DNA from: a virus
Direction: 5' to 3' (one strand)
Length of the DNA stretch: 64,000 nucleotides
Virus record (IMG/VR): IMGVR_UViG_3300025141_016305
Coordinates: 111,012 to 175,011 of that record
Of this stretch, positions 1-64,000 are shown piece after piece. The notes under the pieces are model-generated. The model worked only from the letters and a program-made list of their open reading frames with translations. It did no database searches and had not been told where the DNA came from. Made by a program: the position numbers and the translations under genes. How positions within the stretch are numbered: the first letter of the stretch is position 1; each line of letters opens with the position of its first letter.

Positions 1-2611
1 TTGATATATTGTCTGTAATTCCACTCACAATTGGAATTGGAGTGCTTGTCATTTGTCTGATTCTTGCCAAATACCCGACAGCATATGGTTTCATAAACTC
101 CGTCGGCGCATGTACCTCTCTTGACCTAGGTGTCATACCGGGGGCGCGGGGTGCCATAACTGCAGTGTCTTCATATATAATTGCATTGCTTGTGACTATT
201 TTGCTTATTATGATCACCGGGGATTTTGAAATAATTCGCTCCCGGGCGCGGTCTGTTTCGTAGTCTCCTAGTAAGCCCAAGCCTTCATTGCCCGGAATTG
301 TAAAATCAAAATGAATTGTTATTTCTGGTGCGAATAGACCTAAATCAGCCCTGGGTGTGTTTGTTGTTATGAAACTAGGATCTCTTTCATTGACAAGTGC
401 CTTGATTTGATCCACAAGCATTTGTAAATTATTTGCCTCTTGCAAGGGGTCAAATCCACTGGGGTCAAACTGAAATCGTGCCTCTTTTGCTTGTTTTGCA
501 GCTTCCCTTATATCTTCTTTGGCCACCTGCAATCTTCTGTCCAACTCTGCGATATCTATGGAAATAGAAAGGGGCGTTGTTTGAAAAGTGTTCAAAAAAT
601 CTGATGCTTTCGGATCAGAATCTGCAGCTAATTTAGACAAAGAGACAAGCGATTCGCCAATTATCTCGCTACCGTCAAATCTACCAAACGGACCTAGGTC
701 AATATCTATTCGAGACCTTTCTTGTGCTGACAATTCAGAATCTTCACGTGAAACTTTTAGGGCGGCCTCTCTAAATCTTCTGACTATTTCTCTTCTGTTT
801 GCTGCAGCGTACGCTCTATATTCTTTAAATCTTCTTTTGTTTTCTTCTGGGGATAAATCTTCGCATGCCTCATCAATCCTAGCCGCTAGAGGATCCGGGA
901 CAGTATCTGTATAAGAGGACTCTTCTGGGTCGAGTGCAGGAGCTTCTTGAGTTGATATTGAGTACCCTTCCGTTATTAGATTTAATTTATCTACATTTAT
1001 TTCAAAATAGGCACGATAAGGGTCCCCGGTACGAAACGAAGGGGTTCGATATTGAATGAATTTAATTAATGGCTCTTGAAGGTTCAAACCCTCTATTTCA
1101 TCATAAAACTGAACTTCTGATTCTACTATTTCATTTGATTTTGAAAGATTTTCCCTTGTTGTTAATACCCAATATTTAGATCTATCTTCACTTGCTATAT
1201 CGTGCGGAAGCATGTTTGAATGTTCTGGCTGTGGTATGTCCGAGCCCACTACAAAATACTCATCCAAAAACTCTATTTTATCTTTATATATGTACCAGAT
1301 ATCTGGCTTATTATAAAAATCTAACACTTTACTTAAGGCTTTGTCTTCCAAAGATTTTATTGTTTCGGGATCATAATTAAAAATATTTTCAAAAGTAAAC
1401 TCTGTGATATCGAAAAATCCAACTGTTTTACTATTCACAACAAATGGATCCGGATCTGTCAGGGGGTCTGGTTGCAAAGCTCTCTCTATGTAACCTCTTG
1501 CTTGTTCTAAATCAATCGTAGGATCTATTTCATCCTCTGCAATCATTTCCATTGTTTTTACGGCGGCATCATATAATATACTAGCCTTTGCGGAATCTTG
1601 GCCGGTGGCTTTTGGTCTTGCCTTATAAATTATAGAAGCAGCAGACATAGAAATACTTTCTTCCGTCCCGCCAGAACGAACAGCTTCGGCGCTTGGAGAA
1701 TCTTGCCCTAAGCGGCTGGCACTTTGCAGCACGGGACCCCTAGGGCGGATTGGGTCCCAATCATAAGAAGCTGGTGCCTTTTCTTTGAAAATAGCAACGT
1801 GGCCTTGGTTGTCTTTTAATGAATTCAAAACGTCTAGAGAGGCGAGCGGAAATGCAGGGGCGAATATTGCTCCTTGGCTTTCTGCAGAGTCTGGGCGTTG
1901 CGCTAAGAGGAGACTAACAAACCGGTTAAATAATTCATATGGTATTATATCTACAACTAGGCCCCCTTCCGCTGTCCCAAAACTTACTTCTTGTACTGTC
2001 CCATCCAAAACTATTGGTCTGGTTATAACATCCTCTCTATGGTAGTACCCTTCATTTGAAAGACCGGAAGCCTGAGGGAGCCATCCATGCATAACTGCAA
2101 GAGTCGCTTCTCCAAGTTGGCCATACTCTCTTTCAAACAAAGTTATAATTGAATCAATAACCTGCAAAGTTAGTGATTCTTTTCTTGCAATTTTGCTAGC
2201 ATTTGAAAGATCATTATACTCAACACCTTTTTCCAACTCGTTCAATTCAGCTATCATTCTATTGACACCAAATTTGTTAAAAAGATAACAAAGTATAAAA
2301 AACTGGTTATCTAGTTGATATTTCATTATTCGAGATTGCAGGTCTTTATTGAAGGTTGCAACATCTCTAGGCGTAGAGCCAACTCCGGAAACACAGTCAA
2401 ACCACCCATTTGGATCGTATGCTACGCCCTCATTTGCTTCTTCTTGTGGAGGTAGGTCTTGGGCTCTAACGACGGACCCTAAAGCTAATTTAACAGCGGA
2501 TATGTCACTACCGATATCGCCTATTTTTCGAGGTCCGAAAGATAAAGTTCTCTCTCCCTTGTCTGTAGTGTGCGTTACTTCTAGCTTGAATGATCTGATC
2601 GTACTAGACAT
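1..2611 (-). CDS. Large protein (>=870 aa, runs off the window start; missing from the ORF track). N-terminal peptidoglycan-binding-like motif; probable virion/baseplate-region protein
   Basis: ATG at 2611 with GGAG SD. Reads MSSTIRSFKLEV...KIGDIGSDISAVKLALG...FNKDLQSRIMKYQLDN...YGQLGEATLAVM, resembling an expanded PG_binding_1 pattern. Frame checked open at both ends but not base by base throughout. Confidence 0.6.
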   Translation of the reverse strand, partial: MSSTIRSFKLEVTHTTDKGERTLSFGPRKIGDIGSDISAVKLALGSVVRAQDLPPQEEANEGVAYDPNGWFDCVSGVGSTPRDVATFNKDLQSRIMKYQLDNQFFILCYLFNKFGVNRMIAELNELEKGVEYNDLSNASKIARKESLTLQVIDSIITLFEREYGQLGEATLAVMHGWLPQASGLSNEGYYHREDVITRPIVLDGTVQEVSFGTAEGGLVVDIIPYELFNRFVSLLLAQRPDSAESQGAIFAPAFPLASLDVLNSLKDNQGHVAIFKEKAPASYDWDPIRPRGPVLQSASRLGQDSPSAEAVRSGGTEESISMSAASIIYKARPKATGQDSAKASILYDAAVKTMEMIAEDEIDPTIDLEQARGYIERALQPDPLTDPDPFVVNSKTVGFFDITEFTFENIFNYDPETIKSLEDKALSKVLDFYNKPDIWYIYKDKIEFLDEYFVVGSDIPQPEHSNMLPHDIASEDRSKYWVLTTRENLSKSNEIVESEVQFYDEIEGLNLQEPLIKFIQYRTPSFRTGDPYRAYFEINVDKLNLITEGYSISTQEAPALDPEESSYTDTVPDPLAARIDEACEDLSPEENKRRFKEYRAYAAANRREIVRRFREAALKVSREDSELSAQERSRIDIDLGPFGRFDGSEIIGESLVSLSKLAADSDPKASDFLNTFQTTPLSISIDIAELDRRLQVAKEDIREAAKQAKEARFQFDPSGFDPLQEANNLQMLVDQIKALVNERDPSFITTNTPRADLGLFAPEITIHFDFTIPGNEGLGLLGDYETDRARERIISKSPVIIISKIVTSNAIIYEDTAVMAPRAPGMTPRSREVHAPTEFMKPYAVGYLARIRQMTSTPIPIVSGITDNIS

Positions 2612-2626
2612 ATTTTATATTCTCCG

Positions 2627-4021
2627 TTAATTAACAGTGTTATATTTGCTGTTAATGTATTCCTCTGATTCGTGATCTAAAAATCTTATTTTAAATTGGG
2701 CTAAGTTCAACTTGTTAAATGTACATTGCAAGTCCCCTGTTGTCAAGAGTGCAAGATCAGTTGAAATTCCCTTTGCCGCATTCATAAGATTCCACAGGGC
2801 TGGGCCTGTTGCTGTCTCATGATGGTGCATCGCTAACGTTCGGTTAAATTCGGTCTGAAATGTTATGACATTGTTGATTATTCTTGTTGTCTCTTCAACT
2901 AATTTCACAATTTGCTCAAGTGCCATTTCCAAATTAGACCCAAGAACCATTGGTTGTTGAGGCAGGTCCTGGTCGGGGTGAGTTACTTTTTTCCCATTAT
3001 TAGCAACCAGATGAATACCAACATCTGATGCATTGATTTGGTTGCCTTGCGAATTCACGGTCTCATGATTTCCTCTGGTTATAAATTTAATATTTTGCCT
3101 TGCATGCATCCTTACTCTATCTGCTTTGAGCATAATGGCAGAAGCTGGTGCACCAGGATTATCAATTTTTGTATTTCTATAGGAAAGGAGCCCAAAGTCA
3201 TCATATGCGACCATCTCTTTCTTTAGCGGTTTTGAGATTTTAAAATATTCATCAACATCTGTCATTTGACTTATATATATGCGGGCTGCGTCCATCATCA
3301 TCCCGGGGTGAATTCCATCACTTAAACGCTTCCCTTGCAAGGAATTGGATCTAACAGTATTATATAAAGGACCAAGAACAATTGGCTTTCCAGTTCCAAA
3401 ATCAGCTACTGGGAAAGGTGACATTCTACCTGCCACAATATCAATTGCACCAGCGGCCATATGGTCAGAATATCCAGATTTTTCGCTGCGGCTAAGAGAA
3501 TCAGGTGACCAGTTTTCTGTTCTATCCGCCGGGTTCCTATCTCTACCTAAGCAGATCAAAGTATTATTCGCTCCTTGAAGTACAGTATCCGTTTCCCTAT
3601 TAAAAAACTCCGGTATTACATGACTTTCGTCAAGTGGCCTATTTCCACTACCATCTGCGGGGGTGTCCGAGGGTCCAGCTAAAAACGAAAAAGCAGAATC
3701 CAAAGGCTTAAAAGAAAAATGGTTTCTCGGTATGCCTTTTGTTTGTACCTTTTTTGTACTATTTTCTGGTGTCCTCTCTTGTGGGCCGGATCCAGGGGAA
3801 GATGCTGGCGGCTCGTCAGGTGGTGGGCTTTCTCCTCGCAATTTCGCGCCATGAGCCATGGCCCGATCAAAATCTTCTCTCCTGGCTTGGGCCGCGGTCT
3901 CTCTACGCTCAGCGCTTCGCCGCGCAGATTGTTCGAGGCGCAAATCTTCCATAGCATCAGCCTCTGCCTGTGCGGCTCTAGACTTAAAATCGTTACCGTT
4001 ATTGTTGTCGTTATCTGCCAT
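2627..4021 (-). CDS. Putative baseplate central spike (gp5/gpV-like) protein
   Basis: Beta-rich repeats (GAIDIVAGR, AARIYISQ, SAIMLKADRVRMHARQNIK) and a His cluster 'MHHHETATGP' near the C-terminus, like the metal-binding HxH tip of phage spikes. Confidence 0.5.
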   Translation of the reverse strand: MADNDNNNGNDFKSRAAQAEADAMEDLRLEQSARRSAERRETAAQARREDFDRAMAHGAKLRGESPPPDEPPASSPGSGPQERTPENSTKKVQTKGIPRNHFSFKPLDSAFSFLAGPSDTPADGSGNRPLDESHVIPEFFNRETDTVLQGANNTLICLGRDRNPADRTENWSPDSLSRSEKSGYSDHMAAGAIDIVAGRMSPFPVADFGTGKPIVLGPLYNTVRSNSLQGKRLSDGIHPGMMMDAARIYISQMTDVDEYFKISKPLKKEMVAYDDFGLLSYRNTKIDNPGAPASAIMLKADRVRMHARQNIKFITRGNHETVNSQGNQINASDVGIHLVANNGKKVTHPDQDLPQQPMVLGSNLEMALEQIVKLVEETTRIINNVITFQTEFNRTLAMHHHETATGPALWNLMNAAKGISTDLALLTTGDLQCTFNKLNLAQFKIRFLDHESEEYINSKYNTVN

Positions 4022-4033
4022 TTTCTTTCTCTT

Positions 4034-4714
4034 TTATCTGATCGATTTTAAGATGCCAATACTAAAATTGTGTTTATTGGGAAATTCAACTGCAGCCATC
4101 GCGCCGTTGCGAAGTCCATCAGCTTTATTAACGGAATAGAATCTAGGAAACCTATCCAATCTTTTAATTTGTTTTGGTACAGTTTTATACCACTCTGGAG
4201 GCACAACTGCACCGGTGGCGTCTTTCTCGACGTACTCATCAGCGTCCATCTCAATACCTTCAAGAGTAAACAAGCCGGAATCGGCCACACTACTAAATGG
4301 TTTGTCTGGATTAAGAATCGACGCGTCCGAGGGATCCATCAAAGTCATTTCTGAAATAAATCTATCAATTAATTTCATTTCTGGCAACGGCAAGCATCCT
4401 GAAATTTCTGGTATATACACTATTGCCTCTACTATGTTTGCATCTTTTGCATCTTCTGGTGTTTTGCTGCCCATCACCAAAGACAAGAATGTATTATCAT
4501 GTTTTTCCCAAAAAGTTTTATAATCCATATAAGACCAGTGCATGATTATGCCGTTGTAAGTTTGAGATGGCTTGTCTAGGCCCTTGGTATTAGGGTGCCT
4601 AGGCTCTAACCCTTCTAAGGCATATCTCATAGGGTTGTATCTAAGATTCATCTGATCAGATGGTTGTCTTTTTTTGTCTCTTTCTTCTACTGGGCCTGAA
4701 CCGTAACCTGACAT
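4034..4714 (-). CDS. Hypothetical protein (possibly baseplate-associated)
   Basis: 226 aa ORF, GGAGG SD, co-oriented with neighbours. Confidence 0.6.
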   Translation of the reverse strand: MSGYGSGPVEERDKKRQPSDQMNLRYNPMRYALEGLEPRHPNTKGLDKPSQTYNGIIMHWSYMDYKTFWEKHDNTFLSLVMGSKTPEDAKDANIVEAIVYIPEISGCLPLPEMKLIDRFISEMTLMDPSDASILNPDKPFSSVADSGLFTLEGIEMDADEYVEKDATGAVVPPEWYKTVPKQIKRLDRFPRFYSVNKADGLRNGAMAAVEFPNKHNFSIGILKSIR

Positions 4715-4715
4715 C

Positions 4716-5015
4716 TTACTCCTCCTCTTGATCCTGATTTATTAAATCAAAAAGTTCTTGCTTATCTTCTTCCGATATTCCTTCTTTGTTGTTTTCCTTC
4801 TTTTGCATTAAACCTGCCAACTTTACTAGTTGTTCATTTGATCTTTGTAGGGTTTCTAAGTATTTTGCAGCGATTAATCCAACTTCTTTATGTCTATCAT
4901 CAGATATCTGCATGTATTTTAAAAGATTCATAAGCAGGCTTTTTGTGGCTGCTCGATCATCAACTATGTTTTTCGTTGCATCTTCAATGAAGTCTATAAC
5001 TGTCTTTTTTGCCAT
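4716..5015 (-). CDS. Hypothetical helical protein
   Basis: 99 aa ORF; CCTAATTA motif 4 nt before the ATG. Confidence 0.65.
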   Translation of the reverse strand: MAKKTVIDFIEDATKNIVDDRAATKSLLMNLLKYMQISDDRHKEVGLIAAKYLETLQRSNEQLVKLAGLMQKKENNKEGISEEDKQELFDLINQDQEEE

Positions 5016-5043
5016 ATTTTAATTAGGTATGTGCTAAATTTTA

Positions 5044-5739
5044 CTATTCTTTATCCCACTTTGTTTTAAACAATCTATACTTTTCTCTTAATTTATTTAG
5101 ATTATTTACAACTTGTTTTGTATTAAGGCCTGTTAATTCTCTCAAGTACAAATAAACCGCCTTCTTGTTGAATATTTCAATGTCCTCTATATTGTGCAGG
5201 AGAACTTTTACAGCCTCAAGAACAGATTTTTCGTTTGGTTTTAAATTGCCGTTGTCCCACTTGTCAACTTGGCTTAGCAAACTGTTCCAAAATTCTATCT
5301 CTGTGCGTCTTTCTATATATGAATCAACTTCTGTGTCGGAGGTTCCATTTAGGACATCGGCTCCTCCATTTTCTACAAGGTTCTCATACGAAACCTCTCT
5401 TTTAATTTTTTTAGAATTCTTTTTTACTTTGTGAATAAACCAATTTTTTGTAACAACAGAGAAATAAGAAAAAGCTTTTGACCCCTTGTTTGGGTCATAT
5501 TTTTCTAATATCGTAGTTAGCCAAACTTTACAATCTTCCCTTAAAGAATCAATATTTGGAAGTGTATTGAACTTATAAGTAAAAATGATTTTATTAACCA
5601 TCTCATCAAAAGCAGGCTGGATTAGAGATCCATATAGTTTTTCTCTTTCCTTTTTGCAATTAGTTGATGCATAGCTTACTATTGCATCTTCATGTAATTT
5701 TGTAAAATAATCATTTTTCTTACTTTTCCTTCTTCTCAT
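5044..5739 (-). CDS. Phage late-transcription sigma factor (T4 gp55-like, sigma70 region 2)
   Basis: 'LEKYDPNKGSKAFSYFSVVTKNWFI' matches the gp55/sigma region-2 pattern (KFDP...AF-YF). Confidence 0.7.
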   Translation of the reverse strand: MRRRKSKKNDYFTKLHEDAIVSYASTNCKKEREKLYGSLIQPAFDEMVNKIIFTYKFNTLPNIDSLREDCKVWLTTILEKYDPNKGSKAFSYFSVVTKNWFIHKVKKNSKKIKREVSYENLVENGGADVLNGTSDTEVDSYIERRTEIEFWNSLLSQVDKWDNGNLKPNEKSVLEAVKVLLHNIEDIEIFNKKAVYLYLRELTGLNTKQVVNNLNKLREKYRLFKTKWDKE

Positions 5740-6036
5740 TTAGTCTTCACCTAATCCAATTTCTTTTGTTTCTTTTGACTCGTTCAATACCAAGTCCAGT
5801 CCACCTAGTATTGCTACTAACTCTCTACTATGCTCTAAAAGGTTGTGTAATGTGGTGTCACCATAAAACATTTCAAGTTCATGAATGCTATTAATATGAC
5901 TAGAAAAATCTGTGATCATCTCTGACAATGACTCCATATCTTGATTAGCTGTTGCTATAATTTGCAATAACCATCTTACATATAGCATTAAAACTAAAAC
6001 TATCAATAAACTCACTATAAACAACCAAAACCACAT
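5740..6036 (-). CDS. Small membrane protein with N-terminal TM helix
   Basis: MWFWLFIVSLLIVLVLMLYVRW followed by a coiled segment. Confidence 0.65.
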   Translation of the reverse strand: MWFWLFIVSLLIVLVLMLYVRWLLQIIATANQDMESLSEMITDFSSHINSIHELEMFYGDTTLHNLLEHSRELVAILGGLDLVLNESKETKEIGLGED

Positions 6037-6284
6037 TACAATTCCTTATTTTTTAATTTTTGTTTTTCACTCTTCATTTCTTGCTTGGTTCTTTTGATAT
6101 AATCATCTACAACCTGGCCAGTCTTTGAAGAATTAAAATTTGAAGTCTTTATGTCTAAAATTGCAGGGACCTTGTAAATATTTTCTCCTCCGCACAAAAT
6201 GCACGCATTTTGCCCATCAAACATACTATGTTTCACTTCAAACGTTTCAAGACAATCCTTGCATTTATAAACATAGACCGGCAC
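6036..6284 (-). CDS. FmdB-family zinc-ribbon protein
   Basis: MPVYVYKCKDC...FE...CILCG. Confidence 0.75.
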   Translation of the reverse strand: MPVYVYKCKDCLETFEVKHSMFDGQNACILCGGENIYKVPAILDIKTSNFNSSKTGQVVDDYIKRTKQEMKSEKQKLKNKEL

Positions 6285-6505
6285 TAATCAGAGCCCACAG
6301 TAGTGTTGGTCTCTTCTAGGCGATGCAAACTATTTTCGTTTTCGACCTTAAAATTTGGAGGATTAGTAACAACAAGTTCGCTCTGACTTGGGTCACTTAC
6401 CACAAAATTAAATGATCTTAATACCGGTACAATATCTGTTTGTTCTAGTAAAGATTTTTGTAGGGCCATCATGATGGCTCCCATTGCTTGGTCTGATAAT
6501 TTCAT
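6284..6505 (-). CDS. Hypothetical protein
   Basis: 73 aa ORF tightly packed between neighbours, GGAG SD. Confidence 0.6.
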   Translation of the reverse strand: MKLSDQAMGAIMMALQKSLLEQTDIVPVLRSFNFVVSDPSQSELVVTNPPNFKVENENSLHRLEETNTTVGSD

Positions 6506-6506
6506 A

Positions 6507-7478
6507 TTACATATTCTCCTTTATCTTTTTGAAATCACTCTCATACATAATTTTGGCTAATTTCTTAAATGTTACTTTTGGCTGCCAACCCAATACTCTT
6601 TTTGCCTTTGAACTATCGCCCAACAAAAGCGGTACTTCATGTGGTCTAAATAATCTTTCATCTATTTTAACATGCTTATCTACATCTAGGCCTGCTATAG
6701 TAAAAACTTCTTCCAAAAATTCTTTAACAGTATGTGTTTCCCCAGTTGAAATAACATAATCATCAGGGTATTTTTGTTGCAACATAAGCCACATTGCTTC
6801 AACATAGTCGCCGGCGAAACCCCAGTCACGTTTTGCTTCTAGGTTGCCCAAATATAAAGTATCCTGTAGGCCTAACTTGATCCTGGCTGCAGCAAGTGTT
6901 ATCTTTCTAGTCACAAATGTTTCCCCTCGTTTAGGAGATTCGTGATTAAACAAGATACCAGAAGAAGCATGCATTCCGTACCCGGTCCTATAATTATTCA
7001 CTAAATTATGAGCAAACAATTTTGCACATGCATATGGAGATGCCGGCTGGAACGCTGTCTTTTCTGATTGTGGCACTTCTGGATTATCTCCAAACATCTC
7101 AGACGATGAGGCTTGATAGAATTTGCAATTCGGCCGGAGTTCTCTTAGTGCATTTAAAATTTTTAATGTGCCCATCGCGATGCCGTCGACCGTATTTTCA
7201 GGTATATCGAAAGATACTCTAACGTGAGATTGTGCCGCAAGATTGTAGAATTCATCTGGCTTGTATTTATTGATTAATTTCCACACAGACCCTGCATCAT
7301 TTAGATCAAAAAACTCCATATGAAACCTGGGGTGACCGAAGACATGATCTACTCTTCCAGTGTTGAAAGAGGAGCTTCTTCTTTTGAGACCTATAACTCT
7401 ATATTTTTTATTCAATAAAAATTCGGCCAGATAGGCGCCGTCTTGGCCTGTGATTCCTGTGATCAATGCTGTTTTCAT
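6507..7478 (-). CDS. gmd: GDP-mannose 4,6-dehydratase
   Basis: [64 protein letters not shown]. Confidence 0.97.
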
Positions 7479-7480
7479 CT

Positions 7481-8482
7481 TTATTCCTTATTTAGTTCTT
7501 CATTTAAAATATCTACAATTTTATCTGCGGAATTGCCGTCACCATATGGACATGGTAAATCTATAGACCAATCTGATTTTACCTTTTCAAAGGCCCTCTT
7601 TAGTTCCTTGGGCTTGGCGCACATAAACGCAAAACTACCTATACCCTCTAACCTCTCTGTCTGTTCTCTACAAACAATGCATTTTTTTTTCAGAAACGAT
7701 GTTTCTTCTTGTAATCCGCCTGAGTCTGTTATGACAAACCTTGTTGTTGCCAAAATAGATATAAATTCACTATACTCCATTGGCTCGATAATATTAACGT
7801 CTGATAGTAGATGTTTATGTTTTTGTACATTTGGATTAGGGTGTAAGGGTATTATAAAATCTAAATGCTTGTTATTTTTTGCAATATTGTTTATTTCTTT
7901 AAACCACATGTGCATTTGTTGATGGTTTTCTCTTCTATGCATAGTTACTACAACTTTATTAGAATAAGTTGGAACTAGATCTTTCAAATTATCTAAAACT
8001 GTATTGCCTACTACTTCAATTCTTCCCTGCGTGGATTCATCGAGAAGAAATTTTTTCGATGTCTCAGTTGGGCACAGGTGTAAATCAGCAATTCTAGAAA
8101 TAGCCTGCCTATTAAACTCTTCTGGATATGGTTGTAATTTATTATAAGTTCTTAGACCTGCTTCGAGATGTACAACTTTTATCTTTCTGTGAAATGCAGC
8201 CAAGGCCACCGCAAAGGCCGAGGTAGTGTCTCCTTGTACTAGTACCGCCTTTACGCCTTTGAACACTTCGTCTTGGTTCATTATGGAAGACACAATTGAA
8301 TCAAGTCTATTTTTTCCATGAACAATAGATAATCTAATTATATCCCCTTCCTCTGCTATAATCTTTCGTAGCAAATCTTCATGTTGCCCTGTAAACAACA
8401 ATTTATAAGGCAGATTAATCTTGGCCAATATTGGTTTAATTTTTATAAACTCGGGCCTAGTCCCAAAAGATACTAATATCAC
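7481..8482 (-). CDS. wecB: UDP-N-acetylglucosamine 2-epimerase (non-hydrolysing type); likely GTG start at 8482 (ORF track extends to 8545)
   Basis: [51 protein letters not shown]. Confidence 0.92.
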
Positions 8483-8483
8483 T

Positions 8484-8789
8484 TTATAACTCTTCTTCAA
8501 AAAAAGTATCAGAAGTAATTGCCTTATCACATATGAATAAATCATAGATCGGCTTCTTTAAAATTAGGTCATGATACTTAACACCCCACTTTTTAAATTG
8601 TTTTTGTGTTGTTTCTGTCCAGTCTATACCTGAACCAGTGCCGCGGGCGGTCCAATAAATAATCTGATTACCTTGGTCAAAAAGTTCGTTTATTTTTGAT
8701 ATGCGATTCTTCAGCGGTGTAGCTTTTGAATAATCTCTATTCGGCGGTGAGGAACAAATTGTCTCATCTATATCAACATAAATTATCAT
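8484..8789 (-). CDS. Small cap-less HAD-family phosphatase
   Basis: YVDIDETIC motif I, WTARG motif II, KP..D...DK. Confidence 0.8.
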   Translation of the reverse strand: MIIYVDIDETICSSPPNRDYSKATPLKNRISKINELFDQGNQIIYWTARGTGSGIDWTETTQKQFKKWGVKYHDLILKKPIYDLFICDKAITSDTFFEEEL

Positions 8790-9610
8790 TATTTTCCTCT
8801 TAGGCTTTCTCTTTTGGAAAGCTCTGAACCCAATACTTGTCTTGGGCCGGGATTTCCAAAAGATTTTTCAATATCTCTGATTCCTTTTACAAGCTTCATT
8901 AAGCCAATTGGTTCTACTGACGCCATCTGATCGCTGCCCCACATTGTTCTGTCTAAAGTTATGTGTCGTTCGACCCATGTGCAGCCCATGGCGACTGCTG
9001 CAAATGTGGTAACTAAACCATATTCATGGCCGCTATAGCCTATATCTTTATTGACGTTTTTACTGGAAAGGTGATGAATATAGTTCAGGTTTAATTCTTC
9101 TATTTTTGAAGGGTAGGAAGAGTTTGTATGCATTATAACATCCGGATCGCAAACATCTACGCACAATGAAATTTCCTCCTCCGTACTCATTCCTGTGGAA
9201 ATTATCAAATTATCACAATTTTGTCTTGCGTATAAACAAAGTTCAAGATCGGTTATAAGTGCAGATGGGATTTTCATTATAGAAGTATATTGTTTCATGA
9301 AATCAACTGATGGCTTATCCCATACAGATGCGAATAATTTTACTTTCTTAGTTTCTGCATATTTATACAAATCATCATATTGTTCTTTTTCAAATTCGAT
9401 CCTATTTTTATAATCAATATATTTCATCTCGCCCCAGGGTGTAGAGCGCATTTTATCTTTCTGATGTTCTGGGACGCAAAGTTCTGGTGTTCTTTTTTGA
9501 AACTTTGCATAATCACATCCGGAAACTTCGGCCAAATCAATTAGCTTTTTTGCCAATTCAATATCGCCATTGTGGTTTATTCCAATTTCTGCTATTATTT
9601 TAACTGCCAT
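8789..9610 (-). CDS. neuB: NeuB-family (sialic/nonulosonic acid) synthase, short form without the C-terminal AFP/SAF domain
   Basis: IIAEIGINHNGD, KFQKR, KIPSA, STGMST, GYSGHE, VERHITLDRTMWGSDQ. Confidence 0.92.
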   Translation of the reverse strand: MAVKIIAEIGINHNGDIELAKKLIDLAEVSGCDYAKFQKRTPELCVPEHQKDKMRSTPWGEMKYIDYKNRIEFEKEQYDDLYKYAETKKVKLFASVWDKPSVDFMKQYTSIMKIPSALITDLELCLYARQNCDNLIISTGMSTEEEISLCVDVCDPDVIMHTNSSYPSKIEELNLNYIHHLSSKNVNKDIGYSGHEYGLVTTFAAVAMGCTWVERHITLDRTMWGSDQMASVEPIGLMKLVKGIRDIEKSFGNPGPRQVLGSELSKRESLRGK

Positions 9611-10244
9611 GTTTATTCTTGAATTCCTCTAAATCACTAAGAGTATCTATATCAATAACTTTTGGTATCTTGTAATATAAAGTATCTTTATTATACAGGT
9701 TGTTGTTTAGGTTTTTAATCTCATTTGTTTTAAATATACTAATCATATGACATATTTTAAAACATTTGGGATAATCTTGCCTCCTATAGTAATCGTGCGG
9801 GACTATTTGAGAGCCCCTATTGTTATCCTCTTCTTTTAGAAATAAATAAGGACTAACATCTATTTCTTCTCTGCACAATAAAGATAGAGCTTTATTGCAC
9901 TTAAACCATTCATACGCCTTCAATACATCTTCCCATTTTCTTTCTGGGTATGTCAAATACAGCATTATTACATCTCCAGATAATTGACAATCTTCAACAA
10001 CTTCCTCGACACACTGTAATGTGGAAGCTGTGTCTTTTGCGCTTTTAGCACTACGATTGTGAATATTGCACATTGCAAAATCACTGCGTACGCGGGCAAT
10101 AATCGATGGATCATCTGTACTAACAAAGACCTTATCACGATATTGTTTTGGGATCTTATTTAGCGTGGCATCTAACAGTATTTGATTTTTTTTTGGCAGG
10201 CCTTTGGAGCCCTTTCTGGCTGGTATGATAATGTTGAAGTTCAT
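9600..10244 (-). CDS. neuA: Acylneuraminate cytidylyltransferase family
   Basis: IIPARKGSKGLPKKN, VSTDD, RRQD, IDIDTLSDL. Confidence 0.88.
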   Translation of the reverse strand: MNFNIIIPARKGSKGLPKKNQILLDATLNKIPKQYRDKVFVSTDDPSIIARVRSDFAMCNIHNRSAKSAKDTASTLQCVEEVVEDCQLSGDVIMLYLTYPERKWEDVLKAYEWFKCNKALSLLCREEIDVSPYLFLKEEDNNRGSQIVPHDYYRRQDYPKCFKICHMISIFKTNEIKNLNNNLYNKDTLYYKIPKVIDIDTLSDLEEFKNKHGS

Positions 10245-10247
10245 TTT

Positions 10248-10892
10248 TCATCTATTTGCTTTTTCATATATGGGAAACTGTGATAAGTCTTTATGAATCC
10301 CTGAAGTTTCTAGATCTTCATTGTAATCCTCTATATTTTTGAATAGCTCCAAGCCCTCTGCCGCTTGTTCCGGGGGCATATACATATTCCACCCTATCAT
10401 GTCGAAAGAGTCGTCCTTGTAAAGTTTATCTATATGGCGACCTTCATATCTAGCTACCTTGAACCAGTCGTATGCTTTTTTATCGTTTGTAAGAATCATT
10501 CCACCTTTGCCAATTGGAATATGTTTTCTGCGGTGAAAAGAGAGACAATAATAAGAATCTTGCACGTACATGTCTTTTCTCATTCTGGTTGCTGCATCAT
10601 AAACTGGGTATGGAGATAATTGATATTCTCCTGACCAATCTATATCTTTAAATTTTACCTGACAACCTGCGTGAATCACTGTGCACGGGACGGATACATA
10701 GGTTCTTTTTGGGAGCGTAATTTCTCCTTCTGCTTTTAAATACTTTAAGCACAAAAACATCGCATCAGTACAATTATCAATGGCTACAGCATATTTGCTT
10801 CCCGCGTAATTTGCCATCTTCTTTTCAAAAAGATCGACCACATCCCATGGATCAGATAAATTATAATCCTTTATATACTTTTCTACTAACAT
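10248..10892 (-). CDS. DegT/DnrJ/EryC1/StrS aminotransferase (short); likely start 10892 (ORF track 10931)
   Basis: FEKKMANYAGSKYAVAIDNCT, YDAA, CLSFHRRKHIPIGKGGMILT, GWNMYM. Confidence 0.85.
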   Translation of the reverse strand: MLVEKYIKDYNLSDPWDVVDLFEKKMANYAGSKYAVAIDNCTDAMFLCLKYLKAEGEITLPKRTYVSVPCTVIHAGCQVKFKDIDWSGEYQLSPYPVYDAATRMRKDMYVQDSYYCLSFHRRKHIPIGKGGMILTNDKKAYDWFKVARYEGRHIDKLYKDDSFDMIGWNMYMPPEQAAEGLELFKNIEDYNEDLETSGIHKDLSQFPIYEKANR

Positions 10893-10894
10893 AA

Positions 10895-11557
10895 TTATTG
10901 CGGGTCTTCTACTCGTATTAACAAATTGCATGCATCGGCTTGATTAAAACATCGATCGATAATGCACTGCTCGTCAGTAAAGCGACCAGCAGCGTCGACG
11001 CAGTTTGCCCTAACACAATTAGCAAAGTTGATATAGGCATTCTGTGCAGCTGCACTATACCGGTCCATGCACATGCGGCTGCATTCCACTTGTTCTTCTT
11101 CCATCATATATTGGCCACAATTTTCCTGATCAAAACAACCAACCAATTCAAGACACTCAGCTGCTACGGCGCGATCTACTCCGGTGTCGGGAAACTGACT
11201 ATCACTGCCGGTGGATGGCTGATCCTCTTCTACTGCCGGAGTGAAGTCGCTCATCGGTGCGGTACCGCCTGTTGGCTCGGCGGATTCTTCTTCGGTCATA
11301 ATTCCTGCCATGACGCTAGGGGAGTTTGGAGTTTCTTGGCCGGCCGAGGGAATGTATTCATTAACAGGTGGGGTTTGCGTGTTGCTTGGCGTACATCCGT
11401 ACCGGCTGCCTTCGAGAGTTAATTGTTCAGTACACTCAAGCCCATCGCCACAGTCGAAATCGCCAGCATTGCAGTTGCCGCTAGGAATGTGCCTTTTTTC
11501 TTTTTCGCACCCAAAAAGAAAAATAAGTGTTGTTAATAGTATAAAAATTAATTTCAT
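10895..11557 (-). CDS. Cys-rich lipoprotein
   Basis: Signal peptide II with lipobox LFGC; Cys-rich N- and C-terminal modules joined by an acidic Pro/Thr linker. Confidence 0.75.
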   Translation of the reverse strand: MKLIFILLTTLIFLFGCEKEKRHIPSGNCNAGDFDCGDGLECTEQLTLEGSRYGCTPSNTQTPPVNEYIPSAGQETPNSPSVMAGIMTEEESAEPTGGTAPMSDFTPAVEEDQPSTGSDSQFPDTGVDRAVAAECLELVGCFDQENCGQYMMEEEQVECSRMCMDRYSAAAQNAYINFANCVRANCVDAAGRFTDEQCIIDRCFNQADACNLLIRVEDPQ

Positions 11558-11560
11558 TTT

Positions 11561-12217
11561 TTATCCTTTTTTTCTTGTCATCTTATCATAATATTCGCCA
11601 ACTTTAAATGATTTACCCGTGGTCGCAGTAGTGCCCGCGAAATCTTCATCATAGGCAAAACCAGGAATAACTCTAAAATCAAAACTAACTCTTGTCGCAC
11701 CTGTCTTATTGGTTTTGTTTCCGTGGCGGACTTGATTTAAATAAGCAAACAAAAATTCGCCATATTCCAACTCTATTGGCTTAAAGTCTCCTAGGCCTGG
11801 TAGGGTTTCTGACCAGATTGTATTAGTTCCGTAACATTTAGTGATGGGCAAAAAGATATTTACCTCTCCTAATGGGTGCTTATGGTTAGAATCCCCATCG
11901 CAGTGCCAAAGATAGACTGCTTTTGCCCCAGGTCTATGAAATCGAATGTTCGGATATTTTTGATATATAAGCGTATCGTCTTGAAACAAGGGAAATACAA
12001 CCTTTCGAAGGAAAGAGGTATATAAGTTCTCGAATTCTGGCCAGCCATCATCAATCTTTTTATAGAAAGCTTTATGGAAAGGTGTGTGAGTATCCTCTCC
12101 TAGTGCCAAATTTTTCTTTCGATCGTGACTGTCTAAATCTTCTAGGGGCACCTCGTATAAGGCGCGTACAAGCTGGGAAAAAGGATATTTTTTTGTATCA
12201 TACTTTATTATTTTCAT
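11561..12217 (-). CDS. StrG-like 2OG-Fe(II) oxygenase
   Basis: YQKYPNIRFH, WHCD (HxD), HPLGEVNIFLP, RHGN...RVSFDFRV. Confidence 0.7.
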   Translation of the reverse strand: MKIIKYDTKKYPFSQLVRALYEVPLEDLDSHDRKKNLALGEDTHTPFHKAFYKKIDDGWPEFENLYTSFLRKVVFPLFQDDTLIYQKYPNIRFHRPGAKAVYLWHCDGDSNHKHPLGEVNIFLPITKCYGTNTIWSETLPGLGDFKPIELEYGEFLFAYLNQVRHGNKTNKTGATRVSFDFRVIPGFAYDEDFAGTTATTGKSFKVGEYYDKMTRKKG

Positions 12218-12232
12218 TTATACTCTCCAATT

Positions 12233-13312
12233 TTAGTAATATTGTTTAGAAAATTTAATTATTTTTTCACAAATATAATCAATTTCTAAATTTGTTAAAT
12301 CCGGAAACGATGGAAAAACTACCACTTCCTTGTTTATCAATTTTGCATTTATATCTTTTCCGGAAAAATTTAAGTGTTTATGAGCCCTGTAGGAATAAAA
12401 CATTGGCCTAGTATCGATTGCCGCGGCCATAAAGAAATCTTTTGCTACATCATATCCTTTTGAACCTGGTATTTTAATTCCGAACATCCACTTTGAATGA
12501 GTAGTATTTTCTTCTTCTATTTGCAGTTTCACGTTGGGGATGTTTTTTAAATTTTCTTTGTACCTTGAAAAAATTCTTTTTTTACTTTCGATGATACTGT
12601 TGCTATCTTCTAATTGCCCAAGAAGCAGAGCAGCTTGTATATTCGTCATTCTATAGTTGTATCCTAATTCATCATGAATAAATCTGACTTCGCTCTGCCC
12701 TTGTCCTCTTAGTTTTGAAGCGTATTCATAAATATTTTTATCATTTGTCAAAAAAGCACCACCTTCACCACAAGTTATATTTTTATTGCCGTAAAAAGAT
12801 AGTGAAGAACACAGGGATTGAGTACCAGAAGAATAGCCGGCATAAGACCCAAAAAAACCCTCACAGTTGTCTTCAATAATTGGACAATTAAATTTTTGTT
12901 TCAAATCTGGGACGTTTATTATGTTTCCCAAGTTATGTACAGCAAATATCGCGCTTCCCTCTTCAACCTTGTCTATTTCCATATTCCAAGTATTTAAATT
13001 CAGATCGACACACTCAACTGCCCATTCATTATTATCATACACTAGAGAATTGTAAGCTGCAACGTAACATGCACTAGGCACTATAATCTTTTTTATATCT
13101 GGGCGTGTTTTTTTTAGCGCTCTTACCACAAGGTGTGTGGCAGCGGTACCATTATTAGTAAGGAGTGCATATTTGTAGCCTCCTACTTCTGATAGTTTTT
13201 CTGAAGCTAAATCAACATATTTGCCTGTTGAAGATACCCAGGAAGACTTTATGGCATCATTAGCATAGTGCGCGCTTTTCGCGGAGATAGATGGCTTATA
13301 TACCGGAATCAT
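12233..13312 (-). CDS. DegT-family aminotransferase, GDP-perosamine synthase-like
   Basis: MIPVYKP, SWVSSTG, NNGTAA, IEDNCEG, SFYGNKNITCGEGG, GYNYRMTNIQAA. Confidence 0.88.
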   Translation of the reverse strand: MIPVYKPSISAKSAHYANDAIKSSWVSSTGKYVDLASEKLSEVGGYKYALLTNNGTAATHLVVRALKKTRPDIKKIIVPSACYVAAYNSLVYDNNEWAVECVDLNLNTWNMEIDKVEEGSAIFAVHNLGNIINVPDLKQKFNCPIIEDNCEGFFGSYAGYSSGTQSLCSSLSFYGNKNITCGEGGAFLTNDKNIYEYASKLRGQGQSEVRFIHDELGYNYRMTNIQAALLLGQLEDSNSIIESKKRIFSRYKENLKNIPNVKLQIEEENTTHSKWMFGIKIPGSKGYDVAKDFFMAAAIDTRPMFYSYRAHKHLNFSGKDINAKLINKEVVVFPSFPDLTNLEIDYICEKIIKFSKQYY

Positions 13313-13718
13313 TTTCTCTTCTCATAAAAATAGTATCTTCTGTTTCTTTAAACTTGCTGAATTCGAATGTTTCATATACATGAATTGCTCTTTCGTTGTC
13401 CCTATCCACTGACAAATATATCTCTCCAGAGTACGAATCTATAAGCTTTTTCATTATCTTTTTGCCATAACCCTTTCCATAATGACCTTCTTTCACACAT
13501 ATTCCAAGCCACACTTTGTCGGATGCGTGATCTAGATCTAGGTGACCATAGCCGATTGCGGCCGTATCTATCAAAAGAAAAGTGACAATATGGTTTTCAA
13601 TCGCGGTTTCGGGTGTGCGATTAGAATAATATCTAAACTTTTTTTCAGACGAACCTATTGAATGTATAAAATTTCTCAAAGTAGAAATATTATTCTGATC
13701 AATTTTTAAGAATTTCAT
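13296..13718 (-). CDS. GNAT N-acetyltransferase
   Basis: WLGICV...YGKGYGKK (motif A), LSVDRDNERAIHVYE. Confidence 0.85.
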   Translation of the reverse strand: MKFLKIDQNNISTLRNFIHSIGSSEKKFRYYSNRTPETAIENHIVTFLLIDTAAIGYGHLDLDHASDKVWLGICVKEGHYGKGYGKKIMKKLIDSYSGEIYLSVDRDNERAIHVYETFEFSKFKETEDTIFMRRENDSGI

Positions 13719-14679
13719 TTACCTCTTCTACACAAGTTTCAGCATGTTTTTTCGACCCTATTCGAGTATGGTTTTGAAAAGTCACCGCATCCCATCCGGC
13801 TTCACTACACCTTTTTGATATGTGCGCGCACGAATCTTTAAAATTTTCAAAAGAAAATGCGGCTTCCTCTTCTTTGGATAAGATATGTACATCTCCATAA
13901 AGGTTTGTTCTAGAACCTATAGTGTGATTTTCTTCTCCTGGTACGCCCATTCGCCCCTTATAGGCCAAAATGCTCTTTTGAGGTCTGATTGCAACTCTGT
14001 TCGGATGATGTTTTAGAACATAATTAAAATAAAGCTCATAAGTTGTAAACAAAAGAGGTAACTTATCATGAGCCGGTTTTGGAGATGGTATGCAGCGATA
14101 CTCTTGTTGGGTAACTGAAATATCTGCCTTCCAAAATGGCATATTATGACGCTTTTCAACCCTTTCAAACATCTCTTTTAGAATATCTTTTTGAATCAAC
14201 ATATGATGACATATTCCAGAATATCTACTTTGCTTTGTCAGGCCGGGAATTAGCTTTTCCATATGTTCTAAATACGGGTGCTGAGTGACATGGCTTGGTA
14301 TATCATAACTTGCATTGTAAAGAGCAATATCATCTTCATTTATAAATTCTGTTTCTTTTAAAAATATAGTGTCTGCATCACAAACGAGTACATCTCTTTC
14401 CAAATCAGGAATAACTAGAGCCGAAGTTGTTTGTATAAGGCCTCCATAATAGTTAAAAGTTTTTCTATGGAATCCTACAATATCTCCAACATCTGTAAAG
14501 GAAAACGGAAACTTCTCTTCTGAATAAAACTCAGCTTTATCTGTTAGCTTTTCTTTGGATACAACTATGATCCTTCTAACGTTTTTTACATTTTTTCTGA
14601 TCCCGTCGATACACAGATCCAGAGTATCGGTGTCTTTTCTATGAGCGGGTATAACTACGTCTATCATACTAATTTCCAA
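13699..14679 (-). CDS. GT-A fold glycosyltransferase-like (DUF6492-like)
   Basis: IDVVIPAHRKD, VCDADTIF (DxD), ICHHM, YELYFNY. Confidence 0.65.
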   Translation of the reverse strand: MEISMIDVVIPAHRKDTDTLDLCIDGIRKNVKNVRRIIVVSKEKLTDKAEFYSEEKFPFSFTDVGDIVGFHRKTFNYYGGLIQTTSALVIPDLERDVLVCDADTIFLKETEFINEDDIALYNASYDIPSHVTQHPYLEHMEKLIPGLTKQSRYSGICHHMLIQKDILKEMFERVEKRHNMPFWKADISVTQQEYRCIPSPKPAHDKLPLLFTTYELYFNYVLKHHPNRVAIRPQKSILAYKGRMGVPGEENHTIGSRTNLYGDVHILSKEEEAAFSFENFKDSCAHISKRCSEAGWDAVTFQNHTRIGSKKHAETCVEEVNEILKN

Positions 14680-15497
14680 ACATCATAATAATCACTTTTC
14701 ATATGATTCATATCGTGAAAAAACATCCCATTGCCAAAACTACTATACCATTTTTGATCTTCATGTTTAAACTGTTCAACAAAGTCTTTACTGTGTATTA
14801 TCTTTTTATGTTTTCCAATCATTCCGGCGGCGAGGACAAATGTGCTCGAACCTGCAATAAGTACGTCACACTCTGACAATATTGAGAAATCTGCCATATA
14901 GTTGTTTTCTGGCTTGAAATAGAATCGAATGTTTTTGTTTTTTAAATATGTGTATGTTTCGTAAAAAGAAGGATAGTTTATATCTGGATCATCCGTACAG
15001 AGCGCAAAAATGATATCATTATCATATTCTTTCAACACTGTGTCTATTGCTTTTATATAATATTCTGCAGGGTGTATTTCTCTCCCATTCATTCCATCAG
15101 CACCTCTGGTATCTCCTCCTCTTATGTGAATTCCCACCACCGCTTTTGAGTCGTGTATCAAAGATGCAGGATTCCTTAGTTTAATAAAATCTCGGGGATC
15201 TTTTTTCGTTACTCGATAAAAAGGACCACACAGAGATAGTGTGTGTAATCTCCAGTTACCGCGGGAGTACGTGTCTATTAATTCTTCTTGATTTTTATAT
15301 ATTAAATCACCGAAGGGTATTTCTTCAGCTTCTATTTTGTCTTTTAAAATATCACAGGTTTGTTCAAAGCTATGATAACTATCCCACATAGCTGTTGAGC
15401 ATGGTTGCCCCAACATGCTCCCAAGCTGCATTAGAGTATTAAAATGAAAAATTTTGTTTCCATGTCTTCCTCTTGTCTGTTTGTCTATTATAATCAT
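14664..15497 (-). CDS. GT11-like (alpha-1,2-fucosyltransferase family) glycosyltransferase
   Basis: GRHGNKIF, GIHIRGGD, TDD, DF...SSTF. Confidence 0.75.
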   Translation of the reverse strand: MIIIDKQTRGRHGNKIFHFNTLMQLGSMLGQPCSTAMWDSYHSFEQTCDILKDKIEAEEIPFGDLIYKNQEELIDTYSRGNWRLHTLSLCGPFYRVTKKDPRDFIKLRNPASLIHDSKAVVGIHIRGGDTRGADGMNGREIHPAEYYIKAIDTVLKEYDNDIIFALCTDDPDINYPSFYETYTYLKNKNIRFYFKPENNYMADFSILSECDVLIAGSSTFVLAAGMIGKHKKIIHSKDFVEQFKHEDQKWYSSFGNGMFFHDMNHMKSDYYDVWKLV

Positions 15498-15498
15498 T

Positions 15499-16158
15499 TT
15501 ATTTATTCCATTCCGGTAGGTGTTCTACTTCCTTAATAGGGTACCAATAAGTTGTCATTGCAATGCGGATCCCTTCTGATATTTCTTTTCCTCTATGTAC
15601 ATACGTAGAATCAAATAAAACGCAAGTTCCGGCATTTCCTGTCACTTCTACTATCTTATCATCTCCAAAATTGTTGCGAATATAAGAATCTTCAAGTCGA
15701 AGATTGGAAAAAAACGGCAACTCTGAATTTCGGGCCTTGGACCCCCTCAAGAACATAAACGGACCGTTTTCTGATTTGACATTTGTGAGATATATCATTG
15801 ATTTAAATTGTGCCGGCTTTTGACTATCCAGATGCCAGCCTCCCCCGGAGTCTGAGGGACTATCTTGTGCAAACTTTACAACATTTGACTGTACATTTTC
15901 TGGGAGGTGGCAATTCGAATATTGCTTTGCTATATCATATATAAATTTGTCATTTTTGAAATCAGACGCACATAAACTATATGGCTCTGATGGGCGAAGT
16001 CTGAGGTCTCCTCCTTGACCTGAAGAGAATGCTTCCAGAGGGGCTTTGGAAAGTTCCTTTATAGCCATGTCGCATTTTTCTTTGTTCCAATAATCTCGAA
16101 GTATGCATATGCCTTCTTTTCGAAGAATATTTAGAACTTCATGTATCATGTGGTTCAT
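15499..16158 (-). CDS. PhyH/2OG-Fe(II) dioxygenase
   Basis: GWHLD, YLTNVKSENGPF..GS, AGTCVLFD..HRG..R. Confidence 0.8.
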   Translation of the reverse strand: MNHMIHEVLNILRKEGICILRDYWNKEKCDMAIKELSKAPLEAFSSGQGGDLRLRPSEPYSLCASDFKNDKFIYDIAKQYSNCHLPENVQSNVVKFAQDSPSDSGGGWHLDSQKPAQFKSMIYLTNVKSENGPFMFLRGSKARNSELPFFSNLRLEDSYIRNNFGDDKIVEVTGNAGTCVLFDSTYVHRGKEISEGIRIAMTTYWYPIKEVEHLPEWNK

Positions 16159-16942
16159 TTATTTTTTTCCATTTCCATTTCCATCGATCTTCAATTTCTC
16201 TTAACTTTAGTGTTTTTTCAGAGTTGCTTAAAAGATGGTGCTTAATTGTATTTCCATAATTAGCACCATGGTGTTGGTGGTCCCAGGCTGCGCGGTCGCG
16301 ATGAGACTCTCCAGAAGTAAAATAGTGACTTAACTTTCCATAATGTAATATTACTGGGTCTTTTTCTACATCTTCATAAGGTCTCGGGGTGTTGATAGGT
16401 TGATTTGACGGTCGTACTCTATGTTGAGTTATATCATACTTTAGAGTATGTCCGGGAATGTTTTTCACTAAAAAACCTTTCCTATAGGACGTTCCTATTT
16501 CCCATGGGTCCCATCTTATAATTTGGCCATTATTTCCTACATAACTATCGACTCTGTAGTGGTTTTCGTCTCTCCATAAATGAATCCATGGGAAAGTATA
16601 CATATTGACATCGGGATCTAAGCCTCCATTTTTTATCCAATCTGCGAAATTAGCAGAAGGTATTTCGTCGGCATCTAAAAACAAAAAATAATCCGGGTTA
16701 TATTTGTAACAGCGATCTAATATTTCTTGTCTCTGCAGGCTGCCTTGCCTGTCTTTCCAGTCGTGTGGAGGTCTTTTGTATATTTCCACGTTTGGATACT
16801 TTTTGCAAATCTCATATGTTTCATCATCACTTTGATCATCGCTAATCACTATTGCGTCACAAAATGTTGATAAAGCTTGTATTTGTTTATCAGCTATATA
16901 CGCGGCGTTTTTGGCTGGTATGCCTGCTACTATTTTAACCAT
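16139..16942 (-). CDS. GT2-family glycosyltransferase
   Basis: DDQSDD.T, FLDADE, ILHYG. Confidence 0.8.
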   Translation of the reverse strand: MVKIVAGIPAKNAAYIADKQIQALSTFCDAIVISDDQSDDETYEICKKYPNVEIYKRPPHDWKDRQGSLQRQEILDRCYKYNPDYFLFLDADEIPSANFADWIKNGGLDPDVNMYTFPWIHLWRDENHYRVDSYVGNNGQIIRWDPWEIGTSYRKGFLVKNIPGHTLKYDITQHRVRPSNQPINTPRPYEDVEKDPVILHYGKLSHYFTSGESHRDRAAWDHQHHGANYGNTIKHHLLSNSEKTLKLREIEDRWKWKWKKINEPHDT

Positions 16943-17198
16943 TTATACTGCTCCAAATATTAGACACATAAAGACTTGGGTCTTCATCGATTATCTCTTT
17001 CTTTACCGCTACAATTGTTGCAGCCCCGGGGCACAAACACTTTGGATGCACTATTCCTCTGGCTCCGGCATCAATAACAAAAGAAAAAAAGTTTTCAGGA
17101 TACGCGTCGTGCATGTATTCTCCCACTTTTCGGTGATTGTATTTTTGAATTTTTGGAAATGCCCACGATACACTTTTTTCACTAAGGTCTATTCTCAT
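16935..17198 (-). CDS. Small hypothetical protein, possibly a truncated methyltransferase N-terminus
   Basis: 87 aa, coupled to both neighbours; 'VIDAGARG' resembles SAM motif I. Confidence 0.45.
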   Translation of the reverse strand: MRIDLSEKSVSWAFPKIQKYNHRKVGEYMHDAYPENFFSFVIDAGARGIVHPKCLCPGAATIVAVKKEIIDEDPSLYVSNIWSSING

Positions 17199-18274
17199 TT
17201 TATTTCTCCCTTGTTTATTGTATATCTAACTAGTCTAGTTAATGGCGTTTGTATTCCCTCCAAAACACACAAAGTATATACACTCGGATCCTCAGAAAAT
17301 GATACAACATGAGGAGGGCCCATGTGGGTTGCCATAGATGAAACACAACCACTTTCTCGACTTTCCTTCACGGATTCCGGGTCTTGAGAGAATATGCTCC
17401 CGGCCTCTTTCCAATGAACTCCATCTTTTGATGTCATTATTAGTGTCTTTTTATCAAAATATTTTCGCTGTGAGCCGTCTGGGGTTAGGATTTCATTTCT
17501 AAAAAAATGAGAAAATGCAATGTACCCTTTTTTTGAAGAGAGAGGATATGCTCCCATAAAGTAAAGATTTTCATTTTCAAAATCAAAACCAGGATCTTTT
17601 GTTATCAACTTTGGCACGGACCAAGAAATTAAATCTTTTGATTTGATATAAAACACATGGCGTACGCCCAAGGCCTCATTTGATCTCAAGTACGCTACAT
17701 ATTCTTGTATATTCTCGTCGTAAAAAATACTTGGCATATTATCTGATCCGATTATTCCAGATTCACATTTAGTTAAATTACTAAGAACTGGCTTGTCATG
17801 GTAAAGACTCCACTTAATTCCGTCTTCTGACTTGAAAACATAATAACCATTTGCATGATATGGGTGGTGAAAATCATCTCCAAAAATAAGACGCTCTTCC
17901 AAAGGCCAACATGGACTAGGAACATTAAAAAGTTTTGCTCCTTTACTTACTTGACAATCTCTCAAAAGAGGGTGGCTCGGGCCGGCGTGGTAGCCACCAA
18001 TAGCTTTATATTTCTCTCCCGGGGGAGTTCTGGGATTTGTGTCAATAAATACTCTAAAGTTTTCTATTGCCAAAGAATTAACTAAAACAGTATTGTTTTC
18101 AGGCTTTATAAACACGTTGCTATTCTTTTTAGCGAAGCAAATAGCTGAAGGGTTGTCTAGTCTGTAGTAAATTTTATCTCCTGCAAGATGTGAATACACC
18201 CCTGTCCAAGTCCCGTTTTTTTCCCGCGGCGTTTCTCTCAAATTAAGCATTGTTTCATGTCTTTGCATTTTCAT
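17195..18274 (-). CDS. Beta-propeller glycoside hydrolase-like protein
   Basis: Three Asp-box-like repeats: SEDGIKW, SKDLISW, SKDGVHW. Confidence 0.6.
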   Translation of the reverse strand: MKMQRHETMLNLRETPREKNGTWTGVYSHLAGDKIYYRLDNPSAICFAKKNSNVFIKPENNTVLVNSLAIENFRVFIDTNPRTPPGEKYKAIGGYHAGPSHPLLRDCQVSKGAKLFNVPSPCWPLEERLIFGDDFHHPYHANGYYVFKSEDGIKWSLYHDKPVLSNLTKCESGIIGSDNMPSIFYDENIQEYVAYLRSNEALGVRHVFYIKSKDLISWSVPKLITKDPGFDFENENLYFMGAYPLSSKKGYIAFSHFFRNEILTPDGSQRKYFDKKTLIMTSKDGVHWKEAGSIFSQDPESVKESRESGCVSSMATHMGPPHVVSFSEDPSVYTLCVLEGIQTPLTRLVRYTINKGEIK

Positions 18275-18900
18275 GAATTTGGTTTTCCTTTAAAAGTGAT
18301 ATTTTTATCAGATTGCTGTATTAGGGAGAGTATTGTATTTTTTGCAAGATCTCCGCCGTGCGCGCTGGTTTGGTTCATTTTTCCATCTTCTGTATAAGTT
18401 CCATTTTTCCATAAGTAATGCAAACTGGACTTTGTTTCCTCTTTTGAAAAATAATAAACATCTTTCCCAGTTTGAAAAAAGTCAAACCCTATCAAAGAAA
18501 TAGTATCATGATCTGGGCTATTTAAAAAATAATGAAATGCCATTACTCCTGTTGATGGCCAAAAGCCATATTGTTTTTCATAAAGTTGTTTGACATAAGC
18601 TCCATAATCTTCAAAATAAATTACTTGGTGATCTGGAAGAAAACACTTGTTTGGAGGCACAATATCTCTGCTTGTATTGAAAACTCTTTTTAGGCCTAAA
18701 TTGTTAATAAACTCTTTACTATACGGGAACGGATCTCCTGCATTTAGAAAATGATAGGTTGCCCTGTTTGATATAAAATGCTGATATTTTTCCATTGGAG
18801 GAAAATTACAAATTGCAATTTCGTCAAACGAATCAACAAATTCTTTAGTGCTATACTTAACACTGGGTCCTTTTCCTATTATTGCAACTGATTTTTTCAT
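18271..18900 (-). CDS. GT29-like (sialyltransferase-motif) protein
   Basis: VAIIGKGPS...VDSFDEIAICNF (sialylmotif-L-like), PSTGVMA...LIGFDF (sialylmotif-S-like), downstream His. Confidence 0.7.
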   Translation of the reverse strand: MKKSVAIIGKGPSVKYSTKEFVDSFDEIAICNFPPMEKYQHFISNRATYHFLNAGDPFPYSKEFINNLGLKRVFNTSRDIVPPNKCFLPDHQVIYFEDYGAYVKQLYEKQYGFWPSTGVMAFHYFLNSPDHDTISLIGFDFFQTGKDVYYFSKEETKSSLHYLWKNGTYTEDGKMNQTSAHGGDLAKNTILSLIQQSDKNITFKGKPNS

Positions 18901-18902
18901 CT

Positions 18903-19676
18903 CTAACCCCTTAAGCTTAAGGGTATTCTTTTATCGTTTATGTCTAATTCTTCAATATCAAAATCGACATCAGTGTCAAAAGGGTATTTCTTGTTCTGTA
19001 TTGCATCCTCTAACAAGTCTTTTTTTGCGCAGAATCTATACTGTGGGTGACTATAAGTATGCAATTTATGCACCATCTCTTCAGCAGACATGCACCAAGA
19101 AAAATGGCCTCCGACATATTCCTCTGTGTGTCTGGGAAAATCTCTCCAATTATTGGGATAGGCCGGGTTCATTAAGCCATAATATGTTGCAATTGGAGAA
19201 GTAAAATCCTTGTTTCTCCATAAATAATTTTTCTTATAAAAAAATTGCCTAAGCTTAAGCCCTATTACTCCGTACTTCTCCACTTGTTCTTTGATGTATT
19301 CAATTTTATCACCATAAATAATCTCATCAGCATCGATTGATATAACGATATCATTTGGAGAAAAATTATAAAGCTTAGTGAACCAACTTCTCATAACTGG
19401 TTCGTTGATATTGTGTATATCTGCCTCGTTATTATATGCTTCAACTGTATGGTCATGAATAGAACATTGGTGATATTCCAACTTATCTTGTAGTTCAATT
19501 GGGATATTGTCCTTAATATTTCCAAACTTAAAATCTCTTTTCATACCAGTATGATTGACATCAAATTCACAGACTATCATCTTCTCTAAAAAAGGATAAC
19601 ACTCTTGTAAATTTGCCCTTATAAAATCAATCTCATGAGGAGCATAACAATATGTCTTGAGGTATAATTTGCTCAA
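18903..19676 (-). CDS. GT17-like glycosyltransferase
   Basis: VCEFDVNHTG, ISIDADEI, GGHFSW...KL..YSH. Confidence 0.7.
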   Translation of the reverse strand: MSKLYLKTYCYAPHEIDFIRANLQECYPFLEKMIVCEFDVNHTGMKRDFKFGNIKDNIPIELQDKLEYHQCSIHDHTVEAYNNEADIHNINEPVMRSWFTKLYNFSPNDIVISIDADEIIYGDKIEYIKEQVEKYGVIGLKLRQFFYKKNYLWRNKDFTSPIATYYGLMNPAYPNNWRDFPRHTEEYVGGHFSWCMSAEEMVHKLHTYSHPQYRFCAKKDLLEDAIQNKKYPFDTDVDFDIEELDINDKRIPLSLRG

Positions 19677-20326
19677 CTTTGCACTCTCAATCGCGAGGCA
19701 CCTAAAATGTTTATTGGTGGAACTTCTTTGCTTAAATCATACACTTTTCCTTCGTATGAGTATATTTCGTCACCCATTTCAATATTAATATCATTTTCCC
19801 AATACAACTCCACAACAAAGCTAGATCTAAAAAAAGGATAAAGGCTGTTAAGCTCTGGTATATCTACCGTTTTATGAACTAAATTTCTTCTGGGTCTTAC
19901 TATTATCTTTTCGTTTGAATCATCATAATAAACCCACCATTTATGACCATTAGGATCATGTATGTCGTCCCCAGAAACAAGATTATCTATAAGAGGTGTT
20001 GGCACTTCAATGTAACCTCTATCTGAAATTCTGATCATTTCTTTTATAAAAGATATCGGATCTCTAACATGCTCCAAGATGTGACTTGCCCAGCAAAAAT
20101 CAAATTGTTTGTCTTCAAAAGGGAGTGGAAGATTATTTAAATCGTGAATTATCAATTCCTTATCTTCTGGCTTTTGATCCCAATCATTTAAATCAACAAA
20201 CGTTGAAGCATGTTCGCAGGACCCGTTTTCTCCACTACCTAAATCTACTACGTTCCATTCAGGGTTTTCTTGTAGGGTTTGTAAAATATCAAACCTGTTA
20301 CTTCTTTTAATCATACCAATCTCCAT
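19673..20326 (-). CDS. Class I SAM-dependent methyltransferase
   Basis: VVDLGSG, LPFEDKQFDF..ASHILEHVRDP, YIEVP. Confidence 0.88.
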   Translation of the reverse strand: MEIGMIKRSNRFDILQTLQENPEWNVVDLGSGENGSCEHASTFVDLNDWDQKPEDKELIIHDLNNLPLPFEDKQFDFCWASHILEHVRDPISFIKEMIRISDRGYIEVPTPLIDNLVSGDDIHDPNGHKWWVYYDDSNEKIIVRPRRNLVHKTVDIPELNSLYPFFRSSFVVELYWENDINIEMGDEIYSYEGKVYDLSKEVPPINILGASRLRVQS

Positions 20327-21060
20327 ATTTCATAATCTTTATTTCCGCCGGCGGCGCGGAGGTCACACCAAAACTTATCGTTTTCCGAAACTCGATAAGT
20401 AACCCAATCTTTTGAATGAATTATTTTTTTATATTTACCAATAAACCCAGCTGAAATACAGAAGGTCGATGGACTCGAAATTATATGACTGCACTCAGTC
20501 ATAATAGAAAAATCATGTGCATAGTTGAGTCTATTCCCTGTGTTTTTACCTATAAAAAAATCAAGATTATTTTTCCCTAAATAATCTTTTACTATCTTAT
20601 AACTCTCCAGGCCTGGGTCGTCTGTAAAGAGGACAAAACTAGATACATCGTTTTTTACTATATCTATACTATCACAGTAATATTTACTTTTTAATATAGA
20701 TTTAGGATTCCAATCTTTAAAGTCTGTACCTCTAAAATGGATCGCGCAGACATTATCTGATATTATTGGCTTCTCTTTTAGGTTGAAAACTTCCCTTGTT
20801 GAAATTCCGGATTCTTCGAAGAATTTATCTCCGAGACAAAAATCAAAAACTTCAAACCCTTCCGCTGGTGGGGGATGACCAACAAGATCCCCTTCAAATA
20901 AATTATGGCCATGAAATGGAGTACAAAAATAATTCACACCTCTTTTGTGTGCTTCTTGCCTAAGATTGTAGTAGTATATAAGCCTATTTCCAAAGCCGCA
21001 ACCAGGCATGTTCATTATTCCAAGCATTATTTGCTTTCTCTCACGCACAACGGTTGCCAT
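20311..21060 (-). CDS. GT11-like glycosyltransferase (second copy)
   Basis: GFGNRL, AIHFRGTD, FTDD, DF...PSTF. Confidence 0.72.
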   Translation of the reverse strand: MATVVRERKQIMLGIMNMPGCGFGNRLIYYYNLRQEAHKRGVNYFCTPFHGHNLFEGDLVGHPPPAEGFEVFDFCLGDKFFEESGISTREVFNLKEKPIISDNVCAIHFRGTDFKDWNPKSILKSKYYCDSIDIVKNDVSSFVLFTDDPGLESYKIVKDYLGKNNLDFFIGKNTGNRLNYAHDFSIMTECSHIISSPSTFCISAGFIGKYKKIIHSKDWVTYRVSENDKFWCDLRAAGGNKDYEIWRLV

Positions 21061-21791
21061 CCCTTCTCAACCCAATACTGCACAACGCCGTCTCGAATGC
21101 CAGCGTGCGTATTCGTCTTGTAAGTGGCAAAGTCATCGTGACCTAAGTAGTTCTCTGCGTCACCCCACAAACTCCTGTCAGAGGCCGGCATTCGCGGTAC
21201 AAAGCAACCTATACCTTGATGTATCTGACAGGAAGCTGCGAAATGAATGTCTTCTCCATTATCCCAACTATAAGGCTTATCTTTCCATATGTTTCTGGCC
21301 CACTCTGTTTTGAAAAACCAGCAGTGGCCCACGAAATCAACCTCTGTCTCTGTTTCCACTGGGGACCCATCTCCATGATTAAAACAGTGCGAATTTAATA
21401 TTTCTTTTCCCTTTTCGAATGTTCGACCATTGGCGCCAACAATACAATTATTTCGCTTAGATGTATCAAGGCAGTTTTCTAACCATCGAGGACCGGGCAT
21501 TGTATCATCATCAAATATTGCCACATATTCGGTATCACATAAGAGAGGCAAGGAAAATCTTCCATGAAATTTAAAGTTTATATCTCTAGATTGAATGATT
21601 GAAATATTATAGTTTTTTTTATCTTCCTCTGATAATTCAATATTTAAGTGGGATTCATTTTGGTATATCCAAATTTGATAAGGTTTTTTTGTTTGGTTCA
21701 AGAGATAATTTATCTGTTTTACAAGATGGTTTCTTTTCCAGACTGTTAAAATAACTGTTATCTCATCTTTAAGTATATTTATGTTGCTCAT
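21027..21791 (-). CDS. GT2/GT-A glycosyltransferase; likely start MSNINI at 21791 (ORF track 21860)
   Basis: ITVILTVWKR, AIFDDD.MPG, VDFVGH.WF, GEDI. Confidence 0.78.
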   Translation of the reverse strand: MSNINILKDEITVILTVWKRNHLVKQINYLLNQTKKPYQIWIYQNESHLNIELSEEDKKNYNISIIQSRDINFKFHGRFSLPLLCDTEYVAIFDDDTMPGPRWLENCLDTSKRNNCIVGANGRTFEKGKEILNSHCFNHGDGSPVETETEVDFVGHCWFFKTEWARNIWKDKPYSWDNGEDIHFAASCQIHQGIGCFVPRMPASDRSLWGDAENYLGHDDFATYKTNTHAGIRDGVVQYWVEKGWQPLCVRESK

Positions 21792-22735
21792 TTCCAGTAA
21801 CAAGATCCTTCCACAATGTGTGTATTTTTTGGTGTTTCTTCTTCTGAAGGGAACACCCAATGTTCATTAAAAAATTTATTTATTATATCATGCGGCAGCC
21901 ACCTATTGCCTTTGATTCCAAACATGACTTGCAAACCCCCACCTAGGTGTATAGCTGATTTATTTTTATTCTTTATAAAGCTACAAAGAGGTAAAGAATA
22001 GGCCCCTGCTCCAATTAAAGCAACATCAAAATCAATATTTTCTATTTTTTTGCACATATCTTCTAGCGAGAGAAGCCAAGAATCTGCCGCGGGGGTCTGA
22101 AGGGCGGGGGACAATGGGCATTTTAAAAATTTTATATCAAAATCTGGATTTATATCCTTCTCTAAAATGTTCCAAACTTTTGCTTTATTTTTGTATTGTT
22201 TCCCCACTGTCTTTACGAAGGGGCTTATTATTAAAACCTTCTTAGATTCTAGTGCTCGGGTCCATGGCTGGCTGTGATAAAAAGGCTCTAAGGCCCTCGT
22301 TGCACACAAGTTACTCATAAAGGCCCACTCTTTTACAATATGATCCTCTTGAAACTGTGGGCTCCAAACACCCATTAAATCAATATCAATCAAAGAACTA
22401 GAATATTTGTCGGCCCACTGATCTAAACCCGGGGAGTTTTCAGGAAAGACTCCTGCATTGTTATGCAAAGCTGAGGCCAAAGTAGACCACCACATTGGCT
22501 TAAACCAGGAGGGTTTTTTTTTGCTTATAAGATACTCTTGCATTGCTGAACATTCGATTCCTCCAATTTTACCTGCGGCGAAAGGAATATTCTGTGTAAG
22601 ACAAGACCTAAGATAGTCATTACCCCATTTTTGCGAATGTACTAATTTGTTTGTGACGCCATAAATTTTGTTAGCCAGCGCAGAGTCTTCAGGTGTGTCA
22701 ATTAGGTTATTTTGTTTTTGTTGCCCAATAGTCAT
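21788..22735 (-). CDS. Hypothetical glycosylation protein (GT-D-like)
   Basis: DFDVALIGAGAYSLPL...AIHLGG; located in the glycan cluster. Confidence 0.55.
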   Translation of the reverse strand: MTIGQQKQNNLIDTPEDSALANKIYGVTNKLVHSQKWGNDYLRSCLTQNIPFAAGKIGGIECSAMQEYLISKKKPSWFKPMWWSTLASALHNNAGVFPENSPGLDQWADKYSSSLIDIDLMGVWSPQFQEDHIVKEWAFMSNLCATRALEPFYHSQPWTRALESKKVLIISPFVKTVGKQYKNKAKVWNILEKDINPDFDIKFLKCPLSPALQTPAADSWLLSLEDMCKKIENIDFDVALIGAGAYSLPLCSFIKNKNKSAIHLGGGLQVMFGIKGNRWLPHDIINKFFNEHWVFPSEEETPKNTHIVEGSCYWK

Positions 22736-24119
22736 ATATTTTCTTTTCTATTTCATATTCTAAATCTTTTACGGGTCGTTCGGGCTGTTCATCTGCCCAA
22801 TCGGCCATTTTTTCTATAACATTTCTTAAGTTTGTCTCATCGACAAAACTTAAATGCTTTTTGGCTTTGTCGTGATCACAATAAGCCACATGCACCTCTT
22901 CTCTTTTTGCCATATAAACCTTCTTAGGTTCGTGGCCGCGGGACTTCATAATTTCGATTAAAAGATCAGCGGCATCGTCGATCGTACAATATTCATCTGA
23001 ACCAATATTGTATGTTTGCCCGTTTGTTCTTTCATCTTTTATCAATTTTTCTAAAGGCTCCATACAAAAATTAATATCTGAAAATGCTCGGATTTGGCTT
23101 CCATCTCCAAACACTGTTATTGGTTCATTATTTAATACCTGTCTAATCCATATCCCTATAACATTTCTATACCTATCCCATATATTTTGATATAACCCAA
23201 CCACATTGTGAGGCCTAATAATAGAATAGTCTAACCCAAACATCTTATTGGCAATTGCCAAATCCATTTCAACAGCATATTTGGCTACGCCGTATGGATC
23301 ATCTGGGTTTGGTATTTGACCCTCTTTGAAGGGCGGTTCTCCAAAACCATACACTGCCATGGAACTAGTGAATACTAGTTTTTTTACACTATTATTAATA
23401 CACGCATTAATGATGTTTGCAGAACACAACACATTGCTTGTATAATTATAGTTTCTTACAAACCTACTTAAGCCCTCGGATGCATATGCAGCAAAGTGAT
23501 AAACAAAGTCAGGCCTTTCGCGAGCAAAGATCTCTTCTGTTAGTTTTCTATCTTCTAAATCTGTCTGGTAAAACTTTACACCCTCCGGAACACTGGAGTG
23601 ATACCCTCCACTCAGATTGTCTATCCCCACAACATCATAACCATTCTCTAATAAGTGTCTTGAAAAGTTTGCTCCAAAGAGACCCGCAACACCAGTTATC
23701 AGTACTTTCAATCTTTCATCCTCATTTGTCTTTATTTTATTTAGTTCTGCTTTAAAATCATCATAGTCTCGAATATAGTCTTCTTTATCATACTCTTCAG
23801 AACACAAACACAAGACAGTGGTGTTTTTCTTTTTTAAATTTAACACGGCCCATTCTAAGTTTTCATGTAAAAAACTTTGGCCCGGGTCTAGATTTATAAA
23901 ATTTTTCCCCTCTTTATTTTCGACGGATATTTCAACTTGCCCAGAAAGGCACACCAATACCTGTTTGCATTTAAGGTGAGCATGCTTGCCTCTAACACAA
24001 TTAGATTTTGAACCAGAAGTTATATAAAAAATTCTTTTTACTTCGAAAGGGGTGTGACTAAAGTCAAAAACACCCAGCATAGATTCATCTACGCGTTTGA
24101 AGATCTTTAAAATATCCAT
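22707..24119 (-). CDS. FdtA/QdtA-like cupin isomerase fused to an NAD-dependent epimerase/dehydratase
   Basis: PFEVKRIFYI..RGKHAH..YIRDY; then VLITGVAGLFG, FTSSMAVYG, PYGVAK (YxxxK). Confidence 0.85.
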   Translation of the reverse strand: MDILKIFKRVDESMLGVFDFSHTPFEVKRIFYITSGSKSNCVRGKHAHLKCKQVLVCLSGQVEISVENKEGKNFINLDPGQSFLHENLEWAVLNLKKKNTTVLCLCSEEYDKEDYIRDYDDFKAELNKIKTNEDERLKVLITGVAGLFGANFSRHLLENGYDVVGIDNLSGGYHSSVPEGVKFYQTDLEDRKLTEEIFARERPDFVYHFAAYASEGLSRFVRNYNYTSNVLCSANIINACINNSVKKLVFTSSMAVYGFGEPPFKEGQIPNPDDPYGVAKYAVEMDLAIANKMFGLDYSIIRPHNVVGLYQNIWDRYRNVIGIWIRQVLNNEPITVFGDGSQIRAFSDINFCMEPLEKLIKDERTNGQTYNIGSDEYCTIDDAADLLIEIMKSRGHEPKKVYMAKREEVHVAYCDHDKAKKHLSFVDETNLRNVIEKMADWADEQPERPVKDLEYEIEKKIYDYWATKTK

Positions 24120-25026
24120 GAGTTTTAACTAGTTTTATTACTCTCCCTAATTCTTTTTCTGTTAAGTTCTCGTGAAAAGGAATCGAAATAGTTGTTTTCG
24201 ATTCCTTTTCACTTTTCGGTAAAACCTTTTTTGCTTTGCAGTATATAGGTTTGTTGTGTAACGATTCATAATGAATTCCAATCTCTATTTGTTCTTTTTT
24301 CGCTTTTCTAATAAAGGTGTGTCTATCATTCACATTCAATCGATATAGGTGAAAACTATCATTATTGAGGCCGAACTCTGAATTGTATCTTTCTCTTATC
24401 TCTTCTAGCGATTGATATTTTTGCTTTAATTTATCAAAATTTTTATTTGCAATATACGCTTGAATTGCATTTAGATACATTTTAAATCCTGGCTTTATTA
24501 TCTTTCTTTTCCAGCTTTTTTCGTCAAATATGCAACCATTCATAACCATCATTTTAAAAAAATCAATCTTCTCTTTATCGTTACTAACAATTATACCGCC
24601 ATCAAAACTTCCAATTGGCTTTGTCGGGTAAAAACTAAATATCATTAAATCTTGAGGCTCCGCTTCAATTAAAAACTGATTTTTTGTAATTTTTTGTGCA
24701 GAATCTATTATCTTATATGCGCCGAAATCATGAAGAATATACGAGCCCCCAACCCACTCAATATCATCTCTAAAAGATATGTTATTCCCAGAAGTTTTTA
24801 TGGCATTACAAACAACCGGAGGTAATATCGACGGGACTTCGACAGTTACATCTTTATTTAGCAATGCCATGAAAATGGCGTTTGTAGCACTATTAAACCC
24901 ACACGCATATTTAGCTCCGGTGAATTCAGCTATTCTTTTCTCGAACTTATCAACTATGTCGTCGTGCAGACCGGTCAATTTAGAAGTATCGATTGTGTAA
25001 TTGTTTATGTTAAAAAGATTAATCAT
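24085..25026 (-). CDS. DegT-family aminotransferase
   Basis: FNSATNA, IDSAQ, FSFYPTKPIGSFDGG, GIHY, ISIPFH. Confidence 0.85.
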   Translation of the reverse strand: MINLFNINNYTIDTSKLTGLHDDIVDKFEKRIAEFTGAKYACGFNSATNAIFMALLNKDVTVEVPSILPPVVCNAIKTSGNNISFRDDIEWVGGSYILHDFGAYKIIDSAQKITKNQFLIEAEPQDLMIFSFYPTKPIGSFDGGIIVSNDKEKIDFFKMMVMNGCIFDEKSWKRKIIKPGFKMYLNAIQAYIANKNFDKLKQKYQSLEEIRERYNSEFGLNNDSFHLYRLNVNDRHTFIRKAKKEQIEIGIHYESLHNKPIYCKAKKVLPKSEKESKTTISIPFHENLTEKELGRVIKLVKTHGYFKDLQTRR

Positions 25027-25033
25027 ATATGTT

Positions 25034-25873
25034 TTATAACTGAAAAGACTCAGTTATTGCCTTTGGATGAAGCCCTATGAATTTTCTAGTTCGACATGGG
25101 CCGCGGTGTTCTGGTTTCCATTCGTGCACTCCATGGTATTTATTTTCTAAGAGGTATCTCTCGACCCTTCCGCCATTTACCCATGGAACAAAAACCTTTT
25201 CGTAATAATCAGGAATACATTTAAACCTGCTAACTTTTGCTTCATAATACTCTGCCTTGTTTTTGACTTGTCTATCAAAGACGTAGGAATAATGATACAT
25301 CATTACGCCTGTCATATTATAAAATGAATCACTATTAATGTGTTTAAGATCATGTTTCGATGAATACTTCATTGTCGGAGGGCGATGTGTCAGCCAAGTA
25401 CAGCCTTTTTCATATTTAAAAATTCTTATAAAATTATCAACATTTTGTTCAAACCCAGTAAGATAATCCTCAAAACCACCATAAAAAGTACAACTTTGAA
25501 CCCCAACGCTAGTTGGTTGATGTTCTTTTAAAAAATTTATTGTTTTTAATATATCTTCCGTTTTATATACTTCGTCGCTATCAACCATCCAAAGATAGTC
25601 TGTATCTTCCTTCAAAAGAGACATATACGCATTACACTGATCGTCTTTTTCGTCATATTGGCCATGGACGACAAAAATTTTATTATCAGGATCAGGGAAA
25701 CTATCTAATATTTCATTAGTTTTGTCTGAAGATGTGTTTCTTCCTTTACTTTGCCAAAACTTTACCGGACCTTCGGCAATAACTATTTGATGCGCATGAG
25801 GGTATATTTGTTCTAAACACTCTTTTAGAACATAGTCTCCTTCAAATACAATCATTCCAAATGATATTTTCAT
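25034..25873 (-). CDS. GT2-like glycosyltransferase
   Basis: WMVDSDEVY, YHYSYV. Confidence 0.72.
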   Translation of the reverse strand: MKISFGMIVFEGDYVLKECLEQIYPHAHQIVIAEGPVKFWQSKGRNTSSDKTNEILDSFPDPDNKIFVVHGQYDEKDDQCNAYMSLLKEDTDYLWMVDSDEVYKTEDILKTINFLKEHQPTSVGVQSCTFYGGFEDYLTGFEQNVDNFIRIFKYEKGCTWLTHRPPTMKYSSKHDLKHINSDSFYNMTGVMMYHYSYVFDRQVKNKAEYYEAKVSRFKCIPDYYEKVFVPWVNGGRVERYLLENKYHGVHEWKPEHRGPCRTRKFIGLHPKAITESFQL

Positions 25874-26753
25874 TCAAACTCTCCATATCTTTAAAATATT
25901 GCTCGTATAAAGAAAAAACAAATTTATTATTTTTAAGATTTAATATACCATGGCGTGGGGCTGGAATATAGGTTTTATTTTTCAAATCTTCCTTGAAGTT
26001 TGAAAAATGATAAAATAGTAGTTTCTGCAACTTTCCGTTCCATAATATTTTATCGGCTATATATTGATGGTGATGTATGTTCCATGGTGCTAGGTGTCCA
26101 AGATAATCATCAATTTTAAATACACTATTGTAGAGTTTTGGAAACAGCTCTAAATATTTTTGATCCCCGCAAGTACCATAAGCGCTAGCGTACTCGTTAT
26201 CGTCATGAAGCAAACAGTCTTTCCAAAAGGCCGCGCATGATTGACCATCTTTGTCGTTTTTAAAATACACTATTCCTACATTGTACAACCCATTGACTGG
26301 GTTATAGGGTACCCTGTTCTCTATAAGACCTATTGACCCGAAATCTTTTAAATCTAAAATCCTTGTTGGATCTTCAAAGAAATAAATATCCGCATCAACA
26401 TAGACAATATCGTCTATGTTGCAATGTTTCAAACAATACCAAGAATAATAAGAAGCTAAAGACCATATGAATTGCAGCTTTTTTGCACCTTTCTCGTTTC
26501 CTCCGCAGAGGTTTAAAGATTCGAAAGATGGCTTATTGTTTTGTGATTTTTTTAATTCTTTGTCTGAATTTAAGAGGTCTTTTATATTATGACAATTTAC
26601 TTCTTTACAATTATTGTTAATTAATTTAAAAATATCGTCATCTAAGCACAGTAAATTAATCGTATACTCTGAGGTATGATTTCTTATACTTTCTCTTAAT
26701 GCTAAGAACTTTATGGCAAATTTGCTGTCAGCCAATGTACAAATGCTGATCAT
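25842..26753 (-). CDS. GT-A nucleotide-diphospho-sugar transferase
   Basis: YVDADIYFF, YNVG, GDQKYL, LAPWN, FYHFS. Confidence 0.75.
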   Translation of the reverse strand: MISICTLADSKFAIKFLALRESIRNHTSEYTINLLCLDDDIFKLINNNCKEVNCHNIKDLLNSDKELKKSQNNKPSFESLNLCGGNEKGAKKLQFIWSLASYYSWYCLKHCNIDDIVYVDADIYFFEDPTRILDLKDFGSIGLIENRVPYNPVNGLYNVGIVYFKNDKDGQSCAAFWKDCLLHDDNEYASAYGTCGDQKYLELFPKLYNSVFKIDDYLGHLAPWNIHHHQYIADKILWNGKLQKLLFYHFSNFKEDLKNKTYIPAPRHGILNLKNNKFVFSLYEQYFKDMESLNENIIWNDCI

Positions 26754-28819
26754 GTACTAGGTTTTTGTGCTCTTGCGAGATAAGAAGCTTGATGTTTTTT
26801 AAACACTTCTCTTTCTTCTCGACTCTTCCAAACTGCGTTGTCCGTATCTGTTGATACACCTTTCGGGTTAAAATAATATAGACCTAAAGGTTTATAATAT
26901 TTTTTAAATTTTGAACCATTTAGCGCGCAGCGTAACCAGAAATCCCAATCTGCTGCTGACTTATATTTATCATCAAAAAAGCCATTTTTATCGTGAATAG
27001 TCTTGCGCCACATCGGCATACAGTGGGGCGCGTTGCCTCTTAGCATTGACTCTATAGAAAAATCTTCTGCCGGATATATTTGTCCTTGTGATGAGTTTTC
27101 TTCAAAAGTCTCATTTTCATGAAAAGTCAAAAGATTTTCAGAGTAAACTAGATCGGCATCTTCGTTCGTAGATAAGAAAAACCCTAATTGCTCCATAAAA
27201 TCTATTGCATGCCTATCATCCAAGTTGGCATTCGTGATAAATTTACCAGAAGCCATTTCAACAGCCATGTTCCAGACACCATAAATACCGGGGTCGTGAT
27301 CTAATCTTTTATAAATAATGTTGTCCGGATGGGAGTTTGCATATTCTAAGATTGTAGGCTCTTCGTTGCCGGGGGAGTTCGCATTTATTAGTATTAATTC
27401 ACACTTTTCTCTAAAGATTGTTTGTCGTGTTATATCTTCCAAAAAGGGCTTTATAAAATTGTCCGCATCATATACAGATGTAATAATGGATATTTTCGGT
27501 ATCTTTGATCTATCGACCTTTTTTATCTGAGAGTCGACTCTGTCGAATAGACTCTTTTTTTTGCTTCTGGTCTGGTCATTTACAGTTAAATATTCAATAG
27601 TTTGATCTCCGAGAATCGCGCTACTCATTTGTTTTAATATTTTCTGCTTTTCGTGAGAAATAGAGATGTCTTTTTTTAGTGTTTTTGCCCAACTTTTATA
27701 GAGGCTATAATTACTTTTAACATTTCTGATTTGTTTTCTAAAAGACAATTCATTTGGATACGCCCACTTGCTGCCTTCAACTAAGATATTTTCCCACTCC
27801 GCGGACTTTTGAATCGCTTTTAATTCATATTCAACTCTTGCAAAAAGTTTTTTATCTTTTAATTTTTTAGTTTTCTTTTGTTTTACTTTTGTAGTTAAAA
27901 AATCCAAATGAGCTGACCAGTCTGTTGCCACGACGGGCATGCCAGAATACGCTGCTTCAAACAAAGGAAGACCATAACCCTCGCCATGAGTAGTGGAGAC
28001 TACTGCTTTAATCTTTGGATTGTTATATAATCCATGTATTTTCTCTTCTGAGAGGGATCCATGAAGTAGATAAATTTTACACTTCTTTTCTCCGAAACCA
28101 CTAATAAGTGTTTTTAAATATTTCTTAGTTGCTGCTCGATCTATTTTATTACCAGCAACAAAGCCCGTCTTCAAAATTAAACCTACGTCCGCATCATTTC
28201 TAAACTCTTTAATAAACCACTCAATTGTTTGGTTTAAGTTCTTTCTAGGACCGAAGAGTGCGAGGGTTAAAAAATTAAACTCTGTTTCTAAATCTAAATC
28301 GATTTGTTCCGGAACTATATCTTTTACTGGGTAAGGTACAACTTCGACTGGACATTGACACTCTAGTATAGTGACCTCATCTTGTTTTGAATGGTTCGTA
28401 ATTTCATACTTAGTTTTAACAAATCCGTCTTTTGCGTGTTGAGATGGTACAATTAACTTGTTAATCCCTTTTGTTTTTTCAAGCCAGGTATGAGAAACTC
28501 TATCTGTTTCAATCCCAGCTGTAACACAAATTGAATAATTTGCTCTTTTTGTAAATTCAAAAGGGATTCCCACGTGCACCTGCATATCAAAGACTGGTTG
28601 TGCGTCATGAGCCTGGCACTGTGTCATGTATCTCTGAAACTTTTCAATATTGTCGTTTATTGTTTGATCTCTGGGTGGTGACCATGCGGTGTTTCCCCAC
28701 GGGAGTGGGACTATATACATGTCTAGGCCTCTTATTTGTTTCAAAGATTCATACACCAACCGTGCATGCTCACCATACCCAGATTGAGTCAATATTGGTG
28801 CTTCTAATAATACTCTCAT
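26750..28819 (-). CDS. Bifunctional GT4 + GT2 glycosyltransferase
   Basis: SGYG...RKN...GEGYGLPLFEAA (GT4); KISIITSVY, NANLDD, DWDFWLR (GT2). Confidence 0.88.
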   Translation of the reverse strand: MRVLLEAPILTQSGYGEHARLVYESLKQIRGLDMYIVPLPWGNTAWSPPRDQTINDNIEKFQRYMTQCQAHDAQPVFDMQVHVGIPFEFTKRANYSICVTAGIETDRVSHTWLEKTKGINKLIVPSQHAKDGFVKTKYEITNHSKQDEVTILECQCPVEVVPYPVKDIVPEQIDLDLETEFNFLTLALFGPRKNLNQTIEWFIKEFRNDADVGLILKTGFVAGNKIDRAATKKYLKTLISGFGEKKCKIYLLHGSLSEEKIHGLYNNPKIKAVVSTTHGEGYGLPLFEAAYSGMPVVATDWSAHLDFLTTKVKQKKTKKLKDKKLFARVEYELKAIQKSAEWENILVEGSKWAYPNELSFRKQIRNVKSNYSLYKSWAKTLKKDISISHEKQKILKQMSSAILGDQTIEYLTVNDQTRSKKKSLFDRVDSQIKKVDRSKIPKISIITSVYDADNFIKPFLEDITRQTIFREKCELILINANSPGNEEPTILEYANSHPDNIIYKRLDHDPGIYGVWNMAVEMASGKFITNANLDDRHAIDFMEQLGFFLSTNEDADLVYSENLLTFHENETFEENSSQGQIYPAEDFSIESMLRGNAPHCMPMWRKTIHDKNGFFDDKYKSAADWDFWLRCALNGSKFKKYYKPLGLYYFNPKGVSTDTDNAVWKSREEREVFKKHQASYLARAQKPST

Positions 28820-30087
28820 AAGTCCTTAATCAATTCCCAACTTTGATAGTTTTTTCTATTTTCCCATGAGCCCAGATTTTGTGTTACATACTCAAAAAGT
28901 TCGCGCCAATTACTTTCGTACTGCTCAAAACCATAATTCGTTAAAACATGATTTCTTCCAGATTTACCCATCTTTAATCGTTCCTCTTTTGGAGTATTAT
29001 AAAAATCCTCTAGTGCTTTTAAAAAGTCCCCTCTTGAAATACGGTCTTCGTAAATATAAGGTACATCTTGAGAGCCGATAACAGCTTTAGAGGAAGGCTC
29101 TATACCAATCCCAAACCAATTACCTTGACCATCAGTCACCTGTTCCTGCAGGCCGCCTGTCATATTTACAATTACTGGAGTTTCACATGCAAGAGACTCT
29201 AAAGTAGAGAGACCGAAACCTTCAGCATCTGATATGTTTATTGTGCAATCCACAAAGGAATAAATTTTTGCTAATTCTTCCGGGGGCATTTTCTGTGTTG
29301 AAAACATTATTTGATCTGATTTTAGGCCTAGGCGTTCTGCGATTACTTCCAAATCTTGACCATTTGGATCCTTTGGTTCCGTGTGCATTATTAGCGCAGC
29401 TTTGTCGTGCCCCACTTTATCTAAAAAATCTTTAAACCAAAATATTAAAGTTCCGGATTGCTTTCTTCTTGCATTTCTATTGTTCCAGAAAAACACCATT
29501 TTATTGCTTAAGCTATTTAATTTTTCATTTAAAGTACCCAATTTAGAAGTAGGCAGGGCTTTGAATATTTCAGTATTAACAGTGTGTGGAATTCTTACAC
29601 ATTTAACGTCCGGGCTGACTTTTCTGACGATTTGATCAGTTACATCACTAATTGTGCAAATAACATCATTTGAATCATAGAAACTTTTATTATAATATGG
29701 ATATGGAAAATTATCCCAAACATGATAATAAACCATGGGGACATTCTTTCTTATTTCATCTTCCAGTTGCCACAACCAAATAAAAAATCTTGGATCTGTC
29801 ATAAACCACAAAACGTCTGGCTTAAATTGGTGAAGAACTTGCCTGACAATAGTTGCGTTGCCATACCCATCAACTGGATGGATTATTAGATCCTCTCCGT
29901 ATGGTTCCACCTTAATAGGCCGATAATCATTGTGTTTTAGGGCGCCAGCTAGGCATAGAAACTTATATTCACCCGTCTTTAGTAAAGCCTCAATCATGTA
30001 TTTTGTTTGAGTTCCAACCCCGGAAGGTACTAGTGGGCTATCAGCAATAACGAAGATCTTTTTTTTAGGTTTTGTGGTCATATGCAA
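28816..30087 (-). CDS. GT4-family glycosyltransferase
   Basis: DSPLVPSGVG, NRNARRK, EGFGLSTLESLAC, TGGLQEQ. Confidence 0.9.
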   Translation of the reverse strand: MHMTTKPKKKIFVIADSPLVPSGVGTQTKYMIEALLKTGEYKFLCLAGALKHNDYRPIKVEPYGEDLIIHPVDGYGNATIVRQVLHQFKPDVLWFMTDPRFFIWLWQLEDEIRKNVPMVYYHVWDNFPYPYYNKSFYDSNDVICTISDVTDQIVRKVSPDVKCVRIPHTVNTEIFKALPTSKLGTLNEKLNSLSNKMVFFWNNRNARRKQSGTLIFWFKDFLDKVGHDKAALIMHTEPKDPNGQDLEVIAERLGLKSDQIMFSTQKMPPEELAKIYSFVDCTINISDAEGFGLSTLESLACETPVIVNMTGGLQEQVTDGQGNWFGIGIEPSSKAVIGSQDVPYIYEDRISRGDFLKALEDFYNTPKEERLKMGKSGRNHVLTNYGFEQYESNWRELFEYVTQNLGSWENRKNYQSWELIKDL

Positions 30088-30093
30088 TGTTTA

Positions 30094-30202
30094 GTTTTAT
30101 AAAATTTACAATATTTACAAGAAAGTCTATTTTTAATAAAGTTTTTTCTTTCTATATTTATAGCAGCTTTCTCTAACATTTTTAAAGAATTTTGTGTTTT
30201 TT
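30094..30202 (-). repeat. Direct repeat copy 2: displaced 3' end of the nuclease gene
   Basis: Near-identical to 30934-31042 (offset 840 bp); encodes ...KTQNSLKMLEKAAINIERKNFIKNRLSCKYCKFYK and continues TKHCI*. Confidence 0.95.
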
Positions 30203-30237
30203 CTTTGTTTATAGCTTCATTTACTTTCTCGCTCTTG

Positions 30238-30921
30238 CTATGGAAATTTTACATATATCCAATCGATTGGACAATCCGAATACGGGCGGTGGTTGCGAAG
30301 ATCAAAATACTTTCTTAAAACAGTATCATGCTCTGACATCTTCTTGCCTAGCTCTTTAGTGTTCTCGATGGTGCCGAGATTGTCATGATAATCTAAATAA
30401 AGCTGACGTATTGTTATATTATCAAGAACTTTAGATTCGAACATATGATCCAAAACATCAAATTCTGCTCCTTCGATGTTCATAACAATATAAAGTTCAA
30501 ACTTATCTTTTGGAAAGTTTTTTAAAATTTCTACAAAATCAACGGCTTCAACATTGTATGATTGAACATATTTCCCCGATCGTTTGCCTCTGTGTGTCGA
30601 GTTTGAACCTTTCCCAAAATCATGAAATTCTACAGTCCCATCAGCATTCCACACTGCCGCATTATATAGACGCGTCTTTGCGCGTGTGTTAGGTTCTAGA
30701 TAAGACAACTCTTTTTCTATATCAAAATCTTTTAAAGCTTCAAATCCCAGGATTTGATCGAAAAAATCACCAAGTTGTTCTGGTTTTGTCGGCAGACCAT
30801 TTGGACGATTGAGGGTACATTCGTGGCGACCCCATGGGGCGATGTGATGAAAATATGAGGCGCCTTTGGTATACCACCCGCAAATGATTAATACTTTTTT
30901 TCTTTTTGTTTTCAAAATCAC
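30238..30921 (-). CDS. FkbM-like methyltransferase
   Basis: GFEA, LYNAAVWNADG, VEAVDF, MNIEGAEFDVL. Confidence 0.7.
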   Translation of the reverse strand: MILKTKRKKVLIICGWYTKGASYFHHIAPWGRHECTLNRPNGLPTKPEQLGDFFDQILGFEALKDFDIEKELSYLEPNTRAKTRLYNAAVWNADGTVEFHDFGKGSNSTHRGKRSGKYVQSYNVEAVDFVEILKNFPKDKFELYIVMNIEGAEFDVLDHMFESKVLDNITIRQLYLDYHDNLGTIENTKELGKKMSEHDTVLRKYFDLRNHRPYSDCPIDWIYVKFP

Positions 30922-31691
30922 GTACAGTATTCTGTTTTATAAAATTTACAATATTTGCAAGAGAGCCTATTTTTAATAAAGTTTTTTCTTTCTATATTTA
31001 TAGCAGCTTTCTCTAACATTTTTAAAGAATTTTGTGTTTTTTTCTTTCCGGCAGTAACTCTATATATTTCAACATTATCTTTTTTTGCAGTTCTTTTTAG
31101 TAAAGCGAAGTGTACTTCTATATTTTTAGGATCAATATTATGTTTTTTGGAAAAATAATTCTTATAATACACTAACTGATATGTTGTCATTGGAGCTGAT
31201 TTTCTTCTACTATCCCAACCCCAGGAGCATGTTTTCCAATCAATAATGTGGTATTTACCATCAGATGTCTTTAAGACCAAATCAATAAAGCCTTTAAATT
31301 TTCTACCACAAGACTCCACTTCATCTATATCTTCTAAAATCTCTTCTTCAACAGAAACAACAGCATAATCTCCAAAAACCTTTTTTAATTCTGGAAGTAT
31401 AAGATTTGAAAGCAATTTACTTTGTATTTTCATTTCTCTTATCAATTTTTGGTTCAGGTCGCAATCTAAAATTGATAGTTCTTCTTCAAACTTTTTTAGA
31501 AAAAAGCCGTATTTATCTTCTATGTCCTTATTTACGATATTTTCACAAAGATAATGTATAGCTGTGCCAAAGGCGGTATATTCATTACCAGAAAAATAAG
31601 GTAATTTATCGATATGAATTAATTTATGTCTGTATGGACACTCTGTCCAGTTTTTCAATTCTGAAAAACTTATTCTTTTTATTTCTTTCAC
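30918..31691 (-). CDS. PD-(D/E)XK nuclease (Cas4/RecB-like) with a 4-Cys site
   Basis: ISFSEL..ECP, FGTAIH, GFIDLV, IIDWKT, QL..Y, CKYCKF...C. Confidence 0.88.
   Translation of the reverse strand: MKEIKRISFSELKNWTECPYRHKLIHIDKLPYFSGNEYTAFGTAIHYLCENIVNKDIEDKYGFFLKKFEEELSILDCDLNQKLIREMKIQSKLLSNLILPELKKVFGDYAVVSVEEEILEDIDEVESCGRKFKGFIDLVLKTSDGKYHIIDWKTCSWGWDSRRKSAPMTTYQLVYYKNYFSKKHNIDPKNIEVHFALLKRTAKKDNVEIYRVTAGKKKTQNSLKMLEKAAINIERKNFIKNRLSCKYCKFYKTEYCT
30934..31042 (-). repeat. Direct repeat copy 1, within the nuclease 3' end
   Basis: Matches 30094-30202 with 3 synonymous third-position differences. Confidence 0.95.
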
Positions 31692-32158
31692 GAACTCTCT
31701 TTTGTTTTGTTACTAATATTTTTCATCTTATCACGAATTGATCTAGATGTCGAGGCTTTTTTTGTGGATGGTCTTCTTCGTCGTGGTCGAGGGGGAGGTG
31801 TAGGTATTGTAGTTTCTTCTTTCTCTTTAGTTTTGGTTTTAAGCTGAGGTTCCTCTTCTTTTTTTGAAGGGGTTTCTATTGAATTTTTCTTTTTGGTTTC
31901 AAGTTCTATCTGAACAACCCATGTTCCAATTTGTTTGATGCCACTGCGAATTGAATTGCCTACAGCATTTTTCGGTCTGGAAATTATTCTTGACACTTTA
32001 TAGTTTTTACTTGCAATCTTTATTATATCTTTATCGTTTAAAATTATTGTTGGATTTATAATAAAGTCTCTCACCTCTGTGTGAATAGTGATCTTTAGTT
32101 CGTCTCCGTTTAATTCTTCAATTACCTTCCTAATCACCGGTATCAACTCCATCCTCAA
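31688..32158 (-). CDS. Hypothetical protein with basic low-complexity tail
   Basis: 156 aa ORF; true start probably slightly downstream. Confidence 0.6.
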   Translation of the reverse strand: MRMELIPVIRKVIEELNGDELKITIHTEVRDFIINPTIILNDKDIIKIASKNYKVSRIISRPKNAVGNSIRSGIKQIGTWVVQIELETKKKNSIETPSKKEEEPQLKTKTKEKEETTIPTPPPRPRRRRPSTKKASTSRSIRDKMKNISNKTKESS

Positions 32159-32810
32159 AAGATAAATTTAAAATCTTTTGATATAAGACAGGACTGATGG
32201 ATTTCAATCTGCCTACATCTTTAGATATGAAGAAAGACTCAAAACCATTTGCAAAATATTCTCTAAGTGAGGTAGCTGCGTAAGGGGAGTAGAATAAATT
32301 TGCAGTCAAACTTGATAAAGTGGGATACCCTATTTCGCGGTACAAAAAATCATCAAACTCAAAAGAGAAATCAGTTTCTAAGAAATCATCTAAATCAACA
32401 CTAACACCTTTTCTATCCAATATTGTCCATAATTTTTTTCTTTTTCTTATAAACTCGTTTGCAATCTTTTGATCAGAATATATATAAAAAGCATTTGCAT
32501 CCTCAATTGAGTGTGCTATTTCATGAGCCAAATCATCAACCATGTCTTCAACTGAATCTTGCTCATTTGTTATAAAAATAGATGAATTTTCATACATAGC
32601 TTGAACATTTCTTTGCAATAAAAAATCAAACTCCCCAACGTAAATAGAATCAACGTTGGCCAACAAAAAAGAAGGAATAGATTCTTTTATTTTCATAAGC
32701 ACTTCCTGGATCGAAACATTGTTTGTTATCGCATCCTTTATAAAGACCTCAATCCCAAGAAAAGTAAAATGAATAGGTTTTTTATTTTTTATATAATTCT
32801 TAAGACTCAT
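32130..32810 (-). CDS. Putative HExxH zinc metallopeptidase
   Basis: LAHEIAH and downstream SLREYFANGFE. Confidence 0.65.
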   Translation of the reverse strand: MSLKNYIKNKKPIHFTFLGIEVFIKDAITNNVSIQEVLMKIKESIPSFLLANVDSIYVGEFDFLLQRNVQAMYENSSIFITNEQDSVEDMVDDLAHEIAHSIEDANAFYIYSDQKIANEFIRKRKKLWTILDRKGVSVDLDDFLETDFSFEFDDFLYREIGYPTLSSLTANLFYSPYAATSLREYFANGFESFFISKDVGRLKSISPVLYQKILNLSFEDGVDTGD

Positions 32811-33075
32811 CTTCTTGATTCCGAGTAGTTATATTGTTCTTAACATATTCCACGTCAGTTAAAGCCTGTGTGTATCCATTGACCCAGTTTTCTTCTGCCA
32901 CCGCTAATAAAAATTCTGGGAATTGTTCTGCAAAAATGCTGATAACACTTTCAACAGTTACTTCATCGTTTTCGGGATTTGTCTTTTCACCAACATAATT
33001 AACAATTATTTCTTTTAATTCAGATTCAGTTGGAATAACCTCTTTTTGTAAATCAGAATTCTTTATCTCTGTCAT
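32800..33075 (-). CDS. Hypothetical protein
   Basis: 91 aa, coupled to phoH. Confidence 0.65.
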   Translation of the reverse strand: MTEIKNSDLQKEVIPTESELKEIIVNYVGEKTNPENDEVTVESVISIFAEQFPEFLLAVAEENWVNGYTQALTDVEYVKNNITTRNQEDES

Positions 33076-34382
33076 AATTTTGTTGCCGCAATAGTTGCTA
33101 CTTGCGATCGTTCTCCTTTCATCAGTGTAATGTGTCCTGTTATTTGTTCCTGTTTAAGCCTCTCTACCACGTATGAGAGTCCGTTATTCGTTTCATCTAT
33201 ATACATGTTGTCAATTTGTTCAATATCCCCTGTGAGGACAATCTTGGTACCTTCTCCGACCCTTGTTAAAACCGTTTTAATCTCATGCTGGGTCATATTT
33301 TGTACTTCGTCGATAATAATGAACGCGTTTGATATGGACCTACCTCGGATAAATGTCATCGCCTCTACTTCGATTTTTCCTTGATCCATATACATAGCCA
33401 ATGTGGTTTTATCATCGCCCATCAAAAATTGTAAATTATCTTGTATTGGCGCCAGCCATGGCAACATCTTCTCTTCCATGGAACCTGGGAGGAAACCAAT
33501 ATCCTTTCCCATTGGTTCAACCGGCTTGGTTACAACTACTTTTTTATAGGTCGCGCCTTTGCCGAAAGTCTGCTCTAACCCAGCTGCTAAAGCCAAGAGA
33601 GTTTTTCCAGAGCCGGCTTTACCCACCAAAGAAACAACTGGGATCTTGCTGTTCAACAGCAAATCGAATGCAAATTGCTGCTCTTTATTTCTTGGGTAAG
33701 TTCCCCAGATTCCTTTTGTTGATTTTGCTATTCTATCCAAAGGAGATAAGCTATTGATATATTTTGCCAAGGCAGTTTTTTTGTCATTTGAATTCGAGAT
33801 AAGCATAACAAACTGATTTGGGGAAAGATTATATTCATCTCCTAAAAATACTTCCTCATCTTCATAAAAACTATTTATTATCTGCTCATCTACTAATATT
33901 TCAGTTTTTCCGGAAAACAAACCATCAGAACTTTCCAAAACCTGTTCACCATGATAATCCTCAGTGAGGAGACCTAGAGCATCACACTTAACTCTCATAT
34001 TAATATCTCGGGAAACAACAATAACTTTTCTCGGCTTATTTTCCTCTTGGACAGATAAAGCCGTTGCAAGAATTTGATTATCGGAATCCTCCAGGTCTAA
34101 ATCATCAGGAAGACAAAAGGGGTTATAAGAACTAACTCTCAATATGCCCTTTCCTTTTCCCATTCTTACGCCTTTTGAAAGATTACCTCCAGATCTGAAT
34201 GCATCTAAACGGCGTATTATCTCTCTAGCTTGAGATCCTACAGAATCTTGTCTTTTTTTATGTTTGTCTATTTCGTCTAGTATTTTTAAAGGTATGACAA
34301 TATCATTATTGCCAAATGTATTGATCGCCGCGGCGCTTGTTAAATACACATTAGTGTCGAGAACGTATGTTTTTTTAGCCAA
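33072..34382 (-). CDS. phoH: PIN-PhoH (PhoH2/YlaK-type) protein
   Basis: YVLDTNV, DNQIL, VSRDINMRVK (PIN); GKAGSGKT, IGFLPG, RGRS, IDEVQN, TRVG, GDIEQID. Confidence 0.95.
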   Translation of the reverse strand: MAKKTYVLDTNVYLTSAAAINTFGNNDIVIPLKILDEIDKHKKRQDSVGSQAREIIRRLDAFRSGGNLSKGVRMGKGKGILRVSSYNPFCLPDDLDLEDSDNQILATALSVQEENKPRKVIVVSRDINMRVKCDALGLLTEDYHGEQVLESSDGLFSGKTEILVDEQIINSFYEDEEVFLGDEYNLSPNQFVMLISNSNDKKTALAKYINSLSPLDRIAKSTKGIWGTYPRNKEQQFAFDLLLNSKIPVVSLVGKAGSGKTLLALAAGLEQTFGKGATYKKVVVTKPVEPMGKDIGFLPGSMEEKMLPWLAPIQDNLQFLMGDDKTTLAMYMDQGKIEVEAMTFIRGRSISNAFIIIDEVQNMTQHEIKTVLTRVGEGTKIVLTGDIEQIDNMYIDETNNGLSYVVERLKQEQITGHITLMKGERSQVATIAATKL

Positions 34383-34410
34383 AAAAATATCCTTTTTTGA
34401 TATAGTATCA

Positions 34411-34584
34411 CTAATAATTAGGTTTTTTAGCTATTTTTATCCACTCAGTTGGAATCTTTATATATTTTGGTTTTTGTTTCTTTGGTGCTAAAATAGTTGA
34501 TTTTTCAATAGGTTTTTCAATTTTCCCGCTTGTGTGAGGGCATGGGGCTGAAAGTATTAAAAGTATCATATACGCAGTAATCAT
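34411..34584 (-). CDS. Small 57-aa protein with hydrophobic N-terminus (not in ORF track)
   Basis: AGGAG SD; MITAYMILLILSAPCPH...KKPNY*. Confidence 0.5.
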   Translation of the reverse strand: MITAYMILLILSAPCPHTSGKIEKPIEKSTILAPKKQKPKYIKIPTEWIKIAKKPNY

Positions 34585-34635
34585 GAGAGTTCTCCTAAAT
34601 TAAAAATTATTTTGTGGTATATTTAATATATAAGT

Positions 34636-35394
34636 ATGAACACAAAAACCAAAAAACTAACTTTATTAATGTTTTTTTCCATCTTCCTGGCTAGTTGTCC
34701 AACTGCTAGCAGTGTTGGTGCAAATAAAAAAATCAATCCACCTACCTACAGCTTTGTAAAAGTCTTCAACGAGCTTCAAATAGAAGAATGCAAAGGAGAT
34801 AAAGATGAACGCGGTAAAGAATGCCCTGTTGGGTTTTATTTTTCCACCGGGAGTGGCATGGCTGCAGATGTAGTCGAAAATGAAATGATTGTTTTAACAG
34901 CTGGGCATGTTTGTGAGGCAAAGCTTAACCCTTTTATAACGAAATACACTTTGACAATAACCGTTATGGGACATGATGGTAGAAAACACCAATCTCATAT
35001 AATAAAATCCTCTTTTGACAATTCAAAAGGAGATCCAGATATGTGTGCCCTATATGTTCCGACTTTAAGAATCAAAAAAGTGCAGATTTCTGGGAGGCCT
35101 CCTCAAATAGGAGACGAGATATATTATATCGGGGCGCCCATGGGAGTTTATCATAACCCAGTTGCTCCGATCTTCAGAGGAATATATAGCGGAATAATTG
35201 ACCCGTCATCAGCACTAGTAACTGCTCCAGCTGCAGGAGGCTCTTCTGGTTCTTCTGTTTTAAACCAAAATAACAGAATTATTGGAATCTTATATGCTAC
35301 TCATCCCGGGTTTCATCATGTTACTGTTATGACAAATTATTATGCTACACTGTTGTTTTTAAATGATGTGAAAAAAGAATTCAAAAAACAATAA
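34636..35394 (+). CDS. Trypsin-like serine protease, exported/lipoprotein; the only well-supported plus-strand gene
   Basis: Signal peptide with LASC lipobox; LTAGHVC, PDMC, GGSSGS catalytic triad. Confidence 0.88.
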   Translation: MNTKTKKLTLLMFFSIFLASCPTASSVGANKKINPPTYSFVKVFNELQIEECKGDKDERGKECPVGFYFSTGSGMAADVVENEMIVLTAGHVCEAKLNPFITKYTLTITVMGHDGRKHQSHIIKSSFDNSKGDPDMCALYVPTLRIKKVQISGRPPQIGDEIYYIGAPMGVYHNPVAPIFRGIYSGIIDPSSALVTAPAAGGSSGSSVLNQNNRIIGILYATHPGFHHVTVMTNYYATLLFLNDVKKEFKKQ

Positions 35395-35403
35395 AATTAT
35401 TTT

Positions 35404-35577
35404 CTATTTTATACCGCGAACATTAGGGTAGTTGCTTGCAAACCAGTCGCAAGTTTCTTTTAATGATTCTTTAAAATTAGTATATTTACATTCATATCCC
35501 ATCGATCTTAACAATGAATTACTAGATGGCTTTCTTTGTTGTCCTGTTGGTTTCGAGGTGTCCCAAACTTTTTTCAT
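35404..35577 (-). pseudogene. C-terminal fragment of GDP-L-fucose synthase (Fcl/WcaG), 57 aa
   Basis: MKKVWDTSKPTGQQRKPSSNSLL...FKESLKETCDWFASNYPNVRG*; in-frame stop just upstream. Confidence 0.65.
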
Positions 35578-35597
35578 TATATTTTAAAAACTTAGAA

Positions 35598-35768
35598 TCA
35601 ATATTCCGCTTGATTATAAGTGTTTAGTATCTCTTTTTTCTTTTTTATAATTATCTCTAAGCGCTTGGCAAAATGAATTTTATTACCCCTCTTTGCCTGA
35701 GATATTGTTTTCTCTAAATGCACTATATCTTCTCTTATTTTTCTTATCTTATTTGAGTTCATACTCAT
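35598..35768 (-). CDS. Small basic protein, 56 aa (not in ORF track)
   Basis: MSMNSNKIRKIREDIVHLEKTISQAKRG...QAEY*; fills the gap in operon orientation. Confidence 0.45.
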   Translation of the reverse strand: MSMNSNKIRKIREDIVHLEKTISQAKRGNKIHFAKRLEIIIKKKKEILNTYNQAEY

Positions 35769-35773
35769 GATAT

Positions 35774-36100
35774 TTATTCATCCTCCACTTCATGATATTC
35801 GACATAAACTTTATATCTCATAGATATCGAGTCAATGCCGCCGCCAGGCGGCGGAGACGATGGCGCAAAATACACATTCTTAACAGCATCATCTTCCATT
35901 AAACTTATTATAAAATCAAAAGAGATTACTCTTACTGTAAATCTATAAGTGTTAACTGCTTTTCTAAATTTTTTATGATTTGAAAATCCAACAAGGTATT
36001 GGTTTATACTTTCCATGTGAGTCCGCAATACCTCCATAGACTCGGCTTCTGTAAGTGCGCGCCACTTAATATCGTCTTCGCTCTTGTTTTCTGTGGCCAT
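35774..36100 (-). CDS. Hypothetical protein
   Basis: 108 aa ORF, co-oriented. Confidence 0.6.
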   Translation of the reverse strand: MATENKSEDDIKWRALTEAESMEVLRTHMESINQYLVGFSNHKKFRKAVNTYRFTVRVISFDFIISLMEDDAVKNVYFAPSSPPPGGGIDSISMRYKVYVEYHEVEDE

Positions 36101-36103
36101 GGT

Positions 36104-36280
36104 CTAATCTCTCTGAGATTTCAATATTAAAGCTCTCAATTCTTTCAATTCTTTTATTGCTGTCATAGAATTTTTGCGTACGCGGCGGCCGGCTGAAACA
36201 TTCCCGTCCTCAGATTTTTCTGCGTCCAGTGCAGAACTCTGCAATATATCAATAATTTCTGCTAATTTTTCGTTAATCAT
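36104..36280 (-). CDS. Histone H1-like (Hc1-family) small protein, 58 aa (not in ORF track)
   Basis: AGGAG SD; ...DAEKSEDGNVSAGRRVRKNSMTAIKELKELR matches the Hc1 GN.xAG.R.RK pattern. Confidence 0.7.
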   Translation of the reverse strand: MINEKLAEIIDILQSSALDAEKSEDGNVSAGRRVRKNSMTAIKELKELRALILKSQRD

Positions 36281-36638
36281 GACTTTCTCCTTCTATTCTG
36301 TTGTAATCGTCACTATATCTAATTATATCCTCTTCCTGAAAAGTTTCCCCTGTCTGGACTTCTACAAATATTAAACACTGATTTTTGTTTGTATTTTCGA
36401 TTCTATGTTTTGTTCCTTTGGGTATGCTTATGATGCTACCGTATTTTACTGGACTCTTCTTGTCATCGATGGTAACTTCTCCATAACCTGAGACAACTAC
36501 CCAAATTTCATTTCTCTTTTTATGAGATTGATAGCTGATTCTATGACTAGGATTAATAATTATTCTTTTTAATTTATATTGAAGCTCATCCAAAAGTACT
36601 TCATAAGTTCCCCACGGTCGATGAATATGATTTGGCAT
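36273..36638 (-). CDS. Cupin, mannose-6-phosphate isomerase type II C-terminal-like
   Basis: RPWG.Y, SYQSHKKRNEIW, HRIEN, EVQTG..EEDIIRYSDDYNR. Confidence 0.88.
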   Translation of the reverse strand: MPNHIHRPWGTYEVLLDELQYKLKRIIINPSHRISYQSHKKRNEIWVVVSGYGEVTIDDKKSPVKYGSIISIPKGTKHRIENTNKNQCLIFVEVQTGETFQEEDIIRYSDDYNRIEGESHD

Positions 36639-36660
36639 TTTTCCCTTTTATATTTTGTTT

Positions 36661-36737
36661 TGGTGGGCCTCCGCGGACTTGAACCGCGAACCTGCCGGTT
36701 ATGAGCCGGATGCTCTAACCTATTGAGCTAGAGGCCC
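36661..36737 (-). tRNA. tRNA-Ile2 (anticodon CAU, lysidine-modified) with encoded CCA
   Basis: GGGCCTCTAGCTCAATAGGTTAGAGCATCCGGCT-CAT-AACCGGCAGGTTCGCGGTTCAAGTCCGCGGAGGCCCACCA; C4-G69/C5-G68 pairs; adjacent tilS. Confidence 0.92.
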
Positions 36738-36758
36738 GATACTTATTTATACCAAACA

Positions 36759-37361
36759 TTACTTATAAATTTCAATTAATTTTTTTCTAATTGTTGTCCT
36801 CAGCCCGGGATTGACCACTAATACTTGAGGTAAAATATTTATTCTTGTATGATTTCTCATAAAATTTAAATGAGAATTAGAAGGGTCTTGAATCCAAGAA
36901 ACTTTTTTTTTAATTGCATAATCTTTTATCGTTTTTTTATTTGTCATCAAAAACGGTCTAAAAATATTCTCACCTCTTTTATAGGGTATTAGACGGCCAT
37001 GGCCATGCAAACTTGACATAATCCAAGTTTCTACGCAATCATCGAGGTGATGACAAGTAATAATAAACCTACTACCAAGATTGTTGAGGAAATCATATCT
37101 TTCGTCTCTCCAAAACTCTTCTAAAGAACGCTTGCCTTTAACTCCATTGACCCTACCAATAATTAGTTCTAGTTTATTCTCATTTGCATAGTTTTCAACA
37201 AATTCTTGAGCTTTTTGCGAATGATTCGTGTCATGATTAAAGTAAGCTAATTTTATTCTTCTTTTTCCCTGCTTGAGAAAATGAGCGAAAACCATCGAAT
37301 CAATGCCGCCAGAACATGCAATAGTTACATTTCTAGGGATTTTTCCAATTATACGTATCAT
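36759..37361 (-). CDS. tilS: tRNA(Ile)-lysidine synthetase, minimal form (catalytic domain only)
   Basis: ACSGGIDSM PP-loop, FNH, RDERYDFL, TCHHLDD.VET, RPFL, WIQDPSN..RN.TR. Confidence 0.9.
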   Translation of the reverse strand: MIRIIGKIPRNVTIACSGGIDSMVFAHFLKQGKRRIKLAYFNHDTNHSQKAQEFVENYANENKLELIIGRVNGVKGKRSLEEFWRDERYDFLNNLGSRFIITCHHLDDCVETWIMSSLHGHGRLIPYKRGENIFRPFLMTNKKTIKDYAIKKKVSWIQDPSNSHLNFMRNHTRINILPQVLVVNPGLRTTIRKKLIEIYK

Positions 37362-37393
37362 ACTTTATATGATATAAGATTGCTTTAAAAAAA

Positions 37394-37612
37394 TCAAGCT
37401 TTTCTTTTGTCTGCGTGTTCTTTTCCTTTTTTCAACCATTCATGAGTTGCGTCAAGATTTAAGTGTTTTGGAATCTCGACCATAGGCAAAAATCCATGAA
37501 CCAAGAAAAAAGCAGATCGGTATAAAAAACCAAGTCCCAAAGATCCAGCAAACTTAAGATGAGAGATATAAGTTTCATTATTTTCCTTAAGGTGCTTCAT
37601 ATTATTAAACAT
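37394..37612 (-). CDS. Small DUF6356-like protein
   Basis: HLKENNETYISHLKFA...VHGFLP. Confidence 0.6.
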   Translation of the reverse strand: MFNNMKHLKENNETYISHLKFAGSLGLGFLYRSAFFLVHGFLPMVEIPKHLNLDATHEWLKKGKEHADKRKA

Positions 37613-37650
37613 CTCCCAACAAGAGAAAAGTTGGTGGAGAGGGTGGGTTT
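37612..37650 (-). repeat. Remnant of a tmRNA/tRNA 3' end
   Basis: GAAACCCACCCTCTCCACCAACTTTTCTCTTGTTGGGAG; CTCCACCAACTTTTCT is identical to the tmRNA 3' end and its trailer. Confidence 0.75.
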
Positions 37651-37651
37651 C

Positions 37652-38638
37652 TTACCAGGTAGAGAGAGCAGACCGCTTCCAAGTATTTGTCGCGACACAA
37701 ACATAGACATAGTTTGTATCCCAGCAAATCATCCCGGCTGTGCCTGTGGCTGTGGCGCTAGCTGGAGTTTGCGAATCTCTGAGTCTTATCGCGTCTGCGT
37801 CGATATCCAACACTTCTGTCGGAGAGGTTGTGCCAATACCGACCTTTGGCGCGCCATAAGCATCATATTTAAATGTCATAACATCTATAGGAGTACCGGT
37901 TGGGGCTTGTTGAATTACAAGATTGTTTGAATCATTGTGCAAAGCCCAATCTACAAATCCGTGCCTATCGTTTTGGAGGACAATCCAATTTTCACCATCG
38001 TTTCGGGAATGGACCGACAATATTCCGTTACCATAGTTGTTGAATGAGTTGATCGACACTGTTTCACCAAACGTATGTGTAGTTCCATCTTCAGAGGTTA
38101 TATGAAGACTAGATTCGGTACCATCTAGTTCTTGAGAACTCCACAAAGCAACCTGACCATCGGTAGGAGCATATACCTCTTTAACGGATATCGAATCAAT
38201 TGAAAAAGCGGTGGAAGAACCTATTGAGCTTATCTCTAGAGACGTGCCGCCGGCCTTTATCAGTTGGGTATATGTATTTGCGCCGTTCCCACCAATGTAT
38301 GTTGGCGAAGTACTTGGCGAAACATTGCCAAGCTTCACCATCATATTTGAAGCAGTTGTTACGTTGCTGATTGTGAATTGAATTAAGTACAAGGTACCAG
38401 ATGATACCCCCGACAATGTTTGGGTTAAAGCGCTGTACGTGTAACCAGAACCGGCGGACTTAGTTAATTTTCCGGAGTCATAAGCCCAATCAGTCCCTAA
38501 CGACCAACTGCTAGCATCACTATCAAAAGTCCCATTTGTGACCAGTTCGGTACCTAAATCGGTTGTACCAAGCTTTATACTTTTTGTAATTGCTTCTGAC
38601 CAACCTATTTGTTCTACATCTAGTTTTGCTCTAGCCAT
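37652..38638 (-). CDS. Putative virion fibre/decoration protein
   Basis: CBM-like 'ELVTNGTFDSD..W', fibre repeat 'KVGIGTTSP', C-terminal 'PASATATGTAG.I.WD..Y.YVC.ATNTWKR' module; Ser/Thr-rich. Confidence 0.65.
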   Translation of the reverse strand: MARAKLDVEQIGWSEAITKSIKLGTTDLGTELVTNGTFDSDASSWSLGTDWAYDSGKLTKSAGSGYTYSALTQTLSGVSSGTLYLIQFTISNVTTASNMMVKLGNVSPSTSPTYIGGNGANTYTQLIKAGGTSLEISSIGSSTAFSIDSISVKEVYAPTDGQVALWSSQELDGTESSLHITSEDGTTHTFGETVSINSFNNYGNGILSVHSRNDGENWIVLQNDRHGFVDWALHNDSNNLVIQQAPTGTPIDVMTFKYDAYGAPKVGIGTTSPTEVLDIDADAIRLRDSQTPASATATGTAGMICWDTNYVYVCVATNTWKRSALSTW

Positions 38639-38668
38639 ATTTTAATTAGTCTCCAATATTAGAAAAGT

Positions 38669-38978
<310 letters not shown>

Positions 38979-39074
38979 TTAACAGCAACCACTCTTGCAA
39001 GTGCAACACCCGCAACAGCAGCAGCAATGTTTTGAATTAAATAAATTAACCAATCTATGCAATAAACCTTTCAT
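38979..39074 (-). CDS. 31-aa Cys-rich micropeptide MKGLLHRLVNLFNSKHCCCCCGCCTCKSGCC (not in ORF track)
   Basis: AAGGGGG SD; 10 Cys using mixed TGC/TGT codons; stop codon abuts tmRNA nucleotide 1. Confidence 0.6.
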   Translation of the reverse strand: MKGLLHRLVNLFNSKHCCCCCGCCTCKSGCC

Positions 39075-39097
39075 GATAATTACCCCCTTTTAAGTAA

Positions 39098-39967
39098 TTA
39101 CCACTCTTCTGGAAAATTAGTCTTAAGAAAATTTAGTGCTCTCTCTTTTTGAGCTTGAGTTTCCCAGGAATATTCTTCGTCTCCTGTTGTTCTGGGTATT
39201 ATGTGCTCTACTTTTGAATGGGGATTAAAATCTAGCTTTAAACTTTCATCTTTTCGCACCCTATAAGACCATTCTATGTCATCTCCATAATAATGAAGCA
39301 AATCTTCGTTAAGTGGATACTTTTCCCATGCGGCTTTTTTACCTACAGTATAATTCCCGTCAAAATATTGATGTCTAGTAAAGGATTTTTGATCATATGG
39401 TAACAACATCCTCTTTGGTAGTGTCGGATGATCCCACAAAATCCAGTCCCTATATCTTTCCCCAGAAATTGTATGTTTCACATTCCAACAAAAATCCCAA
39501 TCATATCCAAATTTATTAAAACCATTGAACCAGTCTTTATCAAATTTATAATAATCATGAAAAATAACCACATTCTCATATTTTGCATTTTGCCAAATAA
39601 GATTCTTCTTTTTGGTTGTCCAACCACTCTTAATACCCGGGTGTTTTCTTTTATTTATATCTAACTTCTTTACAACATATTCTTCGGATTTTTCATCTTT
39701 TATAGAGAGTCCGTTTCTTAGTTTTAAGAAACTGTCGTCTTTAATCCAATCTGTTTGATCGTCAAAAGGGATATGTTTAACATCTCCAAAAGCATGTAGG
39801 CGGTATGCATTGCGGCCATTTTTTGGATACGGACCTCCAACTATAATGATTTCATATTCCGGAATATTCAAATTTCTTATTGAGTCCAATATCGTTAATA
39901 TCTTATCTCTCCAAGCTAAATGATTTTCATTTTCGCTAGCTACCGTTGGAAAACCAAATGTCCACAT
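39098..39967 (-). CDS. GT-A fold glycosyltransferase-like
   Basis: WTFG, YEIIIVGG, GWTTKKKN..AKYEN.V.FHDY, DDIEWS. Confidence 0.65.
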   Translation of the reverse strand: MWTFGFPTVASENENHLAWRDKILTILDSIRNLNIPEYEIIIVGGPYPKNGRNAYRLHAFGDVKHIPFDDQTDWIKDDSFLKLRNGLSIKDEKSEEYVVKKLDINKRKHPGIKSGWTTKKKNLIWQNAKYENVVIFHDYYKFDKDWFNGFNKFGYDWDFCWNVKHTISGERYRDWILWDHPTLPKRMLLPYDQKSFTRHQYFDGNYTVGKKAAWEKYPLNEDLLHYYGDDIEWSYRVRKDESLKLDFNPHSKVEHIIPRTTGDEEYSWETQAQKERALNFLKTNFPEEW

Positions 39968-39979
39968 AAACTTTATCTC

Positions 39980-40336
39980 CTATTTGCTCACTAAGCGTTT
40001 ATTATAATTAATTGTTATGATGCATTGCTGCAGCGGGTCGTCGTAATCTAAAATCGACGCATTTATATTTTTGTCATCAATAAATATATCATACTCAGGT
40101 TTGCCAACCATAAATTTATGATATTTTACTCCCCATTTTTTTAATTGATTTTTAGTAAATTCGTACCAATCTTTTTTGGTAATCGTACCCCTAGCGGTCC
40201 AATACACGATTTCATGGCCGTTTTCATACAGTTTGTTTATCTTTTCTATTCTATCTTTTAGCGGTCTAGAATTTTCATAATTTAAATCTAATTGGCGCGT
40301 ACATATAGTACCATCAATATCAACAAAAATTTTCAT
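39980..40336 (-). CDS. Small HAD phosphatase, paralog of 8484..8789
   Basis: FVDIDGTIC, YWTARG, KPEYDIFIDDK. Confidence 0.82.
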   Translation of the reverse strand: MKIFVDIDGTICTRQLDLNYENSRPLKDRIEKINKLYENGHEIVYWTARGTITKKDWYEFTKNQLKKWGVKYHKFMVGKPEYDIFIDDKNINASILDYDDPLQQCIITINYNKRLVSK

Positions 40337-40339
40337 TTT

Positions 40340-41284
40340 TCAACTTTCAACTTCACAATATGGATCTTTATTATCCAATATATTTACTGCTGTGGTACAT
40401 GCTTTTCTTCTCATTTCTTCAAAAGACTGCTCAGAATAAAACGATGTATGAGGATTAATGATTACGCGGTTACTATAATAACCGCTAAGCCACTTATCTA
40501 AAAAAGAACACCTAAGTGGGGGTTCCGTTTTTAAAACATCCAAATAAACATTTGAAATTTCTTTAGAATCTAGTGCCTTTTCTAAAGATTTATAATCTTC
40601 AATTAAATTACCTCTTGCAGTATTCACTATTGTAGACCCTTTTTTCATATTTTTTAAAAATTCTTTATTTATCATACCAACTGTTTCATTGTTACATGGT
40701 ACGTGAATTGAAATAAAGTCTGAAGTTTTTAACAAATCATTTAAAATGTTAACTCTTTTGCATTCCAAGACCTTTTCGTATCCTTGGGAAACATATGGAT
40801 CGTAAAATAAAACATCAAAACCGAAAGACTTACATAAACGGATTAACACACTACCGATTCGGCCAGCGCCTATAACTCCTACTTTTATTAAGTTGGCTCT
40901 TTGTATGTTCTTGTTTGGCAATTGCCATTTTTCAGATAAATAGTTTTGTTTAGATAAACAATTATATTCATATATATTTCTATATTTTGCAAAAATAAAA
41001 GCGGCGGCTGATTGTGCGACCTCATGAACTCCATAATCTGGTATTATACAGACTTTTATTCCTCTTTTTTGAGCTTCTTTTACATCTACATTATCATATC
41101 CCACACCATATCTAACCACAGCTCTTAACGACTTGAATTTATCAAAAAAAACATTATTTATTTTTTCATTCCAAGCTAGATAAACAGTTGCATCATAGTT
41201 TTCCCTACTAATCTCGTTACCTAAAATCTCTTTTTCTATATCAGTGATTTCAATATCATTGGATATACACACTCTACGCATCAA
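40340..41284 (-). CDS. D-isomer-specific 2-hydroxyacid dehydrogenase
   Basis: RYGVGYDNVD, GVIGAGRIG, SIHVP, VNTARG, LDV..EP, NPH.SFYS. Confidence 0.9.
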   Translation of the reverse strand: MMRRVCISNDIEITDIEKEILGNEISRENYDATVYLAWNEKINNVFFDKFKSLRAVVRYGVGYDNVDVKEAQKRGIKVCIIPDYGVHEVAQSAAAFIFAKYRNIYEYNCLSKQNYLSEKWQLPNKNIQRANLIKVGVIGAGRIGSVLIRLCKSFGFDVLFYDPYVSQGYEKVLECKRVNILNDLLKTSDFISIHVPCNNETVGMINKEFLKNMKKGSTIVNTARGNLIEDYKSLEKALDSKEISNVYLDVLKTEPPLRCSFLDKWLSGYYSNRVIINPHTSFYSEQSFEEMRRKACTTAVNILDNKDPYCEVES

Positions 41285-41976
41285 ATGCCTCTGTTGTTTA
41301 AAATCAGTTTATAGGAATCCATTAATACAGTTGTATCCATCCCCAAAGCAAAAAAAGAAAAATCATCTTCGTATTTCTCTACATCCAAAGAATTTCTAAC
41401 CAGATGAATCGCTGCCTTGTTTTTCGGAATAAGTAATTTATATTTTTTTATTGCATTCAAAAAATTTTCATTTTCAAAATCCCCAACGCAACCATAACTG
41501 GCAGATAGATCATACATCCCTATAAGAAAATGATCAATATCAAAATTGATCATTTCATCCAGAATGTCAATCCCCTCTTTTGATTCAATCATAGCAATTA
41601 TTTTTGGGTTTGCTTTATCTAAATCCCTAGTTCCCCACATGTTTTCGCGAACTAATCCCTGGCCGCGTTGGCCGCCATGGCGAGGATATTTACACATTTT
41701 AATAATTTTTTGACAATATTGAATACTATCTACAGTAGAAAAAATAGCATAATCTATACCACTATCTAAACAGGTTCGAACCAAATGATCATCAGCATAT
41801 GTAAATCTTACACCACATTTTTTACCACACAATTTTACAGTCTGTATACATGAAAACAAACTTTCATTAGAAAAATTTGAATGTTCTGCATCCAGGATTA
41901 CTCCTTCACAATCTGCATTACAAAGAATCTCACTAATAATGGTACTGGGTATCTGTTGCCAGGAAAACTTTCTCAC
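41281..41976 (-). CDS. HpcH/HpaI class II pyruvate aldolase; likely GTG start at 41976 (GTGA overlap)
   Basis: ILDAEHS, LDSG, YP..GQRG, MIESKEG, IGMYDLSASYG. Confidence 0.85.
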   Translation of the reverse strand: MRKFSWQQIPSTIISEILCNADCEGVILDAEHSNFSNESLFSCIQTVKLCGKKCGVRFTYADDHLVRTCLDSGIDYAIFSTVDSIQYCQKIIKMCKYPRHGGQRGQGLVRENMWGTRDLDKANPKIIAMIESKEGIDILDEMINFDIDHFLIGMYDLSASYGCVGDFENENFLNAIKKYKLLIPKNKAAIHLVRNSLDVEKYEDDFSFFALGMDTTVLMDSYKLILNNRGI

Positions 41977-42641
41977 CCCAGCACTCCGGGGGCCATCAAA
42001 CATGCCATTTCAAAATCATCCCAATAATCTATTTCCACTGCTTCTTTTTTCGAAACTCTAAATTTAAATGGATTAGTTCCCATCCAGTATTTAACTTCTC
42101 TTTGTTTTTTTACACTAGCTGTATATGCTGCTCCGGTTATTTGATCCCAAGATGGTAATTCCTGTGTAAAATTATGCCAGGGCCCTGGATTAAAATTGAT
42201 GCATCTTCCCTTTTCGTCCAATAAAAAATCGTTATAAGGTACAGTTGTTACAACACTATCTTTCGTATTTTTATCAATCACTTCCTTTTCATAAGCTTCT
42301 ATAATTTGGTCATATCTAGTAAAAAACGGATTTGTTACCATCGCCCATGTAATAATATCCTCTTCAGAAAAATGTGATATAATATCTAAAATATATTCAT
42401 GAAGGCGTGCGTCATTACACATGTAGTCGCTTCTCGAAATAAAACTTATGTTATTCTGCTCAGCTATAAGCCTTGCTTTAGAACTGTTACTTGCCACTAC
42501 GATATCGTCGACTTTGGTGCATGATTTAAGTTGTTCTATTTTAAGATTAAGTAAAGACTTGTCCTTATGAAAGTTTCTAAAATTCTTATTTTTAACCCTT
42601 GTTGAACCCTCTCTTACAGGAATTACTGCAATGTGTTTCAT
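41973..42641 (-). CDS. Cytidylyltransferase (CMP-ulosonate synthetase-like)
   Basis: AVIPVREGSTRVKNKN, VTNPF, TQELP, VEID...DF. Confidence 0.85.
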   Translation of the reverse strand: MKHIAVIPVREGSTRVKNKNFRNFHKDKSLLNLKIEQLKSCTKVDDIVVASNSSKARLIAEQNNISFISRSDYMCNDARLHEYILDIISHFSEEDIITWAMVTNPFFTRYDQIIEAYEKEVIDKNTKDSVVTTVPYNDFLLDEKGRCINFNPGPWHNFTQELPSWDQITGAAYTASVKKQREVKYWMGTNPFKFRVSKKEAVEIDYWDDFEMACLMAPGVLG

Positions 42642-43669
42642 GTTATATCCAACTTTTGGTAGAGAGATATTTGATCCACAACTCTACTAGCATACCCGAA
42701 TTCATTGTCATACCACAAAACCAATTTTAAAACATTTCCCTTAGTTTCTGTCCAGCGATGATCAATATGGCAAGAATAAGGAGACTTAATAAAATCTGTT
42801 GAAACCAGAGGTTCAATATCGTTTTTAAAAATTTTACAAGTTTGTTCACTCTCCGCATCTAAAAAGATTTCTTTAATTTCTTTCTTATCAACGGTTTTCT
42901 CTAAAATAATTGTAAGGTCCGCTGATCCAACAATGGCATGGGGTGTTCTATAGGAAAAAACCAACAACTTATCCTCAATACCTGTTAAAACTCGGTTTGT
43001 TGCAACTAAAGCTGTCGTCCATTTGGGAATAATATTATTAGAACTGGAGCGGCCTAGGGCATAGTTATGATAAGTTTGTTTCGGATTAGATTGATATTTT
43101 GATTGTCCATCTAAAACGTTCTGATAATTTAGCCATGGATGAACAGTAGTGATGCTGCCACCAGAGATACCAAAAGAATTATCTAATCTCTTTAGTACCG
43201 GGGCGAGAGCCGTAGTATCGCAAATACTACATGAAACCACCTTATGACATTTATCTGCAAACTTTTCGTTAACACCCAAAACTAATTCAAAATCAGAAAT
43301 TGAACTTGAGTTAGTTATATAAACCCTTTTTACTCCCCACTTTTGTATAACCTGAGGTGCTGAACTTATATTTCTTCCTATTCCAGATGCATCAATAACA
43401 TAATCTGTGTTGCTCCAATCTACGTTTTCTATTTTCGATTCACAAAAAACTTTAATCTCATGACCATTTAAAACTAGTTTATCGTTGGCGGTGCATTCGA
43501 CATGGCCCTGAAAGCGACCATATAAAGAATCATACTTTATTGTATATTCAATATTCCTAACATCAAAATTTATATCATTGATAGTGGTAATTTGAAAGTT
43601 ATTATTATTGGCCAAGATTCTTAATATTTGGCGGCCGATGCGGCCAACGCCGTTGATACCAATTTTCAT
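42638..43669 (-). CDS. Divergent GAPDH/E4PDH-family dehydrogenase
   Basis: KIGINGVGRIGR, YDSLYG, active site 'SCSICDTTALAP' (canonical SNASCTTNCLAP), WYDNEFGYASRV. Confidence 0.85.
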   Translation of the reverse strand: MKIGINGVGRIGRQILRILANNNNFQITTINDINFDVRNIEYTIKYDSLYGRFQGHVECTANDKLVLNGHEIKVFCESKIENVDWSNTDYVIDASGIGRNISSAPQVIQKWGVKRVYITNSSSISDFELVLGVNEKFADKCHKVVSCSICDTTALAPVLKRLDNSFGISGGSITTVHPWLNYQNVLDGQSKYQSNPKQTYHNYALGRSSSNNIIPKWTTALVATNRVLTGIEDKLLVFSYRTPHAIVGSADLTIILEKTVDKKEIKEIFLDAESEQTCKIFKNDIEPLVSTDFIKSPYSCHIDHRWTETKGNVLKLVLWYDNEFGYASRVVDQISLYQKLDIT

Positions 43670-43784
43670 TTTTCTTAAAAAACCTTACTAGCTATGGATG
43701 TAGATCTCTATACCTTTATAGCATAAAACACTTTTTTTTTTAAGAATATAGATTTTTGTATATTTATTTATTTTTATTGCTTCT

Positions 43785-44978
43785 CTAGCGTGATTTAAGT
43801 GTTTTGATGTGTTCTAGGGCAGTTTGTAGCAGGTCTTTATTTAATTGAAAAATTTGTCTCTCCCGGTTAGGGCCGCCTATTTTAGTTTTGACAAGGCCTA
43901 ATTCTTTCAATACATCCACCATTCGGGCAGCCCGATTATAACCTATACTTAATTTTTTTTGCAAGAACCCATGGATTCCTCCAAGGGTGGGTGGAGATTG
44001 TTTTTTAGGATACTTAATAAGAACATGTAATGCATCAAGAAATCGAGGGTCTTGTATAGCTACTCGAATCAAATCATCGCTAAGTAAAGTGTCTCTGGCT
44101 TTTGGGCTTCTTCTAGGAGGGTTTTCATATGCTCTAGGAATCTCATCTGGAATGAAATCCAAAGTGTCGTCTTTTCCAATATTTGCATCTCTTTCTTTTA
44201 CTTTCTGTCTGACAAAATTTTGTGCATCCAAAAATCTTTCATGAACTGTTTTTGGCAATTCTTTCGCTACACTGTCAGTCATCCACTCGCTAGGTTTTCC
44301 TGCTTGGTCTAATAGACCCATTTGAGGTGTTGCAACTCGCTTGATCGGAGCTGATGGGAGAGGATCACTCATGCTACTTGGCAAAGGTGGAAAATCTACT
44401 TGTGTTTTCTTTTTTCCTAAACTAGATAATTTATCCAAAGACGTTGGTTCGTCTCCAATAGGAGGCCTCTGGTAAATCTGCCTATCTTTAACTTTTGATC
44501 CGGATTTTCTGATTGCTTCTCTGGTTTGTTTTTCGACAACATCTGTAACCTTATCTACCTGGTCGACATAATAAAATATTTTTTCGGCTACTTCGTTTTG
44601 TGGTGCTCTCACTAAAGCATCGGATGATTTTAAAGATTTGCTAGCTTTTTTTAATTTTAGGGCACCTTTTAGCGCTCGACCTGCTTGGCCAAGCAAAGGA
44701 AGGGCCGCGGCCAGTGATATAGCTAGATTGGCAGCTGCAAAAATGTTGCGATACTTCTCAAATGCTTCGATGGCAGGAGGGATGTCCGGATAAGCTGATA
44801 TCCCTGTTGGATCGAAAAGTCCTATAACCGTGCGTAAGTTTTCAAAATCTTCTTCTGATACTTTAACGTTTCCGAGATCTGGATCTGGGGAAGTGATCAC
44901 CCGGGCGGTGTCTGGATCTGTTATATCTATTTCTCTTAGATACTTTCTCCAGCTTTCCATTATGAGTTGATGTTTCAT
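43785..44978 (-). CDS. Protein with phage-type leader, hydrophobic segment and C-terminal FtsK-gamma winged helix
   Basis: MKHQLIMESWRKYLRE; DPRFLDAL...LQKKLSIGYNRAARMVDVLKELGLV. Confidence 0.75.
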   Translation of the reverse strand: MKHQLIMESWRKYLREIDITDPDTARVITSPDPDLGNVKVSEEDFENLRTVIGLFDPTGISAYPDIPPAIEAFEKYRNIFAAANLAISLAAALPLLGQAGRALKGALKLKKASKSLKSSDALVRAPQNEVAEKIFYYVDQVDKVTDVVEKQTREAIRKSGSKVKDRQIYQRPPIGDEPTSLDKLSSLGKKKTQVDFPPLPSSMSDPLPSAPIKRVATPQMGLLDQAGKPSEWMTDSVAKELPKTVHERFLDAQNFVRQKVKERDANIGKDDTLDFIPDEIPRAYENPPRRSPKARDTLLSDDLIRVAIQDPRFLDALHVLIKYPKKQSPPTLGGIHGFLQKKLSIGYNRAARMVDVLKELGLVKTKIGGPNRERQIFQLNKDLLQTALEHIKTLKSR

Positions 44979-44989
44979 GATATATTCTC

Positions 44990-45265
44990 TTATTCAAGCT
45001 GGCCTAAATCTCTGGCAGCATTTCCAGATATATATTTTACAGCTGAATTCATGTAATCTCCTGCTTTTGTTATTTTTGTTTCAAGCCATTCTGGTAAATC
45101 ATCTTTATCTTCTATGAGGCTTAAAAGAATTTTTGTATCTGCCAATAGATGAGCTAAAGTTGTACGATGCATTCTAGCTTCTTCTTGATTCTGCGCATTT
45201 GGCATCGATGATACCTTGGCATCCGTACAGCCACAACTTTCTTGTATACTAATTTTAATTTTCAT
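44990..45265 (-). CDS. Hypothetical phage protein
   Basis: 91 aa, DDLPEWLETKITKAGDYM; ACTATTTA 4 nt before the ATG. Confidence 0.65.
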   Translation of the reverse strand: MKIKISIQESCGCTDAKVSSMPNAQNQEEARMHRTTLAHLLADTKILLSLIEDKDDLPEWLETKITKAGDYMNSAVKYISGNAARDLGQLE

Positions 45266-45309
45266 ATATTAAATAGTCCCCGATAAGAGAAAAGCTTGGT
45301 GGAGGTGGC
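45263..45309 (-). repeat. Copy of the tmRNA 3' end + trailer + promoter motif + ATG
   Basis: GCCACCTCCACCAAGCTTTTCTCTTATCGGGGACTATTTAATATATG vs tmRNA-side GCCACCTCCACCAA-CTTTTCTAATATTGGAGACTAATTAAAATATG (ending 38636). Confidence 0.85.
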
Positions 45310-45326
45310 AGTTCGAGTTCAAATGC

Positions 45327-45908
45327 TTATTGTTTTCGAAAAACATATATACTATCAGGCTCGCCGGGTACCTTCTCTCTGATTATTAGCTCTTTATTGT
45401 TATATGATATTGCCCAGTTCTCTACTCTTTGGCCGCTGTTCGGGTCGAAGAAGTGTAGTTTTCCTTTCTCATCAGCATCAGCTTTAAAAATCAATTCGCG
45501 GTTACGGCGCTGGCGGTTGATTCTTTTTCGCTGTGAGACTCTGCTGCCGGAAAAAAAACGCAAGTTCCAACGTAGATCTACGCTTGGGGGCGTAGCTCGT
45601 ATTGGCTGGCCAGGGTATGGCTTCAAGGGGTTGGTATATGTATGCACCTTGGATCTTTCGTGATCAAGATCCCAGGCCGTGTCTTCGAGATCTTTTGCAG
45701 CTTGGAGCTGTTCTGCTTGTTGTTTTGCTTCTTTCGCGGAGGCCTCTTTTTTAGCTTTCATTTGATTATGCTTCACCAGCGCCTTCATGCGGGCCTTATG
45801 GATTTTGGATATAGGACGAGGTTCTGGTTCGTCCTCGATATCGGTAGCCAGTGTCGTCTCTATTTCTTCTTCGATTATTCTTAGCAAATATTGTTTTGTG
45901 ATCTTCAT
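45327..45908 (-). CDS. Hypothetical protein with shared leader
   Basis: MKITKQYLLRIIEEEIE; ACTATTTA 4 nt before the ATG. Confidence 0.7.
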   Translation of the reverse strand: MKITKQYLLRIIEEEIETTLATDIEDEPEPRPISKIHKARMKALVKHNQMKAKKEASAKEAKQQAEQLQAAKDLEDTAWDLDHERSKVHTYTNPLKPYPGQPIRATPPSVDLRWNLRFFSGSRVSQRKRINRQRRNRELIFKADADEKGKLHFFDPNSGQRVENWAISYNNKELIIREKVPGEPDSIYVFRKQ

Positions 45909-45912
45909 ACAT

Positions 45913-45920
45913 TAAATAGT
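45913..45920 (-). promoter_or_regulatory. Putative late promoter motif ACTATTTA (representative of ~9 sites)
   Basis: [AC]CTA[ATG]TTA also at 5020, 34415, 38643, 45270, 50575, 53370, 61634 and 63739, each upstream of a minus-strand start. Confidence 0.6.
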
Positions 45921-45929
45921 ATAAATTAT

Positions 45930-46277
45930 TTAAAAATCAATATTATAGCTTTTGATATATCGTTGGAGGTCTATTTTTTTTATTCCCAAAATTAGGCTAG
46001 CCTCTCTTATGTTTTTCGATTCAGATAAAGCATACCTAACTACTGCTTCTTTACAAATATCAGAAGAATATTTAAGAAGAGGAAAATTAAATAACTTACC
46101 CCTTAATGATTTACTAGCAACTAGTAACTTTAAAGTAATAAGCTCTTCTAAAGTGAGAAAATTTAATTTTTCTAAGAAATCTTTATTTATTTTATTATTT
46201 GAAAGAAGTTCTTTTCTAAGATCATAATTTTCATTATTTGATTTAAACTTGGCTTCTTTTAATGTGTTGTCTTTCAT
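45930..46277 (-). CDS. Protein with C-terminal Fis-type HTH
   Basis: YALSESKNIREASLILGIKKIDLQRYIK. Confidence 0.6.
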   Translation of the reverse strand: MKDNTLKEAKFKSNNENYDLRKELLSNNKINKDFLEKLNFLTLEELITLKLLVASKSLRGKLFNFPLLKYSSDICKEAVVRYALSESKNIREASLILGIKKIDLQRYIKSYNIDF

Positions 46278-46352
46278 AACCCCTGTGCTGTTTTGCCAAC
46301 CTTCCTACCAAGGGTATCATATGAAGCTTAAAAATTCAAGGGTAATGAGCAA

Positions 46353-49300
46353 CTATTCTGCTGCCTGAGTAAATTCACCCATTCCCGGGGCTGATGAAGC
46401 TTGAGTCGAGGCTTGATCATAAGCTGTATTTGTTGGCTCTTCCACATTAATGGCTGTTTCATTATCCCATTTATCAAAATAAAGTTTAACATTTGCAATG
46501 AGATAATCGTGATACATTTCCTGATCTTCAGGATTGTCTAGTTCTCCATAGTAATTAACAATAGACTTTTCAATTGCTGGGTAGATTCTTTCTGCTTTAT
46601 TTCTACCAGTAGTATCTTCCCCTTCTATGGAAGCCATAGTTTCTTCTTCAGGCTCATCTGGTAGTTCCTTTTCTGATCCGTCGTCAGCATCGATAAACAT
46701 TTCAGCATCGACACCTTGAACATCTACTCCAACCTCTTCACTTATAGTTACTTCTGCAAGTTGGTCTGCTCCAACGTCATTTAAGCGAACCGGCGTTAAA
46801 GTATCTTGAATCCATTTTACAATATGAGCCCTAAAGGAACTCTTCTGATCCTCATCAGTAGTTAAGGTTTTGTAGGCTTCTCTCATAGTTGCTAAAATAT
46901 TAGTATTTTTTAAGAGGTCTTTAAGAGTGTTAATTCCAGTATTATCATGCACATCAACAGTTGGATCTTCAACTTCGTTAAGGGAAGTTTCGAAAATAAT
47001 ATTTCTAAGTTGCATTCTTAATCTGTGTTCTTCTAACGCTCCAGCGATAACCTCTTCATGTTGAGAAGCCTTTTTATTAAAAAATTCCCTAAGCCCTATT
47101 CTTATCTTTTTTCGCAATCTTTTTTCTTCTTTGGTCATTTCATCATCCCTTTTGTTGTTTTTGATAGGTCCAGCATAACCAGCCACTGCGCCAGAAGACA
47201 TAGATGACATTTCTTCTATGTCTTCTTCTGCTAAAAATGCATTTGAAACGTTTTTCGTTCTATCTTTCCTGAACCCACCGCCATGTTTAGTTAAATCATG
47301 CCGGCCTTGATCTAAATAGTCCGAATGTGCTTTCGAAAGTCTTTTGCGCATATTCTTTTGAAATTTTCCACTGCCCGGGACGCCTTTTGGAGCAGTTTGC
47401 GCCCGGAACTCCTCAAATAGTTTTTCAGCTTCTTTTACGATAATTTCCTGTAGTGGGTCCAGTTCTGGCTCTTCGACTTGATCTTCAACAGATTGTGAAG
47501 AAACATCTGTATCTGCTGGGTTAAGGCCCATAATTCCCATAAATGCTAAAGCATCATCTCTGTTTGGTAAAAAGTGCTGCAGTAATTGTAGGCCGATGGG
47601 GTTTTCAGTTGCGAAATCCATTAGGGCTCGCATGTCACTTGCGTTAAATGCTGTATAATCTTTTTTCAGTTTAGATTTAATCTCTGGTAACTCTTCGATC
47701 ATTTTGATGTATTCAGAATCGTGAGTCACAAGTGGCACAAGACCAGATAAAAGCTCCAGATCTGGCCTAGACTTCTGAACCGAGGCTCTCAAGCCTTTAA
47801 ACCGTTTTGCATCATTTTCTTTGTCTCCAACCCCGACAATCACTTTTGCGTTAGGAGGTGCAATCAACAAATCTGTTGGATCCGCCGGCTTTGTTACATA
47901 ATCTATCGTTAAACTCACCGGTGTCACGCGGCCTTGGTCTGCCACTATTATTTGAGTCTTACTTCTTATAGGTGAATCCTCAAGCATGACAGTCCACATT
48001 TGTTTTGCCTGTTCTGCAGTAATAACTTTTCCAGATACAGGCAGAGGTCTAGAGTTCTTCATAGGGCTTGACACTATGATATATATTTTATCAGCCTCCG
48101 GTAAATCGCCCCGCGGGCCCCCCATCGCGATTATTTCAGCGGCCTGCCGATGGCCTTTGTGTGGTGGCTTAAAGGACCCGGGCAATATTGCAATCACTAG
48201 AGGCTCAGAACTGGCTTTTAAGACCTGTTCTCCTTCTCCGGCAGGCTCTATAGGGCCAAAGCGGTTAAATGGCCTCATACCGAGGATTTGATTGGCCGGA
48301 GCAAAGTTTCCAGTGAACTTGTAGGTAACACCATTCCACGCAAAGACGAACCCTTCAGATGGTGTATTTACACCGTCAATTGATTTAAGTTTAACCATCT
48401 GCTTTTCAAGCTCGGCTTTTGCTCTCTCGTTAGTAGATCCGCGAATGGCATCAATTTCCGTTTTAATTTTATCTTGTAAAAATTTTATTTGTTTTGGGTT
48501 ATCTCCAATAAATGCAGAATCAAAACCTTCCAGTGCCGCCGAAGAAAAGTCATGAAGAATACGTTGAAGATCTAAAGTGTAGTTAGCATAATTAAAAGTC
48601 TTTACAAATTGGCTAACTTCTCTCTTTAGTTCTATGGGCATTCCTTTTGTAATTTGGGGCAGCCCCGGATAATCTCCTATTTTCATAACTCTTTTTAAAA
48701 TCATGCGATTAACATCTTCTGTTAAGCCAAACTGTTCAATCTGGGGGGATACTTGTTCTGATACATAATGATTGATTGTATCAGAGTCATTAACTTGAAT
48801 ATCTTGCATAAGATTATTTATCGCGTCAATTGTTGGCTGTAAAGTATTGTTTATACTCTCTAAGCCTGCAGGGGCTAGTTTTCTTTGAGTGTGTGTCTCA
48901 ACAGAGAAAATCGTCGGATCATCCGTTGCTTTGCCTCTAACAACTCGCTCAAGTTTGTTGTAGTTTGGAGAAACATCTACTTTCTTGTTTTCTTCATCTG
49001 AAAGTTTTGGATCAAAATAAAAATGACCAAATTCATGAATAAGTAAAGTTTTCTTATCATATGGAATTACGTTGGTTGTTCCCGTTCTTCTAGGGTCATC
49101 CTCTTCAGCTTCAGGATTACCAGGATTCATCACTTCAACATTAAAATATATTTTGTGATCTTTGCCATTTCCAAAGATGTCCAGTAAAGTTTCCCTGTCT
49201 AGATCTTTAACTGCATTCTCAAAAGATAGCAAAGCTTCTACAAAACTGTATCTTAATGTTTGAGAAGGGTGCCCAGAAAAGAATTCGTCTAATTCTTCGG

Positions 49301-49535
49301 GGTCTAAGCCCCCAGCTTTTAATTGGCCTTTATTTCTAGCTGCAACTGCACGACCACTAGGTACGTTAAAGGAGATAGACAGATTCTGACCGTCTGTTTT
49401 TTCTGTGCCGCGCAGCTTGCCATCAGCCGCGGCCTGTAAAAGCTGCTTTAATTCACCAAAAGTCATTTCGCCATTATCATAGATATGGTTCATGTGCCCC
49501 GGTACGCCACCTTCTAAAAGAAGTTCTTTTTTCAT
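46353..49535 (-). CDS. Multidomain protein: ligase-like nucleotidyltransferase (DUF6267-like), HxGH cytidyltransferase-like domain and acidic C-terminal domain
   Basis: HMNHIYD, TEKTDGQN (KxDG), EGFVF..YKFTG; ILPGSFKPPHKGH. Confidence 0.7.
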   Translation of the reverse strand: MKKELLLEGGVPGHMNHIYDNGEMTFGELKQLLQAAADGKLRGTEKTDGQNLSISFNVPSGRAVAARNKGQLKAGGLDPEELDEFFSGHPSQTLRYSFVEALLSFENAVKDLDRETLLDIFGNGKDHKIYFNVEVMNPGNPEAEEDDPRRTGTTNVIPYDKKTLLIHEFGHFYFDPKLSDEENKKVDVSPNYNKLERVVRGKATDDPTIFSVETHTQRKLAPAGLESINNTLQPTIDAINNLMQDIQVNDSDTINHYVSEQVSPQIEQFGLTEDVNRMILKRVMKIGDYPGLPQITKGMPIELKREVSQFVKTFNYANYTLDLQRILHDFSSAALEGFDSAFIGDNPKQIKFLQDKIKTEIDAIRGSTNERAKAELEKQMVKLKSIDGVNTPSEGFVFAWNGVTYKFTGNFAPANQILGMRPFNRFGPIEPAGEGEQVLKASSEPLVIAILPGSFKPPHKGHRQAAEIIAMGGPRGDLPEADKIYIIVSSPMKNSRPLPVSGKVITAEQAKQMWTVMLEDSPIRSKTQIIVADQGRVTPVSLTIDYVTKPADPTDLLIAPPNAKVIVGVGDKENDAKRFKGLRASVQKSRPDLELLSGLVPLVTHDSEYIKMIEELPEIKSKLKKDYTAFNASDMRALMDFATENPIGLQLLQHFLPNRDDALAFMGIMGLNPADTDVSSQSVEDQVEEPELDPLQEIIVKEAEKLFEEFRAQTAPKGVPGSGKFQKNMRKRLSKAHSDYLDQGRHDLTKHGGGFRKDRTKNVSNAFLAEEDIEEMSSMSSGAVAGYAGPIKNNKRDDEMTKEEKRLRKKIRIGLREFFNKKASQHEEVIAGALEEHRLRMQLRNIIFETSLNEVEDPTVDVHDNTGINTLKDLLKNTNILATMREAYKTLTTDEDQKSSFRAHIVKWIQDTLTPVRLNDVGADQLAEVTISEEVGVDVQGVDAEMFIDADDGSEKELPDEPEEETMASIEGEDTTGRNKAERIYPAIEKSIVNYYGELDNPEDQEMYHDYLIANVKLYFDKWDNETAINVEEPTNTAYDQASTQASSAPGMGEFTQAAE

Positions 49536-49556
49536 GATATACCTCGAATTATAATA

Positions 49557-50555
49557 TTACTTGGCCCACTTCTTAACTAAGTCTTCATAAAGATTGGCAT
49601 TTCTTTTAGAAAATCTAGATTCATAAAGGTTTTCTTCCCTTTCAGGTGTCCCATTCAATTCACTCGAAAAGTTATCCTCCTCGATAGAATCTTCGGATTC
49701 ACCCTCTTCTGTTATAGAATCCTCTTCTTCCTCATCTAGTCTGCGTCCACCGGCATCTCGCCCGGCAACGCGGTCGGGAATATCAGTTTTGCTCTGCTCT
49801 TCTAAATCTTCTTCCTCTTCGAGAGTTTCTTTGTCTCCTCGATCGCCGTCAATAATCTCTAAGGCCGCGCGCATTACATCGACTAACTCTTGCTGGCTTA
49901 AACCACTGAGAGAAACGGGACTCTCCCCCTCTTTTGGCCCATCACCCCAGCCACTTTCTGCTTCTTCGGGAGATAATTCGCTCTCCCATCCTCCCGGGGT
50001 CTCAACAGAATCCGCCTCAGTTTCTCCGCCTCCTGGGGGCTCCTCTTCATCGGCATGTAATTCAGACACTTTCTGTTCTAAAATTTTTCGAATCATCTCT
50101 TTAAGAGATTCTTTCGTATTCTTGTCGGTCATTTGTTTGTTCTCCTTTAACAGTTTCGACTCTTGCATTGTAAATTTTTCATTGTCTTCCCAATCTCGAA
50201 AACACATGTTACCAATTAAATAGGCCTCTTCTTCCATTTTGCGCATGTGGGGGTTTTCCTGCGCGTATTTGTCAGTCATCTGGCCACATTTGTCTGGTGA
50301 TAGATCTCCTCTGAGATTTTGAGTGTGATGAACCAATTCGTGGGCAAAAGATCTTAAAATATCTTTTGGATGCCGCCCGGTAATAAAGATGGTTATAGCT
50401 TTGTTTTGGGGATCATAGTGAGCAGTACTTCCTAAGAATCCTTTTGAGTTTTCAGCATCTTGTTTTAGGAAGAGTCTAGGAGGATAATCAAAGCCCATTT
50501 TGTTTTTAGCAAAGTTGGTAAATTTGCCCAATAATGGCTTAAGTTGATCAATCAT
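49557..50555 (-). CDS. HExxH metallopeptidase-like N-domain with acidic C-terminal region
   Basis: TAHYDP, RHPKDILRSFAHELVHH.Q, MEEEA. Confidence 0.65.
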   Translation of the reverse strand: MIDQLKPLLGKFTNFAKNKMGFDYPPRLFLKQDAENSKGFLGSTAHYDPQNKAITIFITGRHPKDILRSFAHELVHHTQNLRGDLSPDKCGQMTDKYAQENPHMRKMEEEAYLIGNMCFRDWEDNEKFTMQESKLLKENKQMTDKNTKESLKEMIRKILEQKVSELHADEEEPPGGGETEADSVETPGGWESELSPEEAESGWGDGPKEGESPVSLSGLSQQELVDVMRAALEIIDGDRGDKETLEEEEDLEEQSKTDIPDRVAGRDAGGRRLDEEEEDSITEEGESEDSIEEDNFSSELNGTPEREENLYESRFSKRNANLYEDLVKKWAK

Positions 50556-50611
50556 TACAAAAAACCTCTAAAAATAAATAGTTTTATTAGCTTTGATCTC
50601 CAATAAAAGTT

Positions 50612-51619
50612 TTAAATGAACTCTTTATCGCCCGAAAACATGATTTCTATATCCGGGGTGATCTCTGTTTGAATTTTGGTTGTTAGCCAGAACTCCATGT
50701 CTGCTCTATTTTTGAATTGGTATAAGCTTGGTCCATCGAACGCGCACCAACTATCAACTTGTTCCAAAACATCCATTTTATTAAAAACAATATTATTTAT
50801 TCCGTTGATCCTCGAAGCCATTTTTAACATGTCAAAATCTAACCAGTTTATTTGCCGGGGCCGCCCGGTTGTGGAACCGAACTCTTCTCCAGCCTCTCTG
50901 ATATCTTCAAAAATAGGATCCTCTCCTTCGAATTTCTTGGCGCCAACATATGTTTCATAAATTTTAGCCACACCCCAAACATCTCTTATCGCTTTTGGGG
51001 GGACGCCATTTAAAATAGCAGAACCAACCGTACAGTGTGAGGAGGTAACATAAGGGTAATCGCCCCAATCAACATCTAGGCCAAATCCCTGTGCACCCTC
51101 AAATAGTATTTCTAATTCATCTGGATCATTATCTTCATAAAGTTCTTCGTACAAGTTAATTAAAAATTTCTGTAATCTTGGATCTTCAAATGCGCGCACT
51201 CCACGTCGCGCGTATTTATCCCTATAAGCGGGCCCGTTACCTCTTTTGGTTGTTCCTATTTCTTCATCTTTCTTGTCTTCTGCTCTGTGAAAATCCGTAA
51301 TAATATGAGCATTGGTGGATACAAATATTAAACCTTCTGTTGATATTCCGTTTTCTTCTAATTCTTCAATTTCTTTTAGGAATGTATCGACGTGGATTAC
51401 ACACCCAGGCCCAATAACTGATTTTATTCCATAAAAAACACCACAAGGAATATGGTGCGTTACAAACTTCTTACCATCATGAAAGATAGTATGCCCAGCA
51501 TTGCACCCTCCATTATATCTTATTACATGTGTATAATTATTGCCGCTACAAAGAGCGTGCGCAATCTTACCTTTTCCGCAGTCTCCATATTGCAAATCCA
51601 CAACAACATCAGCAATCAT
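50612..51619 (-). CDS. purA: Adenylosuccinate synthetase (short form)
   Basis: QYGDCGKGK, RYNGGCNAGHT, GTTKRGNGPAYRDK, EGAQG..LD, YPYVTSS, EFGSTTGRPR. Confidence 0.95.
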   Translation of the reverse strand: MIADVVVDLQYGDCGKGKIAHALCSGNNYTHVIRYNGGCNAGHTIFHDGKKFVTHHIPCGVFYGIKSVIGPGCVIHVDTFLKEIEELEENGISTEGLIFVSTNAHIITDFHRAEDKKDEEIGTTKRGNGPAYRDKYARRGVRAFEDPRLQKFLINLYEELYEDNDPDELEILFEGAQGFGLDVDWGDYPYVTSSHCTVGSAILNGVPPKAIRDVWGVAKIYETYVGAKKFEGEDPIFEDIREAGEEFGSTTGRPRQINWLDFDMLKMASRINGINNIVFNKMDVLEQVDSWCAFDGPSLYQFKNRADMEFWLTTKIQTEITPDIEIMFSGDKEFI

Positions 51620-51659
51620 ATTAACTCCTTTTGATTACTCTATGATTATACAGCAATGA

Positions 51660-51851
51660 TTACTTGTTTTTTAGTTTTCTTCTGGCTAATTGAGGGTTTC
51701 TTGCGACCATTTCTAAGTCGGTTTGCAAATCATTGATTCTTGAGGTGATTTCTATATACTGTGTCTTTCTTTTTTTTTCTTTTAAAAAAGAAAAAAAGGC
51801 AAAAACAATAAGACCTGTATAAAATAATATTTGATTAATATCGTATTCCAT
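51660..51851 (-). CDS. Small membrane protein
   Basis: 63 aa, one TM helix followed by a basic tail. Confidence 0.55.
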   Translation of the reverse strand: MEYDINQILFYTGLIVFAFFSFLKEKKRKTQYIEITSRINDLQTDLEMVARNPQLARRKLKNK

Positions 51852-51854
51852 TTT

Positions 51855-52133
51855 TTATTCCTTTTTTTCGTACTCTTCATCCCATGGTGCTGGTGCATCA
51901 TCATCCAATAACTTTTCCACTGAGGAGAGTGGATGATCATCATACTTTAAGTAATCTGAATCTTGATTATTCTTAAAATACTCATTGACTTCCTCTATAT
52001 TTTCATTTGTATTAGCATAAAGGGCTTTTAGATATTTTTTGGCTTTTTCTGCACTTGTAGAGCATCCAACTTTCTCCCCTAGCTTTTTACCTTTTTTCTT
52101 ATACACGCATTTTCCTTTTCTTTTATATGGCAT
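51855..52133 (-). CDS. Small protein with basic N-terminus
   Basis: MPYKRKGKCVYKK...GCSTSAEKAKKYLKALYAN. Confidence 0.6.
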   Translation of the reverse strand: MPYKRKGKCVYKKKGKKLGEKVGCSTSAEKAKKYLKALYANTNENIEEVNEYFKNNQDSDYLKYDDHPLSSVEKLLDDDAPAPWDEEYEKKE

Positions 52134-52143
52134 AGTTTTTATC

Positions 52144-52953
52144 CTATTTTAAATAATTATTCCAAACTTTGTTAAAATTTAAATTTAAATTATTGCTTGA
52201 TTCTAGTTTTATTGACATCATTTTATCATAAGATTGTATTTTTAATGTAGAAAGTTTATGAAGCAAATTTGCATTTCTAAGCATCTTAAAAGCTAGATTT
52301 TCTGGAGAATATATCCCCTCTTTGGATAATCCTGTCGTTCGCATTCTAGATATCTTTAATTTTAACTTCGAAGCATATCCATAGGCCTCTTTGAATTTTG
52401 ATTTTTGAAAAAGTTCCGATATGTGATCGATCGAATTCGAAATACCAAGTGCCTTCTTTTCAGTTGTATTTAAATCAATATCTACTTCTTCTGTTTTCGG
52501 CTCTTTGATCCACCTCTCTCTCATTAGGGACCAAATTCCCTTGCTCATATGATCCTCGTTGGTATCTTGAAAGTAAAGTTCAACTTCTTTACCGTCAATG
52601 GTTATATTGTGTGTTTTATTCCAATTTATTCTCGATTGATCGAGCATTCTTTTTACTAAATCATAGTTTTCATCAATTTTTGTAAAATCAAAAAGAATAT
52701 GAAGATCTATATCCGATAAGTCATGCCAATTGTATGAAGCAATAGAACCTGTAATGATAATATCATCAATATCCACATCTATTTCCATGGAATTGATGAT
52801 TTCATCAGCGATTTTCATTAATTTTCTTGCTACGATTGTATTGAGCCTGTTGTTTTGCCAAAATTTTGGATACAAATTTGGCCTTGGTTTAAGTCTAGCT
52901 AATTCCAAACCAGAAAAAGTATTAATTTTATCATGTATATTTAAATTAATCAT
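52144..52953 (-). CDS. Pol-beta superfamily nucleotidyltransferase
   Basis: ITGSIASYNW..LSDIDLH (GS..DxD), VELYFQD, ENLAFK.LR. Confidence 0.78.
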   Translation of the reverse strand: MINLNIHDKINTFSGLELARLKPRPNLYPKFWQNNRLNTIVARKLMKIADEIINSMEIDVDIDDIIITGSIASYNWHDLSDIDLHILFDFTKIDENYDLVKRMLDQSRINWNKTHNITIDGKEVELYFQDTNEDHMSKGIWSLMRERWIKEPKTEEVDIDLNTTEKKALGISNSIDHISELFQKSKFKEAYGYASKLKLKISRMRTTGLSKEGIYSPENLAFKMLRNANLLHKLSTLKIQSYDKMMSIKLESSNNLNLNFNKVWNNYLK

Positions 52954-53359
52954 TTTCTTTCTCCAACACCATTAATACTATTTTTCGATATTTATTCCTC
53001 TTATTCTTAATTTTTAAGCTTTTTTTACTCAAAAAAGTATAAGCTGTATGTTCTTTGCTTAATTTTATTGGTTGGGAATCGTATTTTGCCTTAAAAAAGT
53101 GTGTTTTTCCTATTTTTGTGACAAAAATAGGGTCTCTAACTGTCAAATTAGTTTCTTCTAAGACCTCCCGGGCAAGACCATCTAGGAGAGATTCATTTCT
53201 CTTGAGATGACCACCAGGCAGATCCCATTCTCCTGGGTATTTTTTATTTTTGGTCGATCTCTTAAGAAAAAGCGCTCTATCTTCCTCATCGACCAGAATT
53301 ATCTTTGCAACTGTTGATACATCGTCAGACATAATTTTTATTTTTACTCTTATAATCAT
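52946..53359 (-). CDS. NUDIX hydrolase
   Basis: WDLPGGHLKRNESLLDGLAREVLEETNL (Nudix box). Confidence 0.92.
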   Translation of the reverse strand: MIIRVKIKIMSDDVSTVAKIILVDEEDRALFLKRSTKNKKYPGEWDLPGGHLKRNESLLDGLAREVLEETNLTVRDPIFVTKIGKTHFFKAKYDSQPIKLSKEHTAYTFLSKKSLKIKNKRNKYRKIVLMVLEKEND

Positions 53360-53384
53360 AAACCAGTATTAACTAGTTGTTGTC

Positions 53385-53753
53385 CTATATATTCTCCGAT
53401 AGTAGTTTTCCGTCCTTATAGATTTGCATATAAGCAGTACATCCAGTCATCATAATTTTATCTTGCATTTCGAAAGCATCAATGATGTCATCAAAAACCA
53501 TGGTCGCTGCCTTACCATTATATGTTACAGTTTGATTCAAACGTATTCCGCATTCTTCTAAAAAATCATAATGATTTTTAACATCCCATATAACTAAAAC
53601 ATTATCAATTACATGAAAAGACTCAATCCACACATCCATCATATCTTCCAGGCTTACGGAATAAACATTAAAGCCTTTTCTTTTTGTTTTTTTGTTGTTT
53701 TCTTTTCTTGTCGTCATTTTGAGTGCCTGTCTGCTATTGACTGTGAGGCCCAA
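53385..53753 (-). CDS. Hypothetical protein
   Basis: ORF co-oriented; probable start MTTRK near 53717. Confidence 0.55.
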   Translation of the reverse strand: MGLTVNSRQALKMTTRKENNKKTKRKGFNVYSVSLEDMMDVWIESFHVIDNVLVIWDVKNHYDFLEECGIRLNQTVTYNGKAATMVFDDIIDAFEMQDKIMMTGCTAYMQIYKDGKLLSENI

Positions 53754-54199
53754 GCGTTAGGTTTTAAGCGGCAAGAGAGCCCATACCCTTGCACATACCC
53801 TCTCATCATGTCGGAAAGCCTAGACGTCCCGTTATTGGCGGAGAAAGGAGACACATCTAGATGTAATTCTATATCTTCACAATTAAAATCATAATCTGTC
53901 ATTAATTTTTCAGCTAACTCTACAGATCTTCTAGTTTCTTCTGTAATTCTTATTGTTAATTGATTGTGGATATTTTTTGGCACCTTTTCTCTGTAGAAGA
54001 AATACCTTCCACCATCAAGCCCGCCATGAAGACAAAGGGTGGTTGCAAAAGTAGTTTTCTTACCAGAAACGAAAGAATCAGAACCTATAAAGATGCGTGA
54101 CCCGCGGGTGACATAATCCCGGACCATTTCTATTACATCTAAAAAATTAATATTTTCGCTTGAACCTGTTATCCATTTTTTTTGATCTAAATCATCCAT
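53714..54199 (-). CDS. RNase H-like YkuK (DUF458) family protein
   Basis: IFIGSDS, RITEETRRS, ELHLDV, KPNAWASQSIADRHSK. Confidence 0.85.
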   Translation of the reverse strand: MDDLDQKKWITGSSENINFLDVIEMVRDYVTRGSRIFIGSDSFVSGKKTTFATTLCLHGGLDGGRYFFYREKVPKNIHNQLTIRITEETRRSVELAEKLMTDYDFNCEDIELHLDVSPFSANNGTSRLSDMMRGYVQGYGLSCRLKPNAWASQSIADRHSK

Positions 54200-54211
54200 A
54201 TAAAAATGTTA

Positions 54212-57200
54212 TCATACATTTTGTTGTTTTTCTCTAGCTTCTTTTAGTTTTCGGAGTATTTCTTCGCCAACAGATTGATTTTGACCAGCTAAGTCCAGGA
54301 CATCTTCAAAAAGTTCCAAATCTTGAACCAAAATTTTAGCAACCGTTATAGCTGTTTCCCGAGAGGTATCTCTTGTAAGGTCAATTGAAAATGATTTCCA
54401 TTCTTCTGTATAATCATCTTTTGGAGCTTCCTCTTCTCTAGCTGAGGAACCATACGGGTACGGTGTATAGCCTTTGCCACTGTTTTCTGTTAAAACTTCC
54501 ATAACTATTTTTTCTAAATCTTTTTTATTCATTTCTTGTATTCCTTGTTTAGTTTTTTTAACAATTGCTTTGTCGGCATCTGGTCTTATTTTTTTTGGTT
54601 CTGGCTTCATCGGCGCGCCTATTATTTTATTAGCATAATCTGGATCTTTTTTTGGATTTTTCTTTGACCGATATTTCTCGTAAAATTTTGTGCGATTTTG
54701 AAAATATGTGTCCAACATTGCTCTAGAATCCGGAAGAAGCGCACCTGCAACCACGCTTGCTCCTATCTTATTTGCGATTTCACCCCATCCTCCACCAACT
54801 CCTTGTTGATAAGCATATAATATGATTCTAGCTTTTTCGTCATCTGAGGCCACATCCCACATAGCTTTAGCATATTTGTTCTTTTTATTTTTTTCTGTTA
54901 TGTAATTCTGTACTAGTCCTAGATACTGTGGAATGCCATTAATAGATTTCATCGCGTTAAATGCATCAAAGTCTGGATCTACTTTGTCAGTAAGGTCTTG
55001 TCTCGCCCTGGCTTTGTGTTGGCCTAAACCCCAAGCCGATGCTGGAGAAACTGAGCGAGGATTCCAGGCGCTTTCTGCTTTTATTAACTTTAAAATAAAC
55101 TTTTTGCTTTTTAATGGCCCGGGCAAATCTTTCAAATCCTTAAATTTAGTGTTTTGAACGTATTGTTTTATTAACTTTATATTTTCATTTGAACTCTTTG
55201 GATCCAAAGTAAATTTTTTATTTTGAATAACTAAATCTAGTTGTCCCGGTGCACCGATTCTATACCGACCTCGAATTTCAGGTTTATCTAAGTTATAAGC
55301 CGCATATGCGTTCTGAGCATCTTCGGCTTTTTTTAGAGCGTACTTAACTCGTTCCTCTCCTTTTAAATTTTTTCCTGTTTCGTCAAAAAGAGCCTTCTTG
55401 TAAGCAGCATCGCCTACTTTTTTAAGATGTAACCGATCCGGCGCACCGATGGCCATAAATTCCGGATCATCTGGATCAAAGTCCATGTCGACAACATCTT
55501 CTGAATTGTTGCCTAGGTGATCACCGTCCCTATTTTCTTTTTGTTCAGGTAATGAAAATTTCATTTTTTTATAAACCTCCTTTTCTAGCGATGCATGCTT
55601 GTCTATTATATTGACAACTGAACCATCAACTATCTCCGATGTCTTTTTTGATGTATCATTCTTTCGTTTCGCCTTTGTTGCATCTCTTTGTAGTGTTTCA
55701 TTAATTATGTTTGGATCTTTTCTTCTTTTTAATAATTCTTTTTTTGTTAATAAAAAAGCTTGATCATCTGAAATGATCATCTCCAATACGACTGGCCGAA
55801 TATAATTTTGAAGAATTTTTTGAAAATCTTTTCCTTCAGCAAATAAAAATTCTGCCAAATTAAGATCTTTCTCATCATATCTTGGATCTTCTTTCATCGT
55901 CCTTTTGAAATATGAATAAAACTGAGAAGATGTTATGTAAGTGTTTTCATGAAAATCAGGGAAAAGATTAAAAATATTACCACCTTCTAAGACAGCATTA
56001 TCATCAATATTCTCGCTTATTTGGTTAGAATTAAGAATTATTTCTTCCATCAAGAGGCTGTAATATATTCGGGCAATAAATTTTTTCGTAATCAAAGACT
56101 TTCCCTCTCCGCCCCAGAAATTACTTAAGTCTCCCCGGCCAATTTCACTTAACAAAGGGTAGCCGTAAGCAAAAATACCACTACCAGCCGCGGCTTGCCT
56201 CCAAACACCCCCTTCTAACAGGGTTCTACTAAACCCAATTCTTAGAAGTTTGGACGTTAATTTACTAACGCCTTCTATAGACTTGGCGCCTGCTCTAGCT
56301 GCAGTTCTAGGAATAACAAAATTATCGCTTCGTGGAACTCCCCTGGGCCATGTGTATCCGGTTAGTTTGCCCTCCATTGCATCATCGAGGCTTCCATACA
56401 CCTTCTTTGTCAAGGCTTTTTCTAGTTTATCAGCATTTTTACGCATAAAATGCCCCTCTTCAACAAGATTTTCCGCAGATTTTTGCAAAGTTATAATGGT
56501 TGTATCAATATTTGATTTATTTGATCTAATAATTTCAGTCTCATCTTTAAGAGAATTTATTTTCTTTATAATAAAATCTTTGTTATTTTCTAATTCATTT
56601 ATAATTTCATCGCGTGCGGTGGCATTTGGTACGGGCAACCTAGGGGACCCAAGTCGAGGACGCATACCACTTCCAGTTCTTGCCGCGGCAAACGAATCAA
56701 GCATAGCTTCTTTTATTTCTTCAAATATTTCTTCACCACTCCGGATCGAAGATGGAGCCATATGGCTCTGGGAGTATTTTAAAACTACTGACCCTACTCT
56801 GTCACTAATTTCATTTTCAAGGGGTCTCCGCTGGGCTGCTCTTTGTGCTTTTCTGGACCCGGCACCCAGACCTATAGCTGGCTCAATGTCGGGAAATCGA
56901 TGAGACTTAAACATTATATCATTTAATTTGTTAAATAATTGTTTTTCATTTCTTTGTAACTTTTTAACACTTTTATTCAATGCTCGTACATATGGCTTCG
57001 ACGCCTTTGCTGCCATAGTGCCAATGCGCTCGACAAATATCTTTGAAAAGTTTCCAATATTTGTGTTGTTAGCTGTTTTGGCTAGCTTTCTTACTGATTC
57101 CGCCTCTCTCTTTAGCGTATTTACTATTGGAACCAATTCACTAGACACAAGATCTGCTAAATCGTCAAAATACTTAGCAGTAGTTTCGTTTAGTTTCTCG

Positions 57201-58678
57201 ACCATTAGCCCAGCTTGTTTTACAACTTCTTCTGGCAAGCCCATCTCATCAAGTTTTCCTACAAGCTCAGGGCTTGGATTGAACATCCTATCAGCGTTTC
57301 TGTTTATTCCGTTTATTTTTGCATCGTCTATAACTTTGCCAAACCAATTTACCAGATCTGTTTTCTGCTCAGAGCTAAGAGCACTGAATGGTCGACGAGA
57401 AAATCTATTATTTATCCAAGCTATGGTTGGTCGAATAATACCATCAATATCAATGCTTTGATGCACCGCTTTCCAGTCTATATTTTTTAAATTTTTATCT
57501 ATAGCCTTGCCCCATCGGCCACTTTTCAAAGCATCTGTAATAGATCCTCGAAAATCTTTGTTTTTTAAGAAATTATACGAAAAATAAGTCGGTGCTGAGA
57601 CTGTTGCGGCACCGACGCCTAAAATTGAACCTATCATGACTCTTTTTATTGCACAGCGCATGTCCCCGGGGGTTCTTCCGGACAAACCCTTTGCTAAATA
57701 CTCTAATGTAACAGCAGCACCAGTGAAAAGGCCACCCCTCAACAAAGCTTGAGATGTTTGCTGTACTCCAATCCCCCTGCCCGGGCGAGTTGCAAAAAAA
57801 GCAAAAACACTCATTCCTGATGCCCCTGTCGCTGCCCAATCACCATCCGTAGCATAAAAAGCGCCACCCCCGGCTGCAGCCCCAGCAACTGTGCCAAATA
57901 TCTTTGATGTAACTACATCACCGAGACCTGCAGCACCTCGAACTGGCAAAGATGTGCTGCTTCTATAAATTCTATTCAAATAAGACTGCAATCTATTAAA
58001 TAACCCGCCAGATTTTAAAGTACCGCCAGCAGCAGTAATTGCTGCCAAACCCAAGTTCGCCCCAGTTGAATATTGAAAGGCTGCAACCAGCGCATCAATA
58101 GCACCATGAACATTTTCAATTTTTCTATAATCATTATCACATGGCAATTCAACTTTAGCATTTCCACTAGCGGACATCCCGGTGAGTATATTAGGCAAAG
58201 CCAATTGCAATTTCTCTTCTAATTCTCTAATAATTTCTGGACGCTCTAATTCCCGCTGTTTTGGTGTTGGGCTGACTAGAGTAACGGGCACTATATTTTT
58301 TGATTTTTCACTTTGTTCTAAACCTTTTATTAAATCAAAAAGTGTTTTTCTACTATCTCCATAAACTATTGTAATCGATCTCAAGTCAGATTGAGATGTT
58401 TTTTGATTAAGCCATATATAATATTGACGCAATTGACCATTTATTGCTTCTATAGCTTGTGCTTCGCTAGAGCCACGAGGTATTATCTTTTTTAATTCTG
58501 TTTGCCTACCAGAAGAATCTTGAATAACTATAACTTTATTTAACCTATCAGATTTAGAATCTTGATTCATCTCTGGGAACCAATCAATCTCATCTTTTGT
58601 TACAATTTGCTCAAGAAAAGACTTAAGTATGTCTCCATATCTTTTTTTAGTTTCCTGTTCTAAAATTTTAGCTATCAT
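54212..58678 (-). CDS. 1488-aa protein with Gly/Ala hydrophobic segments and an SLT lytic transglycosylase domain; probable virion ejection protein
   Basis: IKAESAWNPRSVSPASAWGLGQ (catalytic ES, GLxQ), AYQQG; hydrophobic Gly-rich region at aa ~190-370. Confidence 0.75.
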   Translation of the reverse strand: MIAKILEQETKKRYGDILKSFLEQIVTKDEIDWFPEMNQDSKSDRLNKVIVIQDSSGRQTELKKIIPRGSSEAQAIEAINGQLRQYYIWLNQKTSQSDLRSITIVYGDSRKTLFDLIKGLEQSEKSKNIVPVTLVSPTPKQRELERPEIIRELEEKLQLALPNILTGMSASGNAKVELPCDNDYRKIENVHGAIDALVAAFQYSTGANLGLAAITAAGGTLKSGGLFNRLQSYLNRIYRSSTSLPVRGAAGLGDVVTSKIFGTVAGAAAGGGAFYATDGDWAATGASGMSVFAFFATRPGRGIGVQQTSQALLRGGLFTGAAVTLEYLAKGLSGRTPGDMRCAIKRVMIGSILGVGAATVSAPTYFSYNFLKNKDFRGSITDALKSGRWGKAIDKNLKNIDWKAVHQSIDIDGIIRPTIAWINNRFSRRPFSALSSEQKTDLVNWFGKVIDDAKINGINRNADRMFNPSPELVGKLDEMGLPEEVVKQAGLMVEKLNETTAKYFDDLADLVSSELVPIVNTLKREAESVRKLAKTANNTNIGNFSKIFVERIGTMAAKASKPYVRALNKSVKKLQRNEKQLFNKLNDIMFKSHRFPDIEPAIGLGAGSRKAQRAAQRRPLENEISDRVGSVVLKYSQSHMAPSSIRSGEEIFEEIKEAMLDSFAAARTGSGMRPRLGSPRLPVPNATARDEIINELENNKDFIIKKINSLKDETEIIRSNKSNIDTTIITLQKSAENLVEEGHFMRKNADKLEKALTKKVYGSLDDAMEGKLTGYTWPRGVPRSDNFVIPRTAARAGAKSIEGVSKLTSKLLRIGFSRTLLEGGVWRQAAAGSGIFAYGYPLLSEIGRGDLSNFWGGEGKSLITKKFIARIYYSLLMEEIILNSNQISENIDDNAVLEGGNIFNLFPDFHENTYITSSQFYSYFKRTMKEDPRYDEKDLNLAEFLFAEGKDFQKILQNYIRPVVLEMIISDDQAFLLTKKELLKRRKDPNIINETLQRDATKAKRKNDTSKKTSEIVDGSVVNIIDKHASLEKEVYKKMKFSLPEQKENRDGDHLGNNSEDVVDMDFDPDDPEFMAIGAPDRLHLKKVGDAAYKKALFDETGKNLKGEERVKYALKKAEDAQNAYAAYNLDKPEIRGRYRIGAPGQLDLVIQNKKFTLDPKSSNENIKLIKQYVQNTKFKDLKDLPGPLKSKKFILKLIKAESAWNPRSVSPASAWGLGQHKARARQDLTDKVDPDFDAFNAMKSINGIPQYLGLVQNYITEKNKKNKYAKAMWDVASDDEKARIILYAYQQGVGGGWGEIANKIGASVVAGALLPDSRAMLDTYFQNRTKFYEKYRSKKNPKKDPDYANKIIGAPMKPEPKKIRPDADKAIVKKTKQGIQEMNKKDLEKIVMEVLTENSGKGYTPYPYGSSAREEEAPKDDYTEEWKSFSIDLTRDTSRETAITVAKILVQDLELFEDVLDLAGQNQSVGEEILRKLKEAREKQQNV

Positions 58679-59439
58679 CTATCTATTGGTCTCCTCTTTT
58701 CACCCGGACTCACAATTCTAGTATCGGGAGCAGCGTCTTTGTTCAGTTGCTGATGCAATATCTTAACTATAGCTTGTGTATCAATTGGTTTATTATCTAT
58801 TGTCTTATCAACTTCAACTCTAACATGATTTCTTTTAATCTCGGGAGAGGGCCTGCTTGGTCCTTCATGGTATTGAACAATGTAACTAAAGTATCTGTAC
58901 GCATAAGGATCATCATTTTTAAATTTATCTATTTTTTCTACTTCGGCTCTTGACAAAAGTTTCACTCCCAGCATTTGAATATTACCAAATTCGTTAGTAT
59001 ACTGCACCATGTCATCGCCAAGAGATTCTATCTTCCCTGCATTCCATAATTCCTCTGACTGCTCTTCTGGTTGTTCTTCTGGTTTCTGATTAATTTGGTC
59101 GACCGTGCGAGGGTCCTCTTCTTCATCACCTAAATTTTGATCATCTACGTCTGGAAATTCATCTTTAACATCTTGAGTTCTTTTTTCTGTATCTTCGTCT
59201 CCACTCAGACCCGGGTCGTCCGCCCCGGTGGTAGTACCAGTGGGTGTCCCAGTAATGCTGCCTCCACCAGTATCGTCACCGCCGGCCAGCCCGATGCCAT
59301 CACCTTCTTCCGGTGAAGTAACTTGTATTAGCTTTGTAATTTTTCTTTTTTTCTTCCTCTCTTTCTCTTCCGCTAGAGACATCACTTCTTTGACTATATC
59401 AATTAGGTCCTTTTTCAGGAGTGTTTTTGTATCATTCAT
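58675..59439 (-). CDS. Acidic protein with shared leader
   Basis: LLKKDLIDIVKEVMS leader; D/E/G/T-rich linker. Confidence 0.7.
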   Translation of the reverse strand: MNDTKTLLKKDLIDIVKEVMSLAEEKERKKKRKITKLIQVTSPEEGDGIGLAGGDDTGGGSITGTPTGTTTGADDPGLSGDEDTEKRTQDVKDEFPDVDDQNLGDEEEDPRTVDQINQKPEEQPEEQSEELWNAGKIESLGDDMVQYTNEFGNIQMLGVKLLSRAEVEKIDKFKNDDPYAYRYFSYIVQYHEGPSRPSPEIKRNHVRVEVDKTIDNKPIDTQAIVKILHQQLNKDAAPDTRIVSPGEKRRPIDR

Positions 59440-61600
59440 ATCTCGACCACCTCGAAAACCAATATGCTATATTTGCAATATTATCCAAAAGGATCTTAGC
59501 CTCTGAAGGGTTTAGACCATCTTCGCTCGTTATATTAGAATATATTTGCAAAAACCCGGCTGTACTTTGAAGAAAAGTTATATAATTTTTTAAAAAAACA
59601 ATATATTTCTTTAGAGCATCTATATTTTTTTCTTCTATAATTTCTATTAATTTTTCCGCCCTGCCTGCAGATTTGATCAATGAAAGAAAATAGTCTGTAA
59701 CATCATTGACATGTTCGGGATATATTACTTCGCCTGTACTTCTTTTTATTCCTATTGTTCCATTTTTGATAGCCGCGGCTAAGCCTGTGCTTTGTGCTCC
59801 TGCTCTTGTGCTGGTGATAAAAGATATTGGGACAGCTCTATCATCATCATAATTTAAAAAACCAATAGAATATACTCTCCTCCCGGCTCCGAGTGCAGAA
59901 AGATCCACGCGAGTTAGCCCCAGCCAACCATTTATCATAAATTCATCTAATTCAGGACTTAACATAACCCCGCCTCCGCGGCGTCTTATTGCACTTTCTC
60001 TGTCATAAAATCTAGACCTTAAATTTTCCCCTTTTTGCCAAAGTGCTGATGCGTCTGATTCTGCTTTTCTAACAAAGTTAAAAAACCCGCCGCCACGAGA
60101 TGTTTTTAAACTTGCGATTATATCATTTGAAGGAGTTATCCGATCGGGGCTTTGTAAGGCTTGGTTGAAAAAGTCTATATATTCTTCTAATCGATCTATA
60201 TCTTTGCCTTTTCCGATGAGATTTAATATTCCTCTTTTTACCTTGTTTGTCTCAATATCTTCGCCAAATCCCTCTTCCTCATTCAATGTATCGAGAATTG
60301 TATTCCAGGTTGAACCAAGTAGTCCCATCGGCCGTCCTCCAATGATGGGATCGACCGGCGTTGTGATATAGTTTATAAAATCATTTAATTGTTTTTCAAT
60401 TGAATATGAAAGTGTAGTTTCTATTGTTTGTTCTATTTTCCCCACTTCATCGAAGAAGTTGGATAAGTTCTCTAATTTGTTACCTGCAAATTGTATTAAT
60501 TTATCTTTTGATCTTTCACCTGTTATTTCTTGTCTGTAAATTTGAGATGTATTTTCGATGTCTTTAAATAAAAACCTAACTTGTCGTGCCTTTTCTTTGT
60601 CGTGCTGTGCAATCTCAAGAAGAAACGAGTCGATTAATCTCCAAATTCTGTCAAGAATAATAAATATTCCACTTTCTGCTTCCTCAAGCTCGTATACATC
60701 TGATTTGACTTCTTGAATTTTATTTTTTAATTCTTCCAAAAGAGACGCAGAATCTTGTCTGATTTTTTTTAAAGAAAAGCTTCCACCAAGTGCTGTTTGT
60801 ATTGTCGTAAAAATTAAAAAATCTGAGATTAGTGATGTTGTAAAACTTAGACCACCCATATATGGGTGGAAGCTTGCAAGGATGGATATCGCGACAGACA
60901 CCAAATCAACTGCGCTGTTCCACTCTTTATCTTGAAAAGCTCTTTTCTTTAGCCATGGCTCGATTATTCTCTTGTGTTTCCCAATTTCCGTCGCGACGTC
61001 TAAATAGAACCCTTCAAAATTTTCAGATTTTTGTTGAACTTGTTGTAAGACGGGCCCATCTATGTTTAATATACGCATAATTGCAGTGTTCATATCTGTT
61101 ATCTCTTTTCTGTCAAGAACTCTATGAAAAAAATAATTAGCATAATCTTTCTGCACCGGACGCAGGCCCGGGCCAAGCTCTTTTAATCCTTCTGCGCTTC
61201 CGTACCATTTAATGAAGAAAGCAATCCCCATCCTTATAGATTTAATATTATCAAGTTTAGCTTTTTTTGATTTATCTATTTTAAGTTTTTTGAGTGTTTT
61301 TCCTAAATTAATTGTTTTTTTAGATGGAACAAGAACAATCCTTGAAGAATATTTATCAACTTGTCTTATATCCTTTGCGATAGAATTTTTAGCGTTAAGA
61401 AAGTAACGCACCTCTTGTTTTTTAATAGAATTTTTAAAATCTTTAATAGGATTAGATATATCCCTTCCGATTCCAGGGTCAGCACCGCCTGGACCTGTAG
61501 ATACACCAACACCAAGTCCAATATCCTGGGTGATCCTATCCATTTCTTCTTTTACTAATTTTTGTAAGTACTTTTTACCTACTAAGGTGGTATGAGACAT
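59432..61600 (-). CDS. 722-aa protein with shared leader and an internal hydrophobic hairpin
   Basis: VGKKYLQKLVKEEM; AVDLVSVAISILASF...LISDFLIFTTI. Confidence 0.7.
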   Translation of the reverse strand: MSHTTLVGKKYLQKLVKEEMDRITQDIGLGVGVSTGPGGADPGIGRDISNPIKDFKNSIKKQEVRYFLNAKNSIAKDIRQVDKYSSRIVLVPSKKTINLGKTLKKLKIDKSKKAKLDNIKSIRMGIAFFIKWYGSAEGLKELGPGLRPVQKDYANYFFHRVLDRKEITDMNTAIMRILNIDGPVLQQVQQKSENFEGFYLDVATEIGKHKRIIEPWLKKRAFQDKEWNSAVDLVSVAISILASFHPYMGGLSFTTSLISDFLIFTTIQTALGGSFSLKKIRQDSASLLEELKNKIQEVKSDVYELEEAESGIFIILDRIWRLIDSFLLEIAQHDKEKARQVRFLFKDIENTSQIYRQEITGERSKDKLIQFAGNKLENLSNFFDEVGKIEQTIETTLSYSIEKQLNDFINYITTPVDPIIGGRPMGLLGSTWNTILDTLNEEEGFGEDIETNKVKRGILNLIGKGKDIDRLEEYIDFFNQALQSPDRITPSNDIIASLKTSRGGGFFNFVRKAESDASALWQKGENLRSRFYDRESAIRRRGGGVMLSPELDEFMINGWLGLTRVDLSALGAGRRVYSIGFLNYDDDRAVPISFITSTRAGAQSTGLAAAIKNGTIGIKRSTGEVIYPEHVNDVTDYFLSLIKSAGRAEKLIEIIEEKNIDALKKYIVFLKNYITFLQSTAGFLQIYSNITSEDGLNPSEAKILLDNIANIAYWFSRWSRYE

Positions 61601-61682
61601 AGATATTAGCCCTAAAAAATGAAATATACTCTCTAAATAGTATATTTTACCTTAAACTAGGCTATTTTTTAAATTCAAATTG

Positions 61683-61889
61683 TTATTCTTGACCCCAATC
61701 ACAGTCGCAAGGACTACAACTGCAAAAATCACAGTAATTTCCATAATTTTCCGTGATATATTCATCAATTTTTTTAATAACCTCTTCAAAGTGTTCCACA
61801 CTAAGCGTCATTGACATTTCAACTAAGTTTGACTTTGCTTCCCACGGAGTCATGTTGCCTTTTTCGAGACCGCTACATATAAAACACAT
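61683..61889 (-). CDS. Small Cys-rich (putative Zn-binding) protein
   Basis: MCFIC ... YCDFCSCSPCDCDWG. Confidence 0.6.
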   Translation of the reverse strand: MCFICSGLEKGNMTPWEAKSNLVEMSMTLSVEHFEEVIKKIDEYITENYGNYCDFCSCSPCDCDWGQE

Positions 61890-61893
61890 ATTT

Positions 61894-62010
61894 TTACCTA
61901 TTTTTTGATTTTTTCTTTTCTAAATCTTCAACTCGATTATCTAAATCGTTCCAAGCGGTAGTCATACCAACTGCGAGAGTTAAGATTGTTATAAAAACTC
62001 CAATTTCCAT
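61894..62010 (-). CDS. 38-aa membrane peptide (not in ORF track)
   Basis: MEIGVFITILTLAVGMTTAWNDLDNRVEDLEKKKSKNR*; fills the gap between neighbours. Confidence 0.45.
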   Translation of the reverse strand: MEIGVFITILTLAVGMTTAWNDLDNRVEDLEKKKSKNR

Positions 62011-62012
62011 TC

Positions 62013-62456
62013 TCATAGTCGTTTGTTACCGATTTTTGTGTTAAACTGTTCAAATAGAGCAGTGGCGATGCTCTCCAAGCCAGAAAAAGCAACGGTTCGA
62101 CTCTTACGCCCGCCCAAAGTAACTACTAGAGTAGGGAGAATTCTTATATTTGTCCCTTCAGTAAGTTTTTTCACCCAAGGTTCTTCCATATTAACAAATA
62201 AAACCTTATTTGTCCAGCCCATTTGTTCCATAATCGCATGCAGGTAGCGACAGGAATTACACTTCATAGTAGTTAGCAGTATATAATCAGGCTTTTTATC
62301 GTCTCTAAGTGCCGATTCTAATTGAGAAATCGTAATCCAAGGTGGAACTCTATGCTTAACAACAGTAATTTCAACTTTTTTTTCCTTCTTTGTCGCAGGA
62401 GCCGAAGAACAACCCATAAAAATGCTTAAAAATACTATGGTGATCCACTTTATCAT
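62013..62456 (-). CDS. Thioredoxin-fold lipoprotein
   Basis: Lipobox FMGC; CNSC (CxxC); cis-Pro-like 'LPTL'. Confidence 0.65.
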   Translation of the reverse strand: MIKWITIVFLSIFMGCSSAPATKKEKKVEITVVKHRVPPWITISQLESALRDDKKPDYILLTTMKCNSCRYLHAIMEQMGWTNKVLFVNMEEPWVKKLTEGTNIRILPTLVVTLGGRKSRTVAFSGLESIATALFEQFNTKIGNKRL

Positions 62457-63277
62457 GTCATTTTCATAGAAATATCACTAACAAGTTCCGCTATAGCGTC
62501 TTCAACTATTTCTGGATCTCCGAGGCCTCTCTTTACAAGGTCGAAAAAACTTTTTGCCGTTTGGGGATTTTTTGCGGGGTGCCCATCAGGTAGCTTATCC
62601 AACTCATTTTCCACTTCTAGTGCGATTTTTTCATCCAACTCGTTGTCGGTTTCCAATTCGATCATTTGTTCGGAGACCAAATGTTGATTTTTCTTGAAGT
62701 AATTTTCAAATATTCCCTCTTTTAGTCCCGTACGCATAGGATCCATAACCATTTGGCGAGTTTTGGAACCTTCTTTCCAGCTGTTTAATATTTCATTCCA
62801 CTTTTCTATTGGCTGTTTTGCAACATCTCTTATAACTTTGTCGAATTCTCCAAAAAAGAGTTCTGATCCTGAGTCCAAAAGATCAATTGCAAATTGACCA
62901 GCGCGCTCCCGCGATTGGGGATTCTTTAAGAGATCGAGCACCTTTGTCGCGACATCATCATAGTTGTCACGAACCCACTTGTGTATTGGTTTTTGGCTTT
63001 TTTCTAATGAGTCTTTAATTTTTTTAGCAGTATCGTCATAGTCATCATATATCCACTTATCAAGTTGGTTCTTGTATTTTGTGAGAGCATAATGTGGATC
63101 TTTATTCAAGTCATCTGCGACTTCTTTTGCTTTCTTTCTCACCTTGGCCAGGTGTGGCTCGATTGAATCATCGTAGTGTTTGTCTAATTTTAGTGCCGCC
63201 TGAATATGACTATTGTTCAATAATCTATCTACACTTTTTTCTATTTTTTGAAGACGGATTTCTATATCTTCTGGCAT
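62453..63277 (-). CDS. Hypothetical helical protein
   Basis: 274 aa; short internal repeat (KW..D.YDD.A.K). Confidence 0.65.
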   Translation of the reverse strand: MPEDIEIRLQKIEKSVDRLLNNSHIQAALKLDKHYDDSIEPHLAKVRKKAKEVADDLNKDPHYALTKYKNQLDKWIYDDYDDTAKKIKDSLEKSQKPIHKWVRDNYDDVATKVLDLLKNPQSRERAGQFAIDLLDSGSELFFGEFDKVIRDVAKQPIEKWNEILNSWKEGSKTRQMVMDPMRTGLKEGIFENYFKKNQHLVSEQMIELETDNELDEKIALEVENELDKLPDGHPAKNPQTAKSFFDLVKRGLGDPEIVEDAIAELVSDISMKMT

Positions 63278-63309
63278 TTTGTTTTCCTTGTATTATATTT
63301 ATCGAGTTT

Positions 63310-63705
63310 TTAGAGGCCACCACCACCCATTTGCCATTTATAACTGCCATACATCCCCGCGAAGGACTCAAGCCAAGAACCGTCCTTAAGTGGGTTGCCT
63401 TCGTCTTTAAATAATTTAGTACATTGTTCAACACTATCACAGTAAGGTCCGACCAATATTCTAGCCAAAGCTGACGCAGAGCGTTTATCGTTGTTAAGGA
63501 AATCAACAACGGAACTTTCTCCGTCGAACTCTTCCAGTCCCGCAGAGGACTTGTTTTTTAACACTGTTTTAAGAGCAGCTTTTAACACAGGGTGCACCTT
63601 CCACATTTTGCCCGGTACATTTAGAGATTCTGAGCGTTGCTCGTTTAAGATTTTGATAATCTCTTCTTCGATAATTTTTTCAAGATATTTTTTATTGATT
63701 TTCAT
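63310..63705 (-). CDS. Hypothetical protein with shared leader
   Basis: MKINKKYLEKIIEEEIIKILNE; ACTATTTA upstream. Confidence 0.7.
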   Translation of the reverse strand: MKINKKYLEKIIEEEIIKILNEQRSESLNVPGKMWKVHPVLKAALKTVLKNKSSAGLEEFDGESSVVDFLNNDKRSASALARILVGPYCDSVEQCTKLFKDEGNPLKDGSWLESFAGMYGSYKWQMGGGGL

Positions 63706-63819
63706 TGTTTTCCCCGATTTTGAATAAGAGTGATGTAATAAATAGTGTTTTATTCGAGCAAACCTTCGAAGAACCGCGTTTTGCGCGCAAATTTTTTATT
63801 TTTTCGGTATTTTTTTCTT

Positions 63820-64000
63820 CTACTTTAGCTTAAATTCTATAGCAGAGCCTAAAATATGACCATTAATCCAATTGTCTTTTCGCCTATTCTCTAAAAGATA
63901 GAACGTTTTATAGTTGACATTATCAGATATCTTGAATCTAAGGCCTGCTCCAAAGGCATTCTTTGTGAATAACCCTTCCTCAAAAGTAACGGCTTCGGTA
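63820..64000 (-). CDS. Partial CDS (C-terminus); outer-membrane beta-barrel-like (DUF2490-like)
   Basis: ...KNAFGAGLRFKISDNVNYKTFYLLENRRKDNWINGHILGSAIEFKLK*, with alternating amphipathic beta pattern. Confidence 0.45.
   Translation of the reverse strand, partial: TEAVTFEEGLFTKNAFGAGLRFKISDNVNYKTFYLLENRRKDNWINGHILGSAIEFKLK

Follow-up and report, generated by a model that had tools for sequence, protein, structure and literature searches.

The capsid-targeting sequence (CTS) carried by T4's internal proteins, and its removal by gp21, were reportedly described by Mullaney and Black in 1996. To our knowledge, this capsid-targeting principle is known only from the T-even coliphages, with a modified form in giant phages. 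Encapsulin cargo-loading peptides are short and portable, and they bring diverse cargo into a shell of the HK97 fold. They are C-terminal and uncleaved, and they bind the shell itself. The DarB protein of phage P1 has an N-terminal capsid-targeting region. We know of no comparably widespread consensus tag in the P1 Dar system.

In T4, the CTS is present on IPI, IPII, IPIII, and Alt and is removed by the prohead protease gp21 (PMC9026906, PMC3012670). Targeting depends on its residues 4 and 7, and processing on residues 8 and 10; the same review describes the T4 internal proteins as basic (PMC9026906). The ejection and inner-head proteins of the giant phages phiKZ, 201phi2-1, and SPN3US have long N-terminal propeptides, and a T4-related protease cuts these head proteins at x-x-E motifs. 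Their paralogs show identical N-terminal 15-mers, which the authors read as CTS-like (PMC5694885).

We analyzed a stretch of 64,000 nucleotides (the window), which is the terminal 64 kb of the 175-kb genome of a distant T4-like phage, uncultured and marine. Two types of tag are found in it. The type-1 tag (MKITKSQLKQIIKEEL) has the consensus MK[IL]TKxxLKQIIKEE[LI], and the type-2 tag has the consensus MKxL[LM]xEWRxFLxE. Like the T4 CTS (10-19 residues), they are short N-terminal leaders on unrelated proteins of a T4-type phage, with the protease motif (L/I)-x-E at the leader end. The hydrophobic spacing is also alike. Y4, F7, I8, and E10 of T4 correspond to L8, I11, I12, and E14 of type 1, the type-2 tag has the spacing W, F/Y, L, E, and both types present the pattern phi-x-x-phi-phi-x-E. 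Likewise, the cargo genes are hypervariable, and gp21-, gp23-, and gp55-type genes are present, as in the T4 internal-protein system.

However, the type-1 tag is longer (16-22 residues), far better conserved, and far more widespread, being present on 12,579 protein clusters (50% identity, public data). It often has two candidate cut sites, and it is also found at internal positions and as tandem copies in a single ORF. Its cargo is mostly acidic (median pI of 5.1 in other contigs), unlike the basic T4 internal proteins. The N-termini of T4 IPI, IPII, and IPIII (MKTYQEFIAE, MKTFKEF...) do not exceed 0 bits on either the type-1 or the type-2 profile. So, the link to the T4 CTS is a common pattern, and homology is unsupported. 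The giant-phage propeptides mostly exceed 100 residues and belong to a few dozen large proteins, whereas here a tag of 16-22 residues is carried by thousands of small ORFans. The tags would resemble encapsulin peptides and P1 DarB as short portable peptides that bring diverse cargo into a shell of the HK97 fold.

Tagged proteins in the window and the genome

The shared N-terminal tags in this genome are real and not due to chance. The pattern L..[ILV][ILV].E[EV][ILMV], devised after the motifs of the 722-, 254-, and 1488-aa proteins had been seen and covering them, was run on the 173 ORFs of the whole genome and gave seven matches, six of them inside the first 15 residues (0.04 expected from shuffled proteins). 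The enrichment over shuffled controls proposed as a test in the initial annotation is present. We also built a type-1 profile with 96 tags, all from other contigs and none from this phage. Over the whole genome, it matched four proteins, each beginning at residue 1-3. Two of them are in the window, of 193 aa (27.9 bits) and 131 aa (24.0 bits). The other two, of 56 aa (26.2 bits) and 144 aa (17.8 bits), are outside. The best match in the proteome after these four reached 3.2 bits.

On the type-2 profile, made from 13 tags of other contigs, the 397-aa protein scores 19.2 bits and an 868-aa protein outside the window 14.6 bits, and the highest score among 3000 control fragments is 6.0 bits; the scores of the two proteins are partly by construction, since the training tags were gathered by a regular expression that both proteins also satisfy. 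The second type of leader described at position 44978 is thus real. Altogether, six proteins of the genome have profile-supported tags, of which the window contains three (193, 131, and 397 aa; Table 1).

Table 1. Positions of the tag carriers, variant motifs, upstream motifs, and late sigma factor in the window.
Feature	Position	Strand	Description
gp55-like late sigma factor	5044..5739	-	phrog_234 'late sigma transcription factor', E = 7.2e-6
397-aa protein	43785..44978	-	Type-2 tag MKHQLIMESWRKYLRE, 44931-44978
CTATTTA	45270-45276	-	91-aa gene, first of the unit containing the 397-aa gene
193-aa ORFan protein	45327..45908	-	Canonical type-1 tag MKITKQYLLRIIEEEI, residues 1-16, 45861-45908
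CTATTTA (ACTATTTA)	45913-45919	-	193-aa gene, 11 nt upstream
CTATTTA	50575-50581	-	332-aa gene
1488-aa protein	54212..58678	-	SLT lytic transglycosylase domain, residues 1192-1261
Internal variant motif of the 1488-aa protein	54485-54532	-	MNKKDLEKIVMEVLTE, begins at Met1383
254-aa acidic protein	58675..59439	-	Variant motif KKDLIDIVKEVM, residues 9-20, 59380-59415
722-aa protein	59432..61600	-	Variant motif KKYLQKLVKEEM, residues 9-20, 61541-61576
CTATTTA (ACTATTTA)	61634-61640	-	722-aa gene, 40 nt upstream
131-aa protein	63310..63705	-	Canonical type-1 tag MKINKKYLEKIIEEEIIKILNE, residues 1-22, 63640-63705
CTATTTA (ACTATTTA)	63739..63745	-	131-aa tag gene, 40 nt upstream

The carriers are mutually unrelated beyond the tag. 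In the 193-aa protein, the profile match spans residues 1-29, an acidic/proline linker follows the tag, and no homolog was found among 5.8 billion proteins. The match of the 131-aa protein spans residues 1-28. Its second site, L-N-E, ends at residue 22, the usual position of the second [LIV]xE in the family. Besides its tag, the 397-aa protein contains a hydrophobic segment that is Ala-rich and conserved, with an FtsK-gamma winged helix at the C-terminus (FtsK_gamma, E = 2.1e-9). Its three homologs keep ME.W[RK].YL.E, and the gamma domain is absent from them.

The initial annotation had also listed motifs in the 722-, 254-, 1488-, 332-, and 1060-aa proteins. These could be chance products of a Lys-, Glu-, and Ile-rich proteome and no tags, which we consider possible but on the improbable side. 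On the independent type-1 profile, all of them score inside the range of the 3000 random fragments, and the pattern covering them was written post hoc. The motif of the 722-aa protein matches this pattern, yet it reaches 3.4 bits, and 37 of the 3000 controls score as high. With the same offset, the motif of the 254-aa protein also matches and gives 0.1 bits; the internal motif of the 1488-aa protein gives 0.3 bits. The internal TKESLKEMIRKILEQ (50132) and RLRMQLRNIIFETSLNE (~47020) are at chance level (1.3 and -0.1 bits). So, the 1060- and 332-aa proteins, both with HExxH, have no supported tag.

For the 722-, 254-, and 1488-aa proteins, however, chance does not account well for several observations. 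Their motifs share KK[YD]L..[IL]V.E[EV][ML], and both N-terminal copies occupy residues 9-20. The three genes lie next to each other in a single unit with ACTATTTA at its head; the 722-aa gene's stop and the 254-aa gene's start overlap, which places both in one operon. The sole ortholog of the 722-aa protein (62% identity) has KKYLKNLVKEEI at the motif, and the following 30 residues diverge. Because of this mutual resemblance, equal N-terminal offset, gene adjacency, and conservation in the ortholog, the three motifs may represent type 1 in a local, degenerate form. Pfam, PHROGs, and Atlas gave no function for the 722-aa protein. The SLT domain of the 1488-aa protein has E = 6.9e-5 and 22.8 bits (cut-off of 21.3), and a ribosome-binding-like AAGGA (AAGGAAT) lies upstream of its Met1383.

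All the gene starts and in-frame positions of the initial annotation are correct. Its tag list resolves into three supported carriers (193, 131, and 397 aa), three doubtful ones (722, 254, and 1488 aa), and two chance matches (332 and 1060 aa). For half of the cargo it lists, namely the SLT, 'ligase-like/HxGH', and 'metalloprotease' proteins, an N-terminal tag is unsupported; the SLT protein has only an internal copy, itself unsupported.

The upstream motif and the prohead genes

The most enriched upstream 7-mer of the genome is CTATTTA (ACTATTTA), present in 15 upstream regions versus 2.4 expected. It is promoter-like and a candidate late promoter. It heads five of eight tag genes (hypergeometric P = 2.4e-4) and is also upstream of the portal, scaffold, and sheath genes. 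The complete relative G001 shows the same sharing of ACTATTTA between tag genes and portal, scaffold, and sheath genes.

The genome encodes a gp21-type (S77) prohead protease (phrog_207, E = 5.5e-55), a gp23-type capsid protein, and a scaffold, as a T4-type CTS would demand, together with the gp55-like late sigma factor. The capsid protein has 30-47% identity with T4-type capsid proteins. Its predicted maturation site, LRE↓A, is a pattern match aligned with LTE↓A of T4. A GroEL-like protein is also encoded by the phage.

A conserved tag on unrelated cargo

The pattern M-K-x-x-K-x-x-L-x-x-I-I-x-E-E matched at least 120 stretches of viral contigs. It fixed only these residues, and the free positions are conserved too (I/L3 93%, T/S4 94%, K/R9 80%, and K/R13 81%). 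The synonymous codons vary, with CTT 38, CTA 34, and TTA 25 for Leu8, and GAA 60 and GAG 56 for Glu15. A GGAG-like Shine-Dalgarno is found at -12 to -9 of the tag starts, and no other conserved nucleotide block was found upstream. The free synonymous sites and the GGAG-like sequence indicate real starts and selection at the protein level.

The cargo is almost never related: 102 sequences gave 99 BLASTP clusters, and a Pfam search on 96 ORFs with the tag returned almost no matches. Orthologs retain the tag, and the adjoining linker diverges. In 24 of 80 loci there are 2-5 tag copies, as tandem, hyperplastic arrays. Neighboring tag genes are sometimes fused in frame via a translated ribosome-binding site, and some internal tags retain the motif without Met. 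The S77 protease is present in 11 of the 15 carrier contigs, the only contigs counted, and in all nine of those at least 39% complete. None of the cultured phages examined has the canonical tag, with one weak copy in Flavobacterium phage immuto, and we found no paper describing the tag. What is conserved in these modules is the protein sequence; their cargo is unrelated, and they are limited to a single uncultured clade of T4-like phages. The modular tag proposed from the window alone is thus strongly supported beyond it.

The [IV]-x-E is among the invariant residues of the tags, with I12-x-E14 imposed on all of them by the search pattern. In 45% of the tags, residue 21 or 22 is the last of a second [LIV]-x-E, versus a background of 1.8% per position. 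Conservation ends at this same residue, and a Gly/Pro/Asp-rich stretch comes next. The [ILV]-x-E is a short motif, frequent in Lys-, Glu-, and Ile-rich helices.

Proposed capsid loading and alternative functions of the tags

Since the tags end in the cutting motif of the head protease, they are most likely capsid-loading tags. We regard this best reading as somewhat probable. The S77 genomes, the [IV]-x-E, the LRE↓A site, the second [LIV]-x-E, and the common upstream motif indirectly favor the capsid targeting suggested in the initial annotation. The null scores of the T4 CTS, the mostly acidic cargo, and the internal and tandem tags, for which a strictly N-terminal signal has no need, speak against it. 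Types 1 and 2 would be two sequence classes of short N-terminal address peptides. While a T4-type prohead assembles, the amphipathic helix of the tag might dock a new protein onto its scaffold core, and the shell would then close around the protein. The gp21-type (S77) protease would cut [ILV]-x-E behind its Glu, at residue 14 and in many cases also at 21 or 22. This cut would free the cargo within the head, and it could exit with the DNA at infection.

The tags could instead be docking helices for another common partner (a hub of the phage or host, for example a chaperonin, a protease adaptor, or a membrane or replication factor), with an incidental [ILV]-x-E. They would gather small, fast-evolving effectors at one place or set their stability. 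The tag, a charged amphipathic helix with a linker behind it, is a generic interaction module. The internal tags, the mostly acidic cargo, unlike the T4 internal proteins, and the lack of score of the T4 targeting sequence also agree with docking. Nevertheless, we consider it unlikely. It leaves unexplained why the tags are confined to genomes that encode a T4-type protease, why the second [LIV]-x-E is enriched right where conservation ends, and why tag genes have an upstream motif in common with portal, scaffold, and sheath genes.

Far less probable is a hitch-hiking 'start cassette'. ORFans would recombine in behind an existing ribosome-binding site and the first ~15 codons, and the common N-terminus would reflect the mode of insertion. 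The tandem arrays, the ORFan-like cargo, and the in-frame fusions across a translated ribosome-binding site could be produced in this way. However, the amino acids are near-invariant over the 12,579 clusters with synonymous codons free, the upstream nucleotide conservation is limited to the Shine-Dalgarno, and Met-less internal tags still keep the motif. A Sec/Tat or lipoprotein signal peptide (positive N-terminus and ~7-15 uninterrupted hydrophobic residues) was rejected, as each hydrophobic run of the tags is broken by charges (K2, K5, K9, K13, E14, E15) and the first 25 residues of every carrier have no TM-like window.

Returning to capsid loading, a wider proposal is put forward tentatively, as a little short of probable. 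A clade of abundant uncultured marine T4-like phages might use two interchangeable, near-invariant peptides to load a vast, fast-turnover set of small proteins into the capsid. Some of them would be polyproteins, cut apart at internal tags by the head protease. Injected into the host with the DNA, they would form an effector arsenal carried by the virion, on a far greater scale than the internal proteins of T4.

A simple profile can mark tagged proteins in annotation, and such a short portable tag might be of use for packaging proteins in phages whose hosts are of the Bacteroidota type. Should the tags be signals for capsid loading, thousands of ocean-virome ORFans would be placed inside the head, and the likely time of their action would be the first seconds of infection. 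With this location and early action, they would rank among the foremost candidates for anti-defence or takeover factors. The T4 capsid-targeting principle would then extend to a distant and abundant marine lineage.

A tag shared by unrelated proteins

The initial annotation described a common leader on several unrelated proteins, and every position it gave is a true gene start or an in-frame position. A regular expression spanning those instances has 7 matches in the 173 ORFs of the genome. Six of them fall in residues 1-15, where 0.04 would be expected if the proteins were shuffled; the motif is thus enriched over shuffled controls. Because this expression was composed after the data were seen, we made a profile solely from 96 tags on other contigs. 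Four proteins of the genome match it, all from residue 1-3. They are the 193-aa (27.9 bits) and 131-aa (24.0 bits) proteins and two neighbours outside the window, of 56 and 144 aa. The next best score in the proteome is 3.2 bits. We call this peptide, MK[IL]TKxxLKQIIKEE[LI], the type-1 tag.

The remaining proteins named as carriers of this leader did not hold against the independent profile. Scores are 3.4 bits for the motif of the 722-aa protein, 0.1 for that of the 254-aa protein and 0.3 for the internal one of the 1488-aa protein, all inside the range of 3000 random fragments. The three motifs are alike (KK[YD]L..[IL]V.E[EV][ML]), and two of them share one offset in adjacent genes. The 722-aa protein has a single ortholog, 62% identical, and it retains the motif. 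These three may represent a local variant of the tag. The proposed internal copies in the 332-aa and 1060-aa proteins (1.3 and -0.1 bits) also fall inside the random-fragment range and are treated as chance.

A second type of leader had been proposed on the 397-aa FtsK-gamma protein, and this proposal stands. On a profile of 13 type-2 tags from other contigs (MKxL[LM]xEWRxFLxE), it scores 19.2 bits and an 868-aa PcfJ-like protein 14.6, against 6.0 for the best control. The motif ME.W[RK].YL.E is retained in three homologs that are 35-60% identical to the 397-aa protein. They lack the FtsK-gamma domain and stop about 100 residues sooner, in a Lys-rich tail; this C-terminal DNA-binding domain is present only in our phage's copy. 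A possible third N-terminal class (MKKELLLEGG, in the 1060-aa protein) was searched for elsewhere and not found.

Most tag carriers have few homologs or none, and the 193-aa protein has none among 5.8 billion proteins. For the 722-aa protein, Pfam, PHROGs and the ESM Atlas (model pLDDT 0.40) gave no function, and none of 13 pattern matches was confirmed as a related locus.

The phage, its structural genes and a promoter-like heptamer

The source record has 175,011 bp (estimated completeness 96%), the window being its final 64 kb, and nearly all genes are on the minus strand. Outside the window it encodes a gp20-type portal, a gp21-type prohead protease (phrog_207, E = 5.5e-55) and a gp23-type major capsid protein. 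The best cultured matches of the latter are Flavobacterium phage vB_FspM_immuto (immuto) and Microcystis phage Mel-JY01 (47%); Rhodothermus phage RM378 has 41%. The phage is a distant T4-like myovirus, and its host is probably of Bacteroidota type. In the cultured-phage collection, close relatives of the 1488-aa protein or of the 21-kb region were not found.

The heptamer CTATTTA is the most enriched 7-mer upstream of genes. Genes with it upstream include those for portal, scaffold and sheath, along with a giant structural ORF. Of the 8 tag genes, 5 have it directly upstream (P = 2.4e-4), and the other 3 lie further down in the same units. The heptamer is strongly biased toward the coding strand, both here and in a complete relative of 190 kb, G001 (30 vs 4 in the latter). 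In G001 it is again upstream of scaffold, sheath and tube genes, and also of tag genes. We regard ACTATTTA as a candidate late promoter recognised by the gp55-like sigma factor.

Other genes are worth describing. The 56-aa and 144-aa tag genes are directly downstream of a 1045-aa single ORF joining an Mre11-like phosphoesterase to a Rad50/SMC-like ATPase; in T4, by contrast, these functions belong to two proteins (gp47, gp46). The 1060-aa protein has HEFGH and PHKGH motifs, and the 332-aa protein has HELVH and a very acidic tail. Both match separate parts of the 907-aa immuto35A_182, annotated NadR; the gene is either split in this phage or fused in immuto. A short adenylosuccinate-synthetase homolog (Pfam Adenylsucc_synt, E = 4.4e-87; PurZ-type phrog_1211, E = 6.8e-73) adjoins a NUDIX hydrolase and a Pol-beta-type nucleotidyltransferase. 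Together they may point to a 2-aminoadenine (Z-base) pathway or to some other form of purine takeover. Some 25 genes in a row have N-termini that resemble, as judged by eye, sugar-nucleotide/nonulosonic-acid synthesis enzymes and glycosyltransferases. The run looks like a glycan island, large for a phage. A bS21 homolog (Ribosomal_S21, E = 1.4e-10) is in the head-gene module. Finally, a 3606-aa ORF and, few genes beyond, a 3357-aa ORF are presumably structural.

Locations of the features discussed (genome positions refer to the whole record)
Feature	Location	Strand	Remark
gp55-like late sigma factor	window 5044-5739	(-)	
ACTATTTA	window 63739-63745, 61634-61640, 50575-50581, 45913-45919, 45270-45276		
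131-aa protein	window 63705		type 1
193-aa protein	window 45908		type 1
56-aa and 144-aa proteins	genome 72713-73324		type 1
397-aa protein	window 43785-44978	(-)	type 2
868-aa PcfJ-like protein	genome 5127-7733		type 2
722-, 254-, 1488-aa proteins	window 61600, 59439, 54532		doubtful; 54532 is the internal motif of the 1488-aa protein
Multi-tag ORFs, viral-contig loci	L034:10856, L054:4960	(+)	2-4 tags each; also proteins P0001, P0004, P0030, others
1060-aa protein	window 46353-49535	(-)	
332-aa protein	window 49557-50555	(-)	
Adenylosuccinate-synthetase homolog	window 50612-51619	(-)	335 aa
Pol-beta-type nucleotidyltransferase	window 52144-52953		
NUDIX hydrolase	window 52946-53359		
Run of ~25 genes	window ~6500-30100	(-)	
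NeuB-like	window 8789-9610		in the run; judged by eye
CMP-sugar synthetase-like	window 9600-10244		in the run; judged by eye
bS21 homolog	genome 60910-61149 (L002:5911-6150)		outside window
S77 (gp21-type) prohead protease	genome 61583-62197		outside window
Scaffold	genome 58048-59175		outside window
Mre11/Rad50-like ORF	genome 69518-72655 (L002:14519-17656)		
3606-aa ORF	window 1-2611	(-)	window starts inside
3606-aa and 3357-aa ORFs	genome 88461-113622		span of both

The tag in other viral contigs

A degenerate DNA pattern in which only M-K-x-x-K-x-x-L-x-x-I-I-x-E-E was fixed matched at least 120 stretches of viral contigs. Among the matches listed, 24 of 80 loci hold 2-5 copies within a few kb. 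The unfixed positions are conserved too (MK[IL]TKxQLKQIIKEE[LI]; 116 ORFs among the matches listed). In these ORFs, residues 19-22 form a weaker hydrophobic-hydrophobic-x-E, past which there is only Gly/Pro/Asp/Ser-rich sequence. Again among the matches listed, the tag codons are free to vary at synonymous sites, and positions -12 to -9 hold a GGAG-like sequence. This means that the tag starts are real and that selection acts at the protein level; the varying synonymous sites rule out a nucleotide-level element. The cargo is indeed unrelated, as first proposed: 102 sequences past residue 24 gave 99 BLASTP clusters (among the matches listed). Pfam recognised almost nothing in 96 full tag ORFs, and none of its families covers the tag.

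Searched with the tag profile, 1.84 billion cluster representatives yielded 12,579 tag-bearing clusters (E <= 0.001). Many of the best cluster matches have 2-4 tags per ORF, and two such ORFs were confirmed on DNA (genetic code table 11). Either neighbouring tag genes have fused in frame, or these are true polyproteins. Internal tags often have E-x-K just before them, which looks like a translated ribosome-binding site, and some of these tags lack Met. Loci with type 1 also hold type 2, for example L015 (four type-2 tags) and L026 (three). The relative G001 has about 11 N-terminal type-1 tags, 2 internal ones and at least 5 of type 2.

The S77 (gp21-type) protease is present in 11 of 15 carrier contigs, counted in carriers alone. 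It occurs in all nine that are at least 39% complete, and the four contigs lacking it are fragments (11-23% complete). The proteases of two carrier contigs have Mel-JY01 and immuto as their nearest matches (54-60% identity), which suggests that the carriers are one uncultured clade. The K-x-x-L-x-x-I-I-x-E-E pattern was not found in nine cultured T4-like phages (P-HM2, S-RSM4, S-SSM7, Mel-JY01, RM378, P-TIM40, DSL-LC03, C48C1 and pelagiphage HTVC008M). The idea that cyanomyophages carry the tag did not hold for those tested. Immuto has one weak copy (immuto35A_175, starting MKKSELVKLIKEEL), and the uncultured 484-kb phage LR756508 has one copy of the degenerate pattern. A tblastn search of cultured phages with a 24-residue tag gave no match, probably due to the short query and the low-complexity filter. 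In the literature searched, we found no paper describing the tag and nothing relevant on the motif, or on tags like the T4 capsid targeting sequence in metagenomic T4-like phages.

Relation to the T4 capsid-targeting leader

In T4, the proteins IPI, IPII, IPIII and Alt reach the scaffold core by means of an N-terminal leader of 10-19 residues, which gp21 cuts off. Residues 4 and 7 govern targeting, and residues 8 and 10 processing (PMC9026906, PMC5694885). The T4 leader (MKTYQEFIAE|A), type 2 (...WREFLAE|A, ...WRKYLRE|I) and type 1 (...L-x-x-I-I-x-E|E) have in common the pattern hydrophobic-x-x-hydrophobic-[ILV]-x-E. In 45% of tags there is another [LIV]-x-E, finishing at residue 21 or 22; in cargo the frequency per position is 1.8%. 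The search pattern did not include this second site. The T4 maturation site LTE|A aligns with LRE|A in this phage's capsid protein and with VSE|A in that of immuto, which makes a conserved protease specificity plausible. In T4, putting Asp in place of the P1 Glu abolishes cleavage.

Nevertheless, T4's own leaders score no higher than 0 bits on either profile. The link to T4 is thus a common pattern rather than demonstrated homology. Tag cargo in other contigs is mostly acidic (median pI 5.1), whereas PMC9026906 describes the internal proteins of T4 as basic; in this phage, 4 of 6 cargo parts are basic. The SLT, HExxH and HxGH proteins, listed as effectors by the initial annotation, carry no supported N-terminal tag. 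A capsid-targeting role is weakened by each of these points, by the shortness of the [ILV]-x-E motif and by an S77 count drawn from carrier contigs alone. A docking helix that binds some other partner is the chief alternative, which we hold to be rather unlikely. A signal peptide is ruled out by the tag composition.

The shared leader is real. Within a marine T4-like clade it forms part of a very large, undescribed family, whose portable N-terminal tags fall into two classes. A T4-style capsid-targeting propeptide is the best explanation of the leader, toward which we lean with modest confidence. The tagged proteins would then be cleaved, packaged and injected.

What the first reader, a model, noticed from the sequence alone, without database searches (positions are those of the whole stretch)
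46353..58678. Three giant ORFs contain SD-preceded in-frame internal starts: nested 'cargo + carrier' genes
Seen: in the 332-aa ORF, AAGGAG lies 9 nt before an internal ATG at 50132 (M142; 191-aa product MTDKNTKESLKEMIRKIL). In the 1488-aa ORF, AAGGA lies ~9 nt before ATG 54532 (M1383; 106-aa product MNKKDLEKIVMEVLTE). In the 1060-aa ORF, AAAGGGA precedes ATG 47138 (M800; 261-aa product MTKEEKRLRKKIR). Each internal start falls at a domain boundary and is followed by a leader-like helix. Inference: enzymatic cargo has been fused upstream of small head proteins, so each gene yields a long cargo isoform and a short carrier isoform.
Basis: partly seen in the sequence, partly recalled or inferred. 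Interest (0 to 1): 0.7.

Follow-up and report, generated by a model that had tools for sequence, protein, structure and literature searches.

The report
Nested in-frame genes in marine phage
Three long genes of an uncultured marine T4-like phage each carry a second start site in the same reading frame; related phages keep these start signals, so each gene probably makes both a long fusion protein and its short tail part alone, a known viral coding trick seen here in new protein families.

Summary
All three internal ATGs, their Shine-Dalgarno (SD)-like motifs and the product lengths are as stated. Within the window this is not beyond chance: 3 SD-led internal ATGs were seen against 1.2 expected. 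Relatives make the case.

- **1488-aa ORF.** The last 106 aa form a conserved module. Of 65 distinct relatives, 11 have it as a stand-alone gene and 50 have it fused to N-parts that BLAST cannot relate. 41 of the 50 fused forms keep a boundary start, and 38 of those 41 keep an SD. Only 6% of other in-frame ATGs in the same ORFs have one.
- **1060-aa ORF.** The last 261 aa are a separate, translationally coupled gene in 63 of 83 relatives. Fusion is confined mainly to the window's clade. One re-split member of that clade uses the same start.
- **332-aa ORF.** The Met is invariant, and AAGGAG persists even where the encoded amino acids change. A promoter-like CTATTTA motif lies about 30 nt upstream of the Met in three distant relatives and 84 nt upstream in the window.

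The best reading is genuine nested in-frame genes of the lambda C/Nu3, herpesvirus UL26/UL26.5 and two-polypeptide endolysin kind. No protein data exist. The "head protein carrier" role is not shown. The families are new, but the mechanism is known. Earlier notes of this scan describe the same kind of nested start on other DNA.

The parts
54212..58678 (-). 1488-aa ORF: a unique 1382-aa N-part joined in frame to a conserved 106-aa C-terminal module
   Evidence: The N-part has no BLAST relative among 79 loci or among 86 long proteins that carry the module.
54896..55105 (-). SLT lytic transglycosylase domain (residues 1192-1261 of the 1488-aa ORF)
   Evidence: Pfam PF01464, E 6.9e-05, 22.8 bits against a cut-off of 21.3. 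One relative carries Peptidase_M23 at the equivalent place.
54542..54546 (-). SD-like AAGGA, 9 nt upstream of ATG 54532
   Evidence: In 42 distinct fused relatives, position -12 is G in 36, although 39 different heptapeptides are encoded there.
54215..54532 (-). Nested 106-aa module starting at M1383: leader helix, disordered linker, four-helix bundle
   Evidence: 157 representative homologs, always with the module at the C-terminus; Met at the aligned position in 112 of 144. AlphaFold model: helix 3-16, bundle 39-104 with pLDDT above 90. Homodimer model scores 0.54 against a best control of 0.01. Stand-alone genes exist in 11 loci.
49557..50555 (-). 332-aa ORF: HExxH zincin-like N-domain (residues 1-141) plus an acidic, mostly disordered C-part (142-332)
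   Evidence: H72, E73, H76, H77 and M142 are invariant in 8 homologs.
50142..50147 (-). SD AAGGAG, 9 nt upstream of ATG 50132
   Evidence: AAGGAG is kept in every fused relative with DNA in hand. In L007 the amino acids are K-G-D instead of K-E-N and the motif sits in a different codon phase.
49560..50132 (-). Nested 191-aa product starting at M142
50217..50223 (-). Promoter-like CTATTTA inside the 332-aa ORF, 84 nt upstream of ATG 50132
   Evidence: In the genome the motif occurs 31 times on the gene strand and 8 on the other; 16 of the 31 lie within 60 nt upstream of gene starts. In L007, L009 and L180 the motif sits about 30 nt upstream of the internal ATG.
46353..49535 (-). 1060-aa ORF: ligase/nucleotidyltransferase-like N-part (1-799) fused to a 261-aa module
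47146..47152 (-). Weak SD-like AAAGGGA, 7 nt upstream of ATG 47138
   Evidence: The other members of the fused clade have AAGGA, GAGGA or AGGAG at 7-11 nt.
46356..47138 (-). Nested 261-aa module starting at M800
   Evidence: It aligns from its residue 1 to residue 1 of the stand-alone 267-aa gene in L007 (39% identity, E 2e-48). It is also homologous to the 268-aa gene in L097 (68% best-segment identity; that alignment begins at residue 5). 533 homologs of 143-457 aa. 63 of 83 loci are split.
47313..47319 (-). Promoter-like CTATTTA inside the 1060-aa ORF, 174 nt upstream of ATG 47138
   Evidence: The motif is kept in L011 and L097 although the preceding codon changes (gaC, gtC, acC).
55562..55564 (-).
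   Evidence: It cannot be tested because the N-part has no relatives.

Best explanation
The three ORFs are in-frame nested genes. Each consists of an upstream part joined to a C-terminal module that keeps its own ribosome-binding site and start codon. One mRNA or locus would then yield the long fusion protein and the module alone.

For the 332-aa and 1060-aa ORFs, an internal promoter-like CTATTTA motif may additionally give a separate transcript for the short form.

Shown:
- The modules are separate genes in many relatives (two of the three families).
- Fusion and splitting have happened repeatedly.
- The internal start signals are kept in fused forms at the nucleotide level even where the encoded amino acids differ.

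Inferred:
- Both products are made.
- Long and short forms associate through the shared module, as the predicted self-association of the 106-aa module suggests. The start strengths would then set the ratio of enzyme-bearing to plain subunits.

The 106-aa module has a leader like those at the N-termini of several neighbouring proteins, in a phage with a T4 gp21-type prohead protease. Delivery into the prohead is therefore a reasonable but untested guess for that family only.
For: **1488-aa family**
- 65 distinct loci: 50 fused, 11 stand-alone, 4 undetermined.
- 41 of 50 fused forms keep ATG or GTG at the boundary. 38 of those 41 have an SD of at least a 4-mer, against 40 of 655 other in-frame ATGs in the same ORFs.
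- The SD moves with the ATG where the Met is shifted by 3-6 codons.
- Position -12 is G in 36 of 42 forms across 39 different heptapeptides.
- Stand-alone genes sit at the same syntenic position.
- N-parts fall into 22 clusters that BLAST cannot relate.
- The homodimer model scores 0.54 against a best control of 0.01. That mark was reached by 20 of 30 solved homodimers and 1 of 23 monomers. The runs agree in at least 89% of contacts and pLDDT is at least 63.

**1060-aa family**
- 63 split, 10 fused and 10 undetermined among 83 loci.
- The start of the stand-alone gene aligns with M800.
- Fused forms make one clade, with the split L097 nested inside it, plus two separate fusions.
- In L097 the module is translated from the same start, overlapping the upstream gene by 29 nt in another frame.
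- All members of the fused clade keep ATG or TTG with an SD.

**332-aa family**
- M142 is invariant.
- AAGGAG is kept through a change of both amino acids and codon phase.
- CTATTTA, SD and ATG occur together inside the ORF in L007, L009 and L180.
- The short form L179 has neither signal.
Against: - There is no proteomic, ribosome-profiling or transcript-end evidence.
- Within the window the SD enrichment is not significant.
- The window's own SD at M800 is weak (AAGGG).
- 9 of 50 fused relatives of the 1488-aa ORF have lost the boundary start, so it is dispensable in some lineages.
- The host is unknown. The nearest cultured capsid relatives infect Flavobacterium, Microcystis and Rhodothermus. 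I recall from general knowledge, not checked here, that Bacteroidota make little use of SD pairing. Only a third of this phage's own starts carry an SD.
- Related sequences share ancestry, so the counts overstate the number of independent events.
- No stand-alone form of the 191-aa part was found beyond a 26-residue match.
Confidence: 0.68

Rival explanations
1. The signals are relics of gene fusion. The internal SD and ATG are leftovers of formerly separate genes and are no longer used, so only the long protein is made.
For: Split forms are the majority state for the 261-aa module. The window's SD at M800 is degraded to AAGGG. 9 of 50 fused relatives of the 1488-aa ORF have lost the start without losing the module.
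Against: The signals persist across fused lineages whose module identity is only 40-73% and whose upstream protein sequence cannot be aligned. The SD is re-created in other codon phases and with other amino acids. The re-split L097, found on 24 or more contigs, uses the retained start.
Confidence: 0.15
2. The module is released by proteolysis, not by internal initiation. The T4-type prohead protease would cut the long protein near the boundary, and the conserved residues would be a cleavage and recognition site.
For: The genome encodes a gp21-type protease (PF03420, E 1.6e-32). The window has I-Q-E just before M1383 and L-T-E after the leader helix, both of the L/I-x-E type. All 144 modules have [LIVMF]-x-E within residues 10-20.
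Against: Glutamate at position -1 occurs in only 34 of 139 representatives; Ile, Thr and Gln are also common. Conservation lies in the nucleotides of the SD, not in any peptide. [LIVMF]-x-E is a permissive motif in a Glu-rich helix. This rival does not explain the Met, the stand-alone genes or the other two families. It could act in addition to internal initiation.
Confidence: 0.1
3. The SD-like sequence acts as a translational pause at a domain boundary, and the Met is conserved for structural reasons. No second product is made.
For: The sites lie exactly at domain boundaries. Short homologs of the 332-aa family keep the Met without an SD.
Against: Stand-alone genes start at exactly this Met. 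GTG or TTG replaces ATG in several fused forms. A promoter-like motif accompanies the SD and ATG in the 332-aa family.
Confidence: 0.04
4. The pattern is due to chance or to assembly artefacts. The ORFs would be falsely joined by sequencing errors and the motifs would be coincidental.
For: The window's own statistics are not significant. Two long-read assemblies show broken N-parts that are probably indel errors.
Against: The fused architecture recurs in dozens of independent assemblies from different samples.
Confidence: 0.03

Closest known systems
Lambda C/Nu3 and herpesvirus UL26/UL26.5: a protease gene with an in-frame nested scaffold gene (Mu I/Z is a further example recalled from general knowledge, not checked here)
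   Same: The two products share frame and stop codon. The short product starts at an internal site with its own signals; UL26.5 even has its own promoter inside UL26 (PMC4498786; Shaw and Murialdo 1980, as cited in PMC8508860). An enzyme is tethered to an assembly module that is also made alone. The 332-aa ORF (HExxH domain plus acidic C-part, with internal CTATTTA, SD and ATG) is the closest parallel.
   Different: There is no sequence or fold relation to those proteases or scaffolds. This phage already has a gp21-type protease. The N-parts here are a transglycosylase-bearing giant protein, a ligase/nucleotidyltransferase-like protein and a small zincin-like domain. A scaffold role is not shown.
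Two-polypeptide phage endolysins encoded by one gene with an in-frame internal start (for example LysP7951, a 1:5 heteromer; PMC9430671)
   Same: A peptidoglycan-cleaving domain (SLT here, M23 in a relative) lies directly upstream of a nested C-terminal module that is predicted to self-associate. The idea that long and short forms multimerise is the same.
   Different: The long protein has 1488 residues with hydrophobic Gly/Ala-rich stretches, which does not look like a lysis endolysin. The module is a four-helix bundle with no known wall-binding family. Those examples come from phages of Gram-positive hosts.
T4 capsid targeting sequence on internal proteins (IPI-III, Alt)
   Same: A short N-terminal amphipathic leader is shared by otherwise unrelated proteins, in a phage with a gp21-type protease. 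The T4 leader directs proteins into the scaffolding core (PMC3012670). The leader after M1383 matches the genome's N-terminal leader motif.
   Different: In the long isoform the leader is internal, 1382 residues from the N-terminus. Packaging and cleavage are untested. The leaders after M142 and M800 fit poorly or not at all.
Rosetta-stone fusions of translationally coupled neighbouring genes
   Same: The 1060-aa ORF joins two genes that are adjacent, overlapping and coupled in 63 of 83 relatives.
   Different: The ancestral start and SD are retained within the fused clade, and one lineage has re-split. This suggests the boundary start still works.

Membership tests
In-frame nested gene pair (lambda C/Nu3, HSV UL26/UL26.5 type) | The short product shares reading frame and stop codon with the long ORF | tested here: met
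In-frame nested gene pair (lambda C/Nu3, HSV UL26/UL26.5 type) | The internal start codon has its own ribosome-binding site, conserved among relatives | tested here: met
   38 of 41 boundary starts against 6% background; the fused clade of the 261-aa module; AAGGAG kept through amino-acid and phase changes.
In-frame nested gene pair (lambda C/Nu3, HSV UL26/UL26.5 type) | Two polypeptides are actually produced | not testable with these tools
   No proteomic or ribosome-profiling data exist.
In-frame nested gene pair (lambda C/Nu3, HSV UL26/UL26.5 type) | The short form has a separate internal promoter (UL26.5 type) | tested here: inconclusive
   A gene-start-associated CTATTTA motif lies inside the 332-aa and 1060-aa ORFs and is conserved in relatives. 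None lies in the 1488-aa ORF. Promoter function is not shown.
In-frame nested gene pair (lambda C/Nu3, HSV UL26/UL26.5 type) | The N-part is the head maturation protease and the C-part is the scaffold | tested here: not met
   The prohead protease is a separate gp21-type gene. The N-parts are SLT-bearing, ligase/nucleotidyltransferase-like and zincin-like. No scaffold family matched.
Two-polypeptide endolysins with an internal start | A peptidoglycan hydrolase catalytic domain lies upstream of the internal start | tested here: met
   SLT at residues 1192-1261 of the 1488-aa ORF, just over the Pfam cut-off; Peptidase_M23 in relative L018.
Two-polypeptide endolysins with an internal start | The nested product is a cell-wall-binding domain that multimerises with the full-length enzyme | tested here: inconclusive
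   The homodimer model passes, 0.54 against 0.01. There is no wall-binding family or fold match.
T4-type capsid-targeted internal proteins | A short amphipathic leader containing an L/I-x-E site, shared by unrelated proteins | tested here: met
   The leader motif occurs 7 times in the genome: 6 at N-termini and 1 after M1383. [LIVMF]-x-E is present in 144 of 144 modules, but this is a permissive motif.
T4-type capsid-targeted internal proteins | A gp21-type prohead protease is present | tested here: met
   PF03420, 109 bits; gp23-type capsid protein.
T4-type capsid-targeted internal proteins | The protein is packaged in the head and processed | not testable with these tools
   This lineage is uncultured. 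The modules are absent from GenBank phages.

The most novel reading that the evidence does not exclude
The 106-aa module would be a general loading adaptor of an uncultured clade of marine T4-like phages. It is a self-associating four-helix bundle with its own capsid-targeting-type leader, and it occupies a fixed genomic slot. Diverse giant cargo genes, some with SLT or M23 wall-cutting domains, are repeatedly inserted upstream of it and fused in frame. The retained internal start would supply free adaptor in excess, so that a few cargo-bearing copies co-assemble into the prohead core and are later injected. This would be a natural, evolvable cargo-loading system. The 332-aa and 1060-aa ORFs would use the same coding logic for other complexes.
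Probability: 0.25. Interest if true: 0.75.

Novelty: new variant of a known kind. Interest (0 to 1): 0.55.

Why it matters
Standard annotation lists these as three single giant or odd ORFs and misses the short products. The comparative data show a coding strategy, fusion with a retained internal start, that recurs in hundreds of uncultured marine phage contigs and in protein families with no Pfam, PHROG or GenBank phage match.

The 106-aa module stays 40-73% identical while its upstream partners are unrelated. It is therefore a clear candidate for a modular adaptor and a handle for identifying virion-delivered proteins in T4-like phages that cannot be grown.

The repeated fusion and splitting of the 261-aa module also gives a natural series for studying how nested genes arise and are kept.

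Tried and rejected
- tblastn of the whole 1488-aa protein, the 106-aa module and the 261-aa module against GenBank phages found nothing.
- A pattern scan of viral contigs with the whole 1488-aa protein found no relative.
- PHROGs and Pfam gave nothing for the modules.
- PDB sequence searches gave nothing for the N-part of the 1060-aa ORF or for the 332-aa ORF.
- A Foldseek PDB search with the module model found no match.
- The short hits P0002, P0004 and P0008 first looked like stand-alone forms of the 191-aa part. P0002 and P0008 are contig-end truncations of fused genes; for P0002 the frame is open upstream and P0008 begins 16 nt from its contig end. P0004 sits on a 530-bp contig and was not checked.
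- The long-read contigs L095 and L096 show the N-part of the 1060-aa homolog broken at odd places. I treated these as probable indel errors and did not count them.
- A conserved protease site at position -1 was rejected as the main explanation, because Glu is there in only about a quarter of homologs.
- A T4-type TATAAATA late promoter is not associated with gene starts in this genome.
- One mistaken call used too short a protein.

Full report
**Setting**

The window is the last 64 kb of a single 175,011-bp virus record, estimated 96% complete. Nearly all genes lie on the minus strand. The record encodes a T4 gp21-type prohead protease (PF03420, 109 bits) and a gp23-type major capsid protein. 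The nearest cultured capsid relatives are Flavobacterium phage immuto (47% identity), Microcystis phage Mel-JY01 and Rhodothermus phage RM378. This is therefore an uncultured, distant T4-like marine phage whose host is unknown.

**The observation**

The three ORFs and the three internal ATGs are exactly as reported:
- AAGGAG, 9 nt, ATG 50132 (M142 of 332).
- AAGGA, 9 nt, ATG 54532 (M1383 of 1488).
- AAAGGGA, 7 nt, ATG 47138 (M800 of 1060).

In this window 23 of 70 true starts carry an SD of at least a 4-mer. Among 316 internal in-frame ATGs, 23 do, and only 6 have a 5-mer or longer. The three ORFs contain 63 internal ATGs, so about 1.2 SD-led ones are expected. The window alone therefore does not prove anything, and the third SD is weak.

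A stronger signal inside the genome is the leader motif [KR]xx[LIVMW]xx[ILVM][ILVM]xE[EV][ILMV]. It occurs seven times in the genome's ORFs of 40 aa or more. Six are at residues 3-9 of a protein, and the seventh lies directly after M1383.

**The 1488-aa ORF**

An exhaustive profile-free search with the last 106 residues found 157 representative proteins. The module is always at the C-terminus of proteins between about 100 and 1757 aa long. The alignment starts at the module's first residue in most of them. Met occupies the aligned position in 112 of 144.

I fetched 79 loci, of which 65 are distinct:
- 50 are fused, with at least 100 open codons upstream.
- 11 are stand-alone genes, with a stop within 30 codons and real intergenic spacers.
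- 4 are undetermined.

The stand-alone genes occupy the same slot as in the window, upstream of a conserved 161-aa gene and a NUDIX gene.

Among the fused forms, 41 of 50 keep ATG or GTG at the boundary, and 38 of those 41 have an SD of at least a 4-mer (31 have a 5-mer or longer). Among 655 other in-frame ATGs in the same ORFs the figures are 40 (6%) and 14 (2%).

Where the Met is displaced by 3-6 codons, the SD is displaced with it (L046, L047, L050, L055, L056, L060; in L089 the start is GTG). Position -12 is G in 36 of 42 distinct fused forms, although 39 different heptapeptides are encoded there. The conservation is thus in the nucleotides, not in the peptide.

The upstream parts differ sharply from the module:
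- 59 N-parts fall into 22 clusters that BLAST cannot relate.
- The window's 1382-aa N-part matches none of the loci and none of 86 long proteins that carry the module.
- It carries an SLT domain just before the module. One relative carries Peptidase_M23 at the equivalent place.

The module's model has a leader helix (3-16), a disordered linker and a confident four-helix bundle (39-104). It has no PDB fold match. A two-copy model supports self-association. The score is 0.54 against a best control of 0.01. That mark was reached by 20 of 30 solved homodimers and 1 of 23 monomers. The runs agree in at least 89% of contacts, and pLDDT is at least 63. This supports binding but does not show it.

**The 1060-aa ORF**

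The last 261 residues align from residue 1 to residue 1 of a stand-alone 267-aa gene in the distant relative L007 (39% identity, E 2e-48). That gene follows a 719-aa homolog of the N-part with a 4-nt overlap.

In L097 the N-part homolog has 834 aa (51% identity). The 268-aa module gene (68% identity) overlaps it by 29 nt in another frame.

The module family is large: 533 proteins of 143-457 aa and 321 viral-contig relatives. Of 83 loci, 63 are split, 10 fused and 10 undetermined.

A quick maximum-likelihood tree places nine fused forms, including the window, in one clade, with the split L097 nested inside it. Two more fusions lie elsewhere. Well-supported branches force at least three changes of state.

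Every member of the fused clade keeps ATG or TTG with AAGGA, GAGGA or AGGAG 7-11 nt upstream. The window's AAGGG is the weakest of these. L097 is carried by 24 or more contigs and translates the module from this same start, so the start is usable.

**The 332-aa ORF**

All homologs of the 191-aa part that I found are fused. Apparent short forms are contig-end truncations.

M142 and the HExxHH residues are invariant in eight homologs. AAGGAG is kept in every fused form with DNA in hand. In L007 the residues are K-G-D instead of K-E-N, and the motif sits in another codon phase.

The AlphaFold model has a confident N-domain (1-139). Its weak Foldseek matches are all zincin metallopeptidases: IrrE/PprI, SprT, selecase and Wss1. 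The C-part is mostly disordered.

The N-domain family has 513 members of 77-247 aa. Complete short forms of about 164 aa keep the Met but have neither an SD nor a promoter-like motif. They are followed by a coupled 208-aa gene whose first 30 residues match the residues just after the internal Met of fused forms. This is only a 26-residue alignment (E 2e-5), so it is a weak hint of a split form.

**A promoter-like motif**

CTATTTA occurs 31 times on the gene strand and 8 times on the other. 16 of the 31 lie within 60 nt upstream of gene starts, in a genome that is 97% coding.

Two of the intragenic copies lie upstream of the proposed internal starts:
- 50223, which is 84 nt before ATG 50132.
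- 47319, which is 174 nt before ATG 47138.

The second copy is conserved in L011 and L097 although the preceding codon changes (gaC, gtC, acC).

In L007, L009 and L180, the homolog of the 332-aa ORF has ACTATTTAT about 30 nt before the internal ATG, followed by AAGGAG. This is the spacing typical of real gene starts in those loci. None lies inside the 1488-aa ORF. Promoter activity is inferred, not shown.

**Interpretation**

The most economical reading is that all three are genuine nested in-frame genes, with confidence about 0.68. The module is expressed both alone and as the C-terminus of a longer protein.

This is the coding logic of:
- lambda C/Nu3,
- herpesvirus UL26/UL26.5, which includes an internal promoter (PMC4498786), and
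- two-polypeptide endolysins, where full-length and C-terminal products form heteromers (PMC9430671).

That family combines a conserved, self-associating module, a leader of the type found on neighbouring proteins, unrelated large N-parts, and a gp21-type protease in the genome. T4 uses a capsid targeting sequence to load diverse internal proteins (PMC3012670). Head localisation is untested, however.

The 1060-aa case looks more like a fusion of two coupled partner genes, and the 332-aa case resembles a protease-plus-acidic-tail arrangement. Rival readings remain possible, especially for M800 in the window itself: relic signals (0.15), proteolytic release alone (0.10), a pause site (0.04), and chance or artefact (0.03).

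**Caveats**

- The host's use of SD pairing is unknown.
- Relatives are not independent samples.
- The tree is a quick search with a midpoint root.

Noticed in passing
window 55562-55564 (ATG, M1039 of the 1488-aa ORF): This is the strongest SD-led internal ATG in the three ORFs: AAGGAGGT, then 10 nt, then ATG. It would give a 450-aa product holding the SLT domain and the module.
   Followed up: partly
whole genome; window copies at 63745, 61640, 61007, 50581, 50223, 47319, 45919, 45276, 40943, 32647: CTATTTA, often aCTATTTAt, is strand-biased (31 against 8). Half the copies lie within 60 nt upstream of gene starts, so it looks like this phage group's (late?) promoter element. T4's TATAAATA shows no such association. 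The copy at 61007 inside the 722-aa ORF is unexplained.
   Followed up: partly
window 61683-61889 (68-aa Cys-rich ORF) and L045:4708-4923: In L045 the homolog of this small Cys-rich gene lies directly upstream of the stand-alone module. In the window, the 722-aa ORF, the 254-aa ORF and the 1382-aa N-part lie between them. The slot upstream of the module therefore behaves as a hypervariable insertion site.
   Followed up: partly
window 47139-49535 (N-part of the 1060-aa ORF): It contains a KxDG motif (EKTDGQN), as in ligases and capping enzymes, and a PPHKGH motif of the HxGH nucleotidyltransferase type. Relatives give weak CTP_transf_like hits. There is no PDB sequence relative.
   Followed up: partly
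genome C1:72713-73324 (L094:10714-11325): Two further small genes (56 and 144 aa) start with the same leader motif. They lie between a gp46/SbcC-like gene and replication genes, far from the window's cluster.
   Followed up: no
window 43785-44978: A 397-aa protein has a leader-like N-terminus and a stand-alone FtsK gamma domain (PF09397, E 2.1e-09) but no ATPase domain.
   Followed up: no
L095 and L096 (long-read assemblies): Homologs of the N-part of the 1060-aa ORF are broken into pieces at non-homologous places. These are probably indel errors of the assemblies and were not counted as split forms.
   Followed up: partly
window 50612-51619 and L097:1-386: A short adenylosuccinate synthetase gene (purA-like) lies upstream of the neighbouring pair of homologs of the 332-aa and 1060-aa ORFs in the window and in L097 (with an extra 615-aa gene in between in L097). 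That pair also stays adjacent in the distant relatives L007 and L180, which suggests a functional module.
   Followed up: no
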